Source of the DNA: a virus
Lineage: Duplodnaviria > Heunggongvirae > Uroviricota > Caudoviricetes
Direction: 5' to 3' (one strand)
IMG/VR virus record: IMGVR_UViG_3300037467_003075
Span: 1-64,000 of that record
DNA: 64,000 nt
Shown here: one piece after another, positions 1-64,000 of the stretch
How the letters are laid out: every line of letters starts with the position of its first letter
Numbering within the stretch: position 1 is the first letter of the stretch
Program-made: the position numbers and the translations under genes
The notes under the pieces: generated by a model
Seen by the model: the letters and a program-made list of their open reading frames with translations, nothing else
Told to the model about the DNA's origin: nothing
The model's database searches: none

Positions 1-1443
1 GGCCTTGATAAAGGTATATTCTTCGCCAAAGGCATCCATAATTCAGATGAATTTGATCTTTTTAATTCCACAGAACATACTGATAGCTTTGTTCATCCAT
101 GGATGGTAACAGGTGCAATGGGTGGCGGCAAAACAACACTAATCAATAATATGTGTCTGTCTAGGTCAATGGATGGTCATGGAGTTATAATATTGGACAC
201 TCAAGGCGACCAATCGAGAGAATTTTTGGCACAGCTCCCACAGTCAGAATGGCACAGGGTGGTATGGCTCAACTTTGGCGATTACGACTACCCTGTTCCC
301 GTTGATATGTTGGAAACTGTTCCAGTTGCAAATCCGCGCCATCAAAAATTCATGATGCAGTTCGCAAAGAATGAATTAGTTGAGCTATTTAAGCGAATGT
401 TTGGTCAAAACTTCGGCCCCCAGACTGAATATATTATTAGACACATCATCACGGCTACAATGACGAGTGGGCAAAGTTCATTTCTGGAAATGTTTCGCAT
501 GCTTGTTGACGATGAGTTCCGCGAAGAAATTACAAATAGAATTAAATTCAAGGCACCATTTAGCTGGTCATTCTGGCGCAACTTCCAGGACAATTTTGCC
601 TTGCCACAGAAAATGCGTATGATGATGCCAAGTATTAATAAAATTGGTTCATTTGTTGAGAATCCAATCGTTATGAATATTACAAGCCAAGGGCTAGGAA
701 GCCAGAATTACTCTTTCCGTAAATTAATGGATGAAGGAAAGATTGTTGTTGTGACAATACCAAAGGGCAGATTAATTGGCACATGGCAACTAATTGGCAG
801 GCTGATACTTGGAAAGATATGGACAGCTGCGCTCTCGCGGGAGAACGAACCTATTCCAAAACGTAGGCCAGCTTTCCTTTTTATTGATGAGGCAAAAGAC
901 TTGATCGAGGGCAGTGACAACCTTGATATCATGCTGTCACAGGCACGCAAGTTCCGCCTTGGTTTAGTGTTCGGATTCCAGTACTTAGATCAAATCAAGG
1001 CTGCCAATAAACGTGTGTACGATGCGCTGATAGGAAATAAGCCGAATATTGTAGCTCTTAAGGTCGGTGGAAAAGATGCGGAGGCATACGAGGAGCTATT
1101 CAAGGGCTATTACAATCGTCACGAAATGGACTTTCCTGACCTTCATGGCATTGCCAAGCTTAATATTTCAGGAACGTACTCGTCACCGTTTACAATTCGC
1201 ATTCCCTATAACTTTTTTACCCGCGACAATTCACCAAGACAGCCAAATGAGGACGCACTAGATACCTTGCAGGAACAGAGTAGAAAATTATACGCTAGAC
1301 CAATTGAGGAAGTTGAGAAAGCAGTTGAGTCACGGTATGGAGATATTATTAAACAGCTTGAGCTGGTCGAAGGATTCGAGGATGGGAAAGAAGAAATTGA
1401 GCTATCTGAGGACATGATTGAACAGTTAAGAAAAATGGAGTAG
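1..1443 (+). CDS. P-loop NTPase, conjugative coupling-protein-like (TraD/TraG/VirD4 or DUF87/HerA-like AAA); 5' end lies outside the window
   Basis: Reading frame is open from nt 1. Walker A GAMGGGKTT; Walker B-like FLFIDEAKD; the next gene is replication-relaxation family. Confidence 0.5.
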   Translation, partial: GLDKGIFFAKGIHNSDEFDLFNSTEHTDSFVHPWMVTGAMGGGKTTLINNMCLSRSMDGHGVIILDTQGDQSREFLAQLPQSEWHRVVWLNFGDYDYPVPVDMLETVPVANPRHQKFMMQFAKNELVELFKRMFGQNFGPQTEYIIRHIITATMTSGQSSFLEMFRMLVDDEFREEITNRIKFKAPFSWSFWRNFQDNFALPQKMRMMMPSINKIGSFVENPIVMNITSQGLGSQNYSFRKLMDEGKIVVVTIPKGRLIGTWQLIGRLILGKIWTAALSRENEPIPKRRPAFLFIDEAKDLIEGSDNLDIMLSQARKFRLGLVFGFQYLDQIKAANKRVYDALIGNKPNIVALKVGGKDAEAYEELFKGYYNRHEMDFPDLHGIAKLNISGTYSSPFTIRIPYNFFTRDNSPRQPNEDALDTLQEQSRKLYARPIEEVEKAVESRYGDIIKQLELVEGFEDGKEEIELSEDMIEQLRKME

Positions 1444-1477
1444 TGGGTTCTATTTATTTCGTCAAGGAGGATGAAAT

Positions 1478-2458
1478 ATGTTTGTTCCAGAAAGAAGAAC
1501 AATAAATAAATACAAAAGAGAGCCTATTCGCATCAATGACGAGCATATAAAAAAAGTACTTTCTTGGATTACAGAAAGAGATGTTCGTATTCTAAAGTTA
1601 TTGCTGACCCATCCATTTTTAAAAACAAGTCAGATAGAAATGATGGTTTTTTCTGACTTAAAACCATCATCATGGAGAACAAAATGCAATGAACGGATGA
1701 GGAGACTATATCATGCGCACTGTGTTGATAGATGGTACACTCCTGTTGGCAGTGGTGAAGGTTCGTCAGAGGCGCATTATGTGTTGGATAATCTTGGAAC
1801 AAAGATACTCGCAATAAAACTTGGCTATAAAGAGGAAATAAACAAGTTCCGTAAAAGGGTATATCTGCCACAGACCTACAAACATAGCCTTAAAATATTT
1901 GACTTCAAAGCCATGCTTCATGTACTAAACAGACAAATTGGAGTTATCGATGGGCATACTGTAGGGGAAATTTTGAAGTGGAGAACAGAGCATGAGGCAA
2001 CAATTAACTATCGGAGCGATGGCAAGAAGGGCCAAGTGATTCCTGATGCGTTTTGCATCTATAAATATACTCCAACCTTAGTAAAGCCTTTCTTCTTAGA
2101 GTGTGATAATGCAACGATGGACTTGAACCAGTTGAAAAGTAAAATACGGCGCTATTTAGACTGCTACGAAAGCGGCGACTGGCGAGAAACAGATTGGGCA
2201 AGGCTCATAAAAACGTTTCCACCAGTTATTATCGTCATGCACTCGTTTGATGATGTTCGTAAATTAACCGCTTTCATTAGAACAAATAAATCAAATATTA
2301 GATTCTTACTCACAACATATAGTGATTTAATTACAAGAAATTTCAAATCATATCCAAACAACCACGGAAAAGTCAGAGAAGTGCTTAGCGATATAAAAAT
2401 AAACTTATTGGAACCGATATATGTAAATCCATACGAGAAAGGGAGAGCTGTGTTGTAG
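1478..2458 (+). CDS. replication-relaxation family protein (plasmid/ICE-type winged-helix N-terminus)
   Basis: N-terminal ITERDVRILKLLLTHPFLKTSQIEMMVF resembles the Replic_Relax signature. RBS AAGGAGG precedes the ATG. Sits downstream of the coupling-ATPase-like gene. Confidence 0.45.
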   Translation: MFVPERRTINKYKREPIRINDEHIKKVLSWITERDVRILKLLLTHPFLKTSQIEMMVFSDLKPSSWRTKCNERMRRLYHAHCVDRWYTPVGSGEGSSEAHYVLDNLGTKILAIKLGYKEEINKFRKRVYLPQTYKHSLKIFDFKAMLHVLNRQIGVIDGHTVGEILKWRTEHEATINYRSDGKKGQVIPDAFCIYKYTPTLVKPFFLECDNATMDLNQLKSKIRRYLDCYESGDWRETDWARLIKTFPPVIIVMHSFDDVRKLTAFIRTNKSNIRFLLTTYSDLITRNFKSYPNNHGKVREVLSDIKINLLEPIYVNPYEKGRAVL

Positions 2459-2478
2459 GCTCTCCCTCTTTTATTTGC
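2441..2478. terminator. bidirectional rho-independent terminator between convergent genes
   Basis: GGGAGAGC-tgtgttgtag-GCTCTCCC followed by TCTTTTATTT. Confidence 0.5.
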
Positions 2479-2543
2479 CATCCAATCGTTCTATTATCAT
2501 TCGACACTCAACGGTTCCGCCATCATTTTATCCATCCTTTTCT

Positions 2544-2879
2544 TTATAGGTAAAGTGACCAGTAGATAGCATCTCTTTGCGCAGATTCGAGTGTAGGCGT
2601 TTCTGCGTATGTATCGTCTTCATCGCCCAAATCATGCTCAGCGTTGTCGTAGCGGTAAAAGGCCATTTGTTTTACGGCATCACTCTCTGATACCGGGAGG
2701 CTCCTATTGAACACTTGTTCCTCTGCAATCCTTCTGGATAGTTCTTCCCTTGCTTTATTGATGTATTCCCTAAGAAAAAGGAAAGCACCTTGTGCCGTAT
2801 CTGCTCCTTCATATTTGACACCCAGTAGATATTCGCATGCCTGAATAGCTCCCCTCTGCTTAGGAGACATCGGCTTCAT
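2544..2879 (-). CDS. hypothetical protein
   Basis: 111 aa ORF with RBS; convergent with the upstream plus-strand gene across a shared hairpin. Confidence 0.4.
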   Translation of the reverse strand: MKPMSPKQRGAIQACEYLLGVKYEGADTAQGAFLFLREYINKAREELSRRIAEEQVFNRSLPVSESDAVKQMAFYRYDNAEHDLGDEDDTYAETPTLESAQRDAIYWSLYL

Positions 2880-3030
2880 TAGACATATCCTCCTTTTTCT
2901 TATTTGGTTTCACCTTCGTAATCGGCTTAACACCATTCCAACTCCCACGCATAGCTCTAGGGTCTATTTTTAGACCTTGCCTGATCTTATGTGTTAGTTT
3001 CTTTTGTGACTCCGTTTTTGACATACTCAA

Positions 3031-3321
3031 TCACCACTCAATTATAAATGTACAGTCATGATAATCTGAACTATAAGTCACTTTAAATCCAAGTTTTTTA
3101 AGCTCTTCTTTTGCTTTTTTAACCAAATCAATTTTATAAACCCAATTTTCTTTGTTTAGTCCACTATAGACACCAATTTGTAGTGAATTTGATGTCGATG
3201 GATTAGAGGATGCAACTTCGAACATTGCGCGGAAAAGTGTAGGACTGATTTCTTCCCACCATTTGTTTGCAAAGTTTTCTTTTGTTTCTTCTGATATTTT
3301 TCTAAGCTCATCTGCTTTCAT
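3031..3321 (-). CDS. hypothetical protein
   Basis: 96 aa ORF, tightly packed minus-strand block. Confidence 0.4.
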   Translation of the reverse strand: MKADELRKISEETKENFANKWWEEISPTLFRAMFEVASSNPSTSNSLQIGVYSGLNKENWVYKIDLVKKAKEELKKLGFKVTYSSDYHDCTFIIEW

Positions 3322-3533
3322 TTTTCATAAACCTCCCCTATTCGCTATCGTCAAATTCCATGTAATTATTCAACTTTTCTTGTAAATCGCTATTTAATAT
3401 TCCACCATAACCTCCGCCAAGCGCAAGCCATATTTCAGTCAGTAATCCATCTGCCTGTTTTAAATGCTGAAGTTGATTAATAAGCTCAGATACCATATCT
3501 GGATTTTTCGACATATCATCACAACCCTAATAG

Positions 3534-3869
3534 TTAATTTTTATCACTACCTTTAACTAACTCTACTAACCTTCTACCTTTATCATTCAGATGCACATAT
3601 CTGTCGCCAAAATTATAATCGCTACCCCGACTAATAAATCCGTTTCTAATTAGACGGTCTACTTCATGTTCTATAAATGGGTCTTTAGGAAAATGATCGT
3701 TCGCATACCATATATACATATTGTGTTCTGCCTGGTCAAGATATTTTAAAATCTCAACCTCTCTGTCTGACAAATTCATTTCTTCCGTCCAAATGATTCT
3801 CATAATTCTATTCTCCTTTTTAATTAAATTTCGTAGCCATACCTTTGTTCGTGTTGTGAGTGACCGCAA
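3534..3869 (-). CDS. hypothetical protein
   Basis: 111 aa ORF. Confidence 0.4.
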   Translation of the reverse strand: MRSLTTRTKVWLRNLIKKENRIMRIIWTEEMNLSDREVEILKYLDQAEHNMYIWYANDHFPKDPFIEHEVDRLIRNGFISRGSDYNFGDRYVHLNDKGRRLVELVKGSDKN

Positions 3870-4069
3870 TCAAGACATGTAACAAGACGTTCCATAACAT
3901 CAGAGCTGCCACTATCCAGCACTTTGTACCATGGGCTTTTTGTTGTGTTTTCATGTTGACACTTTTTTGTCAGTTCGTCTAATGCTTTATTGATTCGATC
4001 TAGTTCTGCTAGATGAAATCTCTTTTCGGTGCGCAATCTTCTGATCTGTTCACCAATAGGCTTAGTCAT
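3824..4069 (-). CDS. hypothetical coiled-coil / zinc-ribbon protein (paralog of 4313-4636)
   Basis: CQHEN...CLDCGHS motif shared with the ORF at 4313-4636 (CKHES...CTECS). Confidence 0.4.
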   Translation of the reverse strand: MTKPIGEQIRRLRTEKRFHLAELDRINKALDELTKKCQHENTTKSPWYKVLDSGSSDVMERLVTCLDCGHSQHEQRYGYEI

Positions 4070-4313
4070 AATATTTTACCCCTCCAAAATCAAAATTAAG
4101 GAAGTCCATTGTATATATGTCGAACCCACCTGTGCCGATATTAATCTGAATATAAGATTCCTCTCCATCTTCATCCTCAAAAGTCAATTTAAGTTCAGTA
4201 ATTTCTTCGTGGTCATAGGTGGTATGTCTTTCCTCAATTTTTCTTGTTTCTAACTGCTCAATGTTCTTTAGTCTTTTTCCAACAAATTGATTAAACAGGT
4301 TTTCGTATAACAT
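4062..4313 (-). CDS. hypothetical acidic protein
   Basis: 83 aa ORF. Confidence 0.35.
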   Translation of the reverse strand: MLYENLFNQFVGKRLKNIEQLETRKIEERHTTYDHEEITELKLTFEDEDGEESYIQINIGTGGFDIYTMDFLNFDFGGVKYYD

Positions 4314-4636
4314 TATATTTTACCCTCCCTGGCGGCTTTTTCCCATTCAAATGAATTTGCCCACATAGAATCGGTGTATCTCATTTCATTCCATGAGACA
4401 CTACATTCTGTACATTTAACATGCCTTGTTTCAATTACCCTTTTGCCCGTTTTGTCATATTGATATGCCAAGTCATACATCCAACGCTCAAGTTCAATTG
4501 GCTCAGACATTTCTAAAGATTCATGTTTACATTCGCTTTGTAATTTGTGAATCTCATTGAGTATTTTCCTTGTTTCCGCACTTAGTCTTTCTTTGATATT
4601 ATGTAGTTCGTCTAACCTTACTCTTATTTCACCCAT
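4313..4636 (-). CDS. hypothetical coiled-coil / zinc-ribbon protein
   Basis: 107 aa; Cys pairs CKHE / CTECS. Confidence 0.4.
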   Translation of the reverse strand: MGEIRVRLDELHNIKERLSAETRKILNEIHKLQSECKHESLEMSEPIELERWMYDLAYQYDKTGKRVIETRHVKCTECSVSWNEMRYTDSMWANSFEWEKAAREGKI

Positions 4637-5059
4637 TATTAGTCACCTAATTCAAATAATATTGGAATATATTTTTCCACTTTATCCGCCAATTCTTTTT
4701 CATATGCTCTTCTTTCCGCGAATGGTATTTGCTAGGCAGTAGCTTAGCGTATACGCCCCAATGTGCCACGGCCCTAACTTCAAATTCGGCGGAAAATCCA
4801 GAATTGTGCCCAGTGTGACCTAACGCTTCAATCATGTCGCCTTTATGTAGGATACTAGGAAGTCTTTTATGATTACTACACATTATATTGCCAAACATAT
4901 AAGTCATGCTAATTCACCATCCTTATGATCGCCGCACAAAATGCAGCAAATATTACTAGTATAACACCAGTTATCAGTCCTATAATAAAGCCCCTATATG
5001 TATCATCGCTCCACTTTATCATTTATTCTACCCCCAAAAGGGGGGCAATTTTGCCCCCA

Positions 5060-5323
5060 TTAATATTCGTCTGTCAATAGGACTGTTGTGTATGATCTAT
5101 CCCACTCCGTTATAATATAAAAATATATTCCGTCTTCACTCTTATATTTAGAGAGAATACGGTCGTTTCCATTCTTAACGGCATTCTCATTCATTATTTT
5201 GTCCTCACAAGGAAGTTCACCCCAATCACCATTTGAATGTCGCCCTAGTGCATCGTACGTTTCAGACAGAGGGATTGAAGCCATAACCCCCCTAGTTACA
5301 ACTACTTTACCTAAGTTAAACAT
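5060..5323 (-). CDS. hypothetical protein
   Basis: 87 aa ORF. Confidence 0.35.
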   Translation of the reverse strand: MFNLGKVVVTRGVMASIPLSETYDALGRHSNGDWGELPCEDKIMNENAVKNGNDRILSKYKSEDGIYFYIITEWDRSYTTVLLTDEY

Positions 5324-5357
5324 ATAACGTATCCTCCTTTGTGGTAGAAGGGGTAGC

Positions 5358-6290
5358 TTACGCTACCGCCTTCAAAAGTTGATATGTTTTGTCAAACAGT
5401 GTGTCGCCACTTACTACGCTAGCGAATCGATTTTCGGCAAATGTTGAGGTTCTACGAGCTGGCTCACCGTGACCAACAAAATCGCTTACTGCGTTGATTA
5501 CTTGCCATCCAGTGTGACGGAACTTTGTGATATCGTCAGCTCTCATCGCCCGTTGGATAGCTTCGCGCTTGCGCATAACAGTGTTAGCCGCCCGCTCATT
5601 AACACGGGAATCAATCGGCAGAAGCTCGTTGAGAATTTCAATGAACTTGTTGTCAGGAATGTAGATGTCAGCAAGCTCATTTGCTTCTTCATTAAGTTTA
5701 TCCATGTAGTTTGTGGCAAGGCCAAGTGTACGTTGTGCTTCACTGAATTTTGCTGCAATATCTCCTACGTGCGTTGCACTCCATGAGCGGCTAGCTTGAC
5801 GGATAGCCATGTTCAACGTATTCTGGCACACTACACGGACAGGAGTCATTAAGGCGCGGATAGCGCCAGTGCCATCGTGGGACATAAAGAAGCAAATATA
5901 CGGGTCAAACTTATCGCCAAGAATATCATAGTCACGGTTCATTCTGGCAAGCATCCACACTTGGCGACCGTCCTTAAGGCTACCAGCCGTTTCGTATCGC
6001 ACTTCTCCTTCGCCAATCAAGCTGTCAGTAAAGGAGAAAGCTTCGCGGTTCTGCACAATTTGATAGCGGTCTGTTACGATACCAAGCACATTTTCGTTGT
6101 CGCTACGCACGTTTGCTTTAGTATTCGCTACTTCCTTACCGTTTACGAATACAGGCACTTGATTTACTTCCCAATCAAGGCCAGCAAGTTTAATTGCCGC
6201 CACTGAGTCGGGTGCTTCCTCAACCACTACTCCAAGACCATGCCAAGGGACTTGACGAACACTGAACATTTCGGAAACATTAGCTGGCAA
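5358..6290 (-). CDS. DUF932 family phage/plasmid-like protein
   Basis: N-terminal MFSVRQVPWHGLG...AIKLAGLDWEV...RSDNENVLGIV..YQIVQNREAFSF...YETAGSL..GRQVWMLA matches the DUF932 / TIGR03299 signature. TTG start follows AGGAGG. Confidence 0.7.
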   Translation of the reverse strand: MPANVSEMFSVRQVPWHGLGVVVEEAPDSVAAIKLAGLDWEVNQVPVFVNGKEVANTKANVRSDNENVLGIVTDRYQIVQNREAFSFTDSLIGEGEVRYETAGSLKDGRQVWMLARMNRDYDILGDKFDPYICFFMSHDGTGAIRALMTPVRVVCQNTLNMAIRQASRSWSATHVGDIAAKFSEAQRTLGLATNYMDKLNEEANELADIYIPDNKFIEILNELLPIDSRVNERAANTVMRKREAIQRAMRADDITKFRHTGWQVINAVSDFVGHGEPARRTSTFAENRFASVVSGDTLFDKTYQLLKAVA

Positions 6291-6320
6291 ATTAATCGTC
6301 CTCCTAAATAAAATGTATTT

Positions 6321-6509
6321 TTAGATTCTAAAGCTTTCCGCAATAGCTTTTGCTACTTCAATTTTCTTATCATCTGGAATCAAGTGACTGATTCGATGCC
6401 AGATATCGCTTGGTACGCTTGAAACACTGTGATAGTTCGCATCTTCAAGCATATTTCCAGTCTCTTCAATGATAGTCCATGCTTCTGCGCTTGCCATTGT
6501 GTGCGCCAT
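6321..6509 (-). CDS. hypothetical protein
   Basis: 62 aa ORF. Confidence 0.3.
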   Translation of the reverse strand: MAHTMASAEAWTIIEETGNMLEDANYHSVSSVPSDIWHRISHLIPDDKKIEVAKAIAESFRI

Positions 6510-6807
6510 TTTGGTTGCCCTCCGTTTTATTTGATACTTAGATTATAAATCATTATTACCTAATTGTCAAATAATAATTCGTAAAATTTTTTATTCTTGT
6601 ATTTACAAAGTGACTTAGGCAACGTTTATTACCCCCTATTCAGTGAAAGTTCGATTACAATCATTGCACTGGTATCCAACAAGAATCTTTTCGTGGCCCA
6701 TTCCACCGCCAGTTTTAGCGTATCCTGCATGACCTAAACAAGTCACATTAGAACTACTACAGTACGGGCAGATATACTTATCTCCGATTTTCATACCTAA
6801 TCACCCC

Positions 6808-7053
6808 TTAAGTGTTTTTAAATTTCTCTTTCAATCTAATATATTCGTTCCACTCAGGGTCTAATTTTTGAGCGTAGACACTCCATGCTGGAGGAATCTC
6901 GTTCTTTTGACCGTACTGATAAAACCTGACTTGTTGTTCGAGTTCGTTAGCTCCACCGTCGCCCCACTCACCAGCAAATCCCGCATCTTTTCGTCGTTTC
7001 TCTGCATCCTGTAAGATTAGAGCAATCAGTTGATCGATATCTTTATTTTCCAT
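6808..7053 (-). CDS. hypothetical protein
   Basis: 81 aa ORF. Confidence 0.35.
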   Translation of the reverse strand: MENKDIDQLIALILQDAEKRRKDAGFAGEWGDGGANELEQQVRFYQYGQKNEIPPAWSVYAQKLDPEWNEYIRLKEKFKNT

Positions 7054-7054
7054 C

Positions 7055-7291
7055 TTATTCCCCCCTTAAGAATCCATAAAGGATATTTAATACAGGCTCA
7101 TCGGTGGAATGAATTGTAATTGTGTCGCCAGTCTTAATACCAAGCGAGAAAAGTCCAAGAATACTTTTACAGTCAATTTTTTGATTCTTCTTTTCGATTT
7201 CAACAGCAAACTCTGATGCAGATGCAATATGTGTAGCTGTGGCAAGCTCTTGAATCGTTAGGTCTTTGGTCATTGTGATTTCATATTTCAT
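7055..7291 (-). CDS. HPr-like phosphocarrier-fold protein
   Basis: KSILGLFSLGIKTGDTITIHSTDEP aligns with HPr KSIMGVMSLGV..G..VTI..G.DE; a His sits in the N-terminal helix region (ATHIASASEF). A near-consensus promoter (TTGACA-N17-TATAAT) lies at 7324-7352. Confidence 0.45.
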   Translation of the reverse strand: MKYEITMTKDLTIQELATATHIASASEFAVEIEKKNQKIDCKSILGLFSLGIKTGDTITIHSTDEPVLNILYGFLRGE

Positions 7292-7314
7292 TTGTTCTCG
7301 CCTCCGTTTTAGAT

Positions 7315-7355
7315 TATACTTATATTATAAGCATTCAGCGGCGACTTGTCAAGTA
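7315..7355 (-). promoter_or_regulatory. sigma-A-type promoter TTGACA-N17-TATAAT followed by ATAAGTATAAT
   Basis: rc: cTTGACAagtcgccgctgaatgctTATAATATaagtataatc. Confidence 0.5.
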
Positions 7356-7561
7356 ACTTTTACCGAAATTTTACCTTCTTTCACAAGCTGCTGAATTAGG
7401 TCAGCCATTTCCTGTGCACCCAAGTTGTAAGCGGCCGCCATAGCTTCCCTTAGCAAGTATGTCGCATCCCTTGTTCCAATTGAATTTTCGATACACTTAC
7501 CAAGCATTTGTAATTTAGCAGTTGTCACAAGGTAATCAAGTTTTTCTGACAAGTCCGCCAC
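7349..7561 (-). CDS. hypothetical protein
   Basis: 70 aa ORF. Confidence 0.35.
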   Translation of the reverse strand: MADLSEKLDYLVTTAKLQMLGKCIENSIGTRDATYLLREAMAAAYNLGAQEMADLIQQLVKEGKISVKVT

Positions 7562-7667
7562 CGTCCTTTATGTTGCTCTCGTTGTTTTAATTATACCCCC
7601 TATTATAACAACTCAATACTTGATTGTCAAATAAAAAGACAGTTAAGTTTTCCTGTATTTAAAATTG

Positions 7668-8066
7668 TCAAGGAGAAGATTGTAAAACCTCAATGCTTTT
7701 GATGAATTCCCAACGACTTCCTTCAAGATATTCAATTTTTACAGTATCCCCTAAGTGAATTTTGGCTAAGTCAATATCTGCAATCTTATCAGTTACTTCA
7801 TAATTTGTTCTATCGTTAATCTCAATTGATTTCTTATTGTTATTAGCGGTAATTTGTGTTACAGTACCCGATATTTGTGAGATACTATTTTTTTTGATTG
7901 CTGTATCAATATCATCTGAGTAGCCTGGCATAACAAAGATAACAGCAACCAGAATTACTACAATGCCTACAAATATGGCACTAGGCGAACCATCCTCGAT
8001 TATGCCAGCAAAAACAAATAGGAGGCCGATAATAATCAATATCCATGCTAAAGCTACCATGTTCAA
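7668..8066 (-). CDS. membrane-anchored protein
   Basis: Two N-terminal hydrophobic helices. Confidence 0.4.
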   Translation of the reverse strand: MNMVALAWILIIIGLLFVFAGIIEDGSPSAIFVGIVVILVAVIFVMPGYSDDIDTAIKKNSISQISGTVTQITANNNKKSIEINDRTNYEVTDKIADIDLAKIHLGDTVKIEYLEGSRWEFIKSIEVLQSSP

Positions 8067-8740
8067 TTGCTCCTTTCAAATTTTAATTTCGGGAAAATCT
8101 CAATAAAAATCTTTGCGATATTCCTGGCATCTGAAATTGCGCGGTGGTGCGTACCATCAAGCGTTAGACCTAACATATTAAGTGCTGTTGCCATACCTAC
8201 GCCACGCTTATTGCCAATCATTTGCCCATGCTGGTGCTTGATTGAGATATGGCTAGCAAACACATCGGCAAATGCCTCGTACATATGTTTGTGTTTCTTC
8301 AAATCGGAAAGAATCATCTTCTTGTCGTAGAAACCCCATGAACAGAACCAAGTAGGCTTCTCTGTAAACCAATCTTTCGAAGTGCGAATATCAGTTGCCC
8401 ACTCATAAAACTTAGGAAAGACAATATCAAATGTGTCTGCTCCATCAACGTCAGATTGTGTTATGCTGGTCAACTCTTCACAGAAGTAGGTGATTGTAGG
8501 ATGTATAATTGGTCTAATAAAAGACTGAAACTCATCTACAATCTCAAGTTTTTCATTTAGCTTCACCGCGCCGATTTCAATGATTTCACTCTCGCCATTA
8601 GGAATTTCCTTGCCGCAACTCGCCTCAAGATCAAAGATGACATAATTTGTCATTTCTTCATACTCCTTTCCATGTTCTACTCTGTTTAATATTTGCAAAT
8701 ACCTTTCTTGTTGGCCCAAAATCTTTCTTGCATTCGGCAT
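8063..8740 (-). CDS. DEDDh 3'-5' exonuclease (DnaQ/KapD-like)
   Basis: Exo motif I VIFDLEAS; later H and D motifs; 225 aa. Confidence 0.6.
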   Translation of the reverse strand: MPNARKILGQQERYLQILNRVEHGKEYEEMTNYVIFDLEASCGKEIPNGESEIIEIGAVKLNEKLEIVDEFQSFIRPIIHPTITYFCEELTSITQSDVDGADTFDIVFPKFYEWATDIRTSKDWFTEKPTWFCSWGFYDKKMILSDLKKHKHMYEAFADVFASHISIKHQHGQMIGNKRGVGMATALNMLGLTLDGTHHRAISDARNIAKIFIEIFPKLKFERSN

Positions 8741-9188
8741 GCTACCTTGAAAATTTTTCTTGCTTTAAGATATTTTCCTTTTGCAAATTCTTCATATGCC
8801 CAAAATTTCATTTCGTTGTGCGCAAGCAATCCGTCACGCAATAGCCTCGACCACCCTTAGTTTAAATGTTCGATAATAACTTCACTAGAATTGCTGCGTT
8901 GATAGCCTGTTTTTATAACTCGCATCTTTCCACACTTGCACTTTTCAAAATCCAGAACATGATAGTGAGTAACGTCAGTCTTATAATGTTTGAACTTGCA
9001 CGCATGCTCTTTCTTTTTAAACCACAACATTTTTCTCAACGCCTTTTTCTTTAATCAAATATTTAATTACGGAACCATCATCCATTTTTACCGCAGCGAT
9101 TGTCTTGCAGTAGTGAGTATGAATGATAGACACAATCACACCACCATTAAGCTCATCGCCTAGCCATTTGACCATTTGCTTTTCCTCC

Positions 9189-9428
9189 TTATACAGCAGA
9201 TACAATAAGCCGCGCAAACCAATAAATATGTGGGAAAAGAAGTGGGAGTAAAGCATATTTCCAACCAACAAAGTCGTTATCAGTCAAATAAAAGATTGTG
9301 CTTCCTATTCCTATTACCAGGTATCCGACTACAAGCCATGGAGAAATACGCCACAGTCCACATAGTCCTAAAATTGTGCCAAAGATAAGGAATCCAAAGG
9401 TCAACCAGAATGATACCCTGTAGTCCAT
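9189..9428 (-). CDS. small membrane protein
   Basis: Hydrophobic 79 aa. Confidence 0.35.
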   Translation of the reverse strand: MDYRVSFWLTFGFLIFGTILGLCGLWRISPWLVVGYLVIGIGSTIFYLTDNDFVGWKYALLPLLFPHIYWFARLIVSAV

Positions 9429-9758
9429 ACTACTATTCCTCCTTAATGTCCACCATTTGCATTACTGTGCAATTCGCATAGCCCAACATGAAAGCCTTGG
9501 CAAACAATTGAACCTGTCATTCCGTTGCAGATAAAAGCGTCTAACTTTAGACAGATAGCTTTTTCGCGATTCGTTACTCGGCATTATTCTTCACTGTCCT
9601 TTTCAATTGATAGTTCTACGCTAAGTTTGCCTTTAGCAAACACACCTTCATCCCAAGACCAAGTTGCTTTATTTACTGTATACCCTTTATTCTTCATATA
9701 TTTGTCTAACTGCCTCAAAAGTTTCTAATTGACTTAATTCGCATTTTAGATTCATTTT

Positions 9759-10133
9759 CTAATTTCCCTCTTCCCATTTAATATCTTCAATAACGAGGAT
9801 ATTGCCACGCTTCTCAATGATCTTATATTTCTGAGCGTCGATTACATAGTTAGGGTCTGTGATTTGAACTTCATGTATCTTTTTCGCAGGGACAGATTCA
9901 TATGTAAATCCGCTATGAAAAAAGCCAACACAAAACGATACTATGCACATAACAAAAAGAACTGGTGTTAGGGCAGCGAATGCGAATGGCCTCTTATGCT
10001 CCTTTTTCGCTAACGCCCACGCAATAGCCATGGCGAAAGCCAATATACCAAAGTAAATGGCTCCTGTTTTTGCCATAGTAGGCGAAAATACTGCATCAAT
10101 ACTAATCGTATTAAGAATTTCCATTTTTATCAT
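9759..10133 (-). CDS. membrane protein
   Basis: Two transmembrane helices followed by a soluble domain. Confidence 0.4.
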   Translation of the reverse strand: MIKMEILNTISIDAVFSPTMAKTGAIYFGILAFAMAIAWALAKKEHKRPFAFAALTPVLFVMCIVSFCVGFFHSGFTYESVPAKKIHEVQITDPNYVIDAQKYKIIEKRGNILVIEDIKWEEGN

Positions 10134-10373
10134 TTTCCCCTCTTATTGTTATTACAGTTACATATGCCGATGGCATTTCGTTGGTCATGCCAAAATTCAA
10201 AGCGTATTCTTGCTCGTTTTCTTTCTTCTTCTGGATTTGAACTATTATTGACTATTCTTACTTGCTCTAACATCTTTTGATGCATTTCGTGCCACTTACA
10301 TTCAGACAATATAATCGCCCCCATGTTAAATTATATCTGAATTATAACATAGAGGCGATTATTAATCAAGGAA

Positions 10374-10760
10374 TTACCATTGATAATTTTTTGATTTATT
10401 TCTTTCTTCTTTTCTTGCCATTATTTCTTCCGCGAAATTTTGCTTAATATATTTTTTGATATATAACACTGTAATTATGTAGCTGATTGGATTATTAATT
10501 TTCATACCAACGCCACCAAATTTATAAATGGAAGCGTGAATAAGGTTATCGGAAAAGTCATCGTGAAAAAGACTTCCGCTCCAACCACTATCGTATCTCC
10601 ATTTATACTTATTTAGTTCACTTATAAATTTCTTGTGGCTGGCCCACCCAGAAATCTTAGTCTCGCTTTTTGTCATGGTCAAGTGAGTAAGCCATACAGC
10701 AAGAAAACAAATTATTGCAATTACCAGGCCAATAGAGACAACCACGAACAAAGCCTCCAT
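10374..10760 (-). CDS. membrane-anchored protein
   Basis: N-terminal transmembrane helix. Confidence 0.4.
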   Translation of the reverse strand: MEALFVVVSIGLVIAIICFLAVWLTHLTMTKSETKISGWASHKKFISELNKYKWRYDSGWSGSLFHDDFSDNLIHASIYKFGGVGMKINNPISYIITVLYIKKYIKQNFAEEIMARKEERNKSKNYQW

Positions 10761-10771
10761 ATATATCCTCC

Positions 10772-11644
10772 TTATACTACTGCTTCAATTTTTACTTCAT
10801 CAAGTTTGTTTTCCAAGTAGCGATATGCACTATTCCTGTAAGGCTCAATGTACTGCTCCATACCAAGAGCCTCAAAGAATTTATTGCAGATATTGCCAAT
10901 AGTTTCCTGAGAATAAATCTCTTTGAGGATAAACTCAAGTTGTTCTACAGTAGAATTTTTGACTAGATTGACGATAGCAAGGGACATCATTGCCTGGCCG
11001 ATAAGTTCTTCAACACCACCTACTGCGTGGAAAAGCCTGTATTCAACAGTAGAATAGTTGCTCCCAAGAACATTCATCCATTGATATTTCCCATTCCATA
11101 TTGCATGACGATAGTAACCGTGACTATCTTTACCTTTTATTGAACGGGCATAATTATTAAGATATGTCTGCAATTCGTAGCTGTCTGATGGAGCGTTGTT
11201 CCAGTCGATTCCTTTCACCTTGCTGTTTTTGCGGAAAATCGACCTCCAACCTTTTGAAATATCACAGCAATAATCATTTCCGATGCGGTAATCTTCAACG
11301 AACAGGAAGATAATTTTCTCAATTCCTTTCCCGAAACGAAGTAGCTTTACCTTATCAAGTCCCGTAAAATCGCTGATATCGACATGGATATGTGTTCCAG
11401 CTCGATCATCCGTTCCCCATCCACAGTGTTGCATGTCTTTCCATGTTTCATACAATGGAAACAAGTCAGTCATTGGCTTCGTTCGCAGTTCTACGCCGTA
11501 TGGCTCAAGATCATCTTCCCACTCGTAGTTTTCAAGGCTACCGTCTTGACCAATGCTTACACCAGCAATCTCGATTGACTTTGGATAATCATCCAAATAT
11601 CCTTCCATCTCAATCCCGATCTTGCGATTTGTTATTAATTCCAT
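10772..11644 (-). CDS. GS-like amidoligase (Amidoligase_2 family), paralog 1
   Basis: IGIEMEGY ... QDGSL ... YGVELRTKP ... GTHIHVD ... WMNVLGSNYSTVEYRLF; these motifs recur in four other ORFs. Confidence 0.6.
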   Translation of the reverse strand: MELITNRKIGIEMEGYLDDYPKSIEIAGVSIGQDGSLENYEWEDDLEPYGVELRTKPMTDLFPLYETWKDMQHCGWGTDDRAGTHIHVDISDFTGLDKVKLLRFGKGIEKIIFLFVEDYRIGNDYCCDISKGWRSIFRKNSKVKGIDWNNAPSDSYELQTYLNNYARSIKGKDSHGYYRHAIWNGKYQWMNVLGSNYSTVEYRLFHAVGGVEELIGQAMMSLAIVNLVKNSTVEQLEFILKEIYSQETIGNICNKFFEALGMEQYIEPYRNSAYRYLENKLDEVKIEAVV

Positions 11645-11654
11645 TTAAAAATCT

Positions 11655-11700
11655 CTCCCATAATAGTAGTTGTTTTATACTTGAATTATAAGCGGTACTT
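11655..11700 (-). promoter_or_regulatory. sigma-A-type promoter (TTGACA ... TTATAAT) upstream of amidoligase paralog 1
   Basis: rc: cTTGACAaatttagcaagtaccgcTTATAATtcaagtataaaac. Confidence 0.45.
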
Positions 11701-11717
11701 GCTAAATTTGTCAAGGT

Positions 11718-12056
11718 TTATTTTTCAGTAATTGATTCGATATAATTCCCGAACTGTGTACTATCCTCAACTGTAACTTCAATGTTATATTTTTTGTCTT
11801 TTACAAAAATATTTTCGTATTTAGAAGGTGCTGGACTATCGCCAAGTGCGATTTTATTTCCACTTTCATTCGTGAATACAAAAATTTCACTATTCCTGAT
11901 TATATAGTGTTCTCCTTGATAAGTAAGATTTTTATAAACAATTGTTTTTCCACATCCAGTCAATAGAATAAACGTAAACACGATTAAGATGGATAACACG
12001 ATTTTTTTCATTATAATTTCCTCCTTAAATTTCAGGGAGAATGGTATAATTTTCAT
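11718..12056 (-). CDS. lipoprotein
   Basis: Signal peptide plus lipobox LLTGC. Confidence 0.5.
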   Translation of the reverse strand: MKIIPFSLKFKEEIIMKKIVLSILIVFTFILLTGCGKTIVYKNLTYQGEHYIIRNSEIFVFTNESGNKIALGDSPAPSKYENIFVKDKKYNIEVTVEDSTQFGNYIESITEK

Positions 12057-12083
12057 TCTCCCTGATTATAATATAAGTATAGA

Positions 12084-12971
12084 TTATTTCTTTGTGGTAT
12101 CAGTTGATTGAACCTGTACTAAAATTCCCCCACCATTGCCACCAGAAACTACTTGAGAATTTTGGCCATTCCATTTCTCGATAGCTTTCATCTGAATCAA
12201 TTCTGGTGTAATGGATTGTTGCAATTCCTTGTTGGCTTTTGCCTGGCCTTGAGCAGCGATAAGAGCAGCGTCTGCTTCGCCCTGTGCGGCTACACGCTTT
12301 GTCTGTGCCGTAATCTCTGCCTGTTTCTGTTCCATTTCAAGCTTCTGCAAGGCAAGCTGCGCGTCTACATTCGCCTGAATCGATTTTAATGTGCTGTCAT
12401 CCGCATGAATTGTGCCAAGAGAAAACTCGTCTAAAATAATACCGTCTGGTTCAAGAGATTTTGCCAGGTCATCTCGTACTTTGGCGTTGATCTCAGGAAC
12501 TTTGGAACCGTACAATTCAAATACTGTGTACCCAGAAGTCACGGTGCGAACAGATTTCTGTAATTCTGTTTTAATCCAGCCTTTCTCGATGGTAGCGACT
12601 GGTACGCCACGATACTTGTTGTAGATTTCAGGAAGCTTGTCTGGTAGCATGTGGTACGAATAACGGGCATCTACCGTAATCGATTTGCCCTCGTTGGTCA
12701 CTGTCGGAAATGACTGGTCAGTACCGTCTCCCTCTTTCCCATCCTTGCTCAAGTAAACAGTTTCCTTGGAGATTGGATACTCGATAACCTTTTTCCAAAA
12801 CCACACCGTATGTCTACCCTGTGACAAAACACGGTCTTCTAGACCACCGCTCCAATTGATTACGAGTCCAGCATGACCAGGGCTTACATTATAAGTATTT
12901 GCAAAATAGCCTCCAATTCCCAGAAGAATAACTACTCCTACAAGAATTGCGCCTTTTTTAAACCAATTCAT
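12084..12971 (-). CDS. SPFH/band-7 (prohibitin/HflKC-like) membrane protein
   Basis: N-terminal transmembrane helix, SPFH-like core, C-terminal A/Q-rich coiled coil. Confidence 0.65.
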   Translation of the reverse strand: MNWFKKGAILVGVVILLGIGGYFANTYNVSPGHAGLVINWSGGLEDRVLSQGRHTVWFWKKVIEYPISKETVYLSKDGKEGDGTDQSFPTVTNEGKSITVDARYSYHMLPDKLPEIYNKYRGVPVATIEKGWIKTELQKSVRTVTSGYTVFELYGSKVPEINAKVRDDLAKSLEPDGIILDEFSLGTIHADDSTLKSIQANVDAQLALQKLEMEQKQAEITAQTKRVAAQGEADAALIAAQGQAKANKELQQSITPELIQMKAIEKWNGQNSQVVSGGNGGGILVQVQSTDTTKK

Positions 12972-13191
12972 TTTTAAATATCTCTCCCATTGTCTTTATA
13001 TTCTTCGAACGGCCTTGTAGCACGTTCAATAAATTTCCCTATCCTTTTAAACCATCTTGCTAGGCCGATAAAAAGCAACCCTCCTATAATTAATGCAAAA
13101 ATGACCATCATTACAAGCAAGTCACATCATCCTCTCGTTTATCTTATGCTTATATTATAAGTTAATATAAACCAATAGTCAAGGATAAACG

Positions 13192-13452
13192 CTAAAATAT
13201 TTTTGCAAGGCTATAGCTTTTTACCCTTTTGCACATAATCGCAATTCCCCCGCCAGGTAGATACGCTACATCGCGCACAAGAAGAAGACCAAGCTTTGCG
13301 ATATCAAGATACTGCTGTTCTTCTATGTTCTCTAATATGCGCTGAACGGAAGGGGAGCCGAGATTTTTAATCTTGTAGCACTCAAGGTCATAGTCTTGGA
13401 TTTCTTGATTGTAAGCAGGGACGGCAATTGTAGCGTCTAAAAATATACCCAT
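13192..13452 (-). CDS. hypothetical protein
   Basis: 86 aa ORF. Confidence 0.3.
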   Translation of the reverse strand: MGIFLDATIAVPAYNQEIQDYDLECYKIKNLGSPSVQRILENIEEQQYLDIAKLGLLLVRDVAYLPGGGIAIMCKRVKSYSLAKIF

Positions 13453-13454
13453 AA

Positions 13455-13733
13455 TTATCGTTCCTTTCCATGATTGGATACCTCATAGTACAAAATATGA
13501 TACATAAGATTTAGATACAGTCTTTTCTCCGCCTCGTTTCGTTGCGAGTACCCATTCAATAAGAATGATTCCCATTCTTTAATTATTGGATATGTTGAAG
13601 AATCTAATGTTAGACTGTATCCATGCAACAAATCACGATTGAAAGATTCCCTAAAATAAAAGCTAGTATTAATCTCGCGTAACAACCTAAGTTCTTCTGG
13701 TGTTAGACTAATTATAATTTTAGATGCTATCAT
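13455..13733 (-). CDS. hypothetical protein
   Basis: 92 aa ORF. Confidence 0.3.
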   Translation of the reverse strand: MIASKIIISLTPEELRLLREINTSFYFRESFNRDLLHGYSLTLDSSTYPIIKEWESFLLNGYSQRNEAEKRLYLNLMYHILYYEVSNHGKER

Positions 13734-14122
13734 TTGTTCTCCTCCAATATAGAACGAGCAAAAGTGCCTCCATCAACATGCATATTACTTGAGCCATCTA
13801 CCATACCAACCCAATTTACATCATCTGCATAAAATTTTAACCCATCTCGGTATCGCGCTTCTCTTTCTCGTAATGATTGAAGTTCGACTTCAAGCTGCAT
13901 ATGACTCTCGCGCCATTTCTCTCGATTCAGAAATAAGTCTTCTAGCGCGCCTTTCAGCTGTTCAATTTCCTTCGCTTGTGCTTGGTTCTCGTCTAGCAAT
14001 TGAATGGCTTTTGAAACTGCGTAATACGCTATGCCATATTGCTCATTGTCCCATTCATGAGTAGACTCAAGCTTTTCTTTTCTCTTGGTCAGTTCTTCTC
14101 TAAGTCTTTGGTAGGCATCCAT
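13730..14122 (-). CDS. hypothetical coiled-coil protein
   Basis: 130 aa, heptad-rich. Confidence 0.35.
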   Translation of the reverse strand: MDAYQRLREELTKRKEKLESTHEWDNEQYGIAYYAVSKAIQLLDENQAQAKEIEQLKGALEDLFLNREKWRESHMQLEVELQSLREREARYRDGLKFYADDVNWVGMVDGSSNMHVDGGTFARSILEENK

Positions 14123-14547
14123 TGTTTATTGGCCTCCTTATGAGTAGAAATTAAATAATGTGCAGTATCAGCAATCCATCCATGACTAGGCAAATGGAAT
14201 CCAGTGGTGCCGTCGAAATCTGTAAACTCTTTAGCAAATTCCACTTGACCAGCAATTTCAGGATATTGTTGTTGCAGTGCAACCAGCTGGTATGCCCATT
14301 CATCGAATTGTTTATCGCTTATGATTGAAGTGCCGAACCGATAGTAAATACAAGAATGAACTAGCATCTGTTTGCGGCGGCGGAGAATAAGAGAGGAGAT
14401 ATATGCATAATATTCATCAAAATCTGGTGTTCCATCACCCCACGTTCCAAATGTAAGCTTGCAATCTCTACACCACAGTTCACATCCTCCGTCATGTGCT
14501 GTCATGGGTTTATTGCACGATGGACAATTATGGGTTTGCACTAGCAA
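14089..14547 (-). CDS. hypothetical zinc-ribbon protein
   Basis: N-terminal CPSC...CRDC. Confidence 0.4.
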   Translation of the reverse strand: MLVQTHNCPSCNKPMTAHDGGCELWCRDCKLTFGTWGDGTPDFDEYYAYISSLILRRRKQMLVHSCIYYRFGTSIISDKQFDEWAYQLVALQQQYPEIAGQVEFAKEFTDFDGTTGFHLPSHGWIADTAHYLISTHKEANKQWMPTKDLEKN

Positions 14548-14824
14548 TCACTTCCTGTATTGTTATAAGTGCCTTTTCAATTTCAGCATTTCTTTTGTCT
14601 ATGCGGTAATCATACAGCATGGTACACTTCACAATTGCAGCAAAATTTTTAGCGTCTAAAATAATAGTATCCATCACAAGTAAACCTAAATTGGTGATCT
14701 CAAGATTAAGCGGAATGCCTGTTTGTCTACTTTCCTTGATACGGGAAAGTAATTCACCTTCTTTTGGATTCCGGACTAAAAATCGCTCACTGTTATCGAT
14801 ATCCAGATATATCTTAGCTGCCAA
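14528..14824 (-). CDS. hypothetical protein
   Basis: 98 aa ORF. Confidence 0.35.
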   Translation of the reverse strand: MAAKIYLDIDNSERFLVRNPKEGELLSRIKESRQTGIPLNLEITNLGLLVMDTIILDAKNFAAIVKCTMLYDYRIDKRNAEIEKALITIQEVIASANP

Positions 14825-15458
14825 TTTTTGAGCCCTCCGTTTCCTTGTAAAGATCGTAGCATTTTTTAATCATCCACAGGTGCGGCTCAATCGCTGTTTT
14901 GGCGGAAAAGAAATAAGACGCATATCGCGGATACAGATTCCTGCATTCCTTAAAAAATGGAATAAAAAAAATTTCAGTTTCCACGGCTTGTTTGTATTGT
15001 TTCTCAATTGTCGCATCGCGCAGTGTACTAAAATTGTGCTTACGGTCTGCTGTTTTAACTAGGGCGGCATCACGATTTGATTTGATCGCTTCAAGATATA
15101 ATAATAGATTTTCTAGTACCTTATAATCGACTCCTTTTTTCTTTGTCACCAGGTCAACTGCAACTGCTACTCGTGAACCAAATTTATTTTCAATCATCTT
15201 AATAGTTACGCCATCAACATCTTCTGCCATATCGTGAAGTAGTGTGGCTACAACCACTGCTTCGTCACGGATACCGTAATTCAGAATGTCTTGGGCGGCA
15301 TCAATCGGATGTGTGTAATAGTTGGAGCCATCGTGACGAACGAATCCTTTGCTTGCGTTCATTTCATCCACAAGCCAATCCATAGCACGTAATGCATCAT
15401 TAAATCCAAGAAGCGACAAGCTATTTTCGAAGAATCTTACTCTACTTTCTCCTGCCAT
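14814..15458 (-). CDS. small alarmone hydrolase (RelA/SpoT-type HD domain, Mesh1/SAH-like)
   Basis: HP..AAQDIL.YG.RDEAVVVATLLHDMAEDVDGVT...FG.RVA..VDLVTKKK...KT ADRKHNFSTL is the classic (p)ppGpp-hydrolase HD signature. No synthetase domain is present. Confidence 0.65.
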   Translation of the reverse strand: MAGESRVRFFENSLSLLGFNDALRAMDWLVDEMNASKGFVRHDGSNYYTHPIDAAQDILNYGIRDEAVVVATLLHDMAEDVDGVTIKMIENKFGSRVAVAVDLVTKKKGVDYKVLENLLLYLEAIKSNRDAALVKTADRKHNFSTLRDATIEKQYKQAVETEIFFIPFFKECRNLYPRYASYFFSAKTAIEPHLWMIKKCYDLYKETEGSKIGS

Positions 15459-15464
15459 TTTTAG

Positions 15465-15680
15465 TCACTCTCCATTAATTAGTTTGTCTGCCATCTCAAT
15501 AAGGCTATTAATATTAGCCAAAATTCCTTCAAGCTTCTCTGCTTTATCAATATTATTTTTTATCAGGTAAAATCCAATAGCAACTAAATCCATTGATGTA
15601 TAACCGTTTTCTCGTTTTTCTTCTTCTAGGCAAAGTGCCTCCATACGGAAAGCCTCTTTTTGATATTCATTAAGTGACAT
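15465..15680 (-). CDS. hypothetical protein
   Basis: 71 aa ORF. Confidence 0.3.
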   Translation of the reverse strand: MSLNEYQKEAFRMEALCLEEEKRENGYTSMDLVAIGFYLIKNNIDKAEKLEGILANINSLIEMADKLINGE

Positions 15681-15861
15681 TATTAAGCGCCTCCCTTAAA
15701 TTATAAATCTTGTTCCACAATTCACTGCATTTATTCCAGTTGCTTCCAGACTGCTCTTCTAATTCTTTAATTCTGTCGCTTAAGTGCGATAGCTCCCAGA
15801 CGATATCGTTAAGTATGTCGCATAGCATATCATGACTATCCACTAGTCATAGCCTCCTCTC

Positions 15862-16161
15862 TTATTCGCCGCTAAAATTCTCAAGGTATTTAATGTCATC
15901 ACTATTTAAAACCAATTCGGAACAATCTTCGCGTCTATAAATATATAATCCTCTACCACTAGGGCCGCGACAACAGCCTCTAGCACACAAAGCAACCCAT
16001 TCTTCTTCTGTACGAAACCACTTCCAAGCGTGTGCGTAGAATCTGCCATTAAGTAACGCCCTAGCGATATTGCAAGCATCAATAAATTCGATTCCGTATT
16101 CTTTACGTAAGTGTTTAGCAAGTTTATTAATACGTTTCTTCTTGAGTTTCTTCTTGGTCAC
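15862..16161 (-). CDS. hypothetical basic protein
   Basis: 99 aa, Lys-rich N-terminus. Confidence 0.35.
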   Translation of the reverse strand: MTKKKLKKKRINKLAKHLRKEYGIEFIDACNIARALLNGRFYAHAWKWFRTEEEWVALCARGCCRGPSGRGLYIYRREDCSELVLNSDDIKYLENFSGE

Positions 16162-16207
16162 AATCCATCACTCCTTTGTCATATAGTTATATTATAACCC
16201 AATTATA

Positions 16208-16242
16208 AGAAAAAAGGGGTAAAAAGTCAACCCCTTTTATCG
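16208..16242 (-). terminator. rho-independent terminator (minus strand)
   Basis: rc: AAAAGGGG-ttgactttttac-CCCTTTTTT. Confidence 0.5.
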
Positions 16243-16482
16243 ATTAATTTCGTATGCTTCCAAGAATTTTTCAAGTAAGGGCATCGTTGGCTGATCTTCG
16301 TCTTTTTCTATTGTAAAGTTCCATCCGTCCACTTTATAGCTCTTAGACGGATTATCGAACTCAGACACAACATAGTTATTGTCACCTAGCCATTTGACCA
16401 CCATTACCCGAATTGTGTGAGGAACCCTATCCTTTTCGAAATACAGTGCTGTCTTTCCTACTGTTTGTTCGGGCTTGTGCAT
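16237..16482 (-). CDS. hypothetical protein
   Basis: 81 aa ORF followed by a rho-independent terminator. Confidence 0.35.
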   Translation of the reverse strand: MHKPEQTVGKTALYFEKDRVPHTIRVMVVKWLGDNNYVVSEFDNPSKSYKVDGWNFTIEKDEDQPTMPLLEKFLEAYEINR

Positions 16483-16494
16483 TTTACTTCCTCC

Positions 16495-17049
16495 TTATAG
16501 TACTTCTTTTCGAATGTTTGCGATGAACTCTTTTAAAGCTTCCTCGACAAAGGCATTTTGCGTCATGTCAAGGTATTCTTTGCCGCGATATTTTTCCAAC
16601 TCATCCTTCACGGCCCTGTCAATACGGATATTGAGCTGTACCGTATCCTTTGCTTCTTCCTCCACCGTTTCTACTGGCCTCGGTGTACCAACGGCGAACT
16701 CGTAGTTGTTAAATTCTTTGACCTCGCCTACACGATTGACAAACATGATACGCCATTTGGCATCTGTCATAGGGCCAATAACAGCTTCCAGCTCACGGCG
16801 GCTAATCTTAATGTAGGGAGCTGAAAGAACATATGCATCGTCTGTCTCTACTAGTTGAGCATTGTTGACACCCGCCATCGCGTTAACAAGCCGCTTAGGA
16901 TAATTTTTGCGAAAACTAACAGAAGCAAATCCGTCAGAAATTTGGATATTTGGCTCTTTGCTGATAACAGGAGCCACTGCACCTTCAGTTTGTTGCCCGC
17001 CACCTTGCACTAATGTCAATTCGCTTACTGTTTTACCCATGATTATCAA
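16495..17049 (-). CDS. hypothetical protein with C-terminal ribbon-helix-helix-like region
   Basis: C-terminal LNIRIDRAVKDELEKY resembles a CopG/Arc ribbon-helix-helix. Confidence 0.4.
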   Translation of the reverse strand: MIIMGKTVSELTLVQGGGQQTEGAVAPVISKEPNIQISDGFASVSFRKNYPKRLVNAMAGVNNAQLVETDDAYVLSAPYIKISRRELEAVIGPMTDAKWRIMFVNRVGEVKEFNNYEFAVGTPRPVETVEEEAKDTVQLNIRIDRAVKDELEKYRGKEYLDMTQNAFVEEALKEFIANIRKEVL

Positions 17050-17108
17050 ATCTCCTTCGCTTTGTTTTTTTTCGACTTATGTTATCATTATATGCAAGCT
17101 AGCTTGTT

Positions 17109-17330
17109 TTATACATCTGTGCTAGCACTTTTTTTATTTTTTCTTTTGTCTATCCATTGATTTATAAACACATACGACACCATGCCAATAGAAAGAAACA
17201 GTAGTCCGCTATATCCCTCTTCTTTATATAGCGTTGAAGCTCCTGCTAATATTGCAAAAACCACAGCAACACAACAAATAAATAACAGTGACGACCAAAA
17301 AAATTTTTTCATCTTAAATGAGCCTCCCAT
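17109..17330 (-). CDS. small membrane protein
   Basis: Two hydrophobic segments. Confidence 0.3.
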   Translation of the reverse strand: MGGSFKMKKFFWSSLLFICCVAVVFAILAGASTLYKEEGYSGLLFLSIGMVSYVFINQWIDKRKNKKSASTDV

Positions 17331-17958
17331 CTTGTACTCCCTTTTCTCTTGCTTCCTTGTCGTTGTTACTTGCTACCCCATTGCTCCTTGTATATTTTAA
17401 CCTCATCCGTTCAACCTCTTTTATAACCGCTTCATCGTAGGATATAACAATTGATTTATCGTTCGATTTCTGCTCAGCAAATTTGTCGCGCAAACCTTCA
17501 ATGAATCCAAAAATATAATCATTTCTGCTACCGCGGCTTTGTTTTAAAGCTTTCATGTGCTGCTCAATTCTGCTTACGGCAAATTCAAATACCCCCTTGG
17601 CAAGTTCAACGTCACCTTCTAGTCCTACAAGCATAATTGTTGTACCACCGTGTGTTGTGTGAGTATACATAAAACATCTAAAATTAGACGCTACTACGCT
17701 TGCCAGTGCCTTTTTCCATAGCTCTGTTCTTCCCCAATCAGAAATAACAGAGTGGACAATTTTCTTTTCTTCCTTCTCAGCTAAGTCATCAGCCGAAATG
17801 TCATATTTAAACATCAGCTCTTGCGCCTTAAGCATGGAGGCCACTGCTTCCCCCATGCTTGTGTTATTTTCGGCAAGAGCCAGGCACTTTTTAACGATTT
17901 CGACTGCGCGTTTCTTGTTCATTTGTTCTTTCCACCGCCTCTGCATGCCCTTGAACAC
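17314..17958 (-). CDS. DUF2786-like protein
   Basis: N-terminal IVKKCLALAENNTSMGEAVASMLKAQELMFKY matches the DUF2786 signature. Confidence 0.45.
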   Translation of the reverse strand: MFKGMQRRWKEQMNKKRAVEIVKKCLALAENNTSMGEAVASMLKAQELMFKYDISADDLAEKEEKKIVHSVISDWGRTELWKKALASVVASNFRCFMYTHTTHGGTTIMLVGLEGDVELAKGVFEFAVSRIEQHMKALKQSRGSRNDYIFGFIEGLRDKFAEQKSNDKSIVISYDEAVIKEVERMRLKYTRSNGVASNNDKEAREKGVQDGRLI

Positions 17959-18403
17959 TATAATTAACCTTCGGCGATCTTGCTCCTACGTCAAATGATG
18001 GATTATAAATACTATTCCCACTAATAATACGATGTGTTTCAAGCTCCCTTATCATATCAGAGAATGTTTTTTTTCTAAGACTCGCCATAGACCGCTCAGG
18101 GTCTACTTGTACAACCATTTTTTCATACCATCCATTATCAATATCTTCTTGTAGCATAACAAATGTATAGTTGCCATGCTTTACCCTTGCAAATACAATA
18201 TTCGTGCCGTTAGCAGCGACATAGACAGCCATAATTTCCCCTCTTTCTTCTTTGGCCGCCTGATTGTTTTTCTCCCAGGTTTCGTTGTCAACATTGCCCC
18301 AGTATTTTTTCTTGTACATGTTCCACATCGTATTAAGTTCTTGATCGTCAAATTGGAATCTTGATGCCAAATCAGAGTAGTGCTTTCTCCCATAGTTAAA
18401 CAT
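17891..18403 (-). CDS. hypothetical protein
   Basis: 170 aa ORF. Confidence 0.35.
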   Translation of the reverse strand: MFNYGRKHYSDLASRFQFDDQELNTMWNMYKKKYWGNVDNETWEKNNQAAKEERGEIMAVYVAANGTNIVFARVKHGNYTFVMLQEDIDNGWYEKMVVQVDPERSMASLRKKTFSDMIRELETHRIISGNSIYNPSFDVGARSPKVNYSVQGHAEAVERTNEQETRSRNR

Positions 18404-18465
18404 AGTTTAATCTCTCCCTGTAAATTTAGTATTATAATTATAATATAAGAATAGCCGTGTGTCAA

Positions 18466-18762
18466 TCACATTTCATATCTTTCAGTCATCCCTGAATCAA
18501 ATGCTTTTACGATTAACTCATTAATGAGTCCCTGGTAATCTGCTTTTCCGTGTTCAGCTAGTAAATTCCTGATTTCTTTTTGACTGACGATATTTAGGTT
18601 ATTGTCTAATTTTTGACCAATAACAGCTTCTGGCGGAAAACGATAAAAGTAAAAGCTTGTTCCCTTCTCGTTATAGAGAACAACGTCAATATTACCCTCT
18701 ATGACCTCGATAATTTTTTCCCCGTTAGCATATCCCCGTTTGAACATAACGACAACTCCCAT
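18466..18762 (-). CDS. hypothetical protein
   Basis: 98 aa ORF. Confidence 0.35.
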   Translation of the reverse strand: MGVVVMFKRGYANGEKIIEVIEGNIDVVLYNEKGTSFYFYRFPPEAVIGQKLDNNLNIVSQKEIRNLLAEHGKADYQGLINELIVKAFDSGMTERYEM

Positions 18763-18770
18763 GAAGTTTA

Positions 18771-19379
18771 TTAGCCTACTACTTTTTCCTTTTTAAGATA
18801 GCTCCCATTTGCTTTTTCGAACGCGGCCTCTAGCGCGGTCAGTTCCCTTGGATAATACTTCCTTGTTTCGATGGCTTCCTTAATTTTTCCCACATTTGAG
18901 GCAATGCTTTGCAAATGCTTAGTAAGCTGCTTGTTGCCTTTGGCAAACTCATACAATTCCTTGCATTGTTCCAAGAAATTTTTACAAATTCTTCGCTTCT
19001 GCCTTACTTCCCTTAACTCATCGAAAAGACTGTTTTTCTCTTCTTCTGTCAGTTCAGCCATCTCAACCGCATGCAGGATATCTTGTGTGATCTTATCAAA
19101 TGCCTCCAAGTCAGACACCGCAATTTCATATAGGGCAGCTGCTCCACTAAAAACATTGATTGCCTTAGATATCTCAACGGACGGCGAAAAATTCATATAT
19201 GAAAATTTGATTTTATCGTATTTTTTATTGTCTGATTTTCTTTTGGCACTCTCATACACAGGGTCAAATATTTGACTAATTTTAATTAGCCGTTCCTTGT
19301 TTTCATCTGACATGCTTGAATCAGCAAGCATTAAATCAAGAGATTCCTTTACATATAGCACTTCTTGGTCAGTCATCAC
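18771..19379 (-). CDS. hypothetical helical protein
   Basis: 202 aa ORF. Confidence 0.4.
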   Translation of the reverse strand: MMTDQEVLYVKESLDLMLADSSMSDENKERLIKISQIFDPVYESAKRKSDNKKYDKIKFSYMNFSPSVEISKAINVFSGAAALYEIAVSDLEAFDKITQDILHAVEMAELTEEEKNSLFDELREVRQKRRICKNFLEQCKELYEFAKGNKQLTKHLQSIASNVGKIKEAIETRKYYPRELTALEAAFEKANGSYLKKEKVVG

Positions 19380-19699
19380 GCATCACTCCTTGGTTTTAGT
19401 CCATGATTCCATTTGATGTCAAACCCTCTCTCAAGGGCATTTGCCAATAATCTTTCTTTATTCCCTACCAACCAGCGCTGCGCCTTGTATTCATCCTTAA
19501 GAAAATTGCATAGCTTAATAAACTTGCCGTCAACATCGGAGACAAAGCACACAATAATGCGGCATCCTTTGTGCGCCGCGACAAAGCAGTTTAAATGCTT
19601 TGCCATGAGTCTAATATTAGGTATTGGAACCGTCTTCTTTAGAATCGGCCCAGAGTCGGGTCTGGTTGTGTAACAAAAAGTGTAGTAAATTTTAGCCAT
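19376..19699 (-). CDS. hypothetical protein
   Basis: 107 aa ORF. Confidence 0.35.
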   Translation of the reverse strand: MAKIYYTFCYTTRPDSGPILKKTVPIPNIRLMAKHLNCFVAAHKGCRIIVCFVSDVDGKFIKLCNFLKDEYKAQRWLVGNKERLLANALERGFDIKWNHGLKPRSDA

Positions 19700-19701
19700 T
19701 A

Positions 19702-19953
19702 TTATTTTTCACCCACCATTTTACATTGAATAGCGATTGTATTTGTGCTGTTCTCGAAAGAAACAAACGAAACTTTGAGGAGGCCAAGATTCTTAATATT
19801 CAGCACAACCCCGTTCAATCCTGCTAAGGAATCCTTGCCAAGAATACCCAGGAGTTCCAGATATCCATGCTTAAGTAGGTAACGATCTCCACTAATAGAG
19901 ATAACGATTTTTTTCCATAATCTATCAAGGTACTCTCCGTTCACTATAGGCAT
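19702..19953 (-). CDS. hypothetical protein
   Basis: 83 aa ORF. Confidence 0.3.
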   Translation of the reverse strand: MPIVNGEYLDRLWKKIVISISGDRYLLKHGYLELLGILGKDSLAGLNGVVLNIKNLGLLKVSFVSFENSTNTIAIQCKMVGEK

Positions 19954-19959
19954 ATCATG

Positions 19960-20169
19960 TCACCCCTTTGTGATAAAGCGTGATGGAATATAAAAATCTA
20001 TCGTACTTCCAAACTTATCGCTAAAATAAGCAATTGTCGCATAGCCTCGTACATATGAGATTGTAATATCGTATTTTACAGCAATTTCCTCAATCCTTTT
20101 CTTGACTTCATCAAGCGATTGAAAATTGTCCAGTGATTCACCAGGCACAAAGATAAATTCATCGTCCAT
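19960..20169 (-). CDS. hypothetical protein
   Basis: 69 aa ORF. Confidence 0.3.
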   Translation of the reverse strand: MDDEFIFVPGESLDNFQSLDEVKKRIEEIAVKYDITISYVRGYATIAYFSDKFGSTIDFYIPSRFITKG

Positions 20170-20172
20170 TTT

Positions 20173-21162
20173 TTATCGCAACCTTTCCATCGTATTTGAT
20201 CTATTATTAGATTGTCTGCGCGATTCTTGAGCTTGAGGCGGAACGACACCAATCCATTCTAGACCTCTGTTTGTGATCTCTCGACCACTCCTAGCCCGAT
20301 TAACTAATCCTTTCTGCACTAGGTAAGGCTCGATAATGTTCTCGATTGTCACCCTGTCGATATCAACACCTGTAGCAAGTGCACTGATGCCGACTGGCCT
20401 AGCCTGTGTAGAAAGGAAGTTTAGAACACGGTAATCGTTTTCATCAAGGCCAATTTCATCAATGCCCATGACAGCAAATTGATTCTTTGCAATTTCATCC
20501 GTAATATCCCCGTCAGCAAGGTAGTCTGCATATTCTTTGCAGCGGTAGAAAAAGTTAATTGCAATCCTGGCAACACCCTTAGCACGTTTTGCGATTTCTG
20601 CAACCGCATCCTGTGCAATACTTACTTTCTCTCGACCAGCCAGCTTTTGAATAATCATGCTGACCTCATCAACTTGATAATTCTGCAATTGGAAATGCAA
20701 CCCAAACCTATCGCGTAGTGGCCGCGACAAATCACCCATCAGTGTGGTAGCACCGATCAACGTAAAGCTAGGAATCCAATATCGCTGCATACCTTCTCCG
20801 ATATCGATCTCTACTGTATTGTCCTCCATCGCCGTATATAGCATTTCTTCAATGCGAATCGGCATGCGGTGGATTTCATCGATAAAGATAATGTCACCAC
20901 CATCATCATTCAACGGCGCGAAAAGAGCCTGAATAGACTCAGGTGTATTGAGATTGCCACCCATTGCTACATGAAGATTGGTGCCAAACTCATTAGCGAT
21001 AATCTCAGCCAGTGTTGTCTTACCTAAGCCAGGATTGCCATACAGCAGCATATGTGGAAGCGACTTATTGTTCTTACGGCATGCGCCAATCGTAATAGCC
21101 AACTGCGTCTTAACACGCTCTTGACCTATATAATCTCTCAGTGTAAGCGGCCTATTTGCCAT
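20173..21162 (-). CDS. RuvB-like AAA+ ATPase (Holliday-junction helicase family)
   Basis: LLYGNPGLGKTTLA Walker A; DEIHR Walker B/sensor; overall RuvB domain order including a C-terminal winged helix. Confidence 0.6.
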   Translation of the reverse strand: MANRPLTLRDYIGQERVKTQLAITIGACRKNNKSLPHMLLYGNPGLGKTTLAEIIANEFGTNLHVAMGGNLNTPESIQALFAPLNDDGGDIIFIDEIHRMPIRIEEMLYTAMEDNTVEIDIGEGMQRYWIPSFTLIGATTLMGDLSRPLRDRFGLHFQLQNYQVDEVSMIIQKLAGREKVSIAQDAVAEIAKRAKGVARIAINFFYRCKEYADYLADGDITDEIAKNQFAVMGIDEIGLDENDYRVLNFLSTQARPVGISALATGVDIDRVTIENIIEPYLVQKGLVNRARSGREITNRGLEWIGVVPPQAQESRRQSNNRSNTMERLR

Positions 21163-21486
21163 TTAAGCCATCCCCTCTCTGCATTGTTGTTTATGATATT
21201 CCCTTGATTTCTTTTTATGTCGCTGCTTAGCTAGCCTTTTGGATGTGTCACCAACAACTACCCTAATAGCACCGTGTTGCGGGACATTCCATTTCCCTTT
21301 CCATTTTGCTGTTTTGGATTTAGGATACTTATGTACAATAGGGGCCATCTTCGTAGCGTCATGTGTCCTTCCATGATGCCCGCCGCCTTTATGATATCCC
21401 TGTTTCACTGTCCAGTCTCCCCTTATAAAATACAATATTATATTTTGTCCGCTTGACCAGAGGAAGCATGAGACGAAGGAGAGCAA
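21163..21486 (-). CDS. small basic protein
   Basis: Lys/His-rich; the true start may be internal (MAPIVHKYPK). Confidence 0.3.
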   Translation of the reverse strand: MLSFVSCFLWSSGQNIILYFIRGDWTVKQGYHKGGGHHGRTHDATKMAPIVHKYPKSKTAKWKGKWNVPQHGAIRVVVGDTSKRLAKQRHKKKSREYHKQQCREGMA

Positions 21487-21563
21487 TGCGCAAGGAGGTC
21501 AGAACGCATTACTCATTCATGCTTCCCCTAATCAAAGGGACAAAAGTCCCTAAGAATATAAAA

Positions 21564-22454
21564 TTATACTGTAGCTGCTATTCTTACAGCTTCCCTTTGC
21601 TGTTTCAGCGACAATTCCCTTGCGGCCCGATTATTGATAACCGGAATATCGAAATCAATCCCAAGTGAATCAAGTAACTTCTTTGCTTTAAGTTCAATGT
21701 TAGATTCTTCTATAATGCTCTGAGCAATAAACTCAAGCTGCTCCAGCGTAGAATTTTTAACCAGATTAACGAAATTGTGGCATAGCATCGCAAACTTAGC
21801 GCCGTCTTCGGCCTTGCGAATCGGATGGAACAAGCGGAACTCAATTGTAGAATAATGGCTGTGAAAGATATTTACCCACCGATAGCGACCAAGATACACC
21901 TGGTCTGCTTCAATTGCTCCACGCGAACGATTAATTGCATCCATCAGGCTGTTCATGCTTTGTGCATTCGCGACATCACGATTCCGATCATGTATAATCG
22001 TCTTGTAGATTTCAGGAATCATCTGGCAGTATCTATTTTTATACCGACGATTCTTGACAAAAAGGAACATTATATCCTCGATCTGCTTGGCAAAATGCGC
22101 CATTTTGAGCTTATCGTGGAATGTAAAATCACCAGCGCTCACATGGATATGCAAGCTAGCTCTGCCGCTTGCCGACCAACCATAGCTTGTAATAGCTTCA
22201 AATACTTCCCCAAGCGGAGCCAGGTCATGTAACGGCTCAGTAACAAACTCTACACCATACATGCTGTATGAATCGCTCCAATGGGCATTGTGGAGACTTC
22301 CGTCTCGCTTAATCTGGCAGTATGGAATACCAGTAATCCTGCGAGGGTTAGTTCGTGAATACCCCTCAATTTCAAGTCCCACTGTCCGGTTCAAAATAAA
22401 ACCAGCATAATTCAATTCTTCCCTTTTTTTACGCGGCATATATGCCCCTCCCAT
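21564..22454 (-). CDS. GS-like amidoligase (Amidoligase_2 family), paralog 2
   Basis: VGLEIEGY ... RDGSL ... YGVEFVTEP ... SLHIHVS ... RWVNIFHSHYSTIEFRLFHP. Confidence 0.6.
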   Translation of the reverse strand: MGGAYMPRKKREELNYAGFILNRTVGLEIEGYSRTNPRRITGIPYCQIKRDGSLHNAHWSDSYSMYGVEFVTEPLHDLAPLGEVFEAITSYGWSASGRASLHIHVSAGDFTFHDKLKMAHFAKQIEDIMFLFVKNRRYKNRYCQMIPEIYKTIIHDRNRDVANAQSMNSLMDAINRSRGAIEADQVYLGRYRWVNIFHSHYSTIEFRLFHPIRKAEDGAKFAMLCHNFVNLVKNSTLEQLEFIAQSIIEESNIELKAKKLLDSLGIDFDIPVINNRAARELSLKQQREAVRIAATV

Positions 22455-22500
22455 TTGTTTTATACTTATATTATAAATGATGGTGAAAAAGAAGTCAACT
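22455..22500 (-). promoter_or_regulatory. sigma-A-type promoter upstream of amidoligase paralog 2
   Basis: rc: gTTGACTtctttttcaccatcattTATAATATaagtataaaac. Confidence 0.45.
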
Positions 22501-22513
22501 AGTGAGTAGGGAA

Positions 22514-23167
22514 TTACTCAGTCCCTGCCCACACAATGTTTCTGTCCACGAACCGCTCTTCATTCCAAACTTTGTCCTCGTACACCAGCTCTTTGCCGTT
22601 CGGACGATAAATATAATGGCATCGTAGGCAAGTTGCGCCTTTGATGTCGAACATTTCCATGCGCACAATAAAGTCTGTGCCTCCGATGTTCCAGTCATAA
22701 AATTTGCTTGATTCGTTGTCAAGCGGATGTGCCGACTTCGCTTTCGCGGCACGATTATTAAAATCAGTAGGACTAAATGGATTAATGTACCGTGTTCGCG
22801 TTATGCCCTCCCTTTCCTCTCTGTGGAAAATCCAGCGCATGCGATGTTCCATTACGCCGAACCAGCTCTTGCTGGCTTCCTCTCTCTCTGTCATGTTCCA
22901 CCTGGGAAGATCATAAGGAGGGAAATCATCTGCTTTCATTGAATAGAATGGTGGCTCTTCAAACGAACTGGAAACCATGCCAAAATCTGACTCGTTGCTA
23001 CTGCTAGGCTCTTCTGTATCGTCAAAAAGGTCATCTTCATCTGACTCGTCTACAGGTAGAGGCACAGCATCATTATGGCGGATAGTCTCATCATCGTTTG
23101 TAATAAACCAAGAAGTGCTATCCCAACCATTTTGTTGCGGCCGAGCTGGTTGTGTAGGTCTAGGCAT
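22514..23167 (-). CDS. hypothetical acidic protein
   Basis: 217 aa with a D/E/S-rich N-terminal half. Confidence 0.4.
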   Translation of the reverse strand: MPRPTQPARPQQNGWDSTSWFITNDDETIRHNDAVPLPVDESDEDDLFDDTEEPSSSNESDFGMVSSSFEEPPFYSMKADDFPPYDLPRWNMTEREEASKSWFGVMEHRMRWIFHREEREGITRTRYINPFSPTDFNNRAAKAKSAHPLDNESSKFYDWNIGGTDFIVRMEMFDIKGATCLRCHYIYRPNGKELVYEDKVWNEERFVDRNIVWAGTE

Positions 23168-23187
23168 TTTTCATATCCTCCTTATAA

Positions 23188-24291
23188 TCAATTAACTGAT
23201 TCCAACAAAAAGTCTTCTCTCTTTGTAGCATACCCGTCTTGAAATCCTTCTTTGTATCCTTTGTCGTAGGATATGGCAATTTTGTTGTTCATTTCTTCTT
23301 CTAAAGAAGCTCTTCCTTTTGCCCACCCTTCAATCCAGACATTTGACTCCATGTTACGGATGTATTCTTGTAATGTTTCCAACTCATTTGTGCTTAGCTT
23401 AGTCGTAATGGTATGGAGATCGATTTCTGACGGCGCGACCCCCTCTGCGCCGTTCAAAAAAAAATAGCTTTCATCATATTCGAACCACCCTGAGTAGTTT
23501 TCCTGAAAGGAGATTGGCGTTTGGAGCAGCTGAATCATTGCCTCATCCTTAGATGTATCAAATTTGTAGATTCCATGTCTTTTTGGCTCAAGAGAAGACA
23601 CATCCTCAAAGCTCACATTTACTGTCAGATGCTCTTCATTGGCGTCTGAAATTGCATTCTTAAGAAACAATTCCACGCTAGCAAATATAATAACATTTAA
23701 GCTGTCGATCATGTACATTGTGATTGGATTGTCGTTCCTGATGATATACATCAAATTTTTGTTCTTCTTAGGAACAAAAGCCGTTGTAAAGGAACCGCTA
23801 AGCTGCTCAGCTGCCCAAACAAGGCCATCGTCATTAATAATGTCGCCTTTTGTGTCTAGTAAGCGGAAAATAACTTCGCTGTCAACTTCGGCCGCACGAT
23901 ACAGATTGTGCTTTGCAAACAGCATATCGTCATTTTGAATCATTCCATTATGAACGCCAACATAGCGGTGCGATTCAATTGGATGGTTATTTAGATTGTT
24001 CTTCTCAGAACCTTTTGTACCCATGCGGGTATGAATAAGCACGTTCTTTGTGCTTTTATTCAAGTAGCGAGTGTTAAAATGGCTAAATGCCGTTGTCCGA
24101 CACAATTCCGCCGCCCGCATAGGATATTTAAAGATACTTTGATTATTCTTAGTAAAGAAAGCAAAGCCAGTTGAATCGCGGCCGCGTATTTCATTCTCAA
24201 CTGCAATATTTCTTGCCAGGAGACGCAAATACTGCATTTCCTCGCTTGTTCGATTCTTCGGAAAAATAAGGATTCCACCTATTCCACACAC
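23188..24291 (-). CDS. class-II glutamine amidotransferase (Ntn, GAT-II) family protein, paralog 1
   Basis: Starts MCGIGG (nucleophilic Cys2); internal HNGMIQND-like motifs. Confidence 0.65.
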   Translation of the reverse strand: MCGIGGILIFPKNRTSEEMQYLRLLARNIAVENEIRGRDSTGFAFFTKNNQSIFKYPMRAAELCRTTAFSHFNTRYLNKSTKNVLIHTRMGTKGSEKNNLNNHPIESHRYVGVHNGMIQNDDMLFAKHNLYRAAEVDSEVIFRLLDTKGDIINDDGLVWAAEQLSGSFTTAFVPKKNKNLMYIIRNDNPITMYMIDSLNVIIFASVELFLKNAISDANEEHLTVNVSFEDVSSLEPKRHGIYKFDTSKDEAMIQLLQTPISFQENYSGWFEYDESYFFLNGAEGVAPSEIDLHTITTKLSTNELETLQEYIRNMESNVWIEGWAKGRASLEEEMNNKIAISYDKGYKEGFQDGYATKREDFLLESVN

Positions 24292-24380
24292 ATTAGATCA
24301 ACCTTTCGTTTTTGGATTTTTTGATATAAGATAATTATAACATATTGCAACGGCAATTGCAATATATTGCTTTCCATTGT

Positions 24381-24788
24381 TTATTCCTCGGCAATTTCAA
24401 TTTCTTCAACATCGTAATCACCAATAAACATATCAGTACCACCAGCCTGTTTTCTTTCCTTTTCTTTCTCTTCTTCGATGTACTTTTCAGCTGCGGCCAT
24501 TGTCAGAAAACCTTTATCGTGGACGGATTTTCCGTGGGCATGATCTGCCCAAACCGGAATATGTGTCACAATATATACTTTCTTCGCTTCCGCGCTTTCC
24601 AACTTCTCGATTGCGTCATCTATTTCACTTAGCAATCTTTCGTGGTGTGTTTTTGCTTTTTTGGCGGCCTCTATTTCGTAGTTGCTTCGAAGAATCTCTC
24701 TTCCCTTTTCCAATTGCTTGTTAGTTATATCTAGGATGGTAACATATTCCTCTTTTCTTGATTTTAGTAAATCTAAAGCATAAGACAC
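24381..24788 (-). CDS. hypothetical protein
   Basis: 135 aa ORF. Confidence 0.35.
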   Translation of the reverse strand: MSYALDLLKSRKEEYVTILDITNKQLEKGREILRSNYEIEAAKKAKTHHERLLSEIDDAIEKLESAEAKKVYIVTHIPVWADHAHGKSVHDKGFLTMAAAEKYIEEEKEKERKQAGGTDMFIGDYDVEEIEIAEE

Positions 24789-24873
24789 AGCTTATCACAT
24801 CCTAATCCTAATCTAATTTTATACGTTACCCATAGCTACTCTCTGGAAGCTTTAATGGGTCTAATATTACATT

Positions 24874-25197
24874 TTAATACACGAGATTGTTCTTTGCTCG
24901 ACAAACAAATAATAGCCTCTCCTTGCCGTCAAATTCCTCAATTACATAAATATCATCGTCACCTATTTCCTCAATAGCCAACTTACAACATTCACCACTG
25001 GCTTTTTCAAGGCCAATTCGTTCGACAGCGGCAATCACCAGTGGATTCGTTCGATTGCTCAAATTATGACAAAACTCAAGCCCGTTGGTACCGTACTGAC
25101 CATCGGTAATGCCAAACATTTGCAGTAGCTCGTCGGAAAATCCAAAGCCACCATACTTAGTATTGTAGAGTATTTTTTTCAACCATACTACCCCCAT
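24874..25197 (-). CDS. hypothetical protein
   Basis: 107 aa ORF; start uncertain (possible TTG near 25179). Confidence 0.35.
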   Translation of the reverse strand: MGVVWLKKILYNTKYGGFGFSDELLQMFGITDGQYGTNGLEFCHNLSNRTNPLVIAAVERIGLEKASGECCKLAIEEIGDDDIYVIEEFDGKERLLFVCRAKNNLVY

Positions 25198-25390
25198 GTT
25201 TTAAATTTTCAACCAGCTTTCTAATATGCACCAAGTCTTTAAGCTTCATTTCAGCTTCATCACGCAAGCCCTCGTAGAAGGGGCCACAGTCTTCATAGCA
25301 GCCCATAGCTCTGTATTCTCTTTCTGCATGCTCAAGAGACTTTTCAGCCTCTTCGATTTCAGCGTCGATTGCTTCTAGTACCTTATCCAA
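25157..25390 (-). CDS. hypothetical protein
   Basis: 77 aa ORF. Confidence 0.35.
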   Translation of the reverse strand: MDKVLEAIDAEIEEAEKSLEHAEREYRAMGCYEDCGPFYEGLRDEAEMKLKDLVHIRKLVENLKHGGSMVEKNTLQY

Positions 25391-25406
25391 CTAACACTCA
25401 CCCCTC

Positions 25407-26747
25407 CTACACAATTTGTCTGTACAGCATAGCACCGATCTCTCTATCGAATGCTACAATCTTATCTTTGCCGATGAACTCAAGCAATTCATTGACTTTC
25501 GTAATCGGCACCGACAAGCGGTTAGCAACTTTGTTTTTCCAGATTGAAACATTTGGACAGTCAGTGATCTGCTGCAAAGAGATGATTTCTTTCAGGTTGT
25601 CAATGTGTTCGCTGTCGATTACTTGTTGCGGATAAATATAATCTTCGATCATCCGCCAGCTCTTGCCGCCGATTCGCATCATGGATGCAGGAGTAACAGC
25701 AATTTTCTTGATGATTTCGTAGGCAGTCGGACTAATCGCAGTGATATCGGACTTGAACCAACGAACCATATCGTTAGCCATTTGCTCAAGTTTAGTAATA
25801 TCTTCGTCGCTCAATTCGCTGGAGTCGCTGTCACGCTCACCAGTGCCAGAATTTGCAAACTTGTCAAACAATGCGCGGCGCATTTCATATTCATCCTGCT
25901 TCATGCTGATTAGGCCACACTGACTAATCTCGATTGCTTTATTCAGCATAGCAACCTCAAGAGCAACCAGTGCGCTTGCATAAGCAGGAGAAAGGTGCGT
26001 ATCAGGATAGCGAATCTCGACATGGAATCGGCAAATTTCATGACCGTCGAAGCGCAGCGGATTCAGGTTTACCATTTGATACTTGCCGTATTTATGATTC
26101 ATACCACTTTGAATATCGCGCATCGAATGCTGGAGTGGGGTATAATCGAACGGAGGCTGACGGAACAATGTGTATCGTGTAATTGCGTACCGTTGTGCGC
26201 CACCACTTGCAATCCAGAATAATTCAGGAGCAAAAATCCTATGAAGCTGATAGAAGTTTGCCAGGATGATTTCAGGCACATTCTTTTCCAGCTCAGAAAA
26301 TTCGCCGTTATAGCTTGCAAGCATGTGAATATGCATCCCTGTGTGATGCGTGGTATAAAAGTCAAACTCTTGAAACTGCTGCATGATTGACTTGTTCATT
26401 TCGTAGAACAGTTTCCAGTCGAAACGGCGGCCAACTGTTACCAGCTCCATACCATTCGGCACTGAGCCATCTGTTTTGACCTCAAGCACACCTGTCTGAC
26501 CAACATATTCGATTGTATTCGTTGGTTGGAATACCTGGCGAAAGCGTCTAAAAATATATTCTTGGTCATGCTCTCGTGGGATATGTACCTCAAACTCTTC
26601 CCCAACTTTGAGGATTTTCCCAAACGTCATTTTCCAGTAGTCAACATCGCGGCTTGTGATACGTCCCATTCGATTGCTAAACATCAGCTTTTCAAACATG
26701 CTTACTTTCTGAGCCATTATTATCATCCTCCTGTATAATGAATACAA
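25407..26747 (-). CDS. GS-like amidoligase-related protein, paralog 3 (divergent)
   Basis: VGEEFEVHIP ... TDGSVPNGMELVTVG ... TGMHIHMLASY ... YQMVNLNPLRF..HEICRFHVEIRYP parallel the motifs of the other paralogs. Confidence 0.5.
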   Translation of the reverse strand: MYSLYRRMIIMAQKVSMFEKLMFSNRMGRITSRDVDYWKMTFGKILKVGEEFEVHIPREHDQEYIFRRFRQVFQPTNTIEYVGQTGVLEVKTDGSVPNGMELVTVGRRFDWKLFYEMNKSIMQQFQEFDFYTTHHTGMHIHMLASYNGEFSELEKNVPEIILANFYQLHRIFAPELFWIASGGAQRYAITRYTLFRQPPFDYTPLQHSMRDIQSGMNHKYGKYQMVNLNPLRFDGHEICRFHVEIRYPDTHLSPAYASALVALEVAMLNKAIEISQCGLISMKQDEYEMRRALFDKFANSGTGERDSDSSELSDEDITKLEQMANDMVRWFKSDITAISPTAYEIIKKIAVTPASMMRIGGKSWRMIEDYIYPQQVIDSEHIDNLKEIISLQQITDCPNVSIWKNKVANRLSVPITKVNELLEFIGKDKIVAFDREIGAMLYRQIV

Positions 26748-26962
26748 TCTGTTTTAATATAGTGATATCGAAAGGAAGCATCGGCAACCCTTGTTGCTTT
26801 AATTTCAAAGCCAGTTACCTGATATAGCCCTAATCCTTTTATGCTAAAAATATCTCCTATATTTGCTCTTTTGATAATTTTAGTTACTGTATTGTCAAGT
26901 CTAATCTTATATATCCCCCCATGAATACCGCTTACTATTATATATGCAAAGTCATACGGCAT
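26723..26962 (-). CDS. small protein, tandem paralog family member
   Basis: GDIFSIKGLGLYQVTGFEI motif shared with the ORFs at 27283, 27552 and 27794. Confidence 0.35.
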   Translation of the reverse strand: MPYDFAYIIVSGIHGGIYKIRLDNTVTKIIKRANIGDIFSIKGLGLYQVTGFEIKATRVADASFRYHYIKTDCIHYTGG

Positions 26963-27004
26963 AATGTTTACCTCTTCTTATTTTATACTTATTTTACAAG
27001 TTTG

Positions 27005-27310
27005 TCAATCATCAAAACCGACCAACTCACAAAGAAATTCCAACTTTTGCGGCCAAGAATCCCAGTTATAATATTCATCGTCATAATCAAATTCAAATAG
27101 ATAACGAGATGAAGAATCAAGAAAAGGGTTTATCGGCCTCATGACAATACTCCTAATACTAAGCGTACCCATTGACAAAATTTCAAATGAATCGCGAAGG
27201 CCAATTGCCTCAAGCTTTTCGGCAACTTCTTCTATATTCTTAATAGGAAATTCCGTTCTTATCTTAGTAGGCGCAACAATCTTTATGCAAGCTTCCGCGA
27301 TTCTAGCCAT
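27005..27310 (-). CDS. hypothetical protein
   Basis: 101 aa ORF. Confidence 0.35.
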   Translation of the reverse strand: MARIAEACIKIVAPTKIRTEFPIKNIEEVAEKLEAIGLRDSFEILSMGTLSIRSIVMRPINPFLDSSSRYLFEFDYDDEYYNWDSWPQKLEFLCELVGFDD

Positions 27311-27537
27311 GAATCAAATTCACTCCTTTGAGTATAAAATGTGACCATTTCCCTCTCGCCTTGTTCCAACATGCAATAATACGGCTCCCTGGTAATTTTG
27401 TAGATTTTCAGCATGCCTAACCATTTTACAGGTAAAACCATTCCCTCTTTCAGCGATTCAATTGCTCCTGCAACCTCTTCTGCATCACGAATCGGATATA
27501 CTTCTCCTTCCAACTCGATCATCGCAAGTTTCAACAC
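27283..27537 (-). CDS. small protein, tandem paralog family member
   Basis: GMVLPVKWLGMLKIYKITRE motif. Confidence 0.35.
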   Translation of the reverse strand: MLKLAMIELEGEVYPIRDAEEVAGAIESLKEGMVLPVKWLGMLKIYKITREPYYCMLEQGEREMVTFYTQRSEFDSWLESRKLA

Positions 27538-27551
27538 AAGCGGCCGCCTCC

Positions 27552-27803
27552 CTAAGCGTCTAATCTTCTACAGAAAATACAAACTTCTTTGCATATGCTG
27601 TTATCATCTTCTTCATATGGAGTGATAGTTGCACGAATGACTTCCAACATACCCAAGCGGTGGATTTTTAATTTGCTACCGACTTTGATCTGCATAACTT
27701 TTTTAAATATATCTTTATTCCATAAATCCTTAATAAAAAGCGTATCTTCTTCCACCATAATATATCCATAATAATATTCATTTTTCCATGTCATCACTTC
27801 CAC
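27552..27803 (-). CDS. small protein, tandem paralog family member
   Basis: GSKLKIHRLGMLEVIRATI motif. Confidence 0.35.
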   Translation of the reverse strand: MEVMTWKNEYYYGYIMVEEDTLFIKDLWNKDIFKKVMQIKVGSKLKIHRLGMLEVIRATITPYEEDDNSICKEVCIFCRRLDA

Positions 27804-28189
27804 GTCCTTTCAAAGTCCCGTTTAATAATAGATTCTATCCTCCTTTCTTCCGCGACTCGTCTGCTATCAGCAAAAGACGCGACAATTGACGTTGTAACAT
27901 TATCCCACCAATCTGATATCCAATTGCAGTCAATAACGTATTCAACGATATCGATAAAACCATCGCCAGTGTGATATTCTCTTGACAACATAACTCGCAG
28001 CCGCCCGATTCCCTTAATATTCAAGACGTCGCCAGCTTTCAACGAGGCAAGCTTGATTCGAAAATCCCACGGCTCATGAATTTTGTATTCTTTATGCTCT
28101 TCATCTTTGAATACAATAATAGACGCTACAACCGCATCGACACCCAAAATATCAGGCAGCCTAGACAAGATTAACACTTCCCTTAACAA
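27794..28189 (-). CDS. small protein, tandem paralog family member
   Basis: GDVLNIKGIGRLRVMLSREY motif; TTG start directly after an ATCTAAAATTATAT motif. Confidence 0.35.
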   Translation of the reverse strand: MLREVLILSRLPDILGVDAVVASIIVFKDEEHKEYKIHEPWDFRIKLASLKAGDVLNIKGIGRLRVMLSREYHTGDGFIDIVEYVIDCNWISDWWDNVTTSIVASFADSRRVAEERRIESIIKRDFERTWK

Positions 28190-28203
28190 TATAATTTTAG
28201 ATA

Positions 28204-28485
28204 TTAATCATGGGAAAGAAACGGAGTGAAGTTTAAGACATATCTTAAATTGCCTCTATAGCTGATTATGTGCCTATCTCTAAACTTAAGTATGCCGCCA
28301 CTCAAGCCTCTGATATCGGCATACTTAACAAATGACTTTTCAGCAAGCATGTGTGTTTTTTCAACTAATGCATCAGCTGCACCATTAGCATTATTCACTA
28401 CGTATTCTTTTTTGGTGCCTACAACTGCAATAACGACTGTTATCGTTTGTTCGTCCTGTTCGTTCTGGAAACTAATTTCGTCCAT
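28204..28485 (-). CDS. hypothetical protein (trimmed to the ATG overlapping the upstream stop)
   Basis: ATGGACGAAATTAG overlaps the stop of the HTH gene; the longer ORF-track start would overlap by 134 nt. Confidence 0.3.
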   Translation of the reverse strand: MDEISFQNEQDEQTITVVIAVVGTKKEYVVNNANGAADALVEKTHMLAEKSFVKYADIRGLSGGILKFRDRHIISYRGNLRYVLNFTPFLSHD

Positions 28486-28756
28486 CCAATCGTACAATAT
28501 TATCCCCCTCCCCAAAATACTTTCGCTTTGCTTCCTCGATAATCCGCGGCGGCAACTTATTAGCCAAGGTGAAAATTTGCTTCTCGTCAAGTTCAAACGT
28601 ATCAACTATTTTTTGAATCACTTCTTCGGATGGGATAATGTTTTTCTTCTCGATATCGGAATAATACTGTGGCGTGATGCCGACACGCCTTGCAGCCTCT
28701 GATTTTGTAAATTTCTTTGCTAACCTTGCAACCCTAATTTGTTCACCGAATGTCAT
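28472..28756 (-). CDS. XRE-family helix-turn-helix transcriptional regulator
   Basis: EQIRVARLAKKFTKSEAARRVGITPQYYSDIEKKNIIPS is a Cro/CI-type helix-turn-helix. Confidence 0.6.
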   Translation of the reverse strand: MTFGEQIRVARLAKKFTKSEAARRVGITPQYYSDIEKKNIIPSEEVIQKIVDTFELDEKQIFTLANKLPPRIIEEAKRKYFGEGDNIVRLDGRN

Positions 28757-28847
28757 ATCGGCACCCCCTTTTCTCTAATATTATACCCGATAATGATTAA
28801 GTTATCAACTTAAATTTTACCCACAAGAATTTTCCATGATGCATTCC

Positions 28848-29036
28848 TCAAGTAGTTAAGGCTTTTCTACGCCTAGATGCAAGCTGCCTCTTTTGTTCTT
28901 TTGTGAATCCCTTGCCAATATCTAGGGACAAATCGTAGCAATCGGTACACATGCCGTTAATTAATCCTGTTTTATCGACCAATCCACATGTACAACACCG
29001 CAGTTTTTCCTCCACATTTGCTGACAAATTAATCAT
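28848..29036 (-). CDS. small Cys-rich protein; its 5' end is a duplicate of the DUF932 start region
   Basis: MINLSANVEE parallels the (T)LPANVSEM start of DUF932; contains CCTCG...CTDCY. Confidence 0.3.
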   Translation of the reverse strand: MINLSANVEEKLRCCTCGLVDKTGLINGMCTDCYDLSLDIGKGFTKEQKRQLASRRRKALTT

Positions 29037-29077
29037 CCTCCTAATTAAAATATATTTTTAGATTTTTGCCACTTAGT

Positions 29078-29176
29078 TGGAGCAATAAGCGGAAACAGTT
29101 GGTCTGCTGTTTTAATCTAATTTTAGACCGATTCTACAAAATCCTTAATTAGATTTGCTTATTGCTCCAACTAAAG
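29078..29176. repeat. perfect 19-20 bp inverted repeat (CTTAGTTGGAGCAATAAGC ... GCTTATTGCTCCAACTAAG) enclosing nested hairpins and promoter-like motifs
   Basis: Read directly; lies between the GAT-II paralog 2 stop and the small gene at 28848-29036. Confidence 0.5.
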
Positions 29177-29201
29177 GGCAAAAGCCCTTTAGTATATTAT
29201 A

Positions 29202-30368
29202 TTAGACTGTAGGAAACAGCGCAGTGAGAGCTTGTTGGTGACATTTTGCGCAGTAGTAAGTGTTGTCGTTTGCTGCACCTTCATTGTAGGCAGCGTGCAC
29301 TTCATGCTCTTGCAACGCATCTTCACATTCGGCACAGAATACAATTTCGTTCTCTTCCTCGCCGTCTTCTTCATCGACGCCAGCGGCCTGTGCACTGGTA
29401 TAGATAATGACCTCGCCAGTGATAGGATCAAGTTCTCCTTCGATAATCATACCAATGGAATCGGATGCGGAGACACGAGTACTGTTTGTGCTATTCGTAC
29501 CCCTGGTATTCCAGTATTCATTATTAGTGTATGTTACCTTCGACACACTGGATGCAATGAGAATGCTCACAGGCTCACTAATCATGGTTTCGTAGGAATC
29601 GGCTGTCGAATCCAACATAACATAATTATTTGCTTTCAGCTCGTATTCCTTGAGCGTGAAAGTCTCACAGATATTAAACCGTTTGCCTACGCGGCGCAGC
29701 TTATTGAAGCTGTCAAGAATGAATTTCTTTTCAGAATTGAAGAACAGCACGCCAGCCTCTTCCCAATAGACAAAATCCATTGGACGATCTTGTTTCACAA
29801 TGTGAACAAGGTGAGGCTGTGCCTTGTGTGCAAAAGCCAAGGCGAACATGCCGCGCAGCTTTGTTTCCTCAAGCGCATTACGTAGTCCTTGATACGTAAT
29901 CTTGTCTTGATTATAATAATTGATTAACTGATAGATGATCTCGCTGTCAACTTCGGCAATACGTTCGAATCTTCCTTCGTATTGCTTAAATAGTTCATCG
30001 TCATTGGAGATTGTGCCGTTATGAACGCCGACAACGTTGCCGATGTCAAACGGATGGTTATTGTTATTATTGTCGGGCTTGCCTTTGGTGTAATACCGTG
30101 TATGAGAGATAATAGAGGCAGTATTATCATCGATATTCCTGATAATCGAATCATATTGCTCATCGAATGTCGTGAACATTTTTGCCTCCACAGCAGCCTT
30201 GTGCATCTCATAAGAAGAACCATCGCGAAGAAATGATACCAGGCCAGTAGCATGGTGCCCACGATCTTGCGTCTCGACCAAAATCTCATCGAACAAGTAA
30301 CGAATCGCGGCCCACATATTCTCCGTCCGCTCTTTTTTCAACAAAACAATCCCCGAAATACCACACAT
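29202..30368 (-). CDS. class-II glutamine amidotransferase (GAT-II) family protein, paralog 2, with C-terminal zinc ribbon
   Basis: Starts MCGISG; C-terminal CAECE...CAKCH; near-consensus promoter upstream at 30385-30420. Confidence 0.65.
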   Translation of the reverse strand: MCGISGIVLLKKERTENMWAAIRYLFDEILVETQDRGHHATGLVSFLRDGSSYEMHKAAVEAKMFTTFDEQYDSIIRNIDDNTASIISHTRYYTKGKPDNNNNNHPFDIGNVVGVHNGTISNDDELFKQYEGRFERIAEVDSEIIYQLINYYNQDKITYQGLRNALEETKLRGMFALAFAHKAQPHLVHIVKQDRPMDFVYWEEAGVLFFNSEKKFILDSFNKLRRVGKRFNICETFTLKEYELKANNYVMLDSTADSYETMISEPVSILIASSVSKVTYTNNEYWNTRGTNSTNSTRVSASDSIGMIIEGELDPITGEVIIYTSAQAAGVDEEDGEEENEIVFCAECEDALQEHEVHAAYNEGAANDNTYYCAKCHQQALTALFPTV

Positions 30369-30384
30369 TACAACATCATTCCCT

Positions 30385-30425
30385 TCGAAATTTTTAATCT
30401 GTTTTTATATTATAAATGCATTATA
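30385..30425 (-). promoter_or_regulatory. sigma-A-type promoter upstream of GAT-II paralog 2
   Basis: rc: cTTGACAcctggttataatgcattTATAATATaaaaac. Confidence 0.45.
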
Positions 30426-30502
30426 ACCAGGTGTCAAGTAGAAATATTGATTATTTTGGAGCAGCAACCAATATTAGATCACTGCTCCGTTATAATGCAA
30501 TA

Positions 30503-31606
30503 TTATACTGCAGCGGAGGAGCGGATAACCTGAATAGCTTGCAATTCATTTGCAGTAAACAGATCGTAATTGTCAAAAACGTCATTCTGCTGTTGAAGTA
30601 AAACTGCACACTCAAGCTTGAGCGTTTCGACAATAATCTCTTTGTTGGTATCGAATGTGCAGTTAGCGTCTAATAATTGACCGACAATAACCAGTATTTG
30701 TTCCATGGTCGCATGCTTTGCAAAATTAACCATATGTGTGACCAACTCGACATATGCCTCCACCATGTCAGCACTTTTCTGTGGGTAGAAATAACGGAAC
30801 TCGACCGTCTTTCTATATGTGGCATAAGCATCAAAATTAAGTCCCATATATCTGGTGTCTGAAAATTTTACGCTACCGATATTATACAAGTCCAGTCTTC
30901 CAATCGCACGAAGAACCTGGCTCCTATATTCGGAAAGTGGGCGGCAGTACTGACTCGTGAAACGATACTCTTCTGTTACCGAATAAATAAACGGTTCAAT
31001 TCCAACCGTCAATGCAAGCAACTTCTGAAAGTCGTGTACAGTATAATCTTCTACTTCAACATGAATATGTAGGCCAGCTGTATTGTCAACATGCCAGCCG
31101 TTGCCGTCAAGCCAGTCATACATTTTGTAAATCGGAAGTGTATTGGAAAGCGGTTCACATTTGGCCTCAATGCCGTAATCGTCCGCCTCAACGTACCCAG
31201 AGCCATCACACTGATAACATTCAATTGCATTTGTACCTTCGCAACGTGGACATTTCACATAAGAGCGACCATCGCAATGATCGCAGTTTATTTCACATTC
31301 ACCATCGCATTCGCAGCAAACGTTGCCGTCCTCATCTTTCCCGCTTCCGCTGCACTCGTCACAAGTTTCATATCCATTGTTGCAGTGTTCGCAGTGAATT
31401 TCCCCATCGCTGTCGCAGTCTGGGCATTCTACATGTCCACTACCTTGACAGCTGCCGCATTCGGTATCGCCATTGCGTAGGCTGCCATCGTCTTCAATAT
31501 CCCATTCGCACCCATCTATTACGCGTCCATAAACGCGGCTATTGACGTATCCCTCAAGCTCTACCCCGAATCGACGGGGAGTATTAATTCCATGGTTTTT
31601 GCACAT
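30503..31606 (-). CDS. GS-like amidoligase, paralog 4, with inserted Cys-rich (DnaJ-like CxxCxGxG) zinc-finger module
   Basis: FGVELEGY ... DDGSL ... about 110 aa of CxxC repeats (CGSCQGSGHVECPDCDSDG...) ... GLHIHVEV ... YMGLNFDAYATYRKTVEFRYF. Confidence 0.6.
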   Translation of the reverse strand: MCKNHGINTPRRFGVELEGYVNSRVYGRVIDGCEWDIEDDGSLRNGDTECGSCQGSGHVECPDCDSDGEIHCEHCNNGYETCDECSGSGKDEDGNVCCECDGECEINCDHCDGRSYVKCPRCEGTNAIECYQCDGSGYVEADDYGIEAKCEPLSNTLPIYKMYDWLDGNGWHVDNTAGLHIHVEVEDYTVHDFQKLLALTVGIEPFIYSVTEEYRFTSQYCRPLSEYRSQVLRAIGRLDLYNIGSVKFSDTRYMGLNFDAYATYRKTVEFRYFYPQKSADMVEAYVELVTHMVNFAKHATMEQILVIVGQLLDANCTFDTNKEIIVETLKLECAVLLQQQNDVFDNYDLFTANELQAIQVIRSSAAV

Positions 31607-31624
31607 TGCAATCCGCCTCCTTGA

Positions 31625-31672
31625 TTTATCTTATAGTTGTATTATAATTGATTCTAACTTAAGCTGTCAACT
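31625..31672 (-). promoter_or_regulatory. sigma-A-type promoter upstream of amidoligase paralog 4
   Basis: rc: gTTGACAgcttaagttagaatcaatTATAATAC. Confidence 0.45.
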
Positions 31673-31678
31673 GAAAAA

Positions 31679-32419
31679 TCACTTAATCTTTTCGTCTAAT
31701 ATTTGACGCAAATGCGTTTCCTTATCATCGTAATTGCCTGTCATGATCTGAAACTCAGGCACCATGCTGTCAACAAACCAATCAGCATTAGCAATATACT
31801 GATTCGCTTGCTTCACAGTGCCGTCAGGCAAATAAACATCGATCATCATGCGATTGTACATATTGTACTCAGGACTTGCATCAGGATTATACCCTTCTGT
31901 GTAATCGTAGGAATTTACGACAATATGCAGCGGAATTTCAAAATATGTGCCGTACACTTTGTCACTTTCGTTCTCCGTTAATTTCGTAACCGGGAATCCT
32001 CTACCACCAGTAGCGTACATTATTTGACTCTTAACATAGGCATTAGGGATAATGTTAACGCCACCTTCTGCCTCAATGTTCTCGACATATTTGAGAATGC
32101 CGTAAGTAAACATCGGCACCATTTCACTGTACGGAGCCATTGCCGCCCCCACGGTTTTAGAATCAAATAATTGATTCATAACATGCTCAGTAAACTGATA
32201 GTTATTGTTGCGAATCAGTAACTTAGCCAGGCTGTCGGCACCTTCATCATAAGCTATGTCTGTCATAACTCTCGACCAACAAGAGATACAAAGTCTTTTA
32301 CCGCTAAAATGTTCGCTACCGGGCAAAAAATAGACAGTGAATTTAGCGGAATTGTTATTGCACTTTTCACACATTACAACTCGATTTTTCAATTTTACTA
32401 TCTCCTTTGTTTTACGCAT
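31679..32419 (-). CDS. AIG2/GGCT-like (gamma-glutamyl cyclotransferase fold) protein, paralog 1, with N-terminal zinc ribbon
   Basis: FTYGILKY (YGSL-type motif) and C-terminal EGYNPDASPEYNMYNRMMIDVYLPDGT...A.QY, paralogous to 33360-34034. Confidence 0.5.
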   Translation of the reverse strand: MRKTKEIVKLKNRVVMCEKCNNNSAKFTVYFLPGSEHFSGKRLCISCWSRVMTDIAYDEGADSLAKLLIRNNNYQFTEHVMNQLFDSKTVGAAMAPYSEMVPMFTYGILKYVENIEAEGGVNIIPNAYVKSQIMYATGGRGFPVTKLTENESDKVYGTYFEIPLHIVVNSYDYTEGYNPDASPEYNMYNRMMIDVYLPDGTVKQANQYIANADWFVDSMVPEFQIMTGNYDDKETHLRQILDEKIK

Positions 32420-32786
32420 ATTGGAATGAGAAAGATTCTACAACTGTGTTCTCTTTGACGTATGGATTCGCCTTATCAAGCACTGTCACCAATACAATAT
32501 TATATTTTTCGATTGCAAATATTGTTGACAGGTTCTTATCCTTGTCGGATATTAGAATTTGTTTGCCGCTGTTATTGTACATTTCCAACTTCGTCCCTAA
32601 TCCCAAGATAGCACTGGCAATTTGATACTTGTTTAGTCTGCGTTGCTTAATACGTTTGATTGCGTGATTTGTAGCAATCAGTCGAAAAAATTTCCCACTG
32701 ACGAAAAAACCAGTAATTTCGTTTTCGTTTAACATTTCCATATACTTTGCACCAACCTTCTCTTTTTTTGATACAAGTATATGCAA
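32412..32786 (-). CDS. hypothetical protein
   Basis: 124 aa ORF. Confidence 0.35.
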   Translation of the reverse strand: MHILVSKKEKVGAKYMEMLNENEITGFFVSGKFFRLIATNHAIKRIKQRRLNKYQIASAILGLGTKLEMYNNSGKQILISDKDKNLSTIFAIEKYNIVLVTVLDKANPYVKENTVVESFSFQYA

Positions 32787-32803
32787 GTTTGCTATCTTTT
32801 ATG

Positions 32804-33007
32804 CTATTGTCCCATATTTCTTTTTTGTGCATCAAGAAAGCAACTAAAGCACTCTATAAATCCCATAGTAAAAATAGATGTTTCATCTTTATCTAGCGGC
32901 CTTCCTCTCCTTGCTTCAAAAACTTTGATTTTTTGTTCCACATTTGACAAAAGGCCAACATCGGCAAGCCTATCCCTCATTTCATCTGACATAATCACGC
33001 ATATCAC
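32804..33007 (-). CDS. hypothetical protein
   Basis: 67 aa ORF. Confidence 0.3.
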   Translation of the reverse strand: MICVIMSDEMRDRLADVGLLSNVEQKIKVFEARRGRPLDKDETSIFTMGFIECFSCFLDAQKRNMGQ

Positions 33008-33359
33008 CTTCCCTATTAAATATAATATTGTATGCTAGGCCAGCGTATGTGCCAGCCTAGCACGTTACTTCTAAAGTCCAATGTTTTACTCTCATAATTC
33101 AATTATAATATAATTATCTAAGTATCGTCAAGTAGTGGCATAAATATCTACCTCCATTATTGTCGATAGCAACTAATGTCTTTCACTATACTTATCGTCT
33201 AACATTTGACTATTTACTCAACAATCCCATTGTGGGAAAGGAGCCTGTGTGCAAATGTTACCAGCTACTACCTATTGAGCTGAAATGCACCCTTATTCAT
33301 CAAACTGACCGATAACCTCTAGTCTTTCACATTGTAGCTATCTAATATTATATACAGTT

Positions 33360-34034
33360 TTAAGCGCGATAACCGCTAAAAACGTATAAAACATAGTCGC
33401 CATGTGGAATAGCGCGGCAACCATTCTTTGCCCTGGTGTCCGCACAGAAGTATGCCCACGCTTCCACCTGTGTACCATCGGAGAGTGTAACATTAACCAG
33501 CTTGCGATTGTAATGGTTATATTTTGGATTTCGTTTTGGATTGTACCCCTCAAGGCTGTCAAGGTCAGCCAGCATACGGACATAGTCTTTTTCGTCAACC
33601 CACATAACTTCGCCATGCACTTTCTTGTCACCTTCGAACATGTAAGGCAAACTGTATCCCCTAACAAACAATTCACCCTGTATTGTTGCCGCCTCTTCGC
33701 GAATTGTTTTTTTATGGAAATAATATCTGTGGTTACTCATTCCTCTGCGTAAGGTGCCATAAACAAAGAACGGATATTGTTTTTCGATTCCAGTTTCGCC
33801 TTGAACACGAACCAAACTACCAATAGAATCCAAAATTAGATTGAAGTCATAGGACAACATCCAATATGTTCCGTCAAATAAGAAAGTCCAATCCTTGCCG
33901 TTGTCCGTTGCGGATTCATGTAATTCGCGGGTGTCGCGCCGCTTTCCTTCATATCCAACAACAATCTTATTGTTTCTCATGCCGTATATATTGATCTTAC
34001 CCCAATACGTTTGCTTGCTTGCTAAAACTGGCAT
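33360..34034 (-). CDS. AIG2/GGCT-like (gamma-glutamyl cyclotransferase) protein, paralog 2
   Basis: PFFVYGTLRRGMSNH (GGCT YGSL-type motif) ... LDSLEGYNPKRNPKYNHYNRKLVNVTLSDGTQVEAWAYF. Confidence 0.6.
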   Translation of the reverse strand: MPVLASKQTYWGKINIYGMRNNKIVVGYEGKRRDTRELHESATDNGKDWTFLFDGTYWMLSYDFNLILDSIGSLVRVQGETGIEKQYPFFVYGTLRRGMSNHRYYFHKKTIREEAATIQGELFVRGYSLPYMFEGDKKVHGEVMWVDEKDYVRMLADLDSLEGYNPKRNPKYNHYNRKLVNVTLSDGTQVEAWAYFCADTRAKNGCRAIPHGDYVLYVFSGYRA

Positions 34035-34055
34035 TGTAATTCCTCCGATATGATT

Positions 34056-34265
34056 TTAGATTTTTTTACGCTTTACGATATAACGGCTGCCGTCGCATGC
34101 GACCAGTTCCCATCCTTGCTCTCCGACTTTATTAAGGGCAGTCAAAAGATCGGGAACATCAAGACTAGTTTCCTTTTTAGCACACGATAGAATCCAATTC
34201 GTGGAATATAAACGACTCTCCATAACAAGATAAGCATATTCAAATTCGGGCAATTTAAATACCAC
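34056..34265 (-). CDS. hypothetical protein
   Basis: 69 aa ORF. Confidence 0.3.
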   Translation of the reverse strand: MVFKLPEFEYAYLVMESRLYSTNWILSCAKKETSLDVPDLLTALNKVGEQGWELVACDGSRYIVKRKKI

Positions 34266-34270
34266 CTAAC

Positions 34271-34537
34271 TTAGTATGTATGTAGCTTTCCACCAGTATA
34301 AAGCTTAGCCCAGTGATTCTTTCCGCGATTTCGTACAAGAGGAATAGTATTCTCGTCTTCTTTCTCTTCTTCTTGGCGGCGAGGAACATTCGGAGAAATG
34401 TCTAATATTTGACTGACACCCCGATATTCAGGGAAAGTCTCAAGCTTAGTACGCGCCTCCTTTTCACTACTGGCACGAAGAGCCAAATTAACCTCAACCC
34501 CATTCATAACAACATCAGCATACATTCTTTTCGCCAT
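34271..34537 (-). CDS. hypothetical protein (start trimmed to the ATG after RBS AAAGGAG)
   Basis: MAKRMYADVV... follows an RBS. Confidence 0.35.
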   Translation of the reverse strand: MAKRMYADVVMNGVEVNLALRASSEKEARTKLETFPEYRGVSQILDISPNVPRRQEEEKEDENTIPLVRNRGKNHWAKLYTGGKLHTY

Positions 34538-35016
34538 TATCGTCAACTCCTTTGAATTTAATATTTGATTTCTTACTTTTAGCCATATAAAGGGAATCAG
34601 TATCGACTCCCTCATCTTCCAATGTCAATCCATATTTCCAGCTGGTGGCGACAACAATAGCAAAAATCAAAAGGGAAAGTAGTAACATGTCACGCCTCCC
34701 TCGAAACAAGCATTTTCACTCTTGTTCTGCTATTAAGAGAATCACCGACAACGCCAAGTATTTGAATTACCGTCACTTCCTCATCCTCAGGTCTACACTT
34801 GGAGCCTGGCTCTACAACTTGATAAGGATGTAACGTCACATAGACAATATCGGTCACTTTGTTATCCCTCCATTATGGTCAAAAATTTGACTTTGACCTT
34901 TTCAGCTTTCCGATACGTTATAATATTCGATTGCAACACCATCTTTCGGCCGCAGTCCTCAACGAACACAAACCATTTGCGCCAACGTTTCCCTAAATCA
35001 ATACCGATGTGGATTT

Positions 35017-35262
35017 TCATACTTCACTCACTGGATAAGAGATATCTGCATAATGCTCGGATAGAACCTCATGCAACAATTCAGATTCATGCGAAGAATA
35101 TAATGTTATACGCTCTTGTTTCTCTTTGTCAGTTAGAGTAGAATTTTTGATTCTCTCCTTAACGTTTGCCAACGCATCCAGCGCAGTATCTTTGCTGCCG
35201 AACAAAATATTGATTGCGTCATTCCAGCTCATAGACTGTTCTTGCCGCTTCCTCTTGCCCAT
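35017..35262 (-). CDS. hypothetical protein
   Basis: 81 aa ORF. Confidence 0.3.
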   Translation of the reverse strand: MGKRKRQEQSMSWNDAINILFGSKDTALDALANVKERIKNSTLTDKEKQERITLYSSHESELLHEVLSEHYADISYPVSEV

Positions 35263-35564
35263 TATCTCACCGTCCCTAAAGTCTTATATTCTACTACATG
35301 CCGAAAGAGCATCATTGAAATTGTATTCTTACTTAATTCTTTATTGTGTATTTCGACATAGCTTGGAATCTGCAACAACGCTTGAACGCGCATCGAATTT
35401 TCTATATTCTTATCGTCCTCCAAGTGCCAAGCAACCCAACCAGGCGGCAAAAAGCCACCGACAAACGAAACAAGTTCCTCAAACTCAGCATCAGAATACT
35501 CATGTGTGAATCTCACAAGAGAACCTAATTCATTAAGACGATTCCCAATGATGTGCCTTGCCAT
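35262..35564 (-). CDS. hypothetical protein
   Basis: 100 aa ORF preceded by an ATCTAAAATTATAT motif and RBS. Confidence 0.35.
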   Translation of the reverse strand: MARHIIGNRLNELGSLVRFTHEYSDAEFEELVSFVGGFLPPGWVAWHLEDDKNIENSMRVQALLQIPSYVEIHNKELSKNTISMMLFRHVVEYKTLGTVR

Positions 35565-35579
35565 TGTTATCCCTCCAAT

Positions 35580-35660
35580 ATAATTTTAGATTTCAACTTA
35601 TGTAGCCATCCAAGCTATTGAATATTAAACTCAATAGCTTGATTTTAACACATAAGCTTT
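35580..35660 (-). promoter_or_regulatory. ATCTAAAATTATAT promoter-like motif plus upstream hairpin with AATATT loop
   Basis: rc: caagctattgaGTTTAATATtcaatagcttg ... ATCTAAAATTATATTGGAGGGataacaATG. Confidence 0.45.
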
Positions 35661-35671
35661 AAGCTTGCAAC

Positions 35672-35947
35672 TTAATTTTGCCGTCCAATATTATAGCTTA
35701 CTTGTGTCCCCCAAAATTCACCTTTGTCATTGAAGCAAGCAACGATGTTATTTACTTCCTTCGGCAACGTTGCAAGTTCTGCCTTGATATCTCGCAGTAA
35801 ATGGCGGCGCAGTCTACCAGTAACCGTTGTCCCATCCTCCAAATGGTAGGTAACAGGAACAAAGTAGCGATGCGCACCGATGCCATTGTTCTTCTCGACT
35901 TTCGCACCCTCGACAGGTGCTATTTTTACGATCTTAATCTCTTTCAT
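35672..35947 (-). CDS. hypothetical protein
   Basis: 91 aa ORF. Confidence 0.35.
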   Translation of the reverse strand: MKEIKIVKIAPVEGAKVEKNNGIGAHRYFVPVTYHLEDGTTVTGRLRRHLLRDIKAELATLPKEVNNIVACFNDKGEFWGTQVSYNIGRQN

Positions 35948-36475
35948 GTTCGTCCCTCCTTAAAGTATATTATTTGATTTAAACTATGCCTCATCCAATT
36001 CCACATCATCCCACCAAGCAGTAGGATTCGTTTTAGGGTTACGGTCATATTTGTTCAATTCATTACAACGTGCTTCTGCTAATTCCTGTGTGCTCCACAC
36101 GGAATCAAAGTTTCGTGCATCCCGGTTTTGTTCGTCTTTCATGACAACATATAGCTTCATTGTGACTAAAGCCTCCTTTTTGTATATTATTTGACGCTAA
36201 CTTTCCACATTGCTACCTTTTTGCGTAGCTTAGCAGCCATGCGATGCTTACCATTCGTTTCCGCTTCCACCAGCTTGGATAAGAGACTATAATAGCTATC
36301 AGATACCATTCAGTGCACCCCTTTCATGAAGTCGCTAACCGGGGAAAGAATAGTGTATAAAATTATATACAAGCCAACAATAGCAACCGTACCGACAACT
36401 GAGATAGCCAACAGGGAAAGCCACACTTGCCAGCGCGGCCTCCCCCATGTGATGCCGATTGATTGAAAGAATCTC

Positions 36476-37114
36476 TTATCCATGCTGTGCCTCCGTTACC
36501 TTTGTCATGTTCACAACTGCAACTTTCGGAATCCAACCTGACCAGGTGAATGAGGCCATTTGACGCTTCATTTCTTCATATCGCTCCTGCAGCTCTTCCT
36601 CCGAATTTAGCGGATTGATATGGAAGTGCTGTCCGCATATCGGCCCTAATCCATACAGGAGGCTGACAGGATGCGTCAATTCGTGACCGCAATGCAAGCA
36701 ATGCGACGATGGAGCCAAAAAGCCTTTCAACTCGACCAGGTAGGCTTTTGTAGTCTCTTTTTTGATTATACCACGCATTTCACGGCAAGGGATAGGATTA
36801 TTTTCCTGTTTCGTCAACCATTTTTTCACCCTAATTTGATATTCCTGCCGCGGTACCGTTTCACGCACAGGATTGATTGCAGGGGCCGGAGACTCAACTT
36901 TGGAGAACCTGGAACGCACTGCTGGCAACTTAATTTCCCAATCAGCAAACACTTTTTCTACTGCCGTGTTATCGTCAACGTGTGCCATGAAGAACGTTGA
37001 ACCAGCTGCATCCTTGCCAATTAATTCCATCATGATAGTGCGATTAAATTCGGGCGAACGATAGTTAAAAAACTGACCAGTAAACTGACCTCTCGAAACC
37101 GTTGCCGTTGCCAT
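36476..37114 (-). CDS. hypothetical protein with Cys cluster
   Basis: 212 aa; CLHCGHE...ICGQ; preceded by the motif and RBS GGGAGG. Confidence 0.4.
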   Translation of the reverse strand: MATATVSRGQFTGQFFNYRSPEFNRTIMMELIGKDAAGSTFFMAHVDDNTAVEKVFADWEIKLPAVRSRFSKVESPAPAINPVRETVPRQEYQIRVKKWLTKQENNPIPCREMRGIIKKETTKAYLVELKGFLAPSSHCLHCGHELTHPVSLLYGLGPICGQHFHINPLNSEEELQERYEEMKRQMASFTWSGWIPKVAVVNMTKVTEAQHG

Positions 37115-37127
37115 TTTGTTATTCCTC

Positions 37128-37200
37128 CCTAGAATATAATTTTAGATTGAATTGCTTAATTGGGAGCAGGAATCTAATATTAAACTCCTGCTCTTTTGCT
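37128..37200 (-). promoter_or_regulatory. ATCTAAAATTATAT promoter-like motif plus hairpin (stem GAGCAGGA/TCCTGCTC, loop containing AATATTAGAT)
   Basis: Read directly; same loop and a different stem from the copy at 37590-37660. Confidence 0.45.
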
Positions 37201-37207
37201 AAGCGAT

Positions 37208-37552
37208 TCAAGCTTGTTTTTGAGGCCAGTATTTCTGCGGCAGTATGATCGTTTTGAATGACCATCCTGCGCCATAGGCTGCGCGATAGTTGGAAAGCAA
37301 GTGCACCTTGTCGCTTCTGTCCGTTGCATAGTCGCAGTGTTCATATTCTCTATCACCTTGCATACGGCAAAGAATCTGAAATTGATAACCAGTTTCCGGT
37401 GAATACGCTTTAGGCAATGTCATTTTGTTTTCCTCCTTTTTATGCCCGCTCAAATTAAGCTTTTCAGCGAGTCGATTCATCATTTCTTGCCTCCATTCCG
37501 ACGAGTCTTGCGCGGCCGAATGTACAACAAAGGCAATTCTTCCATTTCCCAA
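37208..37552 (-). CDS. hypothetical protein (start uncertain)
   Basis: No in-frame ATG near the ORF start; an ATG at 37578 is out of frame, suggesting a frameshift or non-ATG start. Confidence 0.3.
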   Translation of the reverse strand: MGNGRIAFVVHSAAQDSSEWRQEMMNRLAEKLNLSGHKKEENKMTLPKAYSPETGYQFQILCRMQGDREYEHCDYATDRSDKVHLLSNYRAAYGAGWSFKTIILPQKYWPQKQA

Positions 37553-37584
37553 AAATTCGTGTAGCCAAGTTTTAGCATTGTTAT

Positions 37585-37662
37585 TCCTCCGATCTAATTT
37601 TAGATTGTTTCGTACAATCCATTGAATGAGACGATGAATCTAATATTCGACCATCGTCTCAC
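37585..37662 (-). promoter_or_regulatory. ATCTAAAATTAGAT promoter-like motif plus hairpin (stem GAGACGATG/CATCGTCTC, loop GTCGAATATTAGATT)
   Basis: Read directly. Confidence 0.45.
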
Positions 37663-37678
37663 CCTAGCATTTTACGAA

Positions 37679-39121
37679 TCAATCACCCATGTACACCAGG
37701 CGGCCCGCCATAAACTCAAGATCGACATTTTCACGCTTGAACATTTGATACAGGCTGACCGCTTGTTTTTGCTGCACCCCAAGGAAAGCAGCGATGTTCA
37801 AATGAAAGTCGTTCAAGTTTCCAGCCATCGGCACCGCGAAACGCTTGATTGCTTCGATATAGCGGCCGCGCAGCTCATCATCGCGCACCCTGATGCGAGT
37901 CGAAAAGTGTGATTCCATTTTCGTCATGTCGTAATTTTGCTCTATTTTGTTTTCCTCCAAAAACTGAGGAATCGGGCAGTCAATCAGTTTGTCAAGCACA
38001 TCCAGCGCATCCAGCGAACCAGAAAGCTTGAAATATTTGAAAAGATAGGACTTCATTAGCGTATAATTTTCGACGATATACGTCTTATCCACTCGTTTCC
38101 AATTCACCGAATGATTCTGAGCCTGATTTTGACTGGCCTCGATTTCAGCTTTCGACGGCATGAAGTAGAAGCTATTCCGCGCCATATCGTAGGCAAACAA
38201 TGCGATTGCGCGATTCAAGGCGAACCAAGCGGACATCATGCTAGCGGAAAAATTGCAGTCCATCATGCGGTTTTCGAAGTGGAATGCATCAGTAAAGCGT
38301 GTATCCCACTCGTATTCCATGTCGCGGCCGTCATATCGATTCCAGAAGCCATTGCCACAAGGAATGCGGAAACACGATTCGCGCTGCATACTGACCATAT
38401 AGCCGTCAGTCTTTTTCGTGTGACCATTTTCTTCTGTACCGACAGCCGTTCTAATATTATACTCTACGGCATTGTACCAAGAGTAAAGCCTATCGCCATG
38501 CATCATATCATAACCATTCCCTGCTGTCCTACGTGCACCGCGAATGTTTGTCATTGACACCCATTTCAGCACTGGGAGGAAACGAACCAAGAACATGGCA
38601 ACGTTGCGGTACATTTTCATGACTGGCAGCTTGATTGCCACCACAGAACCATCCTCACCACCAAAATCCGCATAGGCGACAGCAGTGTGCACATGTGTGC
38701 TGGCACCGTAGTTATGGCGAACGCCGCCCGACGCTTCCAGGTAAATCGGCATGATACGATCAAACTCATCTTTAATGCCGTTGAAATCGTAAGCATGGAA
38801 CGGACTAGTTGAAGTTTCCGTTGAGTGCCAGTCACGATTTTCAACGTAGCAGCCGCCGCCGTCAGTATGAGAATCGTCATTCCAGCCGTTGCCGTCGTTT
38901 ATTGCTTTCGAAGAGGCGCAGCCAGCGCCGATTGTATTCAGACGACGAAGCGTTGTGCCTGGTCCATTTGCAGTAGGTGCTTCAAATTCGCACCCTTGAC
39001 GGATAAAACGATTGATTGCCGACAGCGACTGCTGCTTCCCGTTCATTTGCTCCATAAACTCTTTACTGTTCACCGTTACCACTTTCCTTCCGTTTTGGTT
39101 TGTTTTCCCTTCTGAATACAA
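37679..39121 (-). CDS. GS-like amidoligase-related protein, paralog 5 (divergent; start uncertain)
   Basis: GCEFEAP ... STHVHTA ... SWYNAVEYNIR echo the paralog motifs. A TTGACA-N17-TAATAT promoter sits at 39122-39150. Confidence 0.45.
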   Translation of the reverse strand: MYSEGKTNQNGRKVVTVNSKEFMEQMNGKQQSLSAINRFIRQGCEFEAPTANGPGTTLRRLNTIGAGCASSKAINDGNGWNDDSHTDGGGCYVENRDWHSTETSTSPFHAYDFNGIKDEFDRIMPIYLEASGGVRHNYGASTHVHTAVAYADFGGEDGSVVAIKLPVMKMYRNVAMFLVRFLPVLKWVSMTNIRGARRTAGNGYDMMHGDRLYSWYNAVEYNIRTAVGTEENGHTKKTDGYMVSMQRESCFRIPCGNGFWNRYDGRDMEYEWDTRFTDAFHFENRMMDCNFSASMMSAWFALNRAIALFAYDMARNSFYFMPSKAEIEASQNQAQNHSVNWKRVDKTYIVENYTLMKSYLFKYFKLSGSLDALDVLDKLIDCPIPQFLEENKIEQNYDMTKMESHFSTRIRVRDDELRGRYIEAIKRFAVPMAGNLNDFHLNIAAFLGVQQKQAVSLYQMFKRENVDLEFMAGRLVYMGD

Positions 39122-39152
39122 TATTAAACTTAAAGCTTAAAACTGTCAAGCG
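39122..39152 (-). promoter_or_regulatory. sigma-A-type promoter TTGACA-N17-TAATAT upstream of amidoligase paralog 5
   Basis: rc: gcTTGACAgttttaagctttaagttTAATATtgtattcag. Confidence 0.45.
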
Positions 39153-39227
39153 TGGGGAAAAGAAAATCTAAAAATAAATTCTTGGAGTCGTTCCCCCTTG
39201 TTCATCACCCAATAGTCGAATATTAGA

Positions 39228-39575
39228 TCAATTCGCGAATTGCAGCATCCCGTAGTGTAAACGGAAACGATAGGAAGAACCAACCAAGGAAAGCAGCGCG
39301 TTCATTGCACTTCGATGTGTTCCCGTATTTCCCCAATATTGAAGGATAGGCACCGAGCGATAGCGGCCGATAGTCAGCAGCCGTCGATCATTGACATAAA
39401 GACTTATTTCAAACAGGCTTACGACAATTTTATACGTATTGACCTTGCAGCGCACTTTCGCTTCGCCGCGATGCTCTTCCGATTGCTCAGCAAGCTCGAC
39501 AGCCTTTTTGTAAATCGATTCGATCATTTTCATTGTCATATTCCTCCCGAAATATAATTTTAGACTATTGGGCAA
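39228..39575 (-). CDS. hypothetical protein
   Basis: 115 aa ORF preceded by the motif and RBS. Confidence 0.35.
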   Translation of the reverse strand: MPNSLKLYFGRNMTMKMIESIYKKAVELAEQSEEHRGEAKVRCKVNTYKIVVSLFEISLYVNDRRLLTIGRYRSVPILQYWGNTGTHRSAMNALLSLVGSSYRFRLHYGMLQFAN

Positions 39576-39650
39576 TCAACAAGGGAAACGACATGTCGTT
39601 TCCCCAATTATACGCGAATGATCGATCAAAATATTAGATTTCGATTGCAA
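39545..39650 (-). promoter_or_regulatory. AGTCTAAAATTATAT motif plus palindromic hairpin GGGAAACGACATGTCGTTTCCC and upstream ATCTAATATTT
   Basis: Read directly. Confidence 0.4.
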
Positions 39651-40071
39651 ATTCGTATTGCTTGTAGCCTTCCTCCTTGTCGCCATAGGAGATGAAGACC
39701 AACTTTCCGTCTACCCATTCAGCACCGTAAAGGTCTTCCATCACGCGCTGCAGCTGCGAATCGTCTTTCAATTCATCCAGCTTTTTAGCGATTTTCTCTT
39801 TCATCGCATGGGCTTTCGCTGCCGTTTCGAAGGCAAAAAAGTCGCCGATTGTAGCAACTTGGTTGCGTTTCGGATTAAACATGCGAATTGTCGATTTACG
39901 CACATCGTCTTCCTTTTCGCTGGTAACGAACATGTTATAGCGATTCGGCGCACCGAGCAGCCGCGTTCCCCAATACCGCATGGTATCTTTCGAAAACCAG
40001 TGCATACCAGCTTCCTCGTTAAGCTTCTTCATTTGAACAAAAGAAATCGGTTTAGCAGTCAGAATGTTCAT
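39634..40071 (-). CDS. hypothetical protein
   Basis: 145 aa; first gene of the minus block downstream of the control region; motif and RBS GGAGGG upstream. Confidence 0.4.
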   Translation of the reverse strand: MNILTAKPISFVQMKKLNEEAGMHWFSKDTMRYWGTRLLGAPNRYNMFVTSEKEDDVRKSTIRMFNPKRNQVATIGDFFAFETAAKAHAMKEKIAKKLDELKDDSQLQRVMEDLYGAEWVDGKLVFISYGDKEEGYKQYEFAIEI

Positions 40072-40084
40072 ATTCGTTATCCCT

Positions 40085-40112
40085 CCAAGGATATAATTTT
40101 AGATCATTCGCG
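40085..40112 (-). promoter_or_regulatory. ATCTAAAATTATAT promoter-like motif ahead of RBS GGAGGG of gene 39634-40071
   Basis: rc: gaatgATCTAAAATTATATccttGGAGGGataacgaatATG. Confidence 0.4.
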
Positions 40113-41080
40113 CATAATTCGGGAAACGGCCGCGGAAAAGGAAAGGAGAAAAGATTCGGTTTTGTTGGCCTATCATATAAGGCACAGTCCGACAGCGACA
40201 ATTAACTGTCACTGGATAGCTCTACCGAAAACGTTTTAATCCTTTTCTCGCAAACAACACCAGCTAGTGCCGTTCATGCCGTTGGTCAACTACTCACCCC
40301 GATACATTCGCACACTAGACTGGAATCATTCGCTTTCCCTATTCCGTTCGTTCCCTACTATTGATACGACAAGCACACAAGGTTAACCGAGGAGAAGTGC
40401 AGGCCAGAAGAGCAAAAAAGCTTCTAACCTGGATAAGCGCGGGCACCTACCTGCAGGAACACATTCCTGCGACCATGAAAACCGATGCGCTGGGACTTTA
40501 CGCGATGGTCAATCGCAACCTTGATCTTACCTTGCATGCTTGCCGTACTCTTGACTAGCCTGGCGGAAAAAATCCCAAAAACGTGTGAAGCCTCACCAGT
40601 ACTGCGCTAGTCTAATATTTGATTTAAATTATCGCCCTTTTTCGTGAACATCGACAGCACTACCCGCTCAACCCTTTCGGATTAATTCTCGTGCCGTGTG
40701 GATGGCCTAGTTTTAAGCAGCATCGCTTGAATCACCTTGCCTACGTCTATACTCACAACCCGCAAGCCCTGCAACCCTTTGACATTGAAAGCTTTCGCGC
40801 AATAAACCCCTTACCCTGGGCAGTGTTTCGGAAACACACCCCCTCTATTCAGCCTGGCACCTTTCGGCACCGCCTCCCTTTTCCGTTTCGTTTCCTGCAC
40901 CAGTTTCCTGCCCGCCTACTCACTTGGCGATGTGTCCAAGCTTTCGAATACCAGATATTCCGCTCATGCATTCCGTTTCCCTACTCACAAGAGGCTGACG
41001 CTACTAACCGCTGCTCCACTCTTCCCCGTTCACCCTTCACCGGAAAAAGTCGCGTTTTCAATCAAATATTAAATTGTCAA
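40110..41080 (-). ncRNA. candidate large structured ncRNA in a GC-rich, ORF-poor island (class unknown; strand tentative)
   Basis: About 50% GC against about 38% background. The only ORFs have non-protein-like composition. The minus-strand transcript would be purine-rich with many GAAA-containing hairpins (AATCC-GAAA-GGGTT, GTGCC-GAAA-GGTGC and others). A TTGACA -35 box sits at about 41075. Confidence 0.25.
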
Positions 41081-41867
41081 GGAACTTCATCGGCCCTTTA
41101 AAGCGTGGTTACGGCGACCGCTTTCCGTGTATGCTCCAAGCGTTTCGCACCCTGTGAAAGCAGTCCAGCAAGCTCGCAGCTGGTGATTCGTTGGGATAAT
41201 GAAGCTTTCAGCTTTCAGCTGGTAACTGAAAATTGTACCAGACGAAGCTGTCTTGCCGTGTTGCCTTTCTTTGATGCAAATTAACCTTACCATACCCGCC
41301 AACGTGCTGTCAACTAGAAATTTTTGCGCGGCGGAAAAGCCAGGAAAAACTGTGTCCCATTCTCTAAAAAGCTAGGAGACTGATATAGGGACTGATACCG
41401 CTGGATGGATTGTTGTGTTTCAGTGAGGATGTGACAGTACACCAGTCGCCATCTGTCAGCTACCCCCTTGCTGCCTATCCAATGCTGACGGCCCGTTTCT
41501 GTTTTCCGCTCTTCACGGTATGGCGTCCCCCATTCGCCTTGCAATGGGGATTGTTTGCCCAGGTCGGTCGTCCGTTTCGCTCTTGGATTGCCTTGCCGTC
41601 TTACAAGTCAACACTATACACTAGGGAATAAACGTTGTAAAGACTTTTTTTTGAGCAAATACAATCAAATATTGTACCGTATCCTCCTGCTGCTCTCATC
41701 TGCTCTCGTTTACTCCCTTATACTCTTATTCTTGCCGATATCGTCTAATATTATACGCTGCCCATGCAAAATATTTTTCTCTTCATTATAAGGGAAAAAA
41801 GAAAGTTGCCCGGTATCAAGTCAGTAGAGGAGAGAACACCAGGGAATGATCGATATGTTATGGAAGC

Positions 41868-41962
41868 ATAAATGTGAAGGATAAAAATGAAGGATATGAA
41901 CGATAAAAGCGAAGGATATGAAGGATAAAAAGCGAAGGATATGAAGCGAAGGATGGAAGCAT
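41868..41962. repeat. iteron-like degenerate tandem repeats (GAAGGATATGAA units with GATAAAAGC spacers)
   Basis: GAAGGATAAAAAT GAAGGATATGAACGATAAAAGC GAAGGATATGAAGGATAAAAAGC GAAGGATATGAAGC GAAGGATGGAAGC, read directly. Confidence 0.5.
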
Positions 41963-42299
41963 GTTCACCTGCGCACTGCAATTATTGTATAGATACAACA
42001 ATGAGGAGACACCTGGCAAGTGGCCCTCACTTCTGATAATAATCGTTATGAGAATTGCACCCAGGGGGCATTTCATTTGAAACGGCAGCGGCCCCGGTGA
42101 AAATCCGTGCGCACCTTCCCATATTAATTAAGGCTAAATAAGCTGTACGCACCTGTTACATAAAACAACGCACACATATCCATAGGGGGTGTAAAAGTCG
42201 AAAAAATACATTTCTCATAACGAATTGGAAACGACTTTCCAAAAAAAATCGGGGCCATTTTTGCTTACAATTTCTGAACGAAAAATATTTATAAAAAAT

Positions 42300-42345
42300 C
42301 GATTTTTCCTTGTATAAAAGGGGGTGGATCGGTTATAATATAAGT
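42300..42345 (+). promoter_or_regulatory. plus-strand promoter (TTGTAT-N17-TATAAT-ATAAGTATCAT) with upstream A-tracts, heading the plus-strand block
   Basis: TTGTATaaaagggggtggatcggTTATAATATaagtatcat; A/T-rich UP-like region at 42230-42300. Confidence 0.4.
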
Positions 42346-42736
42346 ATCATATAATTCTTTAAAACACTAAAGGAGGATGAAGGAAATGGTTGAAAAGTAC
42401 CACATGATTATGGGTAACATTGTAGAAGCGAGACGGGCAGGAGACATGAAAACAGTAAAAATGTGGCGGGGTAGATTGGAGAAATGGCAAAAAGAATATG
42501 GGGCGTGTGCACCCGTATAAGAGTATAGGAAAGTGGATATACTATAAGTATAATACAATAAGGGGAAATACAGGGACATTCCCTGCCCCGCGCCGCCGAG
42601 AGAGTGGAGGAATGAAATGACGAACACTCTCGTTAGTTTTTGTTAGAGGGTCTGGTTAGATGTAGTTAGTATAAGGATATGTACAAGTAGATAGTGTTGT
42701 ATTCATAAATAAAATGGGAGGACAAGTGTTACTAAT

Positions 42737-43006
42737 ATGGTATATACATGGGATGGTTTTGAACTGACTGAGGTAGTTGTGGAGTTTGTTGTCGGGGATA
42801 CAGATAAAGAATCGGTGATTACGGCGTTTCGTCTTAAGGGCGGCACAGACCTTGATTTCGGCGTTGTAGGCATGTGGTTGGTTGATGCCGAAGGAACAGT
42901 CGATTTTGGTTTTCCCGAAGAAAAGGGGCGCTACAGGATGTGTGCATACTGGCACGATACAAAGGAGTACTTCTGTGGTGCGTGGGATTTAGTGAAGCTG
43001 GATTAA
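42737..43006 (+). CDS. hypothetical protein
   Basis: 89 aa; RBS GGGAGGA. Confidence 0.4.
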   Translation: MVYTWDGFELTEVVVEFVVGDTDKESVITAFRLKGGTDLDFGVVGMWLVDAEGTVDFGFPEEKGRYRMCAYWHDTKEYFCGAWDLVKLD

Positions 43007-43034
43007 TAAATGTTAATAAGGGGAGAGAATTAGA

Positions 43035-43568
43035 ATGCCTTGGATTAAGGGTATTGCGAACAGAGAAGATGAAACGATGCATGGCGAAGTACTGTGTGAT
43101 TATTGTAATGAAGAACGATTCGAGGTTAAGGGTATATCTGTATACGCAGATGTGAAGTTCGTTTGTGAGACATGCGATAACAAACATAGAGTAATGTTTA
43201 ACAGGTGGGACATGTCACAGATTAAAGCAAGAGAGATGGATGTGACAAAGATACAGTCGGACATGTCTATGTTTCACAGCGTAGTAGCATGTTCTGGCGG
43301 TTGCGACAAGATTATCGACAAGCCAGGGCAAGGGAATTGGATTTGCGACGAGTGCGCCAGCAAGGGAGGCGGAGGGGTCAGAATAATTGAACAATTACTT
43401 GCTTACGCAAATGAATTGCGTAATAATATAGCTGATTTAGAAAAAAAGCTTAGAAATAATACTACTCAGAATGCATGTGGATACTGTCATGATGAGGGGA
43501 TTATTGATGGTATGAACCGTGTTCTCTACGGCTTGGAAAAAGTAATTGAGGAGGTAAACAATGAATGA
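43035..43568 (+). CDS. Cys-rich multi-zinc-ribbon protein
   Basis: CDYC...CETC..., CSGGC...CDEC, CGYC motifs. Confidence 0.45.
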   Translation: MPWIKGIANREDETMHGEVLCDYCNEERFEVKGISVYADVKFVCETCDNKHRVMFNRWDMSQIKAREMDVTKIQSDMSMFHSVVACSGGCDKIIDKPGQGNWICDECASKGGGGVRIIEQLLAYANELRNNIADLEKKLRNNTTQNACGYCHDEGIIDGMNRVLYGLEKVIEEVNNE

Positions 43569-43836
43569 TTTGATTAAAATAAGAGATAGAATTAATGAAT
43601 ACCAAACTGAGCTTTATTTTCATCCTTTTACTTGTCGCGCCGATGGCTGCAGGAATGATCTTGTTGCCGAGATCACAGGTGACGATGTTGTACTAGTCTG
43701 CCCTGGCTGTGGCCTTAAACAGGAAGAGTACCCACTCATGGAACTTTTTGAAGATGATGAGGCGTGGGATGAAATTATTAAGAGTTACAAGGAACTCCGT
43801 GAAATACTTAGACCAAAAGGGGAGGGCAAACAATGA
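43561..43836 (+). CDS. hypothetical zinc-ribbon protein
   Basis: CRADGC...CPGCG. Confidence 0.4.
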   Translation: MNDLIKIRDRINEYQTELYFHPFTCRADGCRNDLVAEITGDDVVLVCPGCGLKQEEYPLMELFEDDEAWDEIIKSYKELREILRPKGEGKQ

Positions 43837-44030
43837 CATACGCAGAATTGTATCGATTGGATTCGGGGTGGTATTATTATTCGATTGACGGTGGCGAGGA
43901 ATTTTTATGTGGAGCCGATAACAATTACCTTTTTGCACTTAATTTGATGTATGATATGGGCTATCAGCTTATTTCCTCTTTTTCCCGCGGCGGAACGAGA
44001 TACTACATTCTTATCCATAAAGGTGCATAA
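43833..44030 (+). CDS. hypothetical protein
   Basis: 65 aa ORF. Confidence 0.35.
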   Translation: MTYAELYRLDSGWYYYSIDGGEEFLCGADNNYLFALNLMYDMGYQLISSFSRGGTRYYILIHKGA

Positions 44031-44039
44031 TAACAATAG

Positions 44040-44831
44040 TTGTATAGGTACAACAATGGAGGGGTAGATTTGTTAATTGAGGAGTTAGATGGCGAAGTAT
44101 TAGTTGCCTGCGACTATTGCGGTGAGGTTGAGAGAGTTAAAATTAGTGCATACAAACGAAGATCGGCATCCCTTATTAAGAAGGATGCCTGTAAATCATG
44201 TATTGGACTCAAACTTTCAGAAGCAAAGTATGAATCGTTTATGCAATATGTGGAGTCAATTCGAACAGATGAAATAATTGATGGTAAATTTAAAAGGATT
44301 CCTCTTGGTGAAGGGGTCTATACAGTTGTTGATATTAAAAATTATGAAGTCCTTATTAATCTTTGTAGGTGGTATTTTTCCGCATCTGGATATGTGGTAG
44401 GAAATATCAAAGTAGATGGCGTTTTTTCTCAAATTCCTATGCACCGTTTCATTATGGGTCTTCCGCCGCAACATTTTGAGGTTGACCACATTAACAACAA
44501 CAGACTTTTTAATGTAGAAGATAATCTTCGAATTTGCACAAGACAGGAAAATGCAAGAAACATCAGGGCATACGACAAGGATAAGCACTCTAAATACAAA
44601 GGCGTGACAAAAAATAATGACAAGTGGGAGTCACGAATCAAGCATAAAGGAAGACTGTATCGTATAGGTCTGTTTACTGATGAAGTGGCGGCGGCCAACG
44701 GATACAACTTTTTTGCCAAGCTACTGTTTGGTGAATACGCAAACCTGAACGAATGCCCATATATGGATGAGTCAACATGGAGATCATTTATAACAGGAAA
44801 ACAGTTGTACAAGCAAAATATCCGCCTCTGA
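44040..44831 (+). CDS. HNH homing endonuclease with AP2 DNA-binding domain
   Basis: HFEVDHINNNRLFNVEDNLRICTRQENARN (HNH_3) followed by YKGVTK..DKWESRIKHKGRLYRIGLF (AP2); N-terminal zinc ribbon. Confidence 0.65.
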   Translation: MYRYNNGGVDLLIEELDGEVLVACDYCGEVERVKISAYKRRSASLIKKDACKSCIGLKLSEAKYESFMQYVESIRTDEIIDGKFKRIPLGEGVYTVVDIKNYEVLINLCRWYFSASGYVVGNIKVDGVFSQIPMHRFIMGLPPQHFEVDHINNNRLFNVEDNLRICTRQENARNIRAYDKDKHSKYKGVTKNNDKWESRIKHKGRLYRIGLFTDEVAAANGYNFFAKLLFGEYANLNECPYMDESTWRSFITGKQLYKQNIRL

Positions 44832-44837
44832 CCTTGC

Positions 44838-44880
44838 CTACGCTGTATTTATGTGGTATAATATAGGTATACTATAACGA
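44838..44880 (+). promoter_or_regulatory. plus-strand sigma-A-type promoter
   Basis: cTTGCCTacgctgtatttatgtggTATAATATaggtatactat. Confidence 0.4.
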
Positions 44881-45077
44881 AGGGGATTTATATGAAAAGG
44901 GTTTATTTGGTTGAAGTAGCCACAGATAAGCATAGTGAATTTGATGTACATAGTGTAATGCTTGTTGCATTACAGGCAGTACAGGAGTCAATCAGCGGTA
45001 AAATCAAGGTAAAAGTGCTTGAAGATAAAGACATTAATAAGTCTTAATAATAAACTTTAGAACATTTATAAGGAGTT

Positions 45078-45272
45078 ATGAACATGGGTATTTCTTATGT
45101 TTTTCGCGCCGATGGATACGGTGGCGTTGAGAAGTGCGATCTTAATTGCGGGCAGGATGTTATTTTTATTCGCGGCGAACTAGCTGACGAGTGGGAATCG
45201 ATAGATGAATTTCTTTTGTCTAACCGTACCTATGCAACACTACAAGAATGTATTGAAAAGGAGGGTCTGTAA
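45078..45272 (+). CDS. hypothetical protein
   Basis: 64 aa ORF. Confidence 0.35.
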   Translation: MNMGISYVFRADGYGGVEKCDLNCGQDVIFIRGELADEWESIDEFLLSNRTYATLQECIEKEGL

Positions 45273-45273
45273 A

Positions 45274-45513
45274 ATGTACGAATTACACTGGACAAAAAGG
45301 CTTAATAAAAAGGAGGCCGATTACACAGTTGTTAACTATGGGTGCCAAAAAGAATTTGTAACTATTGAGGAAGCAGATGAGTATGTAAGAAAGAACAATC
45401 TAAATCCATCTTATCTTCTTGATAAAGATGGATGCTTAACTGTAAAAATTTACGCCGCTTCTTTCTTCTCATCTCCCGCGCCGCGAAAAAGGAGGAAGTT
45501 GAATGAAGGTTAA
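45274..45513 (+). CDS. hypothetical protein (start trimmed to the ATG after AAGGAGGG)
   Basis: RBS 8 nt upstream of the MYELHW start. Confidence 0.35.
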   Translation: MYELHWTKRLNKKEADYTVVNYGCQKEFVTIEEADEYVRKNNLNPSYLLDKDGCLTVKIYAASFFSSPAPRKRRKLNEG

Positions 45514-45727
45514 ATTAATAGCACTTATGGTGCTGTCAGCTTTACTACTCAGTGGATGTCGAGAAACCGAAAGTGCTGAATTATCGGGACGCTATTTCGT
45601 TGTAATTACTGATGATAAAACAGGATGCAAGTACATTACATACGATAGGGGGATTTCACCTTATTATGACGAAAATGGAAGAGTGGCAGGATGTTTCAAT
45701 TCTAAATCAGAAGGAGTATTGCAATGA
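45503..45727 (+). CDS. lipoprotein
   Basis: Signal peptide plus lipobox LLSGC. Confidence 0.45.
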   Translation: MKVKLIALMVLSALLLSGCRETESAELSGRYFVVITDDKTGCKYITYDRGISPYYDENGRVAGCFNSKSEGVLQ

Positions 45728-45836
45728 GATTCCAATTTAAACCTAGTCGGTTCTTATTTGGTTTTCAGTTAACACATGGACGGTTAAGCATTAGTTTTGG
45801 CGCATGGTCTTTGAGGTTCGGAAAGGGGAAATAAAA

Positions 45837-46196
45837 ATGAGATATAAGGGAAATAGGACAATCGAAAAAGTGCTTGGAGACAGATCGGTATTTACTTATC
45901 ACCACGATTTGCAGAGAATGACTGAACTGTGTGGATGTAGCAGAGGTCATGTTGCACAAATCCTAAGAAAGAAGTATCCTGACGAAGAAAAGTATATGGA
46001 ACAGGTAACTTACGGAGCAATTAAATACGCTTTTGAACGATTGGCGGAAGATGTAACAAGGGAACTGTTTACTATCGAAGATGAAAACGAGGCAGTTAAA
46101 GAGTTTTTTGAACTAAAAAGGTTGTACAAAAAAGCAAATAATAAAGTAGAAATGTTTACGGAATCAGATGGATGTCTTCTTGTAGACCATTTCTAA
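45837..46196 (+). CDS. hypothetical protein
   Basis: MRYKGNR... follows RBS GGGGAAATAAAA. Confidence 0.4.
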   Translation: MRYKGNRTIEKVLGDRSVFTYHHDLQRMTELCGCSRGHVAQILRKKYPDEEKYMEQVTYGAIKYAFERLAEDVTRELFTIEDENEAVKEFFELKRLYKKANNKVEMFTESDGCLLVDHF

Positions 46197-46209
46197 GGAG
46201 GGAATAAAA

Positions 46210-46470
46210 ATGAGCAAATACTTATTTTTTAATGATACAGGTAAAATTATTTCTATCCATCCAGAAACGCAAGAGAGTGGAATCATAGTCGAAAAAAATA
46301 ATAAAAATTACGAAAATGTTATTTATCCACTTGAGCTAGTTGTTTTTACCGCGCCAGAAGGTAAGATTCCGATAATGAAACTGTGGGATTATGGATTTGA
46401 GTTCCAAGTTTTTGTCTGGGCCGTAGAGGAGGGATTCTTTGTATCATGCGCAAATACCAAACAAAGATGA
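46210..46470 (+). CDS. hypothetical protein
   Basis: 86 aa; RBS AAGGAGGG. Confidence 0.4.
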   Translation: MSKYLFFNDTGKIISIHPETQESGIIVEKNNKNYENVIYPLELVVFTAPEGKIPIMKLWDYGFEFQVFVWAVEEGFFVSCANTKQR

Positions 46471-46754
46471 AGACATTTCCTACAAAATGGGGGACAGTTG
46501 GATTCTCAAAAAGTATTAATACAGAACAACTTGTTAAGCATTATGGTCTATTATTGCATCTTAGCAAGAAATACAATCGGCACTTCTACTTGAGTTGGGC
46601 GATGAAAAAAGGTGACTGGTGGTATGACAAAGACCCTGCTAACGCAAAGTTCTTCCGTATTGGAACGAAAAGACATGCCAACGGAAACATACAAAGGGGC
46701 ATCTATATTGGACGTTTCGCATTGGTATATATGAAAGGATTAGCTGATAAATGA
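46446..46754 (+). CDS. hypothetical protein
   Basis: 102 aa ORF. Confidence 0.4.
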   Translation: MRKYQTKMKTFPTKWGTVGFSKSINTEQLVKHYGLLLHLSKKYNRHFYLSWAMKKGDWWYDKDPANAKFFRIGTKRHANGNIQRGIYIGRFALVYMKGLADK

Positions 46755-47032
46755 AATATATTGCATTCGTAAGCCTTGGAATGTTTATAGCTTTTATTAT
46801 TCTTAGTCTATTCACCTTAGCTGAAAAATCAAATGTGTATGAATTAACATGCACAGATCAAGCAGGCAAAGTGTAAAAACATATAAAGCCATTGACCTAC
46901 ATTATGGTGACGGCGAAATTTACTTTAAGGATATGAACGGTATGAAAGACACAACCATCTTGAGCGGAGTGTGTACCAAAAAAACCATTGGCTCTGTCAG
47001 CGGATATCAAAGAATGAAAGAAGGTTATTGAA

Positions 47033-47362
47033 ATGAAAATTAAACCAGAACAAGTAATTGAAGCTTATAAAAAAACAGGACTTATTCCTAAGCAAAAAGT
47101 TACACTTAAAGATGGATGTGCATGTGGTCTTGGCGCAATTTACGCCCTTGAGCATGGGGCAGAAAAAAAAGATTGGATTGGACTCCTTCATGTTATTAGT
47201 TCATTTAACGACAAAGATAAAGACTATGGAATTGGATTTGCTGATGGATTTGATGGTCTGCCTAGGGCATACATTGAATTTTCTGAATATCGTACTGGTC
47301 ATGAAGATGGGAAGGCCGCCTGGAAAGCCGTTGTGGAATCTGGATTGGTGTCAAATGTATAA
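47033..47362 (+). CDS. hypothetical protein
   Basis: 109 aa ORF. Confidence 0.4.
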   Translation: MKIKPEQVIEAYKKTGLIPKQKVTLKDGCACGLGAIYALEHGAEKKDWIGLLHVISSFNDKDKDYGIGFADGFDGLPRAYIEFSEYRTGHEDGKAAWKAVVESGLVSNV

Positions 47363-47597
47363 TCAATCAAAATACAATGGAATATGGCACAGATACACAT
47401 GTCCCGTATGTAATAAAAATCTTCACAAGGAAGAAACGATAGGGCCAGAATGGTATTATAAATGCTCGGATGGTCACTATGAACACTATGTAGCATTCTG
47501 GGGAGACATCGTGACGATTAACGGCAAAGAGTTCAGAGTGTACGGTGATGGCATTGGTATTAAGGAGATAGAGGAGCATTTGTCGGGGTTGGAGTAG
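47357..47597 (+). CDS. small zinc-ribbon protein
   Basis: CPVCNK...CSDGH; taken as the C-terminal part of the long ORF-track frame beginning at the internal ATG. Confidence 0.35.
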
Positions 47598-47738
47598 GGC
47601 AATTGAGTGATGGCAGAGCCAGAGCGAAAAATGGGTGCCCTACGGCGAAAAGCGGTTTATCCTTGCCAAAAGGTATTGTAAAGTGGTATAATATAACCAT
47701 AATACAATACTTTTTTATTTTGTAGGAGGGGTGTCAAC

Positions 47739-48056
47739 ATGTCTTACTATGAAACATGGGCACTAGCGAAAACTGGGCTAGATAACAATTATATTTTCTG
47801 GCCTCCAGGGGTTGTTGAAGCTGCGCTGAAAAAGAGCGGCTTTGAAACAATGAGGGTCAATGATGTTGTTTATTTTAAAATAGGAGTTGGAGAAGATGAA
47901 TTTCGCAGATTACAGGAAGCGGAGACAGACATTGTTAGAATCACGAAAGAAGGAAATAGCGGTTCGGCGGCCGCTGTTGACGACGCAGGAGCAGAGGTTT
48001 CTGTACAGCCTACGCTACAAAACGATGGAATATCGGACACTAATGGCAACACTTAA
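47739..48056 (+). CDS. hypothetical protein (3' half overlaps another frame)
   Basis: N-terminal 55 aa look protein-like; the distal part is low-complexity. Confidence 0.3.
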   Translation: MSYYETWALAKTGLDNNYIFWPPGVVEAALKKSGFETMRVNDVVYFKIGVGEDEFRRLQEAETDIVRITKEGNSGSAAAVDDAGAEVSVQPTLQNDGISDTNGNT

Positions 48057-48180
48057 GGCAACGATTGCACCTTCACAGCTTGACGAAATCATTGTTGAGT
48101 ATAATCTTAGACTGAGAAAGGCAAGAGTCAACTTCGAGAAAAACAACTACAACTACGAATGGGATGCTGATGAGGAATGA
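47887..48180 (+). CDS. hypothetical basic helical protein (possible frameshift continuation of 47739)
   Basis: Protein-like composition in the +1 frame, overlapping the previous ORF by 170 nt. Confidence 0.3.
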   Translation: MEKMNFADYRKRRQTLLESRKKEIAVRRPLLTTQEQRFLYSLRYKTMEYRTLMATLKATIAPSQLDEIIVEYNLRLRKARVNFEKNNYNYEWDADEE

Positions 48181-48273
48181 ATATACTAAAGGGACTAGTA
48201 GCATGTGCGTTGTACAGTGTGGTTTTGTGCGTGGCATTATTCGGGACGCTATACTTGCTATTTGGGTGATTAA

Positions 48274-49044
48274 ATGACAACTAAAGTAGTCAATCGTCAT
48301 CATGGCGATTCATACGATGTCTATATTGGTCGCGGGAGTGTTTGGGGGAATCCTTACACTCATCTTGACAGTACGCAAGCACTATACAAAGTAGATAGCA
48401 GAGAGCAAGCAATAGAGGAATACTTTGGCTATATATTTGCACAACGAAACCTTCTTTCAAGGCTTAGTGAATTAAAAGGCAAGGTGCTTGGCTGCTACTG
48501 CCATCCTAAATCTTGCCACGGTCACATTTTGGCTCAGCTAGCTGACACAACATGGTGGAAAGACGATAAGCTGATTCTTGAGTGTTCAACAAAAGGTGAC
48601 ATTCGTTTCTCTGCTTTTGGCGCGGAAGTAACAGTGTTCGGTAAGAAAGCAACTGTAGAGGAGCATTATCAACTATCTAAACGATTCGTTACAAACACAT
48701 TAGACATGATGAACAATAACCTGTATGCTCCAAAAAGTATTTACGATGTAAAGGGAAAGAATGCGAAAACGAAGGATATGAGCCTGTATTTGATTTTTGT
48801 CAACGGGTTTTATTTCCCACCAGATTTTCGTCTTGAGTTCTATAAATGGATGTGGCTAAAATACCTTGATGAAAACCCAGAGCTTGTTGCTTATGCATCT
48901 AGATTTGACGATTATAATGACATTTTTAAGGGAAAATCAATTATTTGCCAGGCAGATTGTATTAGGCAGTACATAAAGCAAGGCAGAGACAGTGTTGTTA
49001 GCGATATTAAAGATTTTTGTGAAATGATAGGAGTTGAAGCATAA
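48274..49044 (+). CDS. DUF4326-domain protein with C-terminal extension
   Basis: GRGSVWGNPY ... LGCYCHPKSCHGHIL carries the GNP and CHG motifs. Confidence 0.5.
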   Translation: MTTKVVNRHHGDSYDVYIGRGSVWGNPYTHLDSTQALYKVDSREQAIEEYFGYIFAQRNLLSRLSELKGKVLGCYCHPKSCHGHILAQLADTTWWKDDKLILECSTKGDIRFSAFGAEVTVFGKKATVEEHYQLSKRFVTNTLDMMNNNLYAPKSIYDVKGKNAKTKDMSLYLIFVNGFYFPPDFRLEFYKWMWLKYLDENPELVAYASRFDDYNDIFKGKSIICQADCIRQYIKQGRDSVVSDIKDFCEMIGVEA

Positions 49045-49047
49045 GAC

Positions 49048-49329
49048 ATGGAACAGTATAGAATAAAAAAAGATTTTTTAACTAATAACAATGGAATGAC
49101 TATTAAGATTATTGTAGAGAAATGGAGTTGGCTATACAAAGAATGGTTTTGTGATGTGACTTTTATTCAACATGTAACTCGTCCTAACTGGTTTAATAGG
49201 CTGCGTAAGATCACATATAAAGAAAAATGTGAAATGGCTATAAAAAACCTTCTTAATCAAGCCAATCAATACATCGAGCATAAAACAGAAGGAGATCGTA
49301 TTGCTGAAAAATTAGACAAGGAGTTTTAG
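49048..49329 (+). CDS. hypothetical protein
   Basis: 93 aa ORF. Confidence 0.4.
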   Translation: MEQYRIKKDFLTNNNGMTIKIIVEKWSWLYKEWFCDVTFIQHVTRPNWFNRLRKITYKEKCEMAIKNLLNQANQYIEHKTEGDRIAEKLDKEF

Positions 49330-49331
49330 CA

Positions 49332-49634
49332 ATGAAATACATGATCGTTTTTCACAATGTACCACATGAGCTTGCTTTATACAAATCAGAATTATCGCTT
49401 TTTGGTGAGATTTTTGACGCGCCAGAAAGCCTGCCTACGCACATTTGGATAGAGTCAGATTGGGATAAAGACATTTTGGAATCGATTATGGGTGTAAAGA
49501 AAGTATATCCAAAAAGATTCGAAAATAAACAGCTTAGTGTACTAACAGGAAGAAAATGGACTGAACTATTGGGTACAAAATGGGAAAAACAGCCAAGTGA
49601 CTACGAAAGAGAAGAGGAGGAAATTCCATCATGA
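49332..49634 (+). CDS. hypothetical protein
   Basis: 100 aa ORF. Confidence 0.4.
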   Translation: MKYMIVFHNVPHELALYKSELSLFGEIFDAPESLPTHIWIESDWDKDILESIMGVKKVYPKRFENKQLSVLTGRKWTELLGTKWEKQPSDYEREEEEIPS

Positions 49635-49918
49635 TTATGGAAATTGAAACTGAACGCACAGAGGCACGAGTAGTAATTAGGGACGATGAGTTAAAAACAA
49701 AGCATTTGAGGAACTTTTACCTCTACAAGGACAGCATGAGCGTCAGTGATCTTATTAGTTGGGCTTTTGAGAGGGCTGTGAAGTTTCAAGTTAGCGAAAT
49801 ACTTGTTGTTACAAATTATGGTTATGGGCAATCAGTTGCTGACACGCTCAGGGACTACATTCGCCATTCAAATCTTAACATTAGAGTGCTTGACTACAGA
49901 GAGCTAAAACTTAATTAA
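49631..49918 (+). CDS. hypothetical protein
   Basis: 95 aa; translationally coupled ATGA overlap. Confidence 0.4.
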   Translation: MIMEIETERTEARVVIRDDELKTKHLRNFYLYKDSMSVSDLISWAFERAVKFQVSEILVVTNYGYGQSVADTLRDYIRHSNLNIRVLDYRELKLN

Positions 49919-49937
49919 GTACCCATTAGGTAGAGTT

Positions 49938-49980
49938 TGTCCTTGACATGACTCTACTTTTTTTATATAATATAAGTATA
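49938..49980 (+). promoter_or_regulatory. plus-strand sigma-A-type promoter
   Basis: cTTGACAtgactctactttttttaTATAATATaagtataat. Confidence 0.45.
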
Positions 49981-50260
49981 ATATTAATGGTGGTGTATAA
50001 TAATGTTGGAAATAATAAAAAATACATTTAGTGGCAAGTGGAGCGAAGACCAGCAAAGGTTCTTTGCATGGGGATTTGTTATAGGCTTTATCGTTACCAT
50101 GTTAGGTTTTGGAATTGGATTTATTCTTGTGTCTATTATGTAACACGCTACAAGCCATTATGGGACGATGTGTGTATCTAACGAATACCCTTACCATTGA
50201 TAATGTAATACAATGTCTGTATGAGGCGCGTATTTCGTCTGGTAACAATTTAGTAGGAGG

Positions 50261-50626
50261 ATGACAATGAGCAGATTAGACTTAATTAAAACAGAGTACA
50301 TTCCAGTTGGCAAAATGCTAGGAGGTAAGTCATTCTCTAATCTTGATAAAATAAAAAAGCTATCGAGCCATATCGTTCGACAGCGAAGAGATGAATGGCT
50401 ATTGGCTGTTTTTATAAAGCACAGCATATTCGCCAATCCCGCTGTCATGTCACGCAGAGAACTTTTTGAGATATTCGAAAAAAATCAAGTAACACTAGTT
50501 GATGAAGATGGCATATATAGAATTTACAAAGATAATAAAGTAATTGGAGAGTGGCAAAACAAGACACGCTGGAGACTGACCAAAGATGGTATGCTTCAAG
50601 TTAAAATCAAATATGTGATTGTATAG
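50261..50626 (+). CDS. hypothetical protein
   Basis: 121 aa; RBS GGAGGA. Confidence 0.4.
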   Translation: MTMSRLDLIKTEYIPVGKMLGGKSFSNLDKIKKLSSHIVRQRRDEWLLAVFIKHSIFANPAVMSRRELFEIFEKNQVTLVDEDGIYRIYKDNKVIGEWQNKTRWRLTKDGMLQVKIKYVIV

Positions 50627-50743
50627 ATGGGGCTGCGATTAGTAGTTCCATTTTTTACAATTTGATATTTGTACAAAATAGGTGTATTATAATAGGCATA
50701 GGAACCAAACAATAATCACACAGTCGAGGAGAGAAAATTAAAA

Positions 50744-51241
50744 ATGATGACATGGACAGAGGAAAAGGAAAGAGAACTTGTTGAGGTTGTTGAATCATAT
50801 AGCAACATTAACGAGGGTCTTGAAGCTGCGGCAGAACATTTTAAAACAACATTCTTTGCTGTACGTAACCGTTGGTATTCAGACGAAGTAAAGGCCATCC
50901 GTGGAGTTACGAAGCCAATCAAAGAAAAAGACGTAGAGAAAATCGCATATGAGATTGAATCTAAAGCACAAATCCTATCGAAATTCATAAGTGAAGAAGT
51001 AGGAACTCTTCGTGACCGCATAGCTCATCTAGAGAGAGAAAACAAGGAAACGACAACTGCATACCATACTCTTCTTAAAAAATACACTAATCTTGAACAG
51101 GATTTCGCTGGTTTGAGTAGAATATTTGATCGTGCGCGGAAGCTGGTTGTAGAAGAATCGCTTGGGCAATTTGATTCTAAAACATTTGTCATGGAGAAAA
51201 ATGGAAACCTAGAAACTGTTGAAAATACAAAGGGAGCCTAA
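50744..51241 (+). CDS. hypothetical coiled-coil protein
   Basis: 165 aa; followed by a bidirectional terminator. Confidence 0.4.
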   Translation: MMTWTEEKERELVEVVESYSNINEGLEAAAEHFKTTFFAVRNRWYSDEVKAIRGVTKPIKEKDVEKIAYEIESKAQILSKFISEEVGTLRDRIAHLERENKETTTAYHTLLKKYTNLEQDFAGLSRIFDRARKLVVEESLGQFDSKTFVMEKNGNLETVENTKGA

Positions 51242-51260
51242 TGGCTCCCCCTTTTTTTAA
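51229..51260. terminator. bidirectional terminator between convergent genes
   Basis: GGGAGCC-taat-GGCTCCC plus CCTTTTTTT; the minus orientation also ends in T-rich sequence. Confidence 0.55.
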
Positions 51261-51988
51261 ATATTATCTGTGTTAGTAATGGTTAAGTTTCCAATCTTTA
51301 TATCGCCTTTTACAGTAAGAGTGCCAGTTGTATCAGCATTTAGGTGAGTATTCATAGCCTCTAGTGATGTGCCTCTAATATCGTACTCTGCAATTCCTCT
51401 TGAGCGGTATGTCGATGTTGCATTATTCAGTACATGTATAGTATCAGTGAACCCACCGCTACTTGGACTAAAATTAAGCGATCTATTACTGGAGATGCCA
51501 AGAGATGATGCCTCTTTTACAGCGTCCAAATTCGCGCCAAGGAAAACAAACTCCCAACTATGACGCTTCGTTTGGTGCCTAATCATCTTTGCTACCGATT
51601 CCTTATTGTAGGTCTTGCTTGCATTTTCCTCGCCATCAGTAATGATTGCAAAGATTACTTTGGCAGGAATATTGTTTTCATCCTCTTCGTTTGTGTAACG
51701 AGTCTCAATGGAATCAATTGTAACGCCGATTGCATCAAGCAATGCTGTGCCTCCGTTTGGTCGATATGTCTTTTCATTAAGAGGTTCTACTTCTACTACA
51801 TCGCGGCCATTGATCGGTGTGCGAACACTTGAGCTGAATGTGACTAGTGTCAGCTTTGCCTTTCCGCTGTCCAGCTTCTTCTGGTCTTCTAGGAATGTAT
51901 TAAATCCACCAATCGTGTCGTTTCGAATGCTTCCCATTGACCCACTTTCATCAAGTACTACTACAATTTCTGTTAGTTCTTTGTTCAC
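51257..51988 (-). CDS. von Willebrand factor A (vWA) domain protein
   Basis: MIDAS motif VVLDESGSMG near the N-terminus. Confidence 0.55.
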   Translation of the reverse strand: MNKELTEIVVVLDESGSMGSIRNDTIGGFNTFLEDQKKLDSGKAKLTLVTFSSSVRTPINGRDVVEVEPLNEKTYRPNGGTALLDAIGVTIDSIETRYTNEEDENNIPAKVIFAIITDGEENASKTYNKESVAKMIRHQTKRHSWEFVFLGANLDAVKEASSLGISSNRSLNFSPSSGGFTDTIHVLNNATSTYRSRGIAEYDIRGTSLEAMNTHLNADTTGTLTVKGDIKIGNLTITNTDNI

Positions 51989-51990
51989 TT

Positions 51991-52296
51991 TTATTCCTCC
52001 ACAATAAGATTTTTTATTTGTTCTGTCGTTGCGCTTCCGCCGATGAATTTTTTAAGCACATTTCCGTTGCGGAACGCGAAAACAACAGGAACACCCATTA
52101 CACGATAATCAAGAGCTGGCTCACTAATTGTATCAATATTAAGCTTATAAACATCGTAACCTTCACTCTCCACAGCCTCTAGTACTGGCTCAATTGTCTT
52201 GCATGGGCCGCACCATGGCGCACCAAACTTGACAATGACTGGTGTCTCAGACGCAATCACCTGTTTAAAGTGTTCGTATGATGTGATCTCTTTCAA
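51991..52296 (-). CDS. thioredoxin
   Basis: WCGPC active site; 101 aa. Confidence 0.7.
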   Translation of the reverse strand: MKEITSYEHFKQVIASETPVIVKFGAPWCGPCKTIEPVLEAVESEGYDVYKLNIDTISEPALDYRVMGVPVVFAFRNGNVLKKFIGGSATTEQIKNLIVEE

Positions 52297-53277
52297 AGTC
52301 TTAGTCCTCCCTGTAAAATAACTGCTGATGTAATTAAATCTTTTATTTGACCACTCATCCCTGCTCCAGCTGCTTTTGGATGTCCTCCGCCGCCGAATAG
52401 TTTGGCGACTACTCCTAAATCAATATTGTCATGGATTCCACGGAAGCTAATTCCACCGCCCCCAACATTGACAATCATAATAAAATCAAGGTCTGTATTT
52501 TCTTTGCACAGCGTATTTCCGAGTTCAGATATGTAGCTTTCAGCAAATACGAGTCCAAAATTATATCCATAAGCAGATTTTTGAATCACATTTTTGCTTA
52601 CTTTTTTAATATAATTTTTGATTCTTTCTTCTTCGACTTCGACGAGTAGTTTTTCGCCAGCACTAAATTCCATACCTGGATTATCGCTAAATCGTTCTAC
52701 AAATTTGTCGCGACCGAGAAGTCCAAATAGCATATTCAGTTTTTTTGATGCCAAATCCTTGTAAATAGTGTCCCATTCCCAAGTATCATATCTGCGAGCT
52801 TTCTCTACAAACAATGATGTATCAGAATAATTATTCATGTATCCTGCACCAACTACATGGTCGTAGAACATCGAAGTTCCCGCTGTCTTAATTTGAGTAA
52901 CAGGTGGGTCATAACAAATCTCTCCTCTTGCCTGTTCCTCTGTTGGTGGTGGTACTGGTTCTAGTATCTTAATCGGTGAAACAGTAGCCCAACCATACTT
53001 ATTCAGCCACATCGCTGTCGCATGATGATCGAGTAAGATTACTTTGTAAGGACAATGGTACTCAATTAGTTCAGCCACATGCTCTTTTACAGAAATGTCT
53101 GTAATGTAAATTCTGTCATAATTCTCAAATTCCTTAGAAGTAATAAAATCAAATACTTCTTGGTCGATTTTATCGTAGTCACAGTATGTAATATCAATAA
53201 CGTCGAAAGCCCATTTGCCTACGATTGCACAGCCTACTCCATCAAAGGTCGGTATGTGTAAATAATTTTACTTTCAT
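52293..53277 (-). CDS. DHH-family phosphoesterase (DHH/DHHA1, NrnA-like); apparent frameshift near 53245
   Basis: LLDHH and GGGGHPKAAGAG (DHHA1) in the long ORF. An upstream MKVKLFTHTDL* fragment lies in another frame and would restore the DHH N-terminal motif HTDLDG if one base were removed. Confidence 0.5.
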
Positions 53278-53310
53278 ACCTTACATTTCTCCCTTCTGTA
53301 CGCATCCATT

Positions 53311-53338
53311 AGCCCCCAATTAAGGGGGCATTTTTTAC
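53311..53338 (+). terminator. hairpin-plus-T-run terminator-like element (plus orientation) between minus-strand genes
   Basis: GCCCCC-aattaa-GGGGGC followed by ATTTTTTAC. Confidence 0.35.
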
Positions 53339-54031
53339 TTATACATTAATAACTCGTCTTGCTGATGTTGCACGATTTCTCCAGTAGCTTCCGGGCGAAA
53401 AATCAGAGTATGTCGGCCCTCCACAATTGTCGCGAAGTTTCTTAAGATTCTTGTCGAACACATCGGATGTTGTGCTAAATGTATGAAGCAACCTGTCTTT
53501 TCCATCAACATTCACATACTGCGCTACATGATGCACATAACCGCTTTCGTAGGCAAAGAATAATAGATCACCAGTTCTGAGCGAGTTAAGATCAACTGCA
53601 ATTCCTTGTTGTGACTGCTGTCTTGAATCTGCACCAAGAGTAATTCCTGCTGCTGTACCGTATACATATCGCTGTAAGCTTGAGCAATCGAATACAGGTA
53701 ATGACGGTGCTTGACCGAAACGATATCGTTGTGCGCCAAATACATACTTGCATACATTTCCGTTTGGCAAAATGAAACTTTCGGCTAGTTCTAAAATGCT
53801 TTTTTCTACTGCTTCCCACGCAGGAACATATTCTTTTACATACTTGCTGAGATATGTAATGTATCCTTCTGTCCCATCTTCAAGTCGTGCGTGGTACCAA
53901 CCTGTTGTTGCATCGGTTCCTAGTACAAGGAGTACTGTTCCATTTGGCAATGTTTTAATTACCCTAGTTCCTGTTGTGCCAGGTGCATTTCTAAAGTTGA
54001 CTGCTCCAATTGTTGCTATGTACTTTTCCAT
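53339..54031 (-). CDS. cell-wall hydrolase with SH3b domain and NlpC/P60 endopeptidase domain
   Basis: N-terminal SH3b-like (GTRVIKTLPNGTVL...GWYHA); C-terminal Cys/His (CSSLQRYVYG...HHVAQYV). Confidence 0.6.
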   Translation of the reverse strand: MEKYIATIGAVNFRNAPGTTGTRVIKTLPNGTVLLVLGTDATTGWYHARLEDGTEGYITYLSKYVKEYVPAWEAVEKSILELAESFILPNGNVCKYVFGAQRYRFGQAPSLPVFDCSSLQRYVYGTAAGITLGADSRQQSQQGIAVDLNSLRTGDLLFFAYESGYVHHVAQYVNVDGKDRLLHTFSTTSDVFDKNLKKLRDNCGGPTYSDFSPGSYWRNRATSARRVINV

Positions 54032-54111
54032 AGTTATCTCCCTTGTTGTTTGTCTAGTTGTGTGATAAACTATGAATTAAACCGATGGCTTAATCCATTG
54101 TCATGGTGCAA

Positions 54112-54690
54112 TTAATTGTTTTTTGTATCATGGTAGCATTTACGGCATACAGGCTTGTAGCTTTCGTTTCCGCCGATTTGAATTTGATCTCCATCAAATG
54201 TCGGCTTGTCATCAATAAATCGAATGACCATTGTCGCTTTTTTATCACAGTACCAACATACCGTCTTAATTTCTTCTATCTTGTCAGCCTGAGCAAGTAG
54301 GTGATATGTCCCTTCAAACAATTCGTTCCTAAAATCATTCTTTAATCCGAATGCTATAACAGGAACATTTAGATCGTCAACAATCCTTGTTAATTGCATA
54401 ACATGCTCCTTGGATAGGAATTGCGACTCGTCAACGAGTACACAATAAATCCTATTTTTTGTAAGCAGGTTTTCAACTAACTGATGTAAGTTGGTATCTT
54501 GGTAAATAACAATTGCTTCTTTTTCAAACCCTGTCCGTGACTTTACGACATTAACTTCACTTCTGGTGTCGATTACTGGCTTTAATACAACTACTTCCTT
54601 GCCTTGCTCTTCGTAGTTGTGAACCACTTTTAGAAGTTCAAGTGATTTACCGCTGTTCATCGTGCCAAATCTATAGTACAGTTGCGACAA
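54112..54690 (-). CDS. tdk: thymidine kinase
   Basis: YYRFGTMNSGKSLELL P-loop; C-terminal zinc-binding Cys pairs (CWYC...CRKC). Confidence 0.75.
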   Translation of the reverse strand: MSQLYYRFGTMNSGKSLELLKVVHNYEEQGKEVVVLKPVIDTRSEVNVVKSRTGFEKEAIVIYQDTNLHQLVENLLTKNRIYCVLVDESQFLSKEHVMQLTRIVDDLNVPVIAFGLKNDFRNELFEGTYHLLAQADKIEEIKTVCWYCDKKATMVIRFIDDKPTFDGDQIQIGGNESYKPVCRKCYHDTKNN

Positions 54691-54920
54691 CCAACCACCC
54701 TCCCTTGTGTTATGTTTATATTATAACATACGGACATAATTAAGTCAAGGACAAAGGATACTTTGTCCAACATGTGGACATAATAAAGGAGAAGTGAACA
54801 TAAAATGGAATATGTTATCGGAGTAATATTTTTGGTGTCACTTATCGCTTGGTACATCGTAGAGCAGAAGTGGCGAAAATTGTAGAAAAATCTTAAATAT
54901 ATAAACAGGAGGTATTTCAC

Positions 54921-55154
54921 ATGAATAATGTTGTAATATTTGACCCTGTTTACATGAAGCACTTAAAGATGTGGCGCGAGAACAGGTGGCGTTTCTCTGG
55001 TAAAATAGTTAACCTTACAATTAAGCAGTCGGAAGGAAAGTTAACGCCAGAAGAAAAGTATGAAAAGGAAATAATGGACAGAATTGTAGAAGAGCATAAT
55101 GGACAATGGCTAGATGAATATATCCCTCATAAAAAAAATAAGAAAAAAGGATAA
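54921..55154 (+). CDS. hypothetical protein
   Basis: 77 aa; RBS AGGAGG; followed by a terminator. Confidence 0.4.
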   Translation: MNNVVIFDPVYMKHLKMWRENRWRFSGKIVNLTIKQSEGKLTPEEKYEKEIMDRIVEEHNGQWLDEYIPHKKNKKKG

Positions 55155-55180
55155 GCCCCTAATTAAAGGGGCTTTTTTGT
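55154..55180. terminator. terminator between convergent genes (plus gene 54921-55154 and clpP)
   Basis: AGCCCCT-aattaa-AGGGGCT followed by TTTTTTG. Confidence 0.55.
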
Positions 55181-55181
55181 T

Positions 55182-55826
55182 TTATTGGATGATTTCATCA
55201 ATTAGTCCAAACTCCATTGCTTCTTCCGCTGTCAACCACCATTCACGGTCATCCATTTCTTCATATTTTTCAGCCGTAATTTTGCTATTAGCGATAATAA
55301 ATGTTTTGATTTGCTCACTCTTCTTATCGAAGAATTTCATGTGATCTTTAACTTTATTACTTGTGCCAGCGATACCTGTGCTGCCATCGTGAATAAGGAC
55401 ATTAGAGAACTGGTATGCATAGCGTCTGTGACCAGCGGCAAGAAGTACAGAACCCATGCTTGCAGCCATGCTAAGGACAATAACATGTACTGGTGTCTTT
55501 GATTTCTTGATTACTTCCGCAGCAACAAGACCATTAAAAAGGTCGCCACCAGGAGAATTGAGATAAAGTGTAATTGGCTTACGATTGAAATTCTTCCCTT
55601 GTCCGTCTGGTAGATACGGCGCAGCTTCTTCTGCTTTATCATCTTCTTTGTTCCATTTCAAAATTGGCATAACAATCTCTTCTACAATAAATTCATCCAC
55701 AGCATCATTTAGGACAAGTACTCTATCTTTTAACTCCTGCCAATGCGTATATTCAGCAAACGAAGGTGTTTTCTTCATGGCAATAAATGTCTCATCAAAA
55801 TCGCCATTCATCTTTTTGTCGATCAT
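55182..55826 (-). CDS. clpP: ClpP-family serine protease
   Basis: YLNSPGGD ... MAASMGSVLLAAGH ... H/D triad region. Confidence 0.65.
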   Translation of the reverse strand: MIDKKMNGDFDETFIAMKKTPSFAEYTHWQELKDRVLVLNDAVDEFIVEEIVMPILKWNKEDDKAEEAAPYLPDGQGKNFNRKPITLYLNSPGGDLFNGLVAAEVIKKSKTPVHVIVLSMAASMGSVLLAAGHRRYAYQFSNVLIHDGSTGIAGTSNKVKDHMKFFDKKSEQIKTFIIANSKITAEKYEEMDDREWWLTAEEAMEFGLIDEIIQ

Positions 55827-55962
55827 AGTCTTCTCTCCTTTTTTAACGATCTAATAATATATTTAAAAAATCAGTTTATAAGTTCGACACTTTTTTATAT
55901 GGCATAATTTGCCACAAGGGAGAAAGTATCTGTAATTAGACAAAACAAAGGAGGAATAGATC

Positions 55963-56238
55963 GTGTACACTTATTCTTCAAGTTCAATCAGAGACGCTAA
56001 TCGAGCTACAGCTACTACAACAGATCAAGCAATTACACCAATAGAGAGTTTTACACATATTAGCATCTACAATGAGGGAACAACAGAACTTAGAGTGAGC
56101 GTAAATAAAAGCTCTGCGACTGGCGGAAAAATTATTTTTGTTCCAGCTGGTCAAGCATTTGAAGACAACATACTAGGGGAATCATTGCATTATTCAACAG
56201 CAAGTGGAACGACATCATTTTTATATGTATTAAGATAA
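55963..56238 (+). CDS. hypothetical protein
   Basis: 91 aa; RBS AAAGGAGG. Confidence 0.35.
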   Translation: MYTYSSSSIRDANRATATTTDQAITPIESFTHISIYNEGTTELRVSVNKSSATGGKIIFVPAGQAFEDNILGESLHYSTASGTTSFLYVLR

Positions 56239-56256
56239 GAAGGAGGTATTTAATAA

Positions 56257-57540
56257 ATGGGATGGAAATCAAGTGGTGGAGGAAGCAGTTACTCACCAGA
56301 CAATAAAACAACGCTTGATAAACTGAGTGAAGCGAACGGAAGACCTACATTCAGTGGACAAAATCTTGCGTTTCTATCTGATGCTGGTGGCGGTTCATTG
56401 GCACTACCAGCAGGAGCAGGAACAGCGGTAGTGATGGGCGACTCAATATCACAGAGTGGCTCAGATGACTCAACAGGGTTTATGCGTCCTAGTTGGTTCA
56501 ATATTGCATGTATCAAGAGTAACCAGAGACTGCTTTATGTGAAAAACTCAGCCATAGCGGGACAAAGAACAGACAATATGGTAGCAAGATTTGATACTGA
56601 TGTAATTGCGTATCATCCAAGATACTGCTTCATTATGGGCGGAACAAATGATTTATCATCTGGTCTAAACGGTATTCCAGCTGGAAGTACGCCAGAAACA
56701 TTAAGAGCGAATATCGACTGGATGGTTACAAGATGCAAAGACAATAATATTATTCCTATTCTCTGTACTATTCCGCCTCGCGACGATAACACGATTCCTA
56801 ATATTTATACACTAACAAATTCCTATAACTTGTGGCTTAAAAAGTACGGCGCAAAAAATGGAGTTATGGTAATTGATATGTATTCTATAATCGTAGACCC
56901 TGCGACAGGCAAGTATAAAACAGGATTCGGAGTAGACGGCATTCACCCTAATTACAATGGATTGACATTAATGGGTGATCTAGTAGTAGCACAAATGAAC
57001 AGTATCCTTCCTGCATATGGCCCCTATCTTTCCTACAGCAATATAGACCCCATCAATATGCTTACCAACGGATGCTTTACTGGAACCGTAACAAACGGAG
57101 TGCCAGCTGGATGGACTGCAAACAATACTGCTGTAGTAACTAATACTGTAGTGACTGATGCCGTAGCAGTAGGAAGTATGGCTCGTATTCAGAAAGCTGG
57201 TTCTGGTATTGGCTCATTGGCGCAGACAATCTCAACAGGATTCTCTGTCGGGGATAAAATTATGTTCGCGGGAAAGATAAAAACAATAAGTCTAAATGAT
57301 CTATCATTGTCACATGATGTTACCCTTACATTTGATGGTTCTACGGGGCCAGTAAAACTACAGCCTATTGCACAATTCCAAAATAACATCAATAACGGTG
57401 GCACATGGTTCGGTCAATTCACTGTTCCAGCAGGAACAACGAGTATGACAGTATCGTTAAACTTAAATGCTGGTGACGGAACTGTACAATATGGTCAAGT
57501 AACAGTAGTAAACTTAACTACACAGGAAGCAGACCTGTAA
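56257..57540 (+). CDS. SGNH/GDSL hydrolase with C-terminal beta-rich domain
   Basis: VVMGDSISQSG (GDSx block I), GGTND block III, C-terminal T/N/G-rich region; terminator follows. Confidence 0.55.
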   Translation: MGWKSSGGGSSYSPDNKTTLDKLSEANGRPTFSGQNLAFLSDAGGGSLALPAGAGTAVVMGDSISQSGSDDSTGFMRPSWFNIACIKSNQRLLYVKNSAIAGQRTDNMVARFDTDVIAYHPRYCFIMGGTNDLSSGLNGIPAGSTPETLRANIDWMVTRCKDNNIIPILCTIPPRDDNTIPNIYTLTNSYNLWLKKYGAKNGVMVIDMYSIIVDPATGKYKTGFGVDGIHPNYNGLTLMGDLVVAQMNSILPAYGPYLSYSNIDPINMLTNGCFTGTVTNGVPAGWTANNTAVVTNTVVTDAVAVGSMARIQKAGSGIGSLAQTISTGFSVGDKIMFAGKIKTISLNDLSLSHDVTLTFDGSTGPVKLQPIAQFQNNINNGGTWFGQFTVPAGTTSMTVSLNLNAGDGTVQYGQVTVVNLTTQEADL

Positions 57541-57546
57541 AATGAA

Positions 57547-57597
57547 AAAGAGCATGGTTGAAAATTATATTCAACTACGCTCTTTATTTTTTACGTG
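57547..57597 (+). terminator. rho-independent terminator after the SGNH hydrolase gene
   Basis: Imperfect 13-bp stem (GAGCATGGTTGAA ... TTCAACTACGCTC) followed by TTTATTTTTT. Confidence 0.45.
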
Positions 57598-57669
57598 GCG
57601 AAGGTTAGACGAATCGAACGCCTATCGACAGGGTTGGAATCTGCCGTGTTACCATTACACTAAACCCCC
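57596..57669 (-). tRNA. tRNA-Trp (anticodon CCA)
   Basis: Cloverleaf read by hand: acceptor GGGGGTT/AACCTTC, D stem GTGT/ACAC, anticodon loop TTCCAAC, T arm AGGCG-TTCGATT-CGTCT, encoded CCA. One A-C mismatch in the anticodon stem. Confidence 0.5.
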
Positions 57670-57677
57670 CAATAATA

Positions 57678-57750
57678 TACGCCCACAAGGTGAATTGAAC
57701 ACCTAATTACGACTTAGAAGGTCGTTGTTATATCCTTTTAACTATGCAGG
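57678..57750 (-). tRNA. tRNA-like fragment (Arg-TCT-like anticodon arm and T arm; no pairing acceptor)
   Basis: ACGAC-CTTCTAA-GTCGT and AGGTG-TTCAATT-CACCT are present, but the 5' acceptor strand is missing. Confidence 0.25.
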
Positions 57751-57823
57751 CAAACGTGCGGAGAGCTAGGTAACTCTCCATATTAAATGTATGAGAAGGT
57801 AGCATATGAAATGCAATCACACG

Positions 57824-57898
57824 TGGTGCAGGGCAGGGTAGTCGAAACCCTATCATCTGAGTGGAAGTCAGATATCATATCCATTAGACCAGCCCCAC
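57824..57898 (-). tRNA. tRNA-Gly (anticodon TCC)
   Basis: Acceptor GTGGGGC/GCCCTGC, anticodon arm TCTGA-CTTCCAC-TCAGA, T arm AGGGT-TTCGACT-ACCCT, CCA. Confidence 0.55.
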
Positions 57899-58273
57899 AT
57901 ATTTAATTACTGAATCATAAACCATTCATTTTTATGGTTATCTTTGTTGTTTGCATATATTTCGTTTGCTGTATCAAGCATGTAGCCATCTGTTATAGCT
58001 TTCAGTATTCCCTTTGTTTCTTTGCACATATTAATATCGTCCCAAGTAAGGCCAATAAGCTTATTCATTGCTTCTTTCTGCCCTTCTGTTCCATATATAT
58101 TAATAATATGCAAACATTTCTGTAAATCATGAACCATAACAACTACCTCCATATATAATTTATATACGTATCTATGGGCGGAGCTTCTTTTTATAGTGGT
58201 TAGCTTTTTAAACTATGCCGCCCTATAAAACCACTGTGTGCACTATGTTCCCACTAAGGAGTGCGTTATACGT

Positions 58274-58347
58274 TGGTGTGGACAGTGGGGATTGAACCCA
58301 CACCCTAACGTTGGCAACGTCAAGTTCTTCCATTAAACTATGTCCAC
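58274..58347 (-). tRNA. tRNA-Gly (anticodon GCC)
   Basis: Acceptor GTGGACA/TGTCCAC, anticodon loop TTGCCAA, T arm GTGGG-TTCAATC-CCCAC, CCA. Confidence 0.6.
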
Positions 58348-58534
58348 ATAATACGGGTGGCTCCCTCCGAACCTTAATACGACCACCCCATGCAACCTAC
58401 ATAGGAGAATATTTTCGGTTGCACACCCTGGCTGTCTTTTGCTTATTTCGCGGCTCCTATAATGACTAGATAAGCAGTACCAGCTTAATGTCCGTTTTTA
58501 TTAAGGGATTAAACGGAGCCGAAATCAACCGATG

Positions 58535-58600
58535 CAAGGGGACGGATTCGAACCATCTAGTCGCGCACTAAGCCCTCCGTTTGGACTTCCCTTACGTGTG
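58535..58600 (-). tRNA. tRNA-like element, atypical (about 63 nt, no clear D arm)
   Basis: T arm GATGG-TTCGAAT-CCGTC and acceptor GTAAGGG/CCCTTGC are present, but the region is too short for a canonical cloverleaf. An adjacent 50-nt hairpin lies at 58598-58650. Confidence 0.25.
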
Positions 58601-58665
58601 CTTGTTTTTCTAAGTCGGCATCTCGCCTCTGAGAGGATAAAACAAGCAAAACCCAGTGATTAACG

Positions 58666-58761
58666 TGGTACAGGAGGAGGGACTCGAACCCACAGCCGCG
58701 CACTAATCTGGTGCATACGAGAGGTATAAGCTCTCCGCTCTGCCAATTGAGCTACTCCTGC
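58666..58761 (-). tRNA. long (96 nt) tRNA-like gene with about 25-nt variable region, anticodon TAT
   Basis: Acceptor GCAGGAG/CTCCTGT, D arm GCTC-AATTGGCA-GAGC, anticodon arm GAGAG-CTTATAC-CTCTC, T arm GTGGG-TTCGAGT-CCCTC, CCA. Confidence 0.4.
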
Positions 58762-58765
58762 ATAT

Positions 58766-58841
58766 TGGATGCCGAATGAGGGAATCGAACCCCCAATAGA
58801 AGATTACAAATCTACTGTTATTCCATTTAACTAATTCGGCA
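58766..58841 (-). tRNA. tRNA-Thr (anticodon TGT)
   Basis: Acceptor TGCCGAA/TTCGGCA, anticodon loop TTTGTAA (one stem mismatch), T arm GGGGG-TTCGATT-CCCTC, CCA. Confidence 0.5.
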
Positions 58842-58912
58842 TATATCAATCGGCATTTATCGGTTGCCTAATCACCGACCCTTTTCCATATATGAAGGAT
58901 GAAACTACGTTA

Positions 58913-58987
58913 TGGTAGGGAATAAGGGAATCGAACCCTTGCCCCAAGCTCCCAAAGCCCGTGTTCTAACCATTATACTAATTCCCT
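58913..58987 (-). tRNA. tRNA-Pro (anticodon TGG)
   Basis: Acceptor AGGGAAT/ATTCCCT, anticodon arm CGGGC-TTTGGGA-GCTTG, T arm AAGGG-TTCGATT-CCCTT, CCA. Confidence 0.5.
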
Positions 58988-59156
58988 ATAAATAATATAG
59001 CTGTCACTCTTGCCAACATCGTATCAGTTGGTGATAAGTTAGCAGTATAGCCTAGATGTTCAGCACTACTAACGCTTTACCCTTTTCCAATGTGACAGGA
59101 TACAGGACGCAACATCCTCCTGAATCGTCGGTAAATCCCTTTAGCTATATTACGTT

Positions 59157-59234
59157 TGGTCGGGAAGGTGAGAGTCAAACTCACAGTTGTACAAGGTTTG
59201 AGCTTGTTGCGTCTGCCTATTCCGCCACAACCCG
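59157..59234 (-). tRNA. tRNA-like, short variable arm, anticodon CAA (Leu codon UUG); two T-T mismatches in acceptor stem
   Basis: Anticodon arm ACAAG-CTCAAAC-CTTGT (perfect stem), T arm GTGAG-TTTGACT-CTCAC, CCA. Confidence 0.35.
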
Positions 59235-59238
59235 ATAA

Positions 59239-59324
59239 TACCGCCAAGGAGACTCGAACTCCTACGCCCAATTAAGAGCAGCAGATTTTAAATCTGCTTT
59301 GTCTACCGATTCCATCATGGCGGC
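59239..59324 (-). tRNA. tRNA-Leu (anticodon TAA), type II
   Basis: Anticodon arm GCAGA-TTTAAAA-TCTGC, long variable arm, T arm GGAG-TTCGAGT-CTCC, acceptor GCCGCCA/TGGCGGT. Confidence 0.55.
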
Positions 59325-59504
59325 AAAGAATACAGAATACACTTGCTTGCGCTTCCCGCGCTTAAAATTTGTGTTACGTGAGAGCATCCATGCCAACTAT
59401 GCACTTAGGTACGCCTACCACATAACTTCGTCAAGTTATCATGCATGTTGGACACTTACTGGACACTCATTGTTCCGCATTACACGGTTGTAATCAAGAC
59501 GCTC

Positions 59505-59580
59505 AAATTAGTTGGGACTCGAACCCAAAAGGACTTTTTGGAAGAAAGTTTGCTAGCCATTAGCACTGTATTTGTTTTGC
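59505..59580 (-). tRNA. tRNA-like, degenerate (Gly-TCC-like anticodon arm; acceptor pairs poorly)
   Basis: ACTTT-CTTCCAA-AAAGT and TTGGG-TTCGAGT-CCCAA are present; only 4 of 7 acceptor pairs form. Confidence 0.25.
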
Positions 59581-59647
59581 TGTAAGCGTCTTACGTTCTT
59601 ATATTATTATTATATTACATTTCCTTGATTTTGTCAAGGGTAAAACG

Positions 59648-59738
59648 TGGCGGGTGGCGAGGGATTTGAACCCCCACAGGCTATCAACCCTTAAGCGCTT
59701 TTCAAGAGCGCCCCCTTACCAGATTCGGACAGCCACCC
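59648..59738 (-). tRNA. tRNA-Ser (anticodon TGA), type II
   Basis: Acceptor GGGTGGC/GCCACCC, anticodon arm GCGCT-CTTGAAA-AGCGC, long variable arm, T loop TTCAAAT, CCA. Confidence 0.6.
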
Positions 59739-59741
59739 ATT

Positions 59742-59820
59742 TGGAGAGCAAGATCGGACTCGAACCGACGAATAATAGCGATTTTGCAGATCGCCGCGTT
59801 TGCCTCTTCGCCACTTGCTC
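59742..59820 (-). tRNA. tRNA-Cys (anticodon GCA)
   Basis: Acceptor GAGCAAG/CTTGCTC, anticodon arm GCGAT-CTGCAAA-ATCGC, T arm GTCGG-TTCGAGT-CCGAT, CCA. Confidence 0.55.
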
Positions 59821-59882
59821 CATAATAATTCAAGGCACATTTTAATTAGCTTCTCCCCCATAGTAAAAGGTTTTTAAATAAT

Positions 59883-59950
59883 GGCGGGGGAGCTTGGAAT
59901 TGAACCAAGTATCTTCTGTTTACAATACAGACGCTTCACCTATTAGGTAA
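59883..59950 (-). tRNA. tRNA-like 3' fragment (Thr-TGT-like anticodon arm, T arm and CCA; no 5' acceptor strand)
   Basis: TCTGT-ATTGTAA-ACAGA; CTTGG-TTCAATT-CCAAG; CTCCCCC-G-CCA with no matching GGGGGAG upstream. Confidence 0.25.
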
Positions 59951-59974
59951 GTTTTGCTGTGAGTGCCTTACGTT

Positions 59975-60014
59975 AGGAGAGGACTTAGCAAACCTCTCCA
60001 AGCTAAGTTTTTTC
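59975..60014 (+). terminator. terminator-like hairpin plus T6 inside the tRNA array (plus orientation)
   Basis: GGAGAGG-acttagcaaa-CCTCTCC ... AGCTAAGTTTTTT. Confidence 0.3.
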
Positions 60015-60082
60015 GGCGGACAACAAGGGAAAACAGCTATTAGTTTTATTACCTACAAAACCTTGTTATAGTATCCGCAACG

Positions 60083-60158
60083 TGGTACCCTCGGTCAGAG
60101 TCGAACTGACACTGTATGCGTTCTAAGCGCATCTTCTCTGCCATTGGAATACGAGGGC
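60083..60158 (-). tRNA. tRNA, standard 76-nt type-I scaffold but anticodon TAG (Leu codon CUA)
   Basis: Acceptor GCCCTCG/CGAGGGT, anticodon arm ATGCG-CTTAGAA-CGCAT, variable CAGT, T arm GTCAG-TTCGACT-CTGAC, CCA. Confidence 0.45.
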
Positions 60159-60159
60159 A

Positions 60160-60245
60160 TGGTACCAGTTGATGGAGTCGAACCACCCGAGCCGTTAGAC
60201 AACAGATTTACAGTCTGTCCCGCTTCCTCTACGGTATAAACTGGC
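60160..60245 (-). tRNA. tRNA-Tyr (anticodon GTA), type II
   Basis: Acceptor GCCAGTT/AACTGGT, anticodon arm ACAGA-CTGTAAA-TCTGT, long variable arm, CCA; 1 nt from the previous tRNA. Confidence 0.55.
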
Positions 60246-60351
60246 ATGTTATTAAACTAGGCGCGATAGTAACTTTGTTACTCATTTACAGTATACTAAT
60301 ATCAAATTTAGGTTTGTGTGTATTGTGTTGCTGTGTGCGCCTAACGTGGTA

Positions 60352-60425
60352 TGGACAGTGACAGATTCGAACTGCCAACGCTGAGTGCTTCAAACTCACG
60401 CTCTACCAATTGGAGCTAACTGTTC
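60352..60425 (-). tRNA. tRNA-Phe (anticodon GAA)
   Basis: GAACAGT-TA-GCTC-CAATTGGTA-GAGC, anticodon arm TGAGT-TTGAAGC-ACTCA, T arm GGCAG-TTCGAAT-CTGTC. Confidence 0.55.
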
Positions 60426-60599
60426 ATATTAATTTCATCTTCTTCATTATCTTCGTAATCTTTTGTGAACCCGAAGAAGCATTCATTTCGACTTTCTAGC
60501 CACTGAATAAAATCGTTTAGCCATTCATCCATTGTCTTTTCTGTATTAACAGCACCATTAATTGTTACCCATTTTTCCATGATTTTTTATCTCCCTTAC
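60426..60599 (-). CDS. small acidic protein; stop codon overlaps tRNA-Phe 5' end
   Basis: 57 aa (MEKWVTING...); RBS AGGGAGATAAAAAATC; the TAG stop falls within the GAACAGTTAGCTC tRNA start. Confidence 0.25.
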
Positions 60600-60600
60600 G

Positions 60601-60692
60601 TGGCGGACAGAATGGGATTCGAACCCATGCACGATTATTAGTCGCCTATTCCCTTAGCAGAGGAACCTCTTGAACCACTTGAGTATCTATCC
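60601..60692 (-). tRNA. tRNA-Ser (anticodon GCT), type II
   Basis: Acceptor GGATAGA/TCTGTCC, anticodon loop CTGCTAA, long variable arm, T arm ATGGG-TTCGAAT-CCCAT, CCA. Confidence 0.55.
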
Positions 60693-60836
60693 ATGATATT
60701 GTTTTTTAGCATAAAACAACCAAGAGTCATTTAACATTCTGATTTGTTCAATATCTTTCCTTTGAAAAGCTCTTGTTAGTTGATTTTTTTAACCATTGAG
60801 GCATTTTAATCACCTACGTTTTTTATTTAGGTTTTA

Positions 60837-60909
60837 TGGGGCGCACAGGAGTTGAACCTGCCTAGTACAGATTAAAAGTCTGTTGCATCTGCCGCTTTGC
60901 TAGCGCCCC
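60837..60909 (-). tRNA. tRNA-Lys (anticodon TTT)
   Basis: Acceptor GGGGCGC/GCGCCCC, anticodon arm ACAGA-CTTTTAA-TCTGT, T arm GCAGG-TTCAACT-CCTGT. Confidence 0.55.
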
Positions 60910-61250
60910 GTATTTTCAAATGCACAAGTTGGACATTTTTTAATGTAGCCAATATTGTGTTTAGTACAAACATATCCATTTCCTAGTTTCTTATCGCTTG
61001 TCTTTCGTTTCATTGTAGGCACTCCTTTTTGTTTTGCTGTCTTGCATGTTTTTTTAATCTTTTACTCATAACATAATTCTTTTGCAGATGCTTTGGGTGT
61101 TTACTTGACATGTCTCCACATAAACAACCTTTTTTACTGCATTTAACTCTGTCTTTTCTTTTTATTCCGTAGGGTTTCATTTGTTTTCCCTCCGTTGTTG
61201 TTTATATTATGATTATAATACATATACTTCTTTTTGTCAAGGAATAAATA

Positions 61251-61634
61251 TCAATTTATTTCAGAACTTTCTTCGACCCAACGACCATTTTCATCCTTTA
61301 CTTCAACCTTGATGTTTTTGGATTCCATTGATCTTTCTACTTGTTTTTCAATTGACTCTAGACCTTGTTTCTCCATCATAATTTCCGCTGTTTTACGCTT
61401 GTGCCAGTTCTGAAACTCTTTAGTTGCAACACAGCGCCTAAACGCCTCTGTGCGGTTTCTAGACTGCTCCCTGTGTTCTACGCTTTGTCCTACTGCTCCT
61501 GATTCAAGGTGAGTGAAACGAACGCCAGAGCTTGTCTTATTGACCTTTTGACCACCATTTCCAGGTGCGCGGAAAGTATCGATGCGAAAATCGTTTCTTG
61601 TTACTGAAAACAACAATTCTCTTCCCATCGCCAC
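61251..61634 (-). CDS. ArfB/ICT1-like peptidyl-tRNA hydrolase (class-I release-factor GGQ domain)
   Basis: GNGGQKVNKTSSGVRFTH parallels ArfB GAGGQHVNKTSTAIHLRF; basic C-terminal tail. Confidence 0.6.
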   Translation of the reverse strand: MAMGRELLFSVTRNDFRIDTFRAPGNGGQKVNKTSSGVRFTHLESGAVGQSVEHREQSRNRTEAFRRCVATKEFQNWHKRKTAEIMMEKQGLESIEKQVERSMESKNIKVEVKDENGRWVEESSEIN

Positions 61635-61718
61635 TACTCCTTAATTATTGTTTATGCGGTTTTGGCGAATCAGGTCGCCCGCTTATTTCCCTCTTTAAAC
61701 CAACCGCAAAGGAAACGT

Positions 61719-61795
61719 GGTTGCTACGCTACTGGAATTGAACCAGATTAACCCTAGCTTATGAAACTAGGTCGGATACTTACCCGCCGCCAGCT
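61719..61795 (-). tRNA. tRNA-like with CAT anticodon arm; acceptor stem does not pair (possible pseudo-tRNA)
   Basis: CTAGT-TTCATAA-GCTAG, T arm CTGG-TTCAATT-CCAG; no complementary acceptor strands. Confidence 0.3.
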
Positions 61796-61802
61796 ATAAT
61801 TT

Positions 61803-61877
61803 TGGTGGCTCTGGCAAGAATTGAACTTGCGACATACCGCTTATGAAACGGTTGTTCTCCCACTGAACTACAAAGCC
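61803..61877 (-). tRNA. tRNA-Met (anticodon CAT)
   Basis: Acceptor GGCTTTG/CAGAGCC, D arm TAGTTCAGTGGGAGAAC, anticodon arm ACCGT-TTCATAA-GCGGT, T arm GCAAG-TTCAATT-CTTGC, CCA. Confidence 0.6.
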
Positions 61878-62213
61878 ATTATTTTGATTTTCTACTTAAA
61901 ATATAATACTCAACTAACCAAAACGGAAGCAAGATGGCTCCAACAATAAACATAAGTATGACAAATAGTCCACTTTTAAATCTTTTGTCTTCTTCACTGT
62001 ATTCCCAAGCTTTGCCGAAAAAGTACCCGATAATTTTTCCTGTCATTATAGACCATCCTTTAAATTTTATCTAGCTTTTCCTTGAATTTTTCAACTCTTC
62101 TCGCGCCAGTTAAAATCCTTCTTTCTTCTACGCATGAAGCACAATTGCATATTTGCCTTTCAACTTTACGCTTTGGTTTGGGATAGATTAAATTTCTTAG
62201 CCATTCCATAAGA

Positions 62214-62435
62214 TTACTCCATCTCAAATTGCTTTAATGCTCTTAGGTAAGCATTGTTATAACAACCTTCAAACATTCTGTCTAATGCTTCCTTGTTGTT
62301 AGATAAGTCTTTTCTAATATGGCATTTAGCATATGGATAAACAACCTGATAATAACTAATTACCCTAATATCCCCAATTATCTCTTCTATTTTCTCAAGT
62401 GAAGAGCAAAACTCCTCAAATGATAGCTTATTCAT
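62214..62435 (-). CDS. hypothetical protein (trimmed; the longer ORF would overlap two tRNAs)
   Basis: ATG after GGAGGAAGG at 62435; the upstream extension would cover tRNA-Asp and tRNA-Ile. Confidence 0.35.
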   Translation of the reverse strand: MNKLSFEEFCSSLEKIEEIIGDIRVISYYQVVYPYAKCHIRKDLSNNKEALDRMFEGCYNNAYLRALKQFEME

Positions 62436-62464
62436 TAGTCCTTCCTCCACTTTAAAGATAGTTT

Positions 62465-62539
62465 TGGCGGCCCCAAGGAGAATTGAACTCCTGTCTGACG
62501 GCTGACAACCGACTGTAATATCCACTATACGATGGAGCC
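62465..62539 (-). tRNA. tRNA-Asp (anticodon GTC)
   Basis: Acceptor GGCTCCA/TGGGGCC, anticodon loop TTGTCAG (one T-T in stem), T arm AGGAG-TTCAATT-CTCCT, CCA. Confidence 0.5.
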
Positions 62540-62544
62540 ATATA

Positions 62545-62620
62545 TGGTAGGAGCGGCAAGAATTGAACTTGCATTGGGCGATTATCAGTCGCCTATTCTT
62601 CCATTGAATTACGCTCCAAT
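62545..62620 (-). tRNA. tRNA-Ile (anticodon GAT)
   Basis: D arm ATTC-AATGGAA-GAAT, anticodon arm GGCGA-CTGATAA-TCGCC, T arm GCAAG-TTCAATT-CTTGC, CCA; the 1-72 pair is mismatched. Confidence 0.55.
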
Positions 62621-62650
62621 AAAATAAAACCACAGATTATAGTAAGCTAT

Positions 62651-63106
62651 TTAGCTTATACACTTATCGGTTTCATACTCAATTTCCATGTGACAATTTA
62701 AACAAACAAGGATACATTTATCCAATTCTTCTTTTAGTTTGTCCCAAGATTTTGTTATTCCACTTGAAATATCAAAAGACTTTTCTTCTGGATTGACATG
62801 GTGAAAAGAAAGCGCCCTCTGACACTTATTGTACCCGCATATGCAACACTTTCCGCCTTTGTATTCTGTGGCCTTGTCTCTTAACTCTTGCCTTCTTCTT
62901 GCTACTTGTGCAACATTTTTCTTTATTTTTTGTTGCTTTCTTTCATCCTTTGGAATGTGCGGATTTTTACTTGTATTATGTTTTCCAAACGGGGAGCAGT
63001 CTAGGCAATATTTTCTATTTGCCAAATTCCTTGTTTTTCCATCAATGACTTTTGAATATGGTACTCGTTTTCCACATATTAAACATTCTCTTTTGTTGTT
63101 ACTCAT
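62651..63106 (-). CDS. HNH endonuclease with zinc ribbons
   Basis: CLICG...CLDC; SFHHVNPEEK...CLNCH (HNH motif). Confidence 0.55.
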   Translation of the reverse strand: MSNNKRECLICGKRVPYSKVIDGKTRNLANRKYCLDCSPFGKHNTSKNPHIPKDERKQQKIKKNVAQVARRRQELRDKATEYKGGKCCICGYNKCQRALSFHHVNPEEKSFDISSGITKSWDKLKEELDKCILVCLNCHMEIEYETDKCIS

Positions 63107-63291
63107 ATATATTCTCCTTAAAATTGGTTATATATGAATAACTTACTTATATAGCCTAATTGATGCTATATAATTGCACTTCCCTTATGCTATGTTCCAA
63201 TATTGGCTGGTGTTTTTTGATAAAGCAGAAAGAACCAGTTGATAAAACTGCTCGTTTTGCGTAGAGCGCAAGGAACGTTAAGTGGACTTAA

Positions 63292-64000
63292 TTAGTCCAC
63301 AATTAAAGATTTAAGAATATTTTCAATGACATCGACAACAATACTGTTTCCCGCCATTTTATAAATCTGACTGTTAGATATGTTGTTTTCTTTTAGCCTC
63401 AGATAATCTTCATCATCAAATCCCATGAGTCTCATACATTCAAGCGGTGTCAACTTTCTGATTCTGCATTCGTGATAGACTTTTTTAGCGTCCTTATAAT
63501 CTCTTGCGCTAATTGTAGGAGATAAACCTTCTGAGCTATAGACTCTTCGGTTTTGCTCGTATCCACTATCACCAACCATACCTATTTGTATGATTTTTGG
63601 TTGTCTATTCCCGCCTTGCATGGTACTTAATGTCGGAGAAATTCCATCGGGGTCGTACACTCTTCTGATCTGTTCATTGCCCTTGATATCGAGCATCCCC
63701 ACTTGCTTAATACTATTGCTCGTTTCAACTACATGTGTTCTTCTTCCGCTATTCACGAACGCCGCGGAAATTCCCTTAGAATAGTTGGCATCGATACAGT
63801 AGCTAATTCCTTCGCCGTCGAACGATAGTTCTCTTGGTGAATCATCTGCTCGTTCCCTTTGTATTAGAGCCTCCAGAAGTGATTTCGCTTTCTCGTTAGA
63901 TATGTAATACCTAGCATCAACATTTTCTTCTAGAATGTGCTTTAGTCTCATCCCGCTATCAAATGCGGTTGGGAAACTAAATTCTTGATCGTCGCGGATA
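63292..64000 (-). CDS. DNA (cytosine-5)-methyltransferase, C-terminal part; 5' end lies beyond the window
   Basis: ENV motif near the window edge; C-terminal RKLTPLECMRLMGFDDEDY and MAGNS. The frame remains open upstream to nt 64000. Confidence 0.55.
   Translation of the reverse strand, partial: IRDDQEFSFPTAFDSGMRLKHILEENVDARYYISNEKAKSLLEALIQRERADDSPRELSFDGEGISYCIDANYSKGISAAFVNSGRRTHVVETSNSIKQVGMLDIKGNEQIRRVYDPDGISPTLSTMQGGNRQPKIIQIGMVGDSGYEQNRRVYSSEGLSPTISARDYKDAKKVYHECRIRKLTPLECMRLMGFDDEDYLRLKENNISNSQIYKMAGNSIVVDVIENILKSLIVD

Follow-up and report, generated by a model that had tools for sequence, protein, structure and literature searches.

An expanded amidoligase, GAT and cyclotransferase gene set on a probable Paenibacillus phage element

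Small-molecule pathways that set an established precedent for the genes described here are ergothioneine synthesis, with EgtA/EgtC, butirosin synthesis, with BtrJ and the GGACT-fold enzyme BtrG, and the use of putrescine, with PuuA/PuuD. To our knowledge, no Amidoligase_2 member has ever been biochemically characterised. Papers of 2023-2025 still term the function of the family unexplored. Gene associations of the type found here were predicted by Iyer et al. (2009), and the neighbourhood of Amidoligase_2 with GAT or AIG2 genes is, as the original prediction on this DNA had stated, an established one. The set carried by the window (i.e. the whole 64-kb stretch analysed) is an expanded version of that association.

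Composition of the gene set

As listed in Table 1, all nine ORFs first proposed to form the set are present on the minus strand, and their assignment to the amidoligase, GAT and GGACT families holds in every case: seven pass the Pfam curated cut-offs, and the two long ligases were assigned by profile-profile comparison. HMM searches of all the stop-to-stop ORFs of the window revealed no further paralog or pseudogene remnant, so that the count is exactly 5+2+2. The paralogs within the window are 25-37% identical (37% for A1 and A2 by BLAST) whereas a ~161-kb Paenibacillus xylanexedens contig carries a separate ortholog of each, 40-70% identical; a set retained gene for gene in a related element in this way is far beyond chance.

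Table 1. Genes and promoters of the set (Pfam curated cut-offs: Amidoligase_2, 22 bits; GGACT, 22.8 bits)
Feature	Coordinates	Strand	Length	Matches and remarks
A1, Amidoligase_2 ligase	10772..11644	-	290 aa	Pfam 24.0 bits
Perfect promoter	11714-11685	-		41 nt upstream of A1
RuvB-like AAA+ ATPase	20173..21162	-	329 aa	RuvB_N E 1.2e-50, RuvB_C 1.5e-18
A2, Amidoligase_2 ligase	21564..22454	-	296 aa	Pfam 46.7 bits; phrog_2443, amidoligase
11/12 promoter	22498-22470	-		16 nt upstream of A2
Conserved protein between G1 and A2	22514..23167	-	217 aa	Homologs at same position in L001, L006, L007
G1, stand-alone Ntn class-II GAT-fold enzyme	23188..24291	-	367 aa	GATase_6 50.5, GATase_7 27.5 bits
A3, long GS/GCL-fold ligase	25407..26747	-	446 aa as listed	C-terminal winged helix
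Near-perfect promoter, TTGACA-17-TAAAAT (11/12)	26980..27008	-		18 nt before 79-aa ORF 26723-26962
G2, stand-alone Ntn class-II GAT-fold enzyme	29202..30368	-	388 aa	GATase_6 55.4, GATase_7 37.6, GATase_4 23.2 bits
Perfect sigma-A-type promoter, TTGACA-17-TATAAT	30409..30437	-		41 nt upstream of G2
A4, Amidoligase_2 ligase	30503..31606	-	367 aa	Pfam 47.0 bits
Perfect sigma-A-type promoter, TTGACA-18-TATAAT	31641..31670	-		35 nt upstream of A4
C1, GGACT-fold cyclotransferase	31679..32419	-	246 aa	Pfam GGACT 24.9 bits (marginal)
C2, GGACT-fold gamma-glutamyl(amine) cyclotransferase	33360..34034	-	224 aa	Pfam GGACT 89.6 bits, residues 89-215; phrog_2520, gamma-glutamyl cyclotransferase
A5, long GS/GCL-fold carboxylate-amine ligase	37679..39121	-	480 aa as called	C-terminal helical region and winged helix

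The ligase active sites are intact, E-x-E, D-G-S/N, E, H-x-H and E-x-R being kept. A motif series shared by the five ORFs had been correctly called, but the motifs quoted for it are degenerate in the two long ones, which read GEEFEV / DGSV / MELVT / GMHIHM / HVEIR and GCEFEA / DGNG / TETST / STHVHT / HFENR. These two, A3 and A5, both end in a winged helix and make up an unmodelled subfamily of their own, a point that the original prediction had overlooked. They have no Pfam, NCBIfam or PHROG match and no BLAST link to A1, A2 and A4; profile-profile comparison matches them to each other over their full length (97.9% probability) and links each to the Amidoligase_2 paralogs across the catalytic motifs (93-94% probability). 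Most of their structural neighbours among viral proteins are phage 'amidoligases', and the winged helix is found throughout their family. A3 is conserved more strongly than any other gene of the set; its start is probably the ATG at 26717, since the resulting 436 aa is the length of its closest homologs. The true start of A5, the first large gene in the unidirectional block, may also lie downstream of the called one, as its homologs are 425-510 aa long.

A1 is solitary, downstream of an SPFH/Band_7 gene, and is 55% identical to its ortholog in L001, a locus with one extra tandem paralog; the A2 ortholog of P. xylanexedens is 63% identical and the A4 ortholog of L001/L019 49%. After its DGSL motif A4 carries an insert of about 95 aa with eight CxxC motifs, a DnaJ/BSD2-type cysteine-rich domain (BSD2_CRD, E 0.0025). 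No solved Amidoligase_2 structure was located by sequence search.

Both GATs begin with M-C-G-I, as originally read (from a GTG start in G1), and share the invariant residues C2, R, N-N-H-P, H-N-G and D-S-E. The C-terminal region of G1, about 150 aa, has no assignment, and that of G2 is a zinc ribbon (DUF7479, E 2e-4); weak GlmS, PurF, AsnB and EgtC matches of G2 are confined to its GAT domain. The C-terminal block said to be common to the two cyclotransferases was confirmed, with 50% identity over 38 aa, and their alignment shows invariant F, Y-G-x-L, D..E-G and N-x-Y-N-R. Each has an N-terminal extension: that of C1, whose ortholog in L001/L019 is 55% identical, contains a four-Cys zinc-ribbon-like motif (CEKC...CISC), and that of C2, about 88 aa, has no assignment. 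The 217-aa protein has no Pfam, NCBIfam or PHROG match; in L001, L006 and L007 its gene comes directly after a GAT gene, and in L001 it also stands before A2.

A core module and its RuvB-like partner

Sixteen sources were compared, i.e. the window and 15 loci. The long ligase, the universal core of the module, is present in all, two GATs in 14, with a single GAT in L007 and in L022, and a RuvB-like gene occurs together with the long ligase in 15, as judged from tblastn, ORF clustering and the collection's gene calls. ORF clustering missed the RuvB-like gene of L007 and L022, the L022 copy being taken from the collection's own calls, and none was found in L005, a 2.9-kb contig. The Paenibacillus-type and the distant phage-like loci have only these three families in common; in the latter, COOH-NH2 ligases, an ATP-grasp enzyme and a GNAT take the place of the Amidoligase_2 and GGACT genes, and the module lies among RNA-polymerase-like, SSB-like, helicase and sigma-factor genes. 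In the distant relatives L003-L017 a GAT is immediately downstream of the A3-type ligase; L022 is differently arranged. The ATPase, with full RuvB_N, lid and RuvB_C architecture and intact Walker A (GNPGLGKTT) and Walker B (FIDEIH) motifs, is a conserved partner and not a bystander, which the original prediction had missed, although this association may stem from common descent of a replication or early region instead of function, particularly in the collinear distant group. The other ligases and the cyclotransferases are best explained as lineage-specific additions to this core. Similar sets occur on contigs of 146-178 kb, and GS-fold ligases number six in the P. xylanexedens element.

The proposal that the nine genes serve one multi-step pathway is not established, since they lie scattered across 28 kb and several are preceded by a promoter of their own. 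Their arrangement suggests sub-modules instead, namely two clusters (GGACT, ligase and GAT at 32.4-29.2 kb; long ligase, GAT, 217-aa protein, ligase and RuvB at 26.7-20.2 kb), with solitary genes in addition.

Promoters and the carrier element

The description of the region as an early-gene block fits: about 40 kb run on one strand, nearly all the small ORFs are unassigned (only 2 Pfam matches among 45 further ones examined), and perfect sigma-A promoters precede several genes. Ten perfect sites occur in the window against about 0.02 expected by our own estimate. The 79-aa ORF behind the near-perfect promoter overlaps the listed A3 start and leads into A3. The promoter sequences are consistent with the set belonging to an early block transcribed by the host polymerase. 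Of the interleaved companions first named, the analysis confirmed the HD_4 hydrolase and the RuvB-like ATPase, but the DUF932 gene (5358-6290), though inside the block, lies outside the interval of the nine genes. Besides HD_4, the block holds Nlig-Ia and an RNase_T exonuclease as putative counter-defence enzymes. A NADAR fusion lies further right on the opposite strand, a C5-methylase-like ORF is also present in the window, and the 2.2-kb gap preceding the block contains an iteron-like repeat (22 bp, 3.2 copies).

The best explanation for the carrier is a roughly 160-kb extrachromosomal Paenibacillus element, a large phage or phage-plasmid. Its phage identity is probable: the window encodes 19 tRNAs, thymidine kinase, HNH endonucleases and a VWA protein with homologs in phage genomes, and related contigs are filed as viral in IMG/VR; no virion genes lie within the 64 kb, about 40% of the element. 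We consider it rather unlikely that the element is a conjugative plasmid, with the 40-kb block as its leading region and the enzymes as establishment or anti-defence factors made in the recipient cell. Such a plasmid would account for the T4CP-like ATPase (TrwB_AAD_bind, with homologs on Firmicute and archaeal plasmids) and the Replic_Relax protein flanking the block, for DUF932 within it and the iteron-like repeat before it, for the ParA, DnaD_N protein and ArdA adjoining the block in the close relative L019, and for the different end points of two assemblies of the ~161-kb contig, as expected of a circular molecule. However, the same ATPase family (phrog_5156) is standard in Herelleviridae and Bacillus phage G, the phage-like genes and viral filing just mentioned argue the other way, the two Amidoligase_2/DNA queries put to PLSDB gave no match, and amidoligase families are absent from the leading-region survey list.

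Possible functions of the set

By analogy with characterised members, we read the set, with slightly less than even confidence, as a toolkit of the early block that would write and erase gamma-glutamyl-type amide bonds, with proteins as the likeliest target. The writers would be the five ATP-dependent carboxylate-amine ligases of glutamine-synthetase / glutamate-cysteine-ligase fold: soon after entry of the element they would convert a glutamate-type carboxylate to its activated acyl phosphate form and couple it to the amino groups of one or several targets, most likely proteins connected with DNA, replication or transcription, and with lower probability a small metabolite or DNA itself. The predicted erasers or processors are the two GAT-fold cysteine amidohydrolases, which would supply ammonia or cleave gamma-glutamyl amides (standing alone, they could be plain ammonia donors), and the two GGACT-fold gamma-glutamyl-amine cyclotransferases, which would release gamma-glutamyl groups as 5-oxoproline. 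Macromolecular targets are hinted at by the winged helix of A3 and A5, the DnaJ/BSD2-type insert of A4 and the zinc ribbons of G2 and C1; the winged helix and the RuvB-like motor suit a DNA target equally well. Neither a Pup-like tag nor a conserved small protein ending in Glu or Gln was found.

The same enzymes might instead successively build a peptide-like or gamma-glutamylated metabolite (for example a cofactor-like compound, a gamma-glutamylated polyamine, or a cell-wall precursor altered so that it blocks superinfection), in which gamma-glutamyl would be a transient protecting group later stripped by the GAT and GGACT enzymes. The Egt, Btr and Puu precedents, the weak EgtC matches and a distant cassette of four ligases and a GNAT that resembles a peptide assembly line favour this, and cell-wall modification or secondary-metabolite synthesis is the role reported as proposed in papers citing Iyer et al. 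(2009). We nevertheless find it unlikely: the block has no transporter, tailoring enzyme or precursor-supply gene, appendages of the winged-helix, DnaJ and zinc-ribbon types are unusual in metabolic enzymes, and individual promoters replace the single operon of a biosynthetic pathway. Dispersal, the strong promoters of several genes and the unrelated small ORFs in between would suit paralogs that, as products of an arms race, act each alone on a different host molecule, e.g. by modifying a single host protein, or by capping or breaking down an immune signal that contains an amine. The variable copy number (six ligases in P. xylanexedens, another arrangement in L022) and the nearby HD_4, Nlig-Ia, RNase_T and NADAR genes, with ArdA in a relative, point the same way. 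Yet the long ligase-GAT and GGACT-ligase-GAT adjacencies are conserved, the core families stay together in 15 of 16 sources, and co-occurrence of the three families has long been recognised across phages, which makes wholly independent effectors quite improbable.

Most doubtful of all is nucleic-acid modification, in which the winged-helix ligases and the RuvB-like translocase would place glutamyl or amino-acid groups on tRNA, nucleotides or the bases of DNA, as a new hypermodification shielding the element DNA or reprogramming translation. Alpha-glutamylthymidine occurs in Bacillus phage SP10, which has the same T4CP-like ATPase family, and the family-wide winged helix, the constant RuvB-like link, the transcription and replication genes around the distant module and the element's own tRNAs and thymidine kinase are all compatible with it. 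However, among the 36 plausible ORFs of at least 150 aa scanned in the window there is no dUMP/dCMP hydroxymethylase, hmU kinase, aGPT-Pplase or DpdA-like match. The original prediction was right as to the first two, and its comparison with thymidine hypermodification, which nothing supports, is weakened, with about 40% of the element visible. The C5-methylase-like ORF and the ArdA of a relative suggest ordinary DNA needing conventional anti-restriction, and we know of no GS-fold enzyme acting on nucleic acids.

If the set is, as we infer, a toolkit acting most likely on proteins, its adducts would be built, matured and removed early after entry, and may thereby serve host takeover, establishment or counter-defence.

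Families, active sites and a long-ligase subfamily

The interval of the gene set falls within a run of ~40 kb (2.5-42.4 kb) whose plausible genes are essentially all on the minus strand, and GC skew is negative throughout this run. As listed in the table below, seven of the nine ORFs passed the curated Pfam cut-offs, one of them (C1) marginally; the original assignment of these seven to amidoligases (A1, A2, A4), class-II glutamine amidotransferases (GATs; G1, G2) and GGACT cyclotransferases (C1, C2) was thus borne out. BLAST inside the window linked A1, A2 and A4 to one another, G1 to G2 and C1 to C2. HMM searches of every stop-to-stop ORF of the window revealed no more copies or remnants of the set, so that the predicted count of five ligases, two GATs and two cyclotransferases is exact and real; a sixth amidoligase was looked for where the Paenibacillus xylanexedens element has a tandem copy, and no remnant was seen there. 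One of the 45 small minus-strand ORFs within 2544-42955 matched the PTS HPr family (E 2.8e-9).

The active sites are intact. All five ligases have kept E-x-E, D-G-S/N, E, H-x-H and E-x-R, which are invariant or near-invariant in each family alignment, and thus combine the fold of the GS/GCL-type carboxylate-amine ligases with their metal- and ATP-binding residues (E-x-E, H-x-H, E-x-R); by analogy with that group, their predicted activity would be ATP-dependent amide-bond formation. Both GATs start with M-C-G-I and possess the residues of a class-II (Ntn) glutaminase site, i.e. the Cys after the initiator Met and the conserved R, N-G and D; M1-C2, R89, N101-N102-H103-P104, H114-N115-G116 and D137-S138-E139 are invariant in eight sequences. 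Their match to GlmS, PurF and AsnB is confined to the glutaminase domain (that to EgtC is weak) and no synthase (acceptor) domain could be recognized in their C-terminal 150-170 aa; they are therefore regarded as stand-alone Ntn enzymes, possibly in complex with the adjacent ligase. C1 and C2 keep F, Y-G-x-L, D..E-G and N-x-Y-N-R, all invariant, and with them the Y-G-x-L motif and catalytic Glu of the GGACT family. Several members carry appendages: in A4 a DnaJ/BSD2-type insert of ~95 aa in which CxxC occurs eight times, a zinc ribbon at the C-terminal end of G2, a four-Cys motif at the N-terminal start of C1 and a winged helix at the C-terminal end of both A3 and A5.

These last two ligases had no Pfam, NCBIfam or PHROG match, and the claim of five amidoligases stands for them at another level than for A1, A2 and A4. 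Alignments built from 58 (A3) and 30 (A5) homologous proteins matched each other over their full length (hhalign 97.9%) and matched the Amidoligase_2 paralogs at the catalytic motifs (93.7% and 93.4% probability in profile-profile comparison). The AlphaFold models were confident (pLDDT 88.6 and 87.8), and among predicted viral structures A3 had 34 neighbours at E <= 1e-3, the majority being phage 'amidoligase enzymes', for instance those of Pseudomonas phage tf, Cellulophaga phi14:2, Atu_ph07 and crAss-like viruses. Since the relationship to Amidoligase_2 appears only at the profile-profile and fold level, A3 and A5 were filed as a separate sister subfamily, the long ligases. With 302 representative clusters at E <= 1e-3 among 1.84 billion, and no Pfam model, this subfamily merits a family definition. 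A sequence search with the Amidoligase_2 family profile found no solved structure.

Coordinates of the features of the window
Feature	Coordinates	Strand	Remarks
T4CP-like ATPase	1-1443	plus	phrog_5156; cut by window start
Replic_Relax protein	1478-2458	plus	after T4CP-like ATPase
Perfect promoter	6570-6542	minus	
Perfect promoter	7352-7324	minus	
Perfect promoter	7630-7602	minus	
A1	10772-11644	minus	Amidoligase_2 (PF12224), 24.0 bits, gathering cut-off 22
Zinc-ribbon protein	14089-14547	minus	Nlig-Ia NAD+-binding domain, E 1.6e-30
HD_4 protein	14814-15458	minus	RelA/SpoT-type hydrolase
Perfect promoter	18465-18437	minus	
RuvB-like AAA+ ATPase	20173-21162	minus	
A2	21564-22454	minus	Amidoligase_2, 46.7 bits, cut-off 22
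217-aa protein	22514-23167	minus	between G1 and A2
G1	23188-24291	minus	GATase_6/GATase_7 above cut-off
A3	25407-26747	minus	long ligase
G2	29202-30368	minus	GATase_6/GATase_7 above cut-off
A4	30503-31606	minus	Amidoligase_2, 47.0 bits, cut-off 22
C1	31679-32419	minus	GGACT, 24.9 bits, cut-off 22.8, marginal
DUF4258 protein	32412-32786	minus	toxin-like; between two GGACT genes
C2	33360-34034	minus	GGACT, 89.6 bits, cut-off 22.8
A5	37679-39121	minus	long ligase
Gap	40100-42370		~2.2 kb without convincing ORFs; between minus-strand block and plus-strand block starting at 43035
Tandem repeat in gap	41875-41946		22 bp, 3.2 copies, iteron-like
DUF4326-NADAR fusion	48274-49044	plus	
Perfect promoter	49943-49971	plus	
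Accessory-enzyme run	51257-55826	minus	VWA, DHH/DHHA1 phosphoesterase, SH3 + NlpC/P60 peptidase, thymidine kinase, ClpP
GDSL lipase	56257-57540	plus	after accessory-enzyme run
tRNA array	57596-62618	minus	19 by ARAGORN (17 by Rfam), 15 amino acids; small ORFs interspersed
Perfect promoter	59637-59609	minus	
Perfect promoter	61240-61212	minus	
RF-1-domain (ArfB-like) protein	61251-61634		127 aa; inside tRNA array
C5 methylase-like ORF	63292-63951	minus	219 aa

Relatives and the conserved core

Close relatives are rare: the A2 search returned 18 proteins among 5.8 billion. The closest named ones are in P. xylanexedens and P. illinoisensis, on contigs of ~160-161 kb, and the P. xylanexedens contig has the same gene order as the window, i.e. 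A5 ortholog, ArdA and small genes, two GGACT genes, A4, G2, an HTH gene, small genes, A3, G1, the ortholog of the 217-aa protein, A2 and RuvB and, further on, DUF2786, Band_7, A1 and an extra tandem Amidoligase_2. The DUF4258 gene also keeps its position there (64% identity). Orthologs are 40-70% identical between the two elements, against 25-37% for the paralogs inside the window; this means that the duplications are old and that all the copies have been kept. Comparable sets, rearranged, are present on a 178-kb contig and on two IMG/VR contigs of 146 and 158 kb. Neither megablast of 20-25-kb stretches of the window against phage and plasmid collections, nor tblastn with A2 (phages and plasmids), A5 (phages) or a 562-aa distant homolog of the long ligases (phages) gave any match, and by these searches the element appears to be without close deposited relative in those collections. 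Looking up a window protein by its exact sequence likewise returned no record.

More distant relatives of A3 (~30% identity, 530-570 aa) were found on IMG/VR contigs of 45-269 kb and on MAG contigs of Muribaculaceae and Stahlbacteria; a scan of representative genomes gave three distant loci and no others. In these phage-like loci the long ligase, itself without match among deposited phages by tblastn with the 562-aa homolog, belongs to a collinear cassette. In order, an RNA-polymerase-like protein (~1,100 aa) is followed by an SSB-like protein and a ResIII helicase; then come the first of two COOH-NH2 ligases, the long ligase and the shorter of two GATs; past an unknown protein lie the long GAT, the other COOH-NH2 ligase, an ATP-grasp enzyme and a GNAT, and past another unknown protein the RuvB-like ATPase and a sigma-70-like factor. 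The cassette has ~18 genes (e.g. 330-20754 of locus L003), with four amide ligases and two GATs; the ~1,100-aa protein gave weak, sub-threshold matches to the Rpb2 and Rpb1 double-psi barrel domains.

The window was compared with 15 loci, by ORF clustering for most, the gaps being filled by tblastn and by the collection's gene calls. Exactly three families are common to the Paenibacillus-type and distant groups. The long ligase was found in all 16 sources, two GATs in 14 (one each in L007 and L022) and one RuvB-like ATPase in 15, the exception being L005, a 2.9-kb contig in which none was found. The RuvB-like protein of the window has a complete RuvB architecture with intact Walker motifs.

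Promoters and the nature of the element

A strict scan of the whole window for TTGACA-N16-18-TATAAT retrieved 10 perfect sigma-A-type sites, nine of them on the minus strand and all with N17/18 spacers, against a chance expectation that we estimate at ~0.02. With a looser definition, 51 sites were found between 29 and 43 kb versus 30 expected from the tool's shuffles. Perfect sites lie 35-41 nt upstream of A1, A4 and G2, while 11/12 sites are found 16 nt upstream of A2 and ahead of the 79-aa ORF leading into A3. The ten perfect promoters are mostly 30-41 nt ahead of small ORFs. Given these separate promoters before several of its genes, the nine-gene set is not one operon. The pattern suggests many independent, strong transcription units dependent on the host polymerase, as would be expected for early genes read with host sigma-A.

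The rest of the window displays mixed traits. On the phage side, related contigs are classed as viral in IMG/VR, 19 tRNA genes are present, the VWA protein has homologs in 219 phage records, and thymidine kinase, ClpP, HNH endonucleases and the RF-1/ArfB-like protein are encoded. On the plasmid side are the Replic_Relax protein, the DUF932 gene and the T4CP-like ATPase, whose plasmid homologs are annotated as type IV coupling proteins. The end points of the P. xylanexedens relative differ between its two assemblies, as a circular molecule would give, and in L019 (P. xylanexedens RPHH01000009.1, 1-12051) the block is preceded by ParA and a DnaD_N protein, with ArdA directly behind the A5 ortholog; the scanned ORFs of the window yielded no ArdA. 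The iteron-like repeat in the gap ahead of the block also counts on the plasmid side, and the gap may be a replication origin. A large structured ncRNA at that place was rejected (no Rfam hit even at E 1; folding z of -0.61 versus shuffles). The analogous gap in L019 (1.9 kb, 7413-9339) has no detectable nucleotide similarity to it. Because no virion or mating-pair gene was visible in the ~64 kb and the flanks read, and because of these mixed traits, the element was called a large phage or phage-plasmid. That it is instead a conjugative plasmid is a live alternative which we consider unlikely: the one-strand block, at whose far end Replic_Relax and the T4CP-like ATPase are encoded, could be a leading region, and the relative has ArdA, but no oriT or ssDNA promoters were identified, this ATPase family is also standard in Herelleviridae (phrog_5156 has members in SP-10 and Nachito of that family and also in Bacillus phage G) and no amidoligase family is listed in a 2024 survey of plasmid leading regions. 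The window-edge genes had no relative in IMG/VR; for the ATPase there was a weak match on a 6-kb metagenome contig.

A few other genes deserve mention. The zinc-ribbon protein with the Nlig-Ia domain is encoded ~270 bp downstream of the HD_4 gene, with a 98-aa ORF in between, and the two could work together in counter-defence, directed at NAD or alarmones. In the DUF4326-NADAR fusion, the NADAR part is of a type linked to DarT1 antitoxins; such domains undo ADP-ribosylation of DNA. The match of the 219-aa ORF near the window end to the C5 cytosine methylase model covers only positions 234-322 of 324, the C-terminal third; the ORF may, judging from this match, be a truncated or split methylase; a search for relatives gave generic matches only.

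Known systems and the possible role of the gene set

Iyer, Abhiman, Burroughs and Aravind are said to have described, in Mol Biosyst in 2009, Amidoligase_2 (PF12224) genes beside a GAT-like thiol peptidase or an AIG2 gene on mobile elements, and reportedly predicted an amide or peptide ligation followed by removal; we know of no experimental test of this prediction. The window agrees with those neighbourhoods in bringing the three families together on a mobile element, with ligation and removal as predicted activities. It departs from them in its numbers (five ligases, two GATs and two cyclotransferases, where they have one of each), in the two ligases of the winged-helix subfamily missed by the Pfam model, in the RuvB-like ATPase as conserved partner and in the presence of both GAT and AIG2. 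Amidoligase + GAT (+ AIG2) clusters have been reported for many genomes, those of LUZ24-like, phiEco32-like, crAss-like and OM43 phages, archaeal viruses and jumbo phages. The Amidoligase_2-GAT/AIG2 association is also on record for LUZ24-like phages and Tn6164, and the LUZ24-/phiEco32-like cluster, as tabulated for phage UFV-P2, comprises COOH-NH2_lig, Amidoligase_2, GAT, ATP-grasp and AIG2 (PMC3890496). The likeness to this cluster lies in the early/replication region, the several amide ligases, the GAT (~490 aa) and the AIG2 protein; the distant relatives (L003-L017) combine precisely these components with the long ligase, COOH-NH2_lig (PF14395) and ATP-grasp both being present in L003. In the window, by contrast, all five ligases are GS-fold, no Pfam hit to COOH-NH2_lig (PF14395), ATP-grasp or GNAT was obtained among the ORFs scanned (these included 36 of the 39 of at least 150 aa), and the set is spread across 28 kb, several of its genes being preceded by a promoter of their own. 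Deposited phage genomes also differ in giving no match to the two long-ligase-family proteins and the one Amidoligase_2 paralog searched.

The best reading of the set would be a toolkit, expressed early, that writes and erases gamma-glutamyl-type amides. The winged helix, the DnaJ-type insert, the zinc ribbons and the RuvB link would point to macromolecular, probably DNA-associated, targets. A rival reading is a small-molecule pathway. The transient gamma-glutamyl pathways EgtA/EgtC (ergothioneine), BtrJ/BtrG (butirosin) and PuuA/PuuD (putrescine use) similarly use a ligase that activates glutamate, together with a GAT-type hydrolase or GGACT-fold cyclotransferase which later removes the gamma-glutamyl group. 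However, these pathways are encoded in metabolic operons of the chromosome, act on known small substrates and include tailoring enzymes, whereas the window has early genes of a mobile element, DNA- or protein-binding appendages and no tailoring enzymes nearby. Another rival is nucleic-acid modification, for which the original prediction had invited comparison with thymidine hypermodification. There too phage genes attach amino-acid-derived groups to a target, a route that according to Lee et al. (2018 and 2022) reportedly goes through 5-hmdU, the kinase 5-HMUDK, an aGPT-Pplase and further tailoring; to our knowledge GS-fold ligases have no part in it. The parallel was weakened: the window lacks the defining enzymes, no dUMP hydroxymethylase, 5-hmdU DNA kinase or aGPT-Pplase transferase matching any of 36 of its 39 ORFs of at least 150 aa (64 of ~163 kb), the other three ORFs overlapping better-supported genes or sitting in the non-coding gap.

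A third rival sees the enzymes as independent effectors; in its favour, several of the genes have their own promoter, and against it, the long ligase, GAT and RuvB-like families recur together in the distant loci. Protein tagging in the manner of pupylation (PafA ligase, Dop deamidase/depupylase, Pup tag, Mpa AAA+ ATPase and proteasome) differs on several counts, the candidate erasers of the window being of Ntn GAT and GGACT fold rather than Dop, its ATPase RuvB-like rather than Mpa, and a proteasome being absent. A Pup-like tag was sought at the C-termini of the small ORFs and rejected: no conserved C-terminal Glu/Gln exists among the small proteins kept across relatives, and 7 of 84 block ORFs end in Glu, about the background rate. 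A bolder reading, which we hold to be a long shot, is that the core would be a previously unrecognized modification machine of mobile elements in which the long winged-helix ligase, two Ntn GAT-fold enzymes and the RuvB-like motor attach and remove glutamyl-type groups without a Pup-like tag, on DNA-bound proteins or DNA, once the element has entered a new cell; the additional ligases and the cyclotransferases would widen the range of targets.

The co-occurrence of Amidoligase_2 with GAT or AIG2, predicted in 2009 and biochemically uncharacterized, is already known. New are the number of paralogs, all of them conserved, the subfamily of long winged-helix ligases, for which no family model exists, a minimal core that includes a RuvB-like ATPase and is common to very distant elements, and the promoter architecture. 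Papers from 2023 and 2025 still call the function of such gene associations unexplored. A specialist would not be greatly surprised by the present set, which provides a concrete and workable way into an old question: the element is a favourable entry point, with all enzymes intact, several genes under their own sigma-A promoter, close relatives in cultured Paenibacillus isolates and a minimal conserved core that is directly testable. Adducts on protein or DNA, should these be the products, would represent a new type of chemistry for host takeover or counter-defence; a metabolite would add a new compound to those made by phages.

Follow-up and report, generated by a model that had tools for sequence, protein, structure and literature searches.

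A 14-base AT-rich sequence, here called M, recurs at about ten gene junctions of a 64-kb stretch of DNA (64,000 nucleotides, hereafter the window), between a stop codon and the next ribosome-binding site (RBS), and dozens of junctions of this type are found in related Paenibacillus plasmids. The interpretation to which we lean, tentatively and short of even confidence, is that M belongs to a cassette that acts in the mRNA at gene junctions, serves translation initiation and is equipped with hairpins for insulation or processing, an analogue of the SAS/ESAS elements of mycobacteriophages. M (ATCTAAAATTATAT) would then form the 5' part of the cassette and would be read in mRNA, not as a sigma-A promoter.

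Motif M and its genetic setting

The window belongs to a conjugative plasmid of Paenibacillus type, about 160 kb in size; the phage context assumed in the original prediction was rejected because type IV secretion genes, a coupling protein and a relaxase lie directly upstream. M is confined to a single block, made up of small genes for establishment and anti-defence; the neighbouring small-gene blocks lack it and use sigma-A promoters. Searching for ATCTAAAATYAKAT with at most one mismatch gave 14 matches in the window against 0.34 expected, a number reached in none of 100 shuffles, so that the motif reported 5' of the RBS of minus-strand genes is real. An SD stands 1-8 nt downstream of each strong minus-strand copy and of a weaker variant at 6313-6326:

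40091-40104, minus strand: M copy ATCTAAAATTATAT, GGAGGG 4 nt downstream; precedes the first gene of the block (DUF7447, 39634-40071, minus strand)
39552-39565, minus strand: M copy GTCTAAAATTATAT, 5' of the SD of gene 39228-39533
37592-37605, minus strand: M copy ATCTAAAATTAGAT, a 6+6 inverted repeat; GGAGG 1 nt downstream, ATG at 37578
37134-37147, minus strand: M copy ATCTAAAATTATAT, 5' of the SD of the DUF6011 gene (36476-37114)
35578-35591, minus strand: M copy ATCTAAAATTATAT, GGAGGGATAACAATG 1 nt downstream; gene 35262-35564
34048-34061, minus strand: short-form copy ATCTAAAATCATAT, SD of the GGACT gene (33360-34034) 1 nt downstream; the upstream ORF terminates at the TAA inside this copy (34056-34058)
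29050-29063, minus strand: M variant ATCTAAAAATATAT, 5' of the SD of a 59-aa ORF (28848-29027, TTG start)
28189-28202, minus strand: short-form copy ATCTAAAATTATAT, upstream of a gene from 27794 to ~28168 and adjoining the stop of the upstream ORF
6313-6326, minus strand: weaker variant ATCTAAAAATACAT, upstream of the DUF932 gene (5358-6290)

An additional copy at 29115-29128 adjoins no SD. Some of the gene starts given earlier were longest-ORF starts, three of them (39575, 29036 and 28189) probably wrong; the true starts are likely 39533, a TTG at 29027 and a TTG at ~28168, respectively.

Many genes of the window carry canonical sigma-A promoters and the M genes stand apart from them, as the suggestion of a distinct gene class had implied; M marks a putatively co-regulated gene set. 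In a promoter scan the M sites scored weakly, whereas neighbouring genes had sigma-A promoters scoring 11-12/12, including the two that had been proposed for the amidoligase and GATase genes, which are listed here together with a candidate regulator gene:

31670-31641: sigma-A promoter of the amidoligase gene, 12/12
30437-30409: sigma-A promoter of the GATase gene, 12/12
28472-28756, minus strand: XRE-family HTH gene, the candidate trans-acting factor should M be an operator

M had originally been described as promoter-like. On that view transcripts would begin just before the SD, and the upstream hairpins would end the preceding unit. Such a promoter would lack a -35, have TAAAAT as a -10-like core and depend on a sigma factor, an RNA polymerase or an activator encoded by the element. 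The presence of TAAAAT within M speaks for this, as do the hairpin-containing gaps of about 100 nt that mostly precede the M genes of the window and the sigma-A promoters that occupy M's place in other blocks. A lineage-variable 14-nt AT-rich motif also resembles phage-specific promoters, of which the T4 late promoter TATAAATA is an example, and the PeSL terminator-promoter cassettes of T4-type phages offer a precedent (PMC4122927). We nevertheless regard a promoter as unlikely, and in the usual sense it is not supported: no -35 or TG element is conserved at any fixed distance from M, and the SD follows within 0-8 nt. A start 6-8 nt past TAAAAT would place an SD located 0-1 nt past M at the extreme 5' end of the mRNA. 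No room is left for a transcription-unit boundary, since M in relatives usually contains or adjoins the upstream stop; in one of them (L013) M is present at more than half of the junctions, often containing that stop and without a terminator. The only M-adjacent hairpin passing a terminator scan is 39605-39582, upstream of M at 39552-39565, and the scan found no U-tracts at the three stem-loops first described. In several hairpins the basal helix pairs with the first bases of M, which implies that both are transcribed together. Finally, neither a sigma factor nor an RNA polymerase gene was found in the window plus 10 kb upstream.

Position of M relative to translation signals

The placement of M was quantified in 32 stringently defined SD-linked copies from six related sequences. 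All except one (31/32) lie on the gene-sense strand, at 0-8 nt from the SD with a mode of 1 nt (15/32), and the asymmetric form (C3,T12) exceeds its reverse-complement equivalent (A3,G12) by 20 to 3. ATAAC follows the SD in 11 of the 32 copies, as compared with 17 of 190 control SD sites. Counted from the start codon, M spans about -30 to -16; partition-function folds predict M and the SD to be mostly unpaired. Information content amounts to 0.7-1.5 bits at the 14 positions of M and falls to ~0 upstream of it. The upstream stop codon is within or adjoining M in most short-form copies, as is usual in relatives, three placements being observed: inside M (TAA at positions 4-6), adjoining it, or connected via a stem-loop. 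The complete cassette thus reads stop codon, M, 0-8 nt, GGAGG, an A-rich spacer (often GATAACA) and start codon.

Such a cassette would provide strong, uniform translation initiation, or termination-reinitiation coupling, for the establishment and anti-defence genes. The mRNA reading is supported by the orientation bias, SD spacing and stop-codon placement, by the geometry and strand bias of the hairpins, by the accessibility of M and the SD, by the lineage variants of three distant relatives (L004-L006), by the restriction of M to one block and by its lack of a -35 or TG element. The conservation of M at 14 positions and its lineage specificity suggest that an element-encoded sequence-specific factor reads it, through which the whole set might be controlled as one regulon. 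Against this reading, no RNA-binding regulator was identified in the 64-kb window, and the copies could owe their identical SD and spacer to cassette copying or gene conversion instead of translational selection.

Possible too, if rather doubtful, is a role for M and its palindromic form P as DNA operators, bound by a repressor that the plasmid encodes, most obviously the XRE HTH protein. Junction sites would serve as roadblocks, as the stoperators of cluster A mycobacteriophages do, and sites over promoters as operators of the classical kind. On this view the block would stay silent once the plasmid is established and would be switched on transiently after transfer to a repressor-free recipient. 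M is indeed near-palindromic (ATCTAA-AA-TTAGAT at 37592-37605, with perfect ATCTAATATTAGAT copies in L013), and its palindromic relatives (ATCTAAWWTTAGAT) number 11 in the window against 0.19 expected, and three sites are present in the T4SS operon. Palindromic copies without an SD occur within the relaxase, GGACT, glycosyltransferase and T4SS genes, others adjoin sigma-A promoters, and one (GTATAATATTAGAG, M/P-like) overlaps the promoter of the XRE gene itself (TTGATA-17-TATAAT, 28780-28808), over its -10. Sites in coding regions and over this -10 are more naturally explained by recognition of double-stranded DNA, and they count against the mRNA reading. The lineage-specific variants are compatible with co-evolution with a regulator, and few sigma-A promoters belong to the block itself. 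In p576, establishment genes have been shown to be under repressor control (PMC6294495), and junction sites with a specific orientation are documented for phage L5 (cited in PMC3203893). However, a symmetric dimer does not predict an orientation of 31:1, a 20:3 excess of the asymmetric form or a fixed SD distance; in L004 the motif is non-palindromic and the linker keeps its length while varying in sequence. Moreover, the strand bias of the hairpins, with G.U pairs on the mRNA-sense strand, is left unexplained, and the centres of tip site and M are 38-55 bp apart without helical phasing.

Stem-loops selected on the mRNA-sense strand

Hairpins were confirmed at about the three loci where the original prediction had placed them, with stems that differ between copies and remain complementary. 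They are only the apical parts of longer stem-loops (z-scores -4.2 to -6.7), and the loop sequence said to be common to them, AATATTAGAT, is present in two, the third carrying AATATTCAAT. The structures are as follows:

37164-37193: hairpin, inner stem GAGCAGGA/TCCTGCTC
37627-37661: hairpin, inner stem GAGACGATG/CATCGTCTC
35611-35641: hairpin, inner stem CAAGCTATTGA/TCAATAGCTTG
37606-37681, minus strand: long stem-loop, tip GTCGAATATTAGAT, from the TGA of a 480-aa gene (37679-37681) to the base adjoining M; z -5.7 to -6.5, G.U pairs 3 sense and 0 antisense
37148-37210, minus strand: long stem-loop, tip GTTTAATATTAGAT, from a TGA stop (37208-37210) to M
35595-35658, minus strand: long stem-loop, tip GTTTAATATTCAAT, between the stop at 35672-35674 and M; G.U pairs 6 sense and 0 antisense
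39568-39636, minus strand: intercistronic structure between the stop at 39634-39636 and M, including a terminator-like hairpin (39582-39605) and a direct ATCTAATATT copy at 39630-39639
29064-29201, minus strand: highly structured intergenic region (z -6.7), a 16-bp outer stem AGTTGGAGCAATAAGC/GCTTATTGCTCCAACT around an inverted M-like pair that includes GTCTAAAATTAGAT (29115-29128)
30455-30490, minus strand: hairpin GGAGCAG...CTGCTCC with ATCTAATATT in the loop, just upstream of the GATase sigma-A promoter

The long-form stem-loops have z-scores of -4.9 to -7.3, no two share a stem sequence, and their tip is a palindromic M-like sequence. In the set used for geometry (the M copies at 37605, 37147 and 35591 in the window, together with those at 11375 and 14104 in L012 and 4370 and 6353 in L013) the start of the hairpin falls in the range from 3 nt upstream to 13 nt downstream of the preceding stop codon, its end is separated from M by 0-3 nt, and stop and M are 60-80 nt apart. 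In 14 of 16 units the fold of the sense RNA is more stable than that of the antisense, with 70 G.U pairs against 14; G.U pairs make up ~15% of all pairs. The stem-loops are under selection on the mRNA-sense strand. Of the two possibilities first offered, RNA stem-loop or paired operator, the former holds in so far as these are functional nucleic-acid structures; the latter is a live rival for M.

In the cassette as we conceive it, the hairpins would shield the initiation region from upstream RNA, would bring a distant upstream stop next to M across 60-80 nt and, by analogy, would probably also serve as RNase III-type processing or 3'-stabilising elements. The conserved tip sequence counts against the mRNA reading, as it is not required by a pure RNA structure.

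A highly improbable explanation is that hairpin and M act in the transferred single strand, as an Frpo-like promoter or a priming signal for the complementary strand. In this conjugative element, as in pLS20, the block converges on the relaxase gene. In pLS20 the coding strand is the transferred one (PMC8708921); if the same applied here, this would be the strand on which the hairpins fold best. At the ArdA junction of L001 and L014, M also pairs with a perfect inverted copy of 11-12 nt in ssDNA folds (z -6.4 and -6.8). Yet no stem contains a -35/-10 pair, the complement of M is single-stranded in ssDNA folds of the window copies, most M copies have no hairpin at all, and the share of G.U pairs fits RNA better than DNA.

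Relatives and known systems

L001 contains 17 M matches against 1.5 expected, and L012, L013 and L014 many more than L001. In the distant relatives a different motif occupies the position of M: AAAATTCAAC, a linker of fixed length (3-4 nt) but variable sequence and AGGAG in L004 (~9 copies), and TTAAATTATA directly adjoining AGGAG in L005 and L006. It might be supposed that the cassettes serve above all as linkers in recombination, being copied or converted from one junction to another and shuffling accessory genes without a regulatory role of their own. The unrelated genes 6290 and 29027 share a near-identical initiation region of ~50 nt, including the first four codons, and relatives differ greatly in gene content between conserved anchor genes. 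We consider this very unlikely, because all 14 positions of M are kept across elements whose proteins are only 53-62% identical, compensated hairpins and fixed SD spacing indicate functional selection, and no recombinase was found in the window.

The early mRNAs of T7 and of Bacillus phage SP82 possess intercistronic RNase III hairpins, with a 5'-proximal SD as stabiliser. As here, these are long imperfect hairpins with conserved features, extending from stop codon to next RBS; they differ in lacking an M-like element, and RNase III-type cleavage is putative in our case. Citations for these hairpins are listed in PMC4838370 and PMC3997798. The PeSLs of T4-type phages likewise combine a stem-loop with a short conserved element flanking small ORFans in hyperplastic regions of variable gene content, but contain a full sigma-70 early promoter with a -35, whereas M has none and adjoins the SD (PMC2839356, PMC4122927). 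EGeRS1 and EGeRS2 of the pLS20 family are also repeated directly 5' of establishment-operon RBSs in a Firmicute conjugative plasmid with the same gene layout, convergent on the conjugation operon, and EGeRS1 resembles the M cassette in being rich in inverted repeats without a constitutive promoter; unlike M, however, EGeRS1 is GC-rich and 420-750 bp long, and EGeRS2 is a sigma-A promoter with TTATCCC operators (PMC8708921, PMC6294495). The M cassette measures ~30 nt in its short form and 90-120 nt in its long form, and has no sequence similarity to either.

Cluster A stoperators (cited in PMC3203893) are the sites of L5 gp71. Like M, they are numerous 13-14 bp sites in short intergenic gaps, in a single orientation relative to transcription and with related copies at promoters, but they are bound by a repressor, while repressor binding to M is hypothetical, and M has a fixed relation to the SD and is near-palindromic. 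The SAS of cluster K mycobacteriophages is, like M, a short asymmetric motif, present in 11-19 copies, nearly all in one orientation and a few bases from the start codon, limited to the non-structural part of the genome, sometimes containing the upstream stop and varying in consensus between sub-lineages; ESAS, which lies just 5' of about half of the copies and is an imperfect inverted repeat whose spacer varies, parallels the M hairpins (PMC3203893). SAS differs in including the SD (GGGATAGGAGCCC), whereas M is AT-rich and precedes an SD distinct from it, and RNA pairing is not supported by the repeats of ESAS, in contrast to the compensated, strand-biased stems upstream of M (PMC3203893). 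The hosts of the two elements are also distinct, an actinobacteriophage in one case and a Firmicute conjugative plasmid in the other.

The plasmid carrying the block

The original prediction placed the motif-bearing genes on a phage, but the type IV secretion (T4SS) genes directly upstream rule this out and show that the element is a conjugative plasmid. The phage reading was first suggested by tRNAs, a thymidine kinase and distant homologues in phage G and SP-10, and the phage-like first look is explained by seventeen tRNA genes together with an ATPase whose distant homologues occur in Bacillus phages, including those two. The left end of the window holds a coupling-protein fragment and a Replic_Relax protein (Pfam), and the exact relaxase protein is found also on a contig (L015) reaching 10 kb past the window start, where the coupling protein, whose C-terminal part is the first ORF of the window, is encoded. 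These and further Pfam families of the window (DUF932, amidoligase, GATase, GGACT, DUF6011, DUF4326 with NADAR, XRE-family HTH) are typical of conjugative elements and conflict systems. Moreover, about 90 small genes form a minus-strand array from 40 kb down to 2.5 kb that converges on the relaxase gene, which is the establishment-gene layout of the pLS20 family (PMC8708921).

Features of the plasmid context
L015, 1-10000: genes for TrbL/VirB6-like, PrgI-like and VirB4-like proteins, an 806-aa coupling protein and an actin-like segregation protein
41860-41960: iterons
57599-62618, minus strand: cluster of seventeen tRNA genes, on a conjugative plasmid
61251-61628: gene for an RF-1-domain (ArfB-like) protein of 125 aa, among the tRNA genes

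Relatives recognized with the 480-aa protein of the block (gene with its stop at 37679-37681) are contigs of 153-178 kb, including Paenibacillus xylanexedens and P. illinoisensis isolates, which carry ParA, DnaD-like genes and ArdA beside a homologous block. Near-identity searches returned nothing from the phage collection (with 33-41 kb) or the plasmid collection (with 1-12 kb and 33-43 kb), and tblastn of the 480-aa protein found no homologue in either. Genome contigs scanned with this protein and with its alignment gave no confirmed relatives; among viral contigs, a cassette pattern scan gave single matches only, probably chance, and a protein-alignment scan one distant relative (L006). This ~160 kb Paenibacillus plasmid family has no close relative among the plasmid and phage collections searched. 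Judged from sequence comparisons, a conserved, repeated and apparently regulatory cassette is real on this large and previously undescribed family of conjugative plasmids.

A non-coding stretch of 1.9-2.7 kb (40105-42400 in the window) keeps its position in five relatives (L001, L003, L005, L012 and L014). In the window it contains the iterons and ~1.5 kb of GC-rich sequence that is purine-rich in the sense orientation and lacks both ORFs and Rfam matches, and it ends at the first copy of the motif described below; a replication origin is one possibility, an extended structured leader like EGeRS1 another. A DUF4258 (predicted toxin-like) gene lies at 32412-32786, and the 570-nt gap upstream of it (32787-33359) has divergent promoter-like sites and no clear ORF.

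A short motif at gene junctions

The motif, M, is a 14-nt AT-rich element placed between the stop codon of one gene and the Shine-Dalgarno sequence (SD) of the next. The claim that such a motif precedes at least nine minus-strand genes was borne out, ATCTAAAATYAKAT with at most one mismatch having 14 matches in the window against a shuffle mean of 0.34 and a shuffle maximum of 2, and a GGAGG-type SD lying 1-8 nt downstream of every copy listed here. The gene starts first quoted stand in part, as three of them were longest-ORF starts; the likely ones are 39533, 29027 and ~28168.

Copies of M in the window
40091, 39552, 37592, 37134, 35578, 34048, 29050, 28189, minus strand: strong copies in gene sense, from the pattern search
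6313, minus strand: variant copy

In an alignment of 19 copies, taken from two relatives as well as the window, each of the 14 positions carried 0.7-1.5 bits and conservation extended downstream, giving the consensus aAATCTAAAATTATAT-t-GGAGGGATAACA-ATG. Many more copies, upstream of unrelated genes, are present in three relatives whose 480-aa protein shares 53-57% identity with that of the window (L012, L013 and L014). In a stringent count over six sequences, 31 of 32 SD-linked copies were in gene-sense orientation, with a distance to the SD of 0-8 nt that was exactly 1 nt in 15 of the 32; the asymmetric form, with C and T at positions 3 and 12, outnumbered its reverse-complement equivalent by 20:3, and ATAAC came after the SD in 11/32 copies, compared with 17/190 control sites. 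On the minus strand, a DUF932 gene (6240-6345, gene start 6290) and an unrelated 59-aa cysteine-rich ORF (28980-29085, gene start 29027) share an almost identical initiation region of ~50 nt that takes in the first four codons. Whole cassettes have therefore been copied between genes, which weakens arguments from SD and spacer identity.

Across lineages the motif takes the types ATCTAAAATTATAT, TTAAATTATA and AAAATTCAAC. The more distant and GC-richer L004 (40% identity) has about nine copies of AAAATTCAAC, each followed by a 3-4 nt linker of varying sequence (tcta, gct, caga, cata, taca, tgaa) and then AGGAG, and in L005 and L006 (38% identity) TTAAATTATA is joined directly to AGGAG. Since spacing is conserved while the linker varies, the comparison argues that motif and SD are read as one unit; and since the motif changes between lineages, it points to a factor that co-evolves with M, not to the ribosome alone. 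That M extends the pairing with the 16S rRNA 3' end past the anti-SD was rejected too: by inspection, the majority form has no consistent complementarity to the B. subtilis sequence.

The label of promoter gained no support from this analysis. Information content upstream of M is nil among the 19 aligned copies, with neither a -35 nor a TG element, and a sigma-A scan scores just two of nine copies, at 9/12. A -10-like hexamer, TAAAAT, does occur at M positions 4-9, which is weak evidence in so AT-rich a sequence. An ordinary sigma-A promoter is not supported, and neither is an antisense one, the reverse complement of M having TATAAT but no -35 at a usable distance. The sigma-A promoters proposed upstream of the amidoligase and GATase genes were, on the other hand, confirmed, each scoring 12/12. 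The plus-strand block at 42.4-51 kb has no copy of M and the region 2.5-27 kb almost none; the operons of both are preceded by canonical sigma-A promoters accompanied by a conserved TATAATATAAGTATAA.

These strong promoters form a second repeat family, TTGACA-17-TATAAT with TATAATATAAGTATAA conserved downstream, which suggests a shared operator or leader. A conserved pyrimidine-rich sequence, CTTTTCCGCCG, lies beside an M copy at the block head in every relative, in two arrangements. One relative only (L003) has an HNH endonuclease gene between the amidoligase and GATase genes.

Other repeats and genes of the region
22380-22440, 16170-16235, 13125-13190, 11650-11715, 7295-7350, 6515-6580, 42331-42355: examples of the second repeat family, across 2500-33200 and 42300-54700
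Window 40130-40150; L001 ~9625; L003 ~9235 and ~9640; L014 ~9880; L013 ~2685: CTTTTCCGCCG sites
L003 19319-19834: HNH endonuclease gene

Stem-loops ahead of the motif

M occurs in a short form, without hairpin, and in a long form preceded by a stem-loop of 60-80 nt. The ORF that precedes a short-form copy mostly ends at a TAA within M or 3-4 nt before it, so that M, SD and spacer constitute the entire intergenic region. The three hairpins of the original prediction are present (37164-37193, 37627-37661 and 35611-35641), but they are larger than described, being the tips of longer stem-loops; RNA folds of four structured junctions gave z-scores of -4.2 to -6.7. In all seven long forms (three from the window, two each from L012 and L013) the stem-loop starts between 3 nt before and 13 nt after the preceding gene's stop codon, which is itself base-paired in most of them, and ends 0-3 nt ahead of M, with stop-to-M distances of 60, 67, 68, 68, 69, 73 and 80 nt. 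The stop codon touches M in the short form, and in the long form the hairpin would loop out the spacer and bring the stop again beside M. This stop-next-to-M geometry unifies the two forms.

It had also been proposed that the stems differ while remaining complementary, and this holds with the relatives included: stem sequences are unrelated between copies, even between positional orthologues following the 480-aa gene, and all copies remain paired. What is conserved is the hairpin tip, a palindromic version of M that is perfect in L013 (ATCTAATATTAGAT) and degenerate in the window (GTTTAATATTAGAT, GTCGAATATTAGAT). MAFFT and RNAalifold recovered only the apical helix of the seven long-form units, the variable stems remaining unaligned, and per-copy folds, shuffles and strand comparison were therefore relied upon. 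In 14 of 16 units the more stable fold is that of the sense strand. G.U pairs number 70 in the sense folds and 14 in the antisense folds overall, and a single long-form unit has 2-8 and mostly 0-1, respectively. By these predicted folds, the strand asymmetry fits selection on the structure of the transcript, not on a double-stranded DNA palindrome or the template strand, and the hairpins would belong to the mRNA. No covariance-model match at E ≤ 1 was found in Rfam 15 within 27500-42600, and tRNAs alone reached the gathering threshold.

M and the SD are mostly unpaired in the predicted folds. At the ardA junction, M pairs with a perfect inverted copy of itself, and a CTTCCGCCGC stretch is predicted to occlude the SD.

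The ardA junction
L001 11390-11535 and L014 11381-11500: M paired with a perfect inverted copy of 11-12 nt

Pairing between tip and M was considered in two ways: loop lengths make a pseudoknot, with both structures formed simultaneously, implausible, and a switch was rejected as masking 16 nt after the stop, in imitation of a terminating ribosome, left M unpaired with the tip. A compensating change between tip and M is present in one copy (L012 11375) and in none of the others.

The hairpins do not fit several known classes. The three cited ones, which lack U-tracts, were not among the matches of a terminator scan for GC-rich hairpins followed by a U-tract, and at the M-bearing junctions only one minus-strand and one antisense match qualify as intrinsic terminators.

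Terminator-scan matches
39605-39582, minus strand
29170-29193, plus strand, antisense to block genes

An integron attC site, present once per cassette and served by an integrase, carries its RYYYAAC/GTTRRRY core at the base and is variable at the tip, the reverse of the arrangement found here; moreover, most junctions have no hairpin and the window has no recombinase. A single-strand promoter of the Frpo type has its hairpin on the transferred strand, which is the template, with a stem that restores the -35 and -10 elements. It fails here because the stems have no -35/-10 pair, the sense strand folds better and single-stranded DNA folds of the window leave the complement of M single-stranded, the exception being the ardA junction of L001 and L014. 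pLS20, with a matching layout, transfers the non-template strand (PMC8708921). That M is a promoter for a special factor ranks third and seems quite improbable: transcription would begin at the SD itself, the promoter would recur at most junctions without terminators, and it would be co-transcribed with a hairpin whose base pairs with the first bases of M. Scanned against Pfam, the block's small proteins gave no RNA-binding protein, sigma factor or recombinase.

Operator and mRNA-level readings, and known systems

The palindromic form of M, P, is also found away from gene starts. Its pattern ATCTAAWWTTAGAT, with at most one mismatch, has 11 matches in the window against 0.19 expected, several of them in coding regions without an SD. 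The site in the GGACT gene is kept in L012 and L013 (three elements including the window), a perfect copy lies within a glycosyltransferase gene of L013, and the T4SS operon has three further sites.

P sites in coding regions, without SD
2290-2303: inside the relaxase gene
17676-17689, 20199-20212, 33828-33841: other coding regions
L013 8121 and 10651; L012 15952; L015 3347 and 3805: coding regions of relatives

Promoter with an M-like site
28780-28808: promoter of the XRE gene, its -10 overlapped by GTATAATATTAGAG

Similar sites flank the GATase promoter. The coding-region and promoter sites would be most simply explained by a sequence-specific DNA-binding protein, the candidate repressor being the product of the XRE-family HTH gene at 28472-28756, and the site over the -10 of this gene is as expected for autoregulation. 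M and P would then be an operator set, bound by the repressor with orientation-dependent polarity as stoperators are, a reading ranked second and considered rather unlikely. It accounts for the palindromes and the coding-region copies, but leaves orientation, spacing and hairpins unexplained; the distance between tip site and M is 38-55 bp (42-43 in four of nine) and is not cleanly phased.

An mRNA-level junction cassette is ranked first, tentatively and at somewhat less than even chances. It explains orientation, spacing, stop-codon geometry and hairpins; the coding-region copies are what it leaves unexplained. Both may be true, with one factor or two. Going beyond the mRNA-level cassette, it is conceivable, though unlikely, that M and the hairpins serve as the cis-acting signal for a post-transcriptional regulon encoded by the plasmid, read by an RNA-binding factor or through termination-reinitiation. 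One 14-nt element would be read at every junction, switching the anti-defence and establishment set on or off after conjugative entry.

Establishment genes of plasmids must act fast and briefly, in the first minutes in a new cell, and here dozens of them are marked by one short junction element and compensated mRNA hairpins. The cassette is small and simple to mutate, and it lends itself to testing how a whole accessory-gene regulon is coordinated. To our knowledge, establishment-gene control is understood only for the single-strand promoters of Gram-negative plasmids and for the p576 repressor circuit, and we know of no explanation for the mechanism of EGeRS1 or for SAS motifs. If the post-transcriptional regulon were true, it would be a third route of establishment control beside single-strand promoters and repressor/operator circuits, and the first mechanistic handle on SAS-type motifs; if the cassette were no more than a group of operators or an optimised unit for ribosome binding, the result would be a useful annotation, though unsurprising.

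The early mRNAs of T7 and SP82 carry intercistronic RNase III hairpins, which the long form resembles. EGeRS1 and EGeRS2 (PMC8708921, PMC6294495) share the biological setting of the cassette but are unlike it in size and sequence. In PeSLs (PMC4122927) a stem-loop and a short element flank ORFans, as here, but their promoter is a complete early sigma-70 one whereas the promoter part here lacks a -35, and the cassette does not qualify as a PeSL. The closest analogue is the SAS/ESAS of cluster K mycobacteriophages (PMC3203893), which share with the cassette the copy number, the single orientation of a short asymmetric repeat, the position immediately upstream of start codons, an occasional overlap with the stop codon, a lineage-specific consensus and an upstream inverted repeat in a subset of copies (here the seven long forms and the ardA-junction type). 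However, the SD is part of SAS, whereas M precedes a GGAGG that is distinct from it; the stems of the cassette pair as RNA, unlike the ESAS repeats; and the host is a phage of an actinobacterium in one case and a Paenibacillus conjugative plasmid in the other. By this comparison, the start-associated sequences of mycobacteriophages have in the cassette an independent counterpart from a Firmicute.

Follow-up and report, generated by a model that had tools for sequence, protein, structure and literature searches.

A Caudoviricetes amidoligase interrupted by a DnaJ/BSD2-type cysteine-rich module, possibly an acidic docking arm

Positions 1 to 64,000 of the IMG/VR record IMGVR_UViG_3300037467_003075, a Caudoviricetes virus, form the window analysed here. 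One of its genes, LIG_A, encodes what is in all likelihood a carboxylate-amine ligase, and its catalytic domain is interrupted by a 99-residue, strongly acidic insert related to the cysteine-rich domains (CRDs) of DnaJ and BSD2. The reading that we put forward, tentatively and at nearly even confidence, is that of an intact ligase carrying a mobile DnaJ/BSD2-type 'zinc ladder' as an acidic docking arm, within a gene module devoted to gamma-glutamyl or amide chemistry. The gene and its parts are as follows:

30503..31606, minus strand: LIG_A, the ladder-bearing Amidoligase_2 gene, 367 aa plus stop codon
31616..31622, minus strand: strong Shine-Dalgarno sequence AAGGAGG, read from the sequence, 9 nt upstream of the LIG_A ATG
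31475..31606, minus strand: N-terminal part of the core, aa 1-44, with GVELEG (E16, E18) in strand 1 and DDGSL (D40, S42) in strand 2
31178..31474, minus strand: predicted zinc ladder insert, aa 45-143, 99 aa, 18 Cys and no Leu, delimited against the paralog
31208..31459, minus strand: eight CxxC motifs, aa 50-133, with predicted pairs 1+8, 2+7, 3+6 and 4+5 giving four Zn sites
31319..31351, minus strand: acidic tip loop, aa 86-96, SGSGKDEDGNV, the sole long spacer of the ladder
30506..31177, minus strand: C-terminal part of the core, aa 144-367, with YGIE (E147), GLHIHVEV (H180, H182), EFRYF (E269, R271) and a helical C-terminal region
31012..31545 and 31091-31480, plus strand: spurious antisense ORFs, from the ORF list

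The preliminary description of this DNA had presented the gene as an amidoligase paralog, and profile searches agree: LIG_A passes the Pfam gathering threshold of Amidoligase_2 (PF12224; 47 bits, cutoff 22, E 3.9e-12), PHROG amidoligase families match it (E 4e-18), and a ladder-less Amidoligase_2 protein is encoded elsewhere in the window (21564-22454). The active-site sheet has all its expected motifs (GxExEG, DGS, xGxE, GLHxH and EFR). In the homolog alignment A1, the residues E147, H180, H182, E269 and R271 do not vary at all, and conservation is 90% or higher at E16, E18, D40 and S42. The core has the glutamine-synthetase (GS) / glutamate-cysteine-ligase (GCL) type of fold; in the model, its strands span aa 8-21, 27-30 and 33-39 and pLDDT reaches 85-98 over aa 144-367, the five models having mean scores of 83.8, 74, 71.4, 71.1 and 68.8 and being good in the best one only. 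Sequence and fold thus strongly support a phage carboxylate-amine ligase with intact catalytic motifs and the fold shared by GS, GCL, YbdK and PafA, which presumably activates a carboxylate as an acyl-phosphate at the expense of ATP. The LIG_A fold is as close to YbdK, GCL and GS as to PafA/Dop, which counts against a protein-ligase reading.

Aligned with the in-window paralog, which has the loop HNAHWSDSYSM in its place, the insert is a clean insertion between DDGSL (aa 39-43) and YGIE (aa 144-147). Its placement between DDGSL and the downstream core motifs therefore stands as first described, and the alignment boundaries bring its size to about 99 residues rather than about 110. It concentrates the cysteines of the protein (18, versus 6 in the remaining 269 residues). 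Where at least eight CxxC pairs had been announced, we count exactly eight, non-overlapping and starting at aa 50, 61, 72, 82, 97, 108, 119 and 130, that is, at spacings of 11-11-10-15-11-11-11; when the residues of the insert are shuffled, only 37 of 20,000 permutations reach eight. The four peptides quoted as examples of the array are all present in LIG_A. The description of the repeats as CxxCxGxG fits three of the eight motifs perfectly, the other five being degenerate; CxxCxGxG is nevertheless the consensus over ladders.

The insert is not an artefact, and the objection that its cysteines might be unconserved in homologs falls: the ladder columns are kept in seven of 12 homologs and in many more distant clusters. 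Cysteine conservation, spacing symmetry and structural match together rule out a low-complexity origin. The composition of the insert does have one side effect, which the preliminary description had noticed: both long antisense ORFs exist, and they are by-products, since the insert has no leucine and none of the codons TTA, CTA and TCA, which leaves the opposite strand free of in-register stops. ORF 31091-31480 covers aa 43-172 of LIG_A, essentially the insert.

Several comparisons relate the insert to DnaJ and BSD2. Against PDB sequences, a ladder-only family profile (A2) finds BSD2 (E 6.4e-6), the E. coli DnaJ CRD 1exk (E 3.5e-5) and DNAJA3 (E 7.7e-3), so that the comparison with the DnaJ cysteine-rich domain proposed at the outset gives a significant match; the full-family profile A1 matches solved DnaJ/BSD2-type CRDs at E 1.6e-4 to 4.5e-4, and Foldseek superposes the insert on a solved CRD with a TM of 0.64. 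LIG_A itself scores below the Pfam thresholds, with 18.4 to 22.7 bits for BSD2_CRD (PF25436; threshold 27) and 13.6 for DnaJ_CXXCXGXG (PF00684; threshold 32.7). Stand-alone ladders homologous to that of LIG_A do pass BSD2_CRD (P0043, for instance, at 34.8 bits), and P0003 has a precomputed PF25436 match. Sequence profiles and model hence support the membership of the insert in the DnaJ/BSD2 cysteine-rich-domain superfamily. At this level the original term 'DnaJ-like' is justified, with the restrictions that BSD2 is closer than DnaJ, that the Pfam scores are sub-threshold, that the ladder has eight motifs (four predicted zinc ions) instead of four (two zinc ions), that it is extremely acidic, and that LIG_A lacks a J domain: Pfam gives only Amidoligase_2 and a weak BSD2_CRD, and the sequence holds no HPD tripeptide.

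The arrangement of the motifs points to a nested structure. CxxC counts per ladder are 2, 4, 6, 8 or 10 across carriers, and all 16 of them have their longest spacer at the centre. Mirror mismatch of the spacings amounts to 14, versus 35±4.5 in permutations (p ~3e-5, on related, non-independent sequences). The 10-motif homolog P0005 places its two additional motifs symmetrically about the centre; folding it gave a low-confidence model, with a ladder pLDDT of 25-50. From the mirror-symmetric spacings and the even motif counts we infer a nested ladder of one to five rungs, in which motif i of LIG_A would pair with motif 9-i. Two tandem four-motif CRDs, or sequential pairing of neighbours, are rejected: ladders of 6 and of 10 motifs occur, the sole long spacer lies in the middle, and a period-2 spacing model leaves a mismatch of 232 versus 14 for the mirror model. 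In the model of the LIG_A insert (pLDDT ~80), short strands are laid out symmetrically, at aa 58-60, 69-71 and 79-81 on one side and 105-107, 116-118 and 127-129 on the other. The module would be one long antiparallel hairpin, its four predicted zinc ions held by paired motifs and the acidic tip at its end.

Its surface is strongly negative: the net charge is -17 over the 88-residue motif array of LIG_A (aa 50-137), with only four Lys/Arg in the 99-residue insert, and homolog ladders range from -12 to -32, except for the one-rung variant P0012, which is not acidic. Identity at ladder positions other than Cys and Gly is 19%, versus 53% for the core; a weakly conserved ladder surface is equally expected of a purely structural or neutral spacer. 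The same eight-motif module is also found in unrelated proteins; between ligase-borne and stand-alone modules all 16 cysteines are invariant, and a tip consensus E-D-x-D-G is common to the LIG_A ladder and the stand-alone eight-motif modules. Among amidoligases, separate lineages carry the ladder at one or the other of two loops; clusters that share just ~35% core identity still have it, and it has been lost repeatedly within the clade. The ladder-less close relatives P0008, P0010 and P0011 have an intact enzyme with all catalytic motifs, P0008 and P0010 having at most a small Cys cluster left at the ladder loop. The ladder thus appears to evolve fast at its surface, and the two insertion loops, the invariant cysteines and the retention at ~35% core identity suggest that selection acts to keep it.

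A megablast search of GenBank phages with the 5 kb region found nothing, and in tblastn no phage record matched LIG_A over 80% or more of its length, the matches being core-only or ladder-only. A scan of GTDB genomes with family patterns found no relatives, a BFVD fold search with LIG_A returned ordinary amidoligase cores only (TM <=0.52), and we found no description in the literature of an amidoligase combined with a DnaJ-type, zinc or zinc-ribbon element. Ordinary Amidoligase_2 proteins have no ladder, be they the two paralogs in the window or any of the GenBank phage and BFVD matches. In their sources, the divergent ladder carriers are named 'hypothetical protein' or not at all; the contigs of the stand-alone ~280-aa ladder family, P0014, P0031 and P0017 are only 1.5-3.2 kb long.

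LIG_A has a glutamine amidotransferase (GATase) gene directly downstream and a gamma-glutamyl cyclotransferase (GGCT) gene directly upstream. The genes of its neighbourhood, and those of a parallel, ladder-less module, are:

29202..30368, minus strand: GAT_A, class-II (Ntn) glutamine amidotransferase-like, with nucleophile Cys2, an acidic linker and a C-terminal Zn ribbon (CAEC...CAKC)
31679..32419, minus strand: GGCT1, gamma-glutamyl cyclotransferase-like, with an N-terminal Zn ribbon (CEKC...CISC); Pfam GGACT E 3e-5, PHROG 2520
32412..32786, minus strand: small, basic DUF4258 protein; Pfam DUF4258 E 7e-6
33360..34034, minus strand: GGCT2, a second GGCT, without Zn ribbon; Pfam GGACT E 2.8e-25
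21564..22454, minus strand: LIG_B, the ladder-less Amidoligase_2 paralog, 296 aa, net charge +5; Pfam E 5e-12
23188..24291, minus strand: GAT_B, a second class-II GATase, without Zn ribbon; Pfam GATase_6 E 2.8e-13, no CxxC motifs
10772-11644: third, weaker Amidoligase_2 copy

The combination of DUF4258 protein, GGCT, ladder ligase and Zn-ribbon GATase is conserved in phage contigs of ~160 kb. GAT_A, which is 44-60% identical across loci, matches Pfam GATase_6 (E 8e-15) and, weakly and below threshold, DUF7479; in NCBIfam its matches are partial, to the glutaminase domains of GlmS, PurF, AsnB and EgtC. Its Zn ribbon is kept in six of six loci and solely in the GATase adjoining the ladder ligase, that of the ladder-less module never having one. 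The ribbon of GGCT1 is seen in three loci (the window, L003 and L033), and the DUF4258 protein, in every case next to the module, is kept as a neighbour in L001, L003, L031 and L033; in the part of the literature consulted, DUF4258 is assigned to the toxin-like BECR/RelE-ParE fold. NCBIfam has no match for the ligases, the GGCTs or the DUF4258 protein, its matches to the GATases being partial and confined to glutaminase domains, and PADLOC has none for any module protein. LIG_B is 26% identical to the LIG_A core. In one module, then, the ligase, the GATase and one GGCT all bear predicted zinc elements and the parallel module has none, which suggests that one chemistry is present twice in the genome, in copies that differ in function. 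Two further conserved proteins of the window, of ~446 and ~480 aa (25407-26747 and 37679-39121), carry a GMHIHM-like motif; as candidate divergent amidoligases they were rejected, with an hhalign probability of ~1% or less.

To our knowledge, the characterised CRDs (DnaJ, BSD2, anti-TRAP) all mediate protein contacts, and it is on this ground that we infer a docking function for the ladder. The preliminary description had taken the resemblance to DnaJ as a sign of a protein or peptide substrate, or of client recruitment, which may reasonably be drawn from the analogy; the LIG_A ladder is, however, extremely acidic, unlike a generic binder of unfolded polypeptides. We favour a more particular picture, in which the mobile eight-motif module, inserted between strands 2 and 3 of the active-site sheet, would stand beside the catalytic centre as a rigid, highly negative docking arm. 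There it would select or position a macromolecular partner, the likeliest being a basic protein modified by the ligase, rung number (one to five) and ladder surface being tuned from phage to phage. The ligase would be teamed with the Zn-ribbon Ntn glutaminase-like enzyme and the gamma-glutamyl cyclotransferases, for a probable gamma-glutamyl or amide chemistry: LIG_A may write a bond that GGCT or GATase processes or erases, or the GATase may supply ammonia. Net charges of -12 to -32, 19% surface identity, variable rungs and repeated loss suggest such an arm rather than a conserved interface.

A conserved interface is what would be expected if the ladder were an assembly scaffold, docking the Zn ribbons of GATase and GGCT into a channelled amidotransferase or a write/erase complex. 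Class-II GATase domains normally function docked to a synthetase, and the partial matches of GAT_A to GlmS, PurF and AsnB fit this idea, as do the strict pairing of ladder ligase with C-terminal-ribbon GATase in all six loci, never matched in the ladder-less module, and the N-terminal ribbon of GGCT1 in three. We nonetheless consider the scaffold unlikely. One would expect a fixed interface to exceed the ~19% identity of the ladder surface, set against 44-60% for GAT_A; rungs vary from one to five while the GATase ribbon is constant; stand-alone ladders sit in unrelated proteins; and acidity on both sides, ladder and GATase tail, makes their direct pairing electrostatically unfavourable.

Three other readings each have a slim chance. 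In the first, the ladder would mimic a nucleic-acid or polyanion surface and dock a basic host protein, which the ligase would tag covalently through a gamma-glutamyl or amide bond, as in a PafA-like system. If this were true, candidate targets would be DNA- or RNA-binding defence, nucleoid or ribosomal proteins, GGCT and the Ntn-GATase would be eraser or processing enzymes, and the target range would be reprogrammed by gain and loss of rungs and by fast surface evolution.

The second would make the ladder a regulatory element, either a lid or switch at the edge of the active site or a zinc- or redox-sensitive device whose unfolding upon oxidation or zinc loss alters ligase activity. Cys4 zinc centres act as redox switches in other proteins, such as Hsp33, and both ends of the LIG_A insert lie a few residues from the conserved D40, S42 and E147 on the active-site strands. 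A precedent for a lid is the Dop loop: in the GS-fold enzyme Dop, ~40 inserted residues close to the active site tune catalysis and substrate selectivity (PMC9556782). Against regulation, which we hold to be quite improbable, four to five redundant predicted zinc sites and a long rigid hairpin seem excessive for a switch, the gene context gives no hint of redox sensing, and the catalytic cycle can do without the ladder, since ladder-less relatives retain all catalytic motifs.

The third is neutral expansion, that is, a repeat-prone zinc-knuckle loop grown by rung duplication and tolerated as a stable, soluble protrusion. Variable rung number, repeated loss, weak surface conservation and the intact enzymes of P0008, P0010 and P0011 would all suit it. 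However, every ladder cysteine is invariant, and the maintained mirror symmetry implies that rungs are gained or lost in matched pairs. Independent insertion at two sites and persistence over clusters with ~35% core identity speak in the same direction, and the consistently strong acidity points to selection beyond folding, which leaves neutrality little credit.

Finally, nucleic-acid-binding zinc fingers that would target the ligase to DNA or RNA, for instance for base hypermodification, are far-fetched here: many CxxC zinc fingers do bind nucleic acids, large phages frequently hypermodify their DNA, and the profile yields weak, non-significant matches to retroviral nucleocapsid knuckles (E 0.2-0.7), but this reading is rejected because the ladder charge is strongly negative (-17 for the LIG_A array, with its four Lys/Arg, and -12 to -32 in homologs), while the significant homology is to protein-binding CRDs and no DNA-modification genes occur among the neighbours scanned.

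The ladder ligase matters in several respects. Phage modules of amidoligase and GATase, with or without GGCT, are widespread and have so far been the object of computational predictions only; a docking arm on one paralog would offer an experimental handle. The ladder also illustrates a structural principle, by which the DnaJ/BSD2 zinc hairpin can be extended rung by rung, from one to five predicted zinc sites. Moving as a cassette between unrelated proteins, it would amount to a natural, modular and rigid spacer that protein engineers might exploit.

Among known systems, the nearest enzymes are the phage carboxylate-amine ligases of the Amidoligase_2 family, with their GATase-II and GGCT/AIG2 neighbours (Iyer, Abhiman, Burroughs & Aravind 2009, as reported in PMC11318856 and PMC10580990). 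LIG_A shares the family HMM, the fold, the catalytic motifs and the neighbourhood of class-II GATase and GGCT; unlike them, its catalytic domain is interrupted by a 99-aa hairpin with four predicted zinc ions, and its partner enzymes carry Zn ribbons. The literature examined reports no assayed member of the family, published functions having been predictions since 2009. A chemical parallel is provided by the ergothioneine pathway, where a GS-fold gamma-glutamyl ligase, EgtA, acts before a class-II GATase-like Ntn hydrolase, EgtC, which later removes the gamma-glutamyl group. The pair resembles LIG_A and GAT_A, the latter matching the EgtC model TIGR03442 partially (E 1.8e-7; 30.7 bits, equivalog cutoff 218); no other ergothioneine genes are present here and the pathway is one of small molecules, which limits the parallel to chemistry.

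PafA, a GS-fold protein ligase, is a precedent for the docking-arm reading, as is the selectivity-tuning Dop loop. The similarity of LIG_A to the PafA/Dop fold is no higher than to the small-molecule ligases YbdK, GCL and GS, and general scans of the neighbours with Pfam, PHROGs and NCBIfam found no Pup-like or proteasome genes. Unlike the LIG_A ladder, the Dop loop is disordered and without cysteines, and from our reading of the sequences it appears to lie between strands 1 and 2, like insertion site B and not the site used in LIG_A.

On the side of the insert, the CRD of DnaJ, a type I Hsp40 (PF00684; 1exk), has the same motif and the nested two-strand zinc topology that is predicted for LIG_A, which for its part lacks the J domain, the G/F region and the C-terminal client-binding domains and has twice the motifs in a far more acidic ladder. 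A DnaJ-type module within a phage enzyme has a precedent in the HMO-2011-type marine phage DNA polymerases, where a partial DnaJ central domain with CXXCXGXG motifs is inserted between catalytic domains (PMC9038755); it differs in its host enzyme and in having two motifs only, for one zinc site. The closest solved structure by sequence is the CRD of the Rubisco assembly chaperone BSD2 (PDB 6ekb, 9ci1), which shares the CxxCxGxG motif at 11-residue spacing and whose antiparallel zinc hairpin serves protein-protein contact. BSD2, however, has four motifs (two zinc ions) and a long non-Cys tip loop in a stand-alone chaperone domain, whereas the LIG_A module has eight motifs (four predicted zinc ions), an acidic tip and an enzyme as its host.

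The open reading frame described preliminarily as an amidoligase paralog is referred to here as the ladder ligase, its array of CxxC motifs as the zinc ladder, and each zinc site predicted from two paired motifs as a rung. It lies among the following features:

10772-11644, minus strand: 290-aa amidoligase-like ORF, third in the window and more divergent (E 6.8e-8 to PHROG amidoligase families)
20173-21162, minus strand: full-length RuvB-like AAA+ ATPase (RuvB_N, E 1e-50), directly after the ladder-less amidoligase
21564-22454, minus strand: ladder-less Amidoligase_2 paralog
25407-26747, minus strand: conserved protein, 446 aa
29202-30368, minus strand: class-II GATase
30503-31606, minus strand: ladder ligase, 367 aa
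31679-32419, minus strand: GGCT
32412-32786, minus strand: small, mostly basic, toxin-like DUF4258 protein of BECR/RelE-ParE fold, beside the ladder ligase and GGCT
37679-39121, minus strand: conserved protein, 480 aa

The ladder ligase contains all the peptides first quoted for it, and a canonical AAGGAGG site stands 9 nt 5' of its ATG. It scores 47 bits against Pfam Amidoligase_2 (cutoff 22) and matches PHROG amidoligase families down to E 4e-18; a profile search of PDB sequences found no solved structure matching the core. Five AlphaFold2 models were built from 13 sequences, of which only the best was good (mean pLDDT 83.8, pTM 0.71). Residues E147, H180, H182, E269 and R271 are invariant in homologs, and conservation reaches 90% or more at E16, E18, D40 and S42. 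Given the family score, the model and the intact motif residues, the protein is an intact glutamine synthetase (GS)-fold ligase and is taken as an active enzyme. We consider this identity, together with the architecture described below, very likely to be correct.

In a BLASTP comparison with the paralog at 21564-22454 (26% core identity), the insert falls cleanly between DDGSL and YGIE. The insertion thus stands as first described, while these boundaries reduce its size from about 110 residues to about 99. It holds 18 cysteines, versus 6 in the other 269 residues; where at least eight CxxC pairs had been claimed, the protein has exactly eight non-overlapping motifs, at residues 50, 61, 72, 82, 97, 108, 119 and 130 (spacings 11-11-10-15-11-11-11), and only 37 of 20,000 composition-preserving shuffles of the insert reach this number. 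Leucine is absent from the insert, as are TTA, CTA and TCA codons, which leaves the opposite strand without in-register stops. Both long antisense ORFs noted earlier do exist, the one at 31091-31480 covering residues 43-172, essentially the insert, and they are a compositional by-product.

The ladder ligase alone falls under the Pfam thresholds for both BSD2_CRD (18-23 bits against 27) and DnaJ_CXXCXGXG (13.6 against 32.7). Profiles match solved structures significantly: that of the whole family reaches BSD2 at E 1.6e-4 and DnaJ (1exk) at E 4.5e-4, and that of ladders only reaches them at E 6.4e-6 and 3.5e-5. The label 'DnaJ-like' is therefore right at superfamily level; by profile comparison the closest solved relative is BSD2, and the protein, which lacks a J domain, does not count as a DnaJ. 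A few ladder-bearing proteins already carry PF25436 in databases.

Across carriers, motif spacings are mirror-symmetric around one longer central spacer (13-11-11-11-18-11-11-11-13, 11-13-13-19-13-13-11 or 13-15-22-15-13, for example). Motif counts are even (2, 4, 6, 8, 10), and in each of 16 carriers the longest spacer is central. Mirror mismatch sums to 14, versus 35±4.5 with arm spacings permuted (p about 3e-5, for related, non-independent sequences), and a model pairing neighbouring motifs gives 232. In P0005, a ten-motif homolog whose ladder is modelled at pLDDT 25-50, the two extra motifs are placed symmetrically around the centre, and the AlphaFold2 model has three short strands per ladder arm at symmetric positions. 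Taken together, these features indicate that the ladder would form one long antiparallel hairpin, motif i pairing with motif n+1-i, and that it is a DnaJ/BSD2 topology lengthened to between one and five predicted zinc sites.

Twelve homologs were taken from a set of 5.8 billion proteins. The cysteines proved conserved, with an aligned array in seven; two show a short Cys-Asp stub, a further one has two motifs and another nothing. When 1.84 billion cluster representatives were searched exhaustively, 1572 matched. Among 154 retrieved proteins, the ligase core is present in 74, and about 25 of these bear 2-10 arrayed motifs on the N-terminal side of GLHxH. Nearly all arrays occupy either site A, after DGSL (most carriers, the ladder ligase included), or site B, which follows the first strand immediately (P0031 and P0147). 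A rough tree built on the core alone groups the site-A carriers in a single clade; ladder-less members nest within it, which points to ladder losses, and the in-window paralog belongs to a ladder-less sister clade. The ladder surface evolves fast: outside Cys and Gly, ladders share about 19% identity among homologs whose cores share about 53%. One phage carries, in tandem with an eight-motif ligase, a second ligase with a single non-acidic rung (P0012; L031 2687-3664), as if a duplicated gene had since diverged in the length of its ladder.

The eight-motif cassette recurs in a family of about 280 aa, flanked by unrelated N- and C-terminal regions; all 16 cysteines are invariant, the tip is again E-D-x-D-G and identity is 42-46%. 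Members outside the window include P0043, P0050, P0037, P0063 and about 60 more representatives. Other, larger proteins have longer arrays of the motif, reaching 27 CxxC, and several non-ligase ladder proteins exceed the BSD2_CRD threshold. Since the same cassette sits in unrelated proteins, the ladder behaves as a mobile module. Ladder-only matches (36-42% identity) also occur in two uncultured megaphages of about 640 kb, LR756502.1 (251683-251922) and LR745206.1 (61038-61340), at sites lacking the ligase core.

The window, with a terminase fragment, a replication initiator, an HNH endonuclease and 19 tRNA genes, is part of a large phage. An identical ladder ligase is found on a 162,770-bp JGI contig; 50,697 GenBank phage records contain no nucleotide relative of the 5 kb region around its gene and encode no full-length counterpart of the protein. 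Its closest relative with a name (50% identity) comes from a Paenibacillus xylanexedens assembly, where it lies in the same gene order on a contig of 160,979 bp. The tRNA array (57596-62618, minus strand) includes tRNA-Cys(GCA), two tRNA-Gly and tRNA-Asp, whose amino acids rank among the commonest in the ladder, which may be coincidental.

Two modules can be distinguished. Module A, in six loci, comprises the DUF4258 protein, GGCT, the ladder ligase and the GATase, which in 6/6 loci keeps a C-terminal zinc ribbon (residues 345-376 in the window, after an acidic linker); GGCT has an N-terminal ribbon (residues 17-47) seen in three loci. DUF4258 counterparts (L001 9073-9408, L003 6931-7383, L031 580-930, L033 9379-9777) always lie beside the ladder ligase and GGCT; the protein may serve as partner or target, or its gene may be toxin-like and unrelated. 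Module B pairs a GATase and a ligase beside the RuvB-like ATPase, free of zinc decorations; the ATPase keeps its position after the ladder-less amidoligase in L001 and L031. In some phages the amidoligases number three, bearing 8-10, 2 and 0 motifs. The ORF at 10772-11644 brings the window to three paralogs. A DUF6011 zinc-ribbon protein is encoded a few genes upstream of ladder ligases (window 36476-37114, minus strand; L003 1836-2435; L033 4041-4715; L036 42-407). The 446- and 480-aa proteins, with similar-sized proteins at equivalent positions in related loci, have no Pfam or PHROG matches; profile comparison (probability about 1% or less) rejected them as divergent ligases, despite a GMHIHM-like motif.

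The ladder has a net charge of -17 here and of -12 to -32 in homologs; whole ladder ligases range from -32 to -51 and the in-window paralog is at +5. To our knowledge, all characterised cysteine-rich domains (CRDs: DnaJ, BSD2, anti-TRAP) mediate protein contacts, and PafA is a GS-fold protein ligase. The ladder would bind four zinc ions and project from the edge of the active-site sheet, as its ends lie a few residues from D40, S42 and E147. We tentatively favour, at a little under even confidence, a role for it as a rigid anionic docking arm that picks out a macromolecule to bind; a basic protein modified by the ligase is the most likely such partner. Further precedents are the Dop loop, which lies close to the active site of a GS-fold enzyme and adjusts its substrate selectivity (PMC9556782), and HMO-2011-type phages, whose DNA polymerases contain an inserted partial DnaJ CRD (PMC9038755).

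Its perfect co-occurrence with the GATase ribbon could instead mark an assembly scaffold for the module's own zinc-ribbon enzymes, which we judge unlikely given a poorly conserved ladder surface, variable rung number and like charges. Adjacency to the active-site strands would also suit a regulatory lid or redox/zinc switch, for which the Dop loop is again a precedent, but four to five redundant sites seem excessive for a switch and we find this improbable. Neutral repeat expansion, with which variable rung number and repeated loss agree, appears just as improbable against invariant cysteines, preserved symmetry, two independent insertion sites and consistent acidity. Many CxxC fingers bind nucleic acids, but strong negative charge makes this role highly improbable here.

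Neither the enzyme family nor the zinc-finger superfamily is new. Full-text literature searches found no description of an Amidoligase_2 interrupted by a CRD, of CRD hairpins with 3-5 zinc sites or of the zinc-decorated module. For phage amidoligase systems, function has so far been a matter of predictions only, and the ladder ligase provides a well-supported, experimentally tractable handle on this unsolved enzyme system; the zinc ladder is a neat modular structural principle, though the finding is not revolutionary. The presence of GGCT and the Ntn-GATase as partners hints at gamma-glutamyl or amide chemistry: the ligase would write a bond that GGCT or the GATase erases or processes, or the GATase would supply ammonia. 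The GATase at 29202-30368 matches the EgtC model in part, and the EgtA/EgtC pair offers a chemical analogy for the ligase/GATase system.
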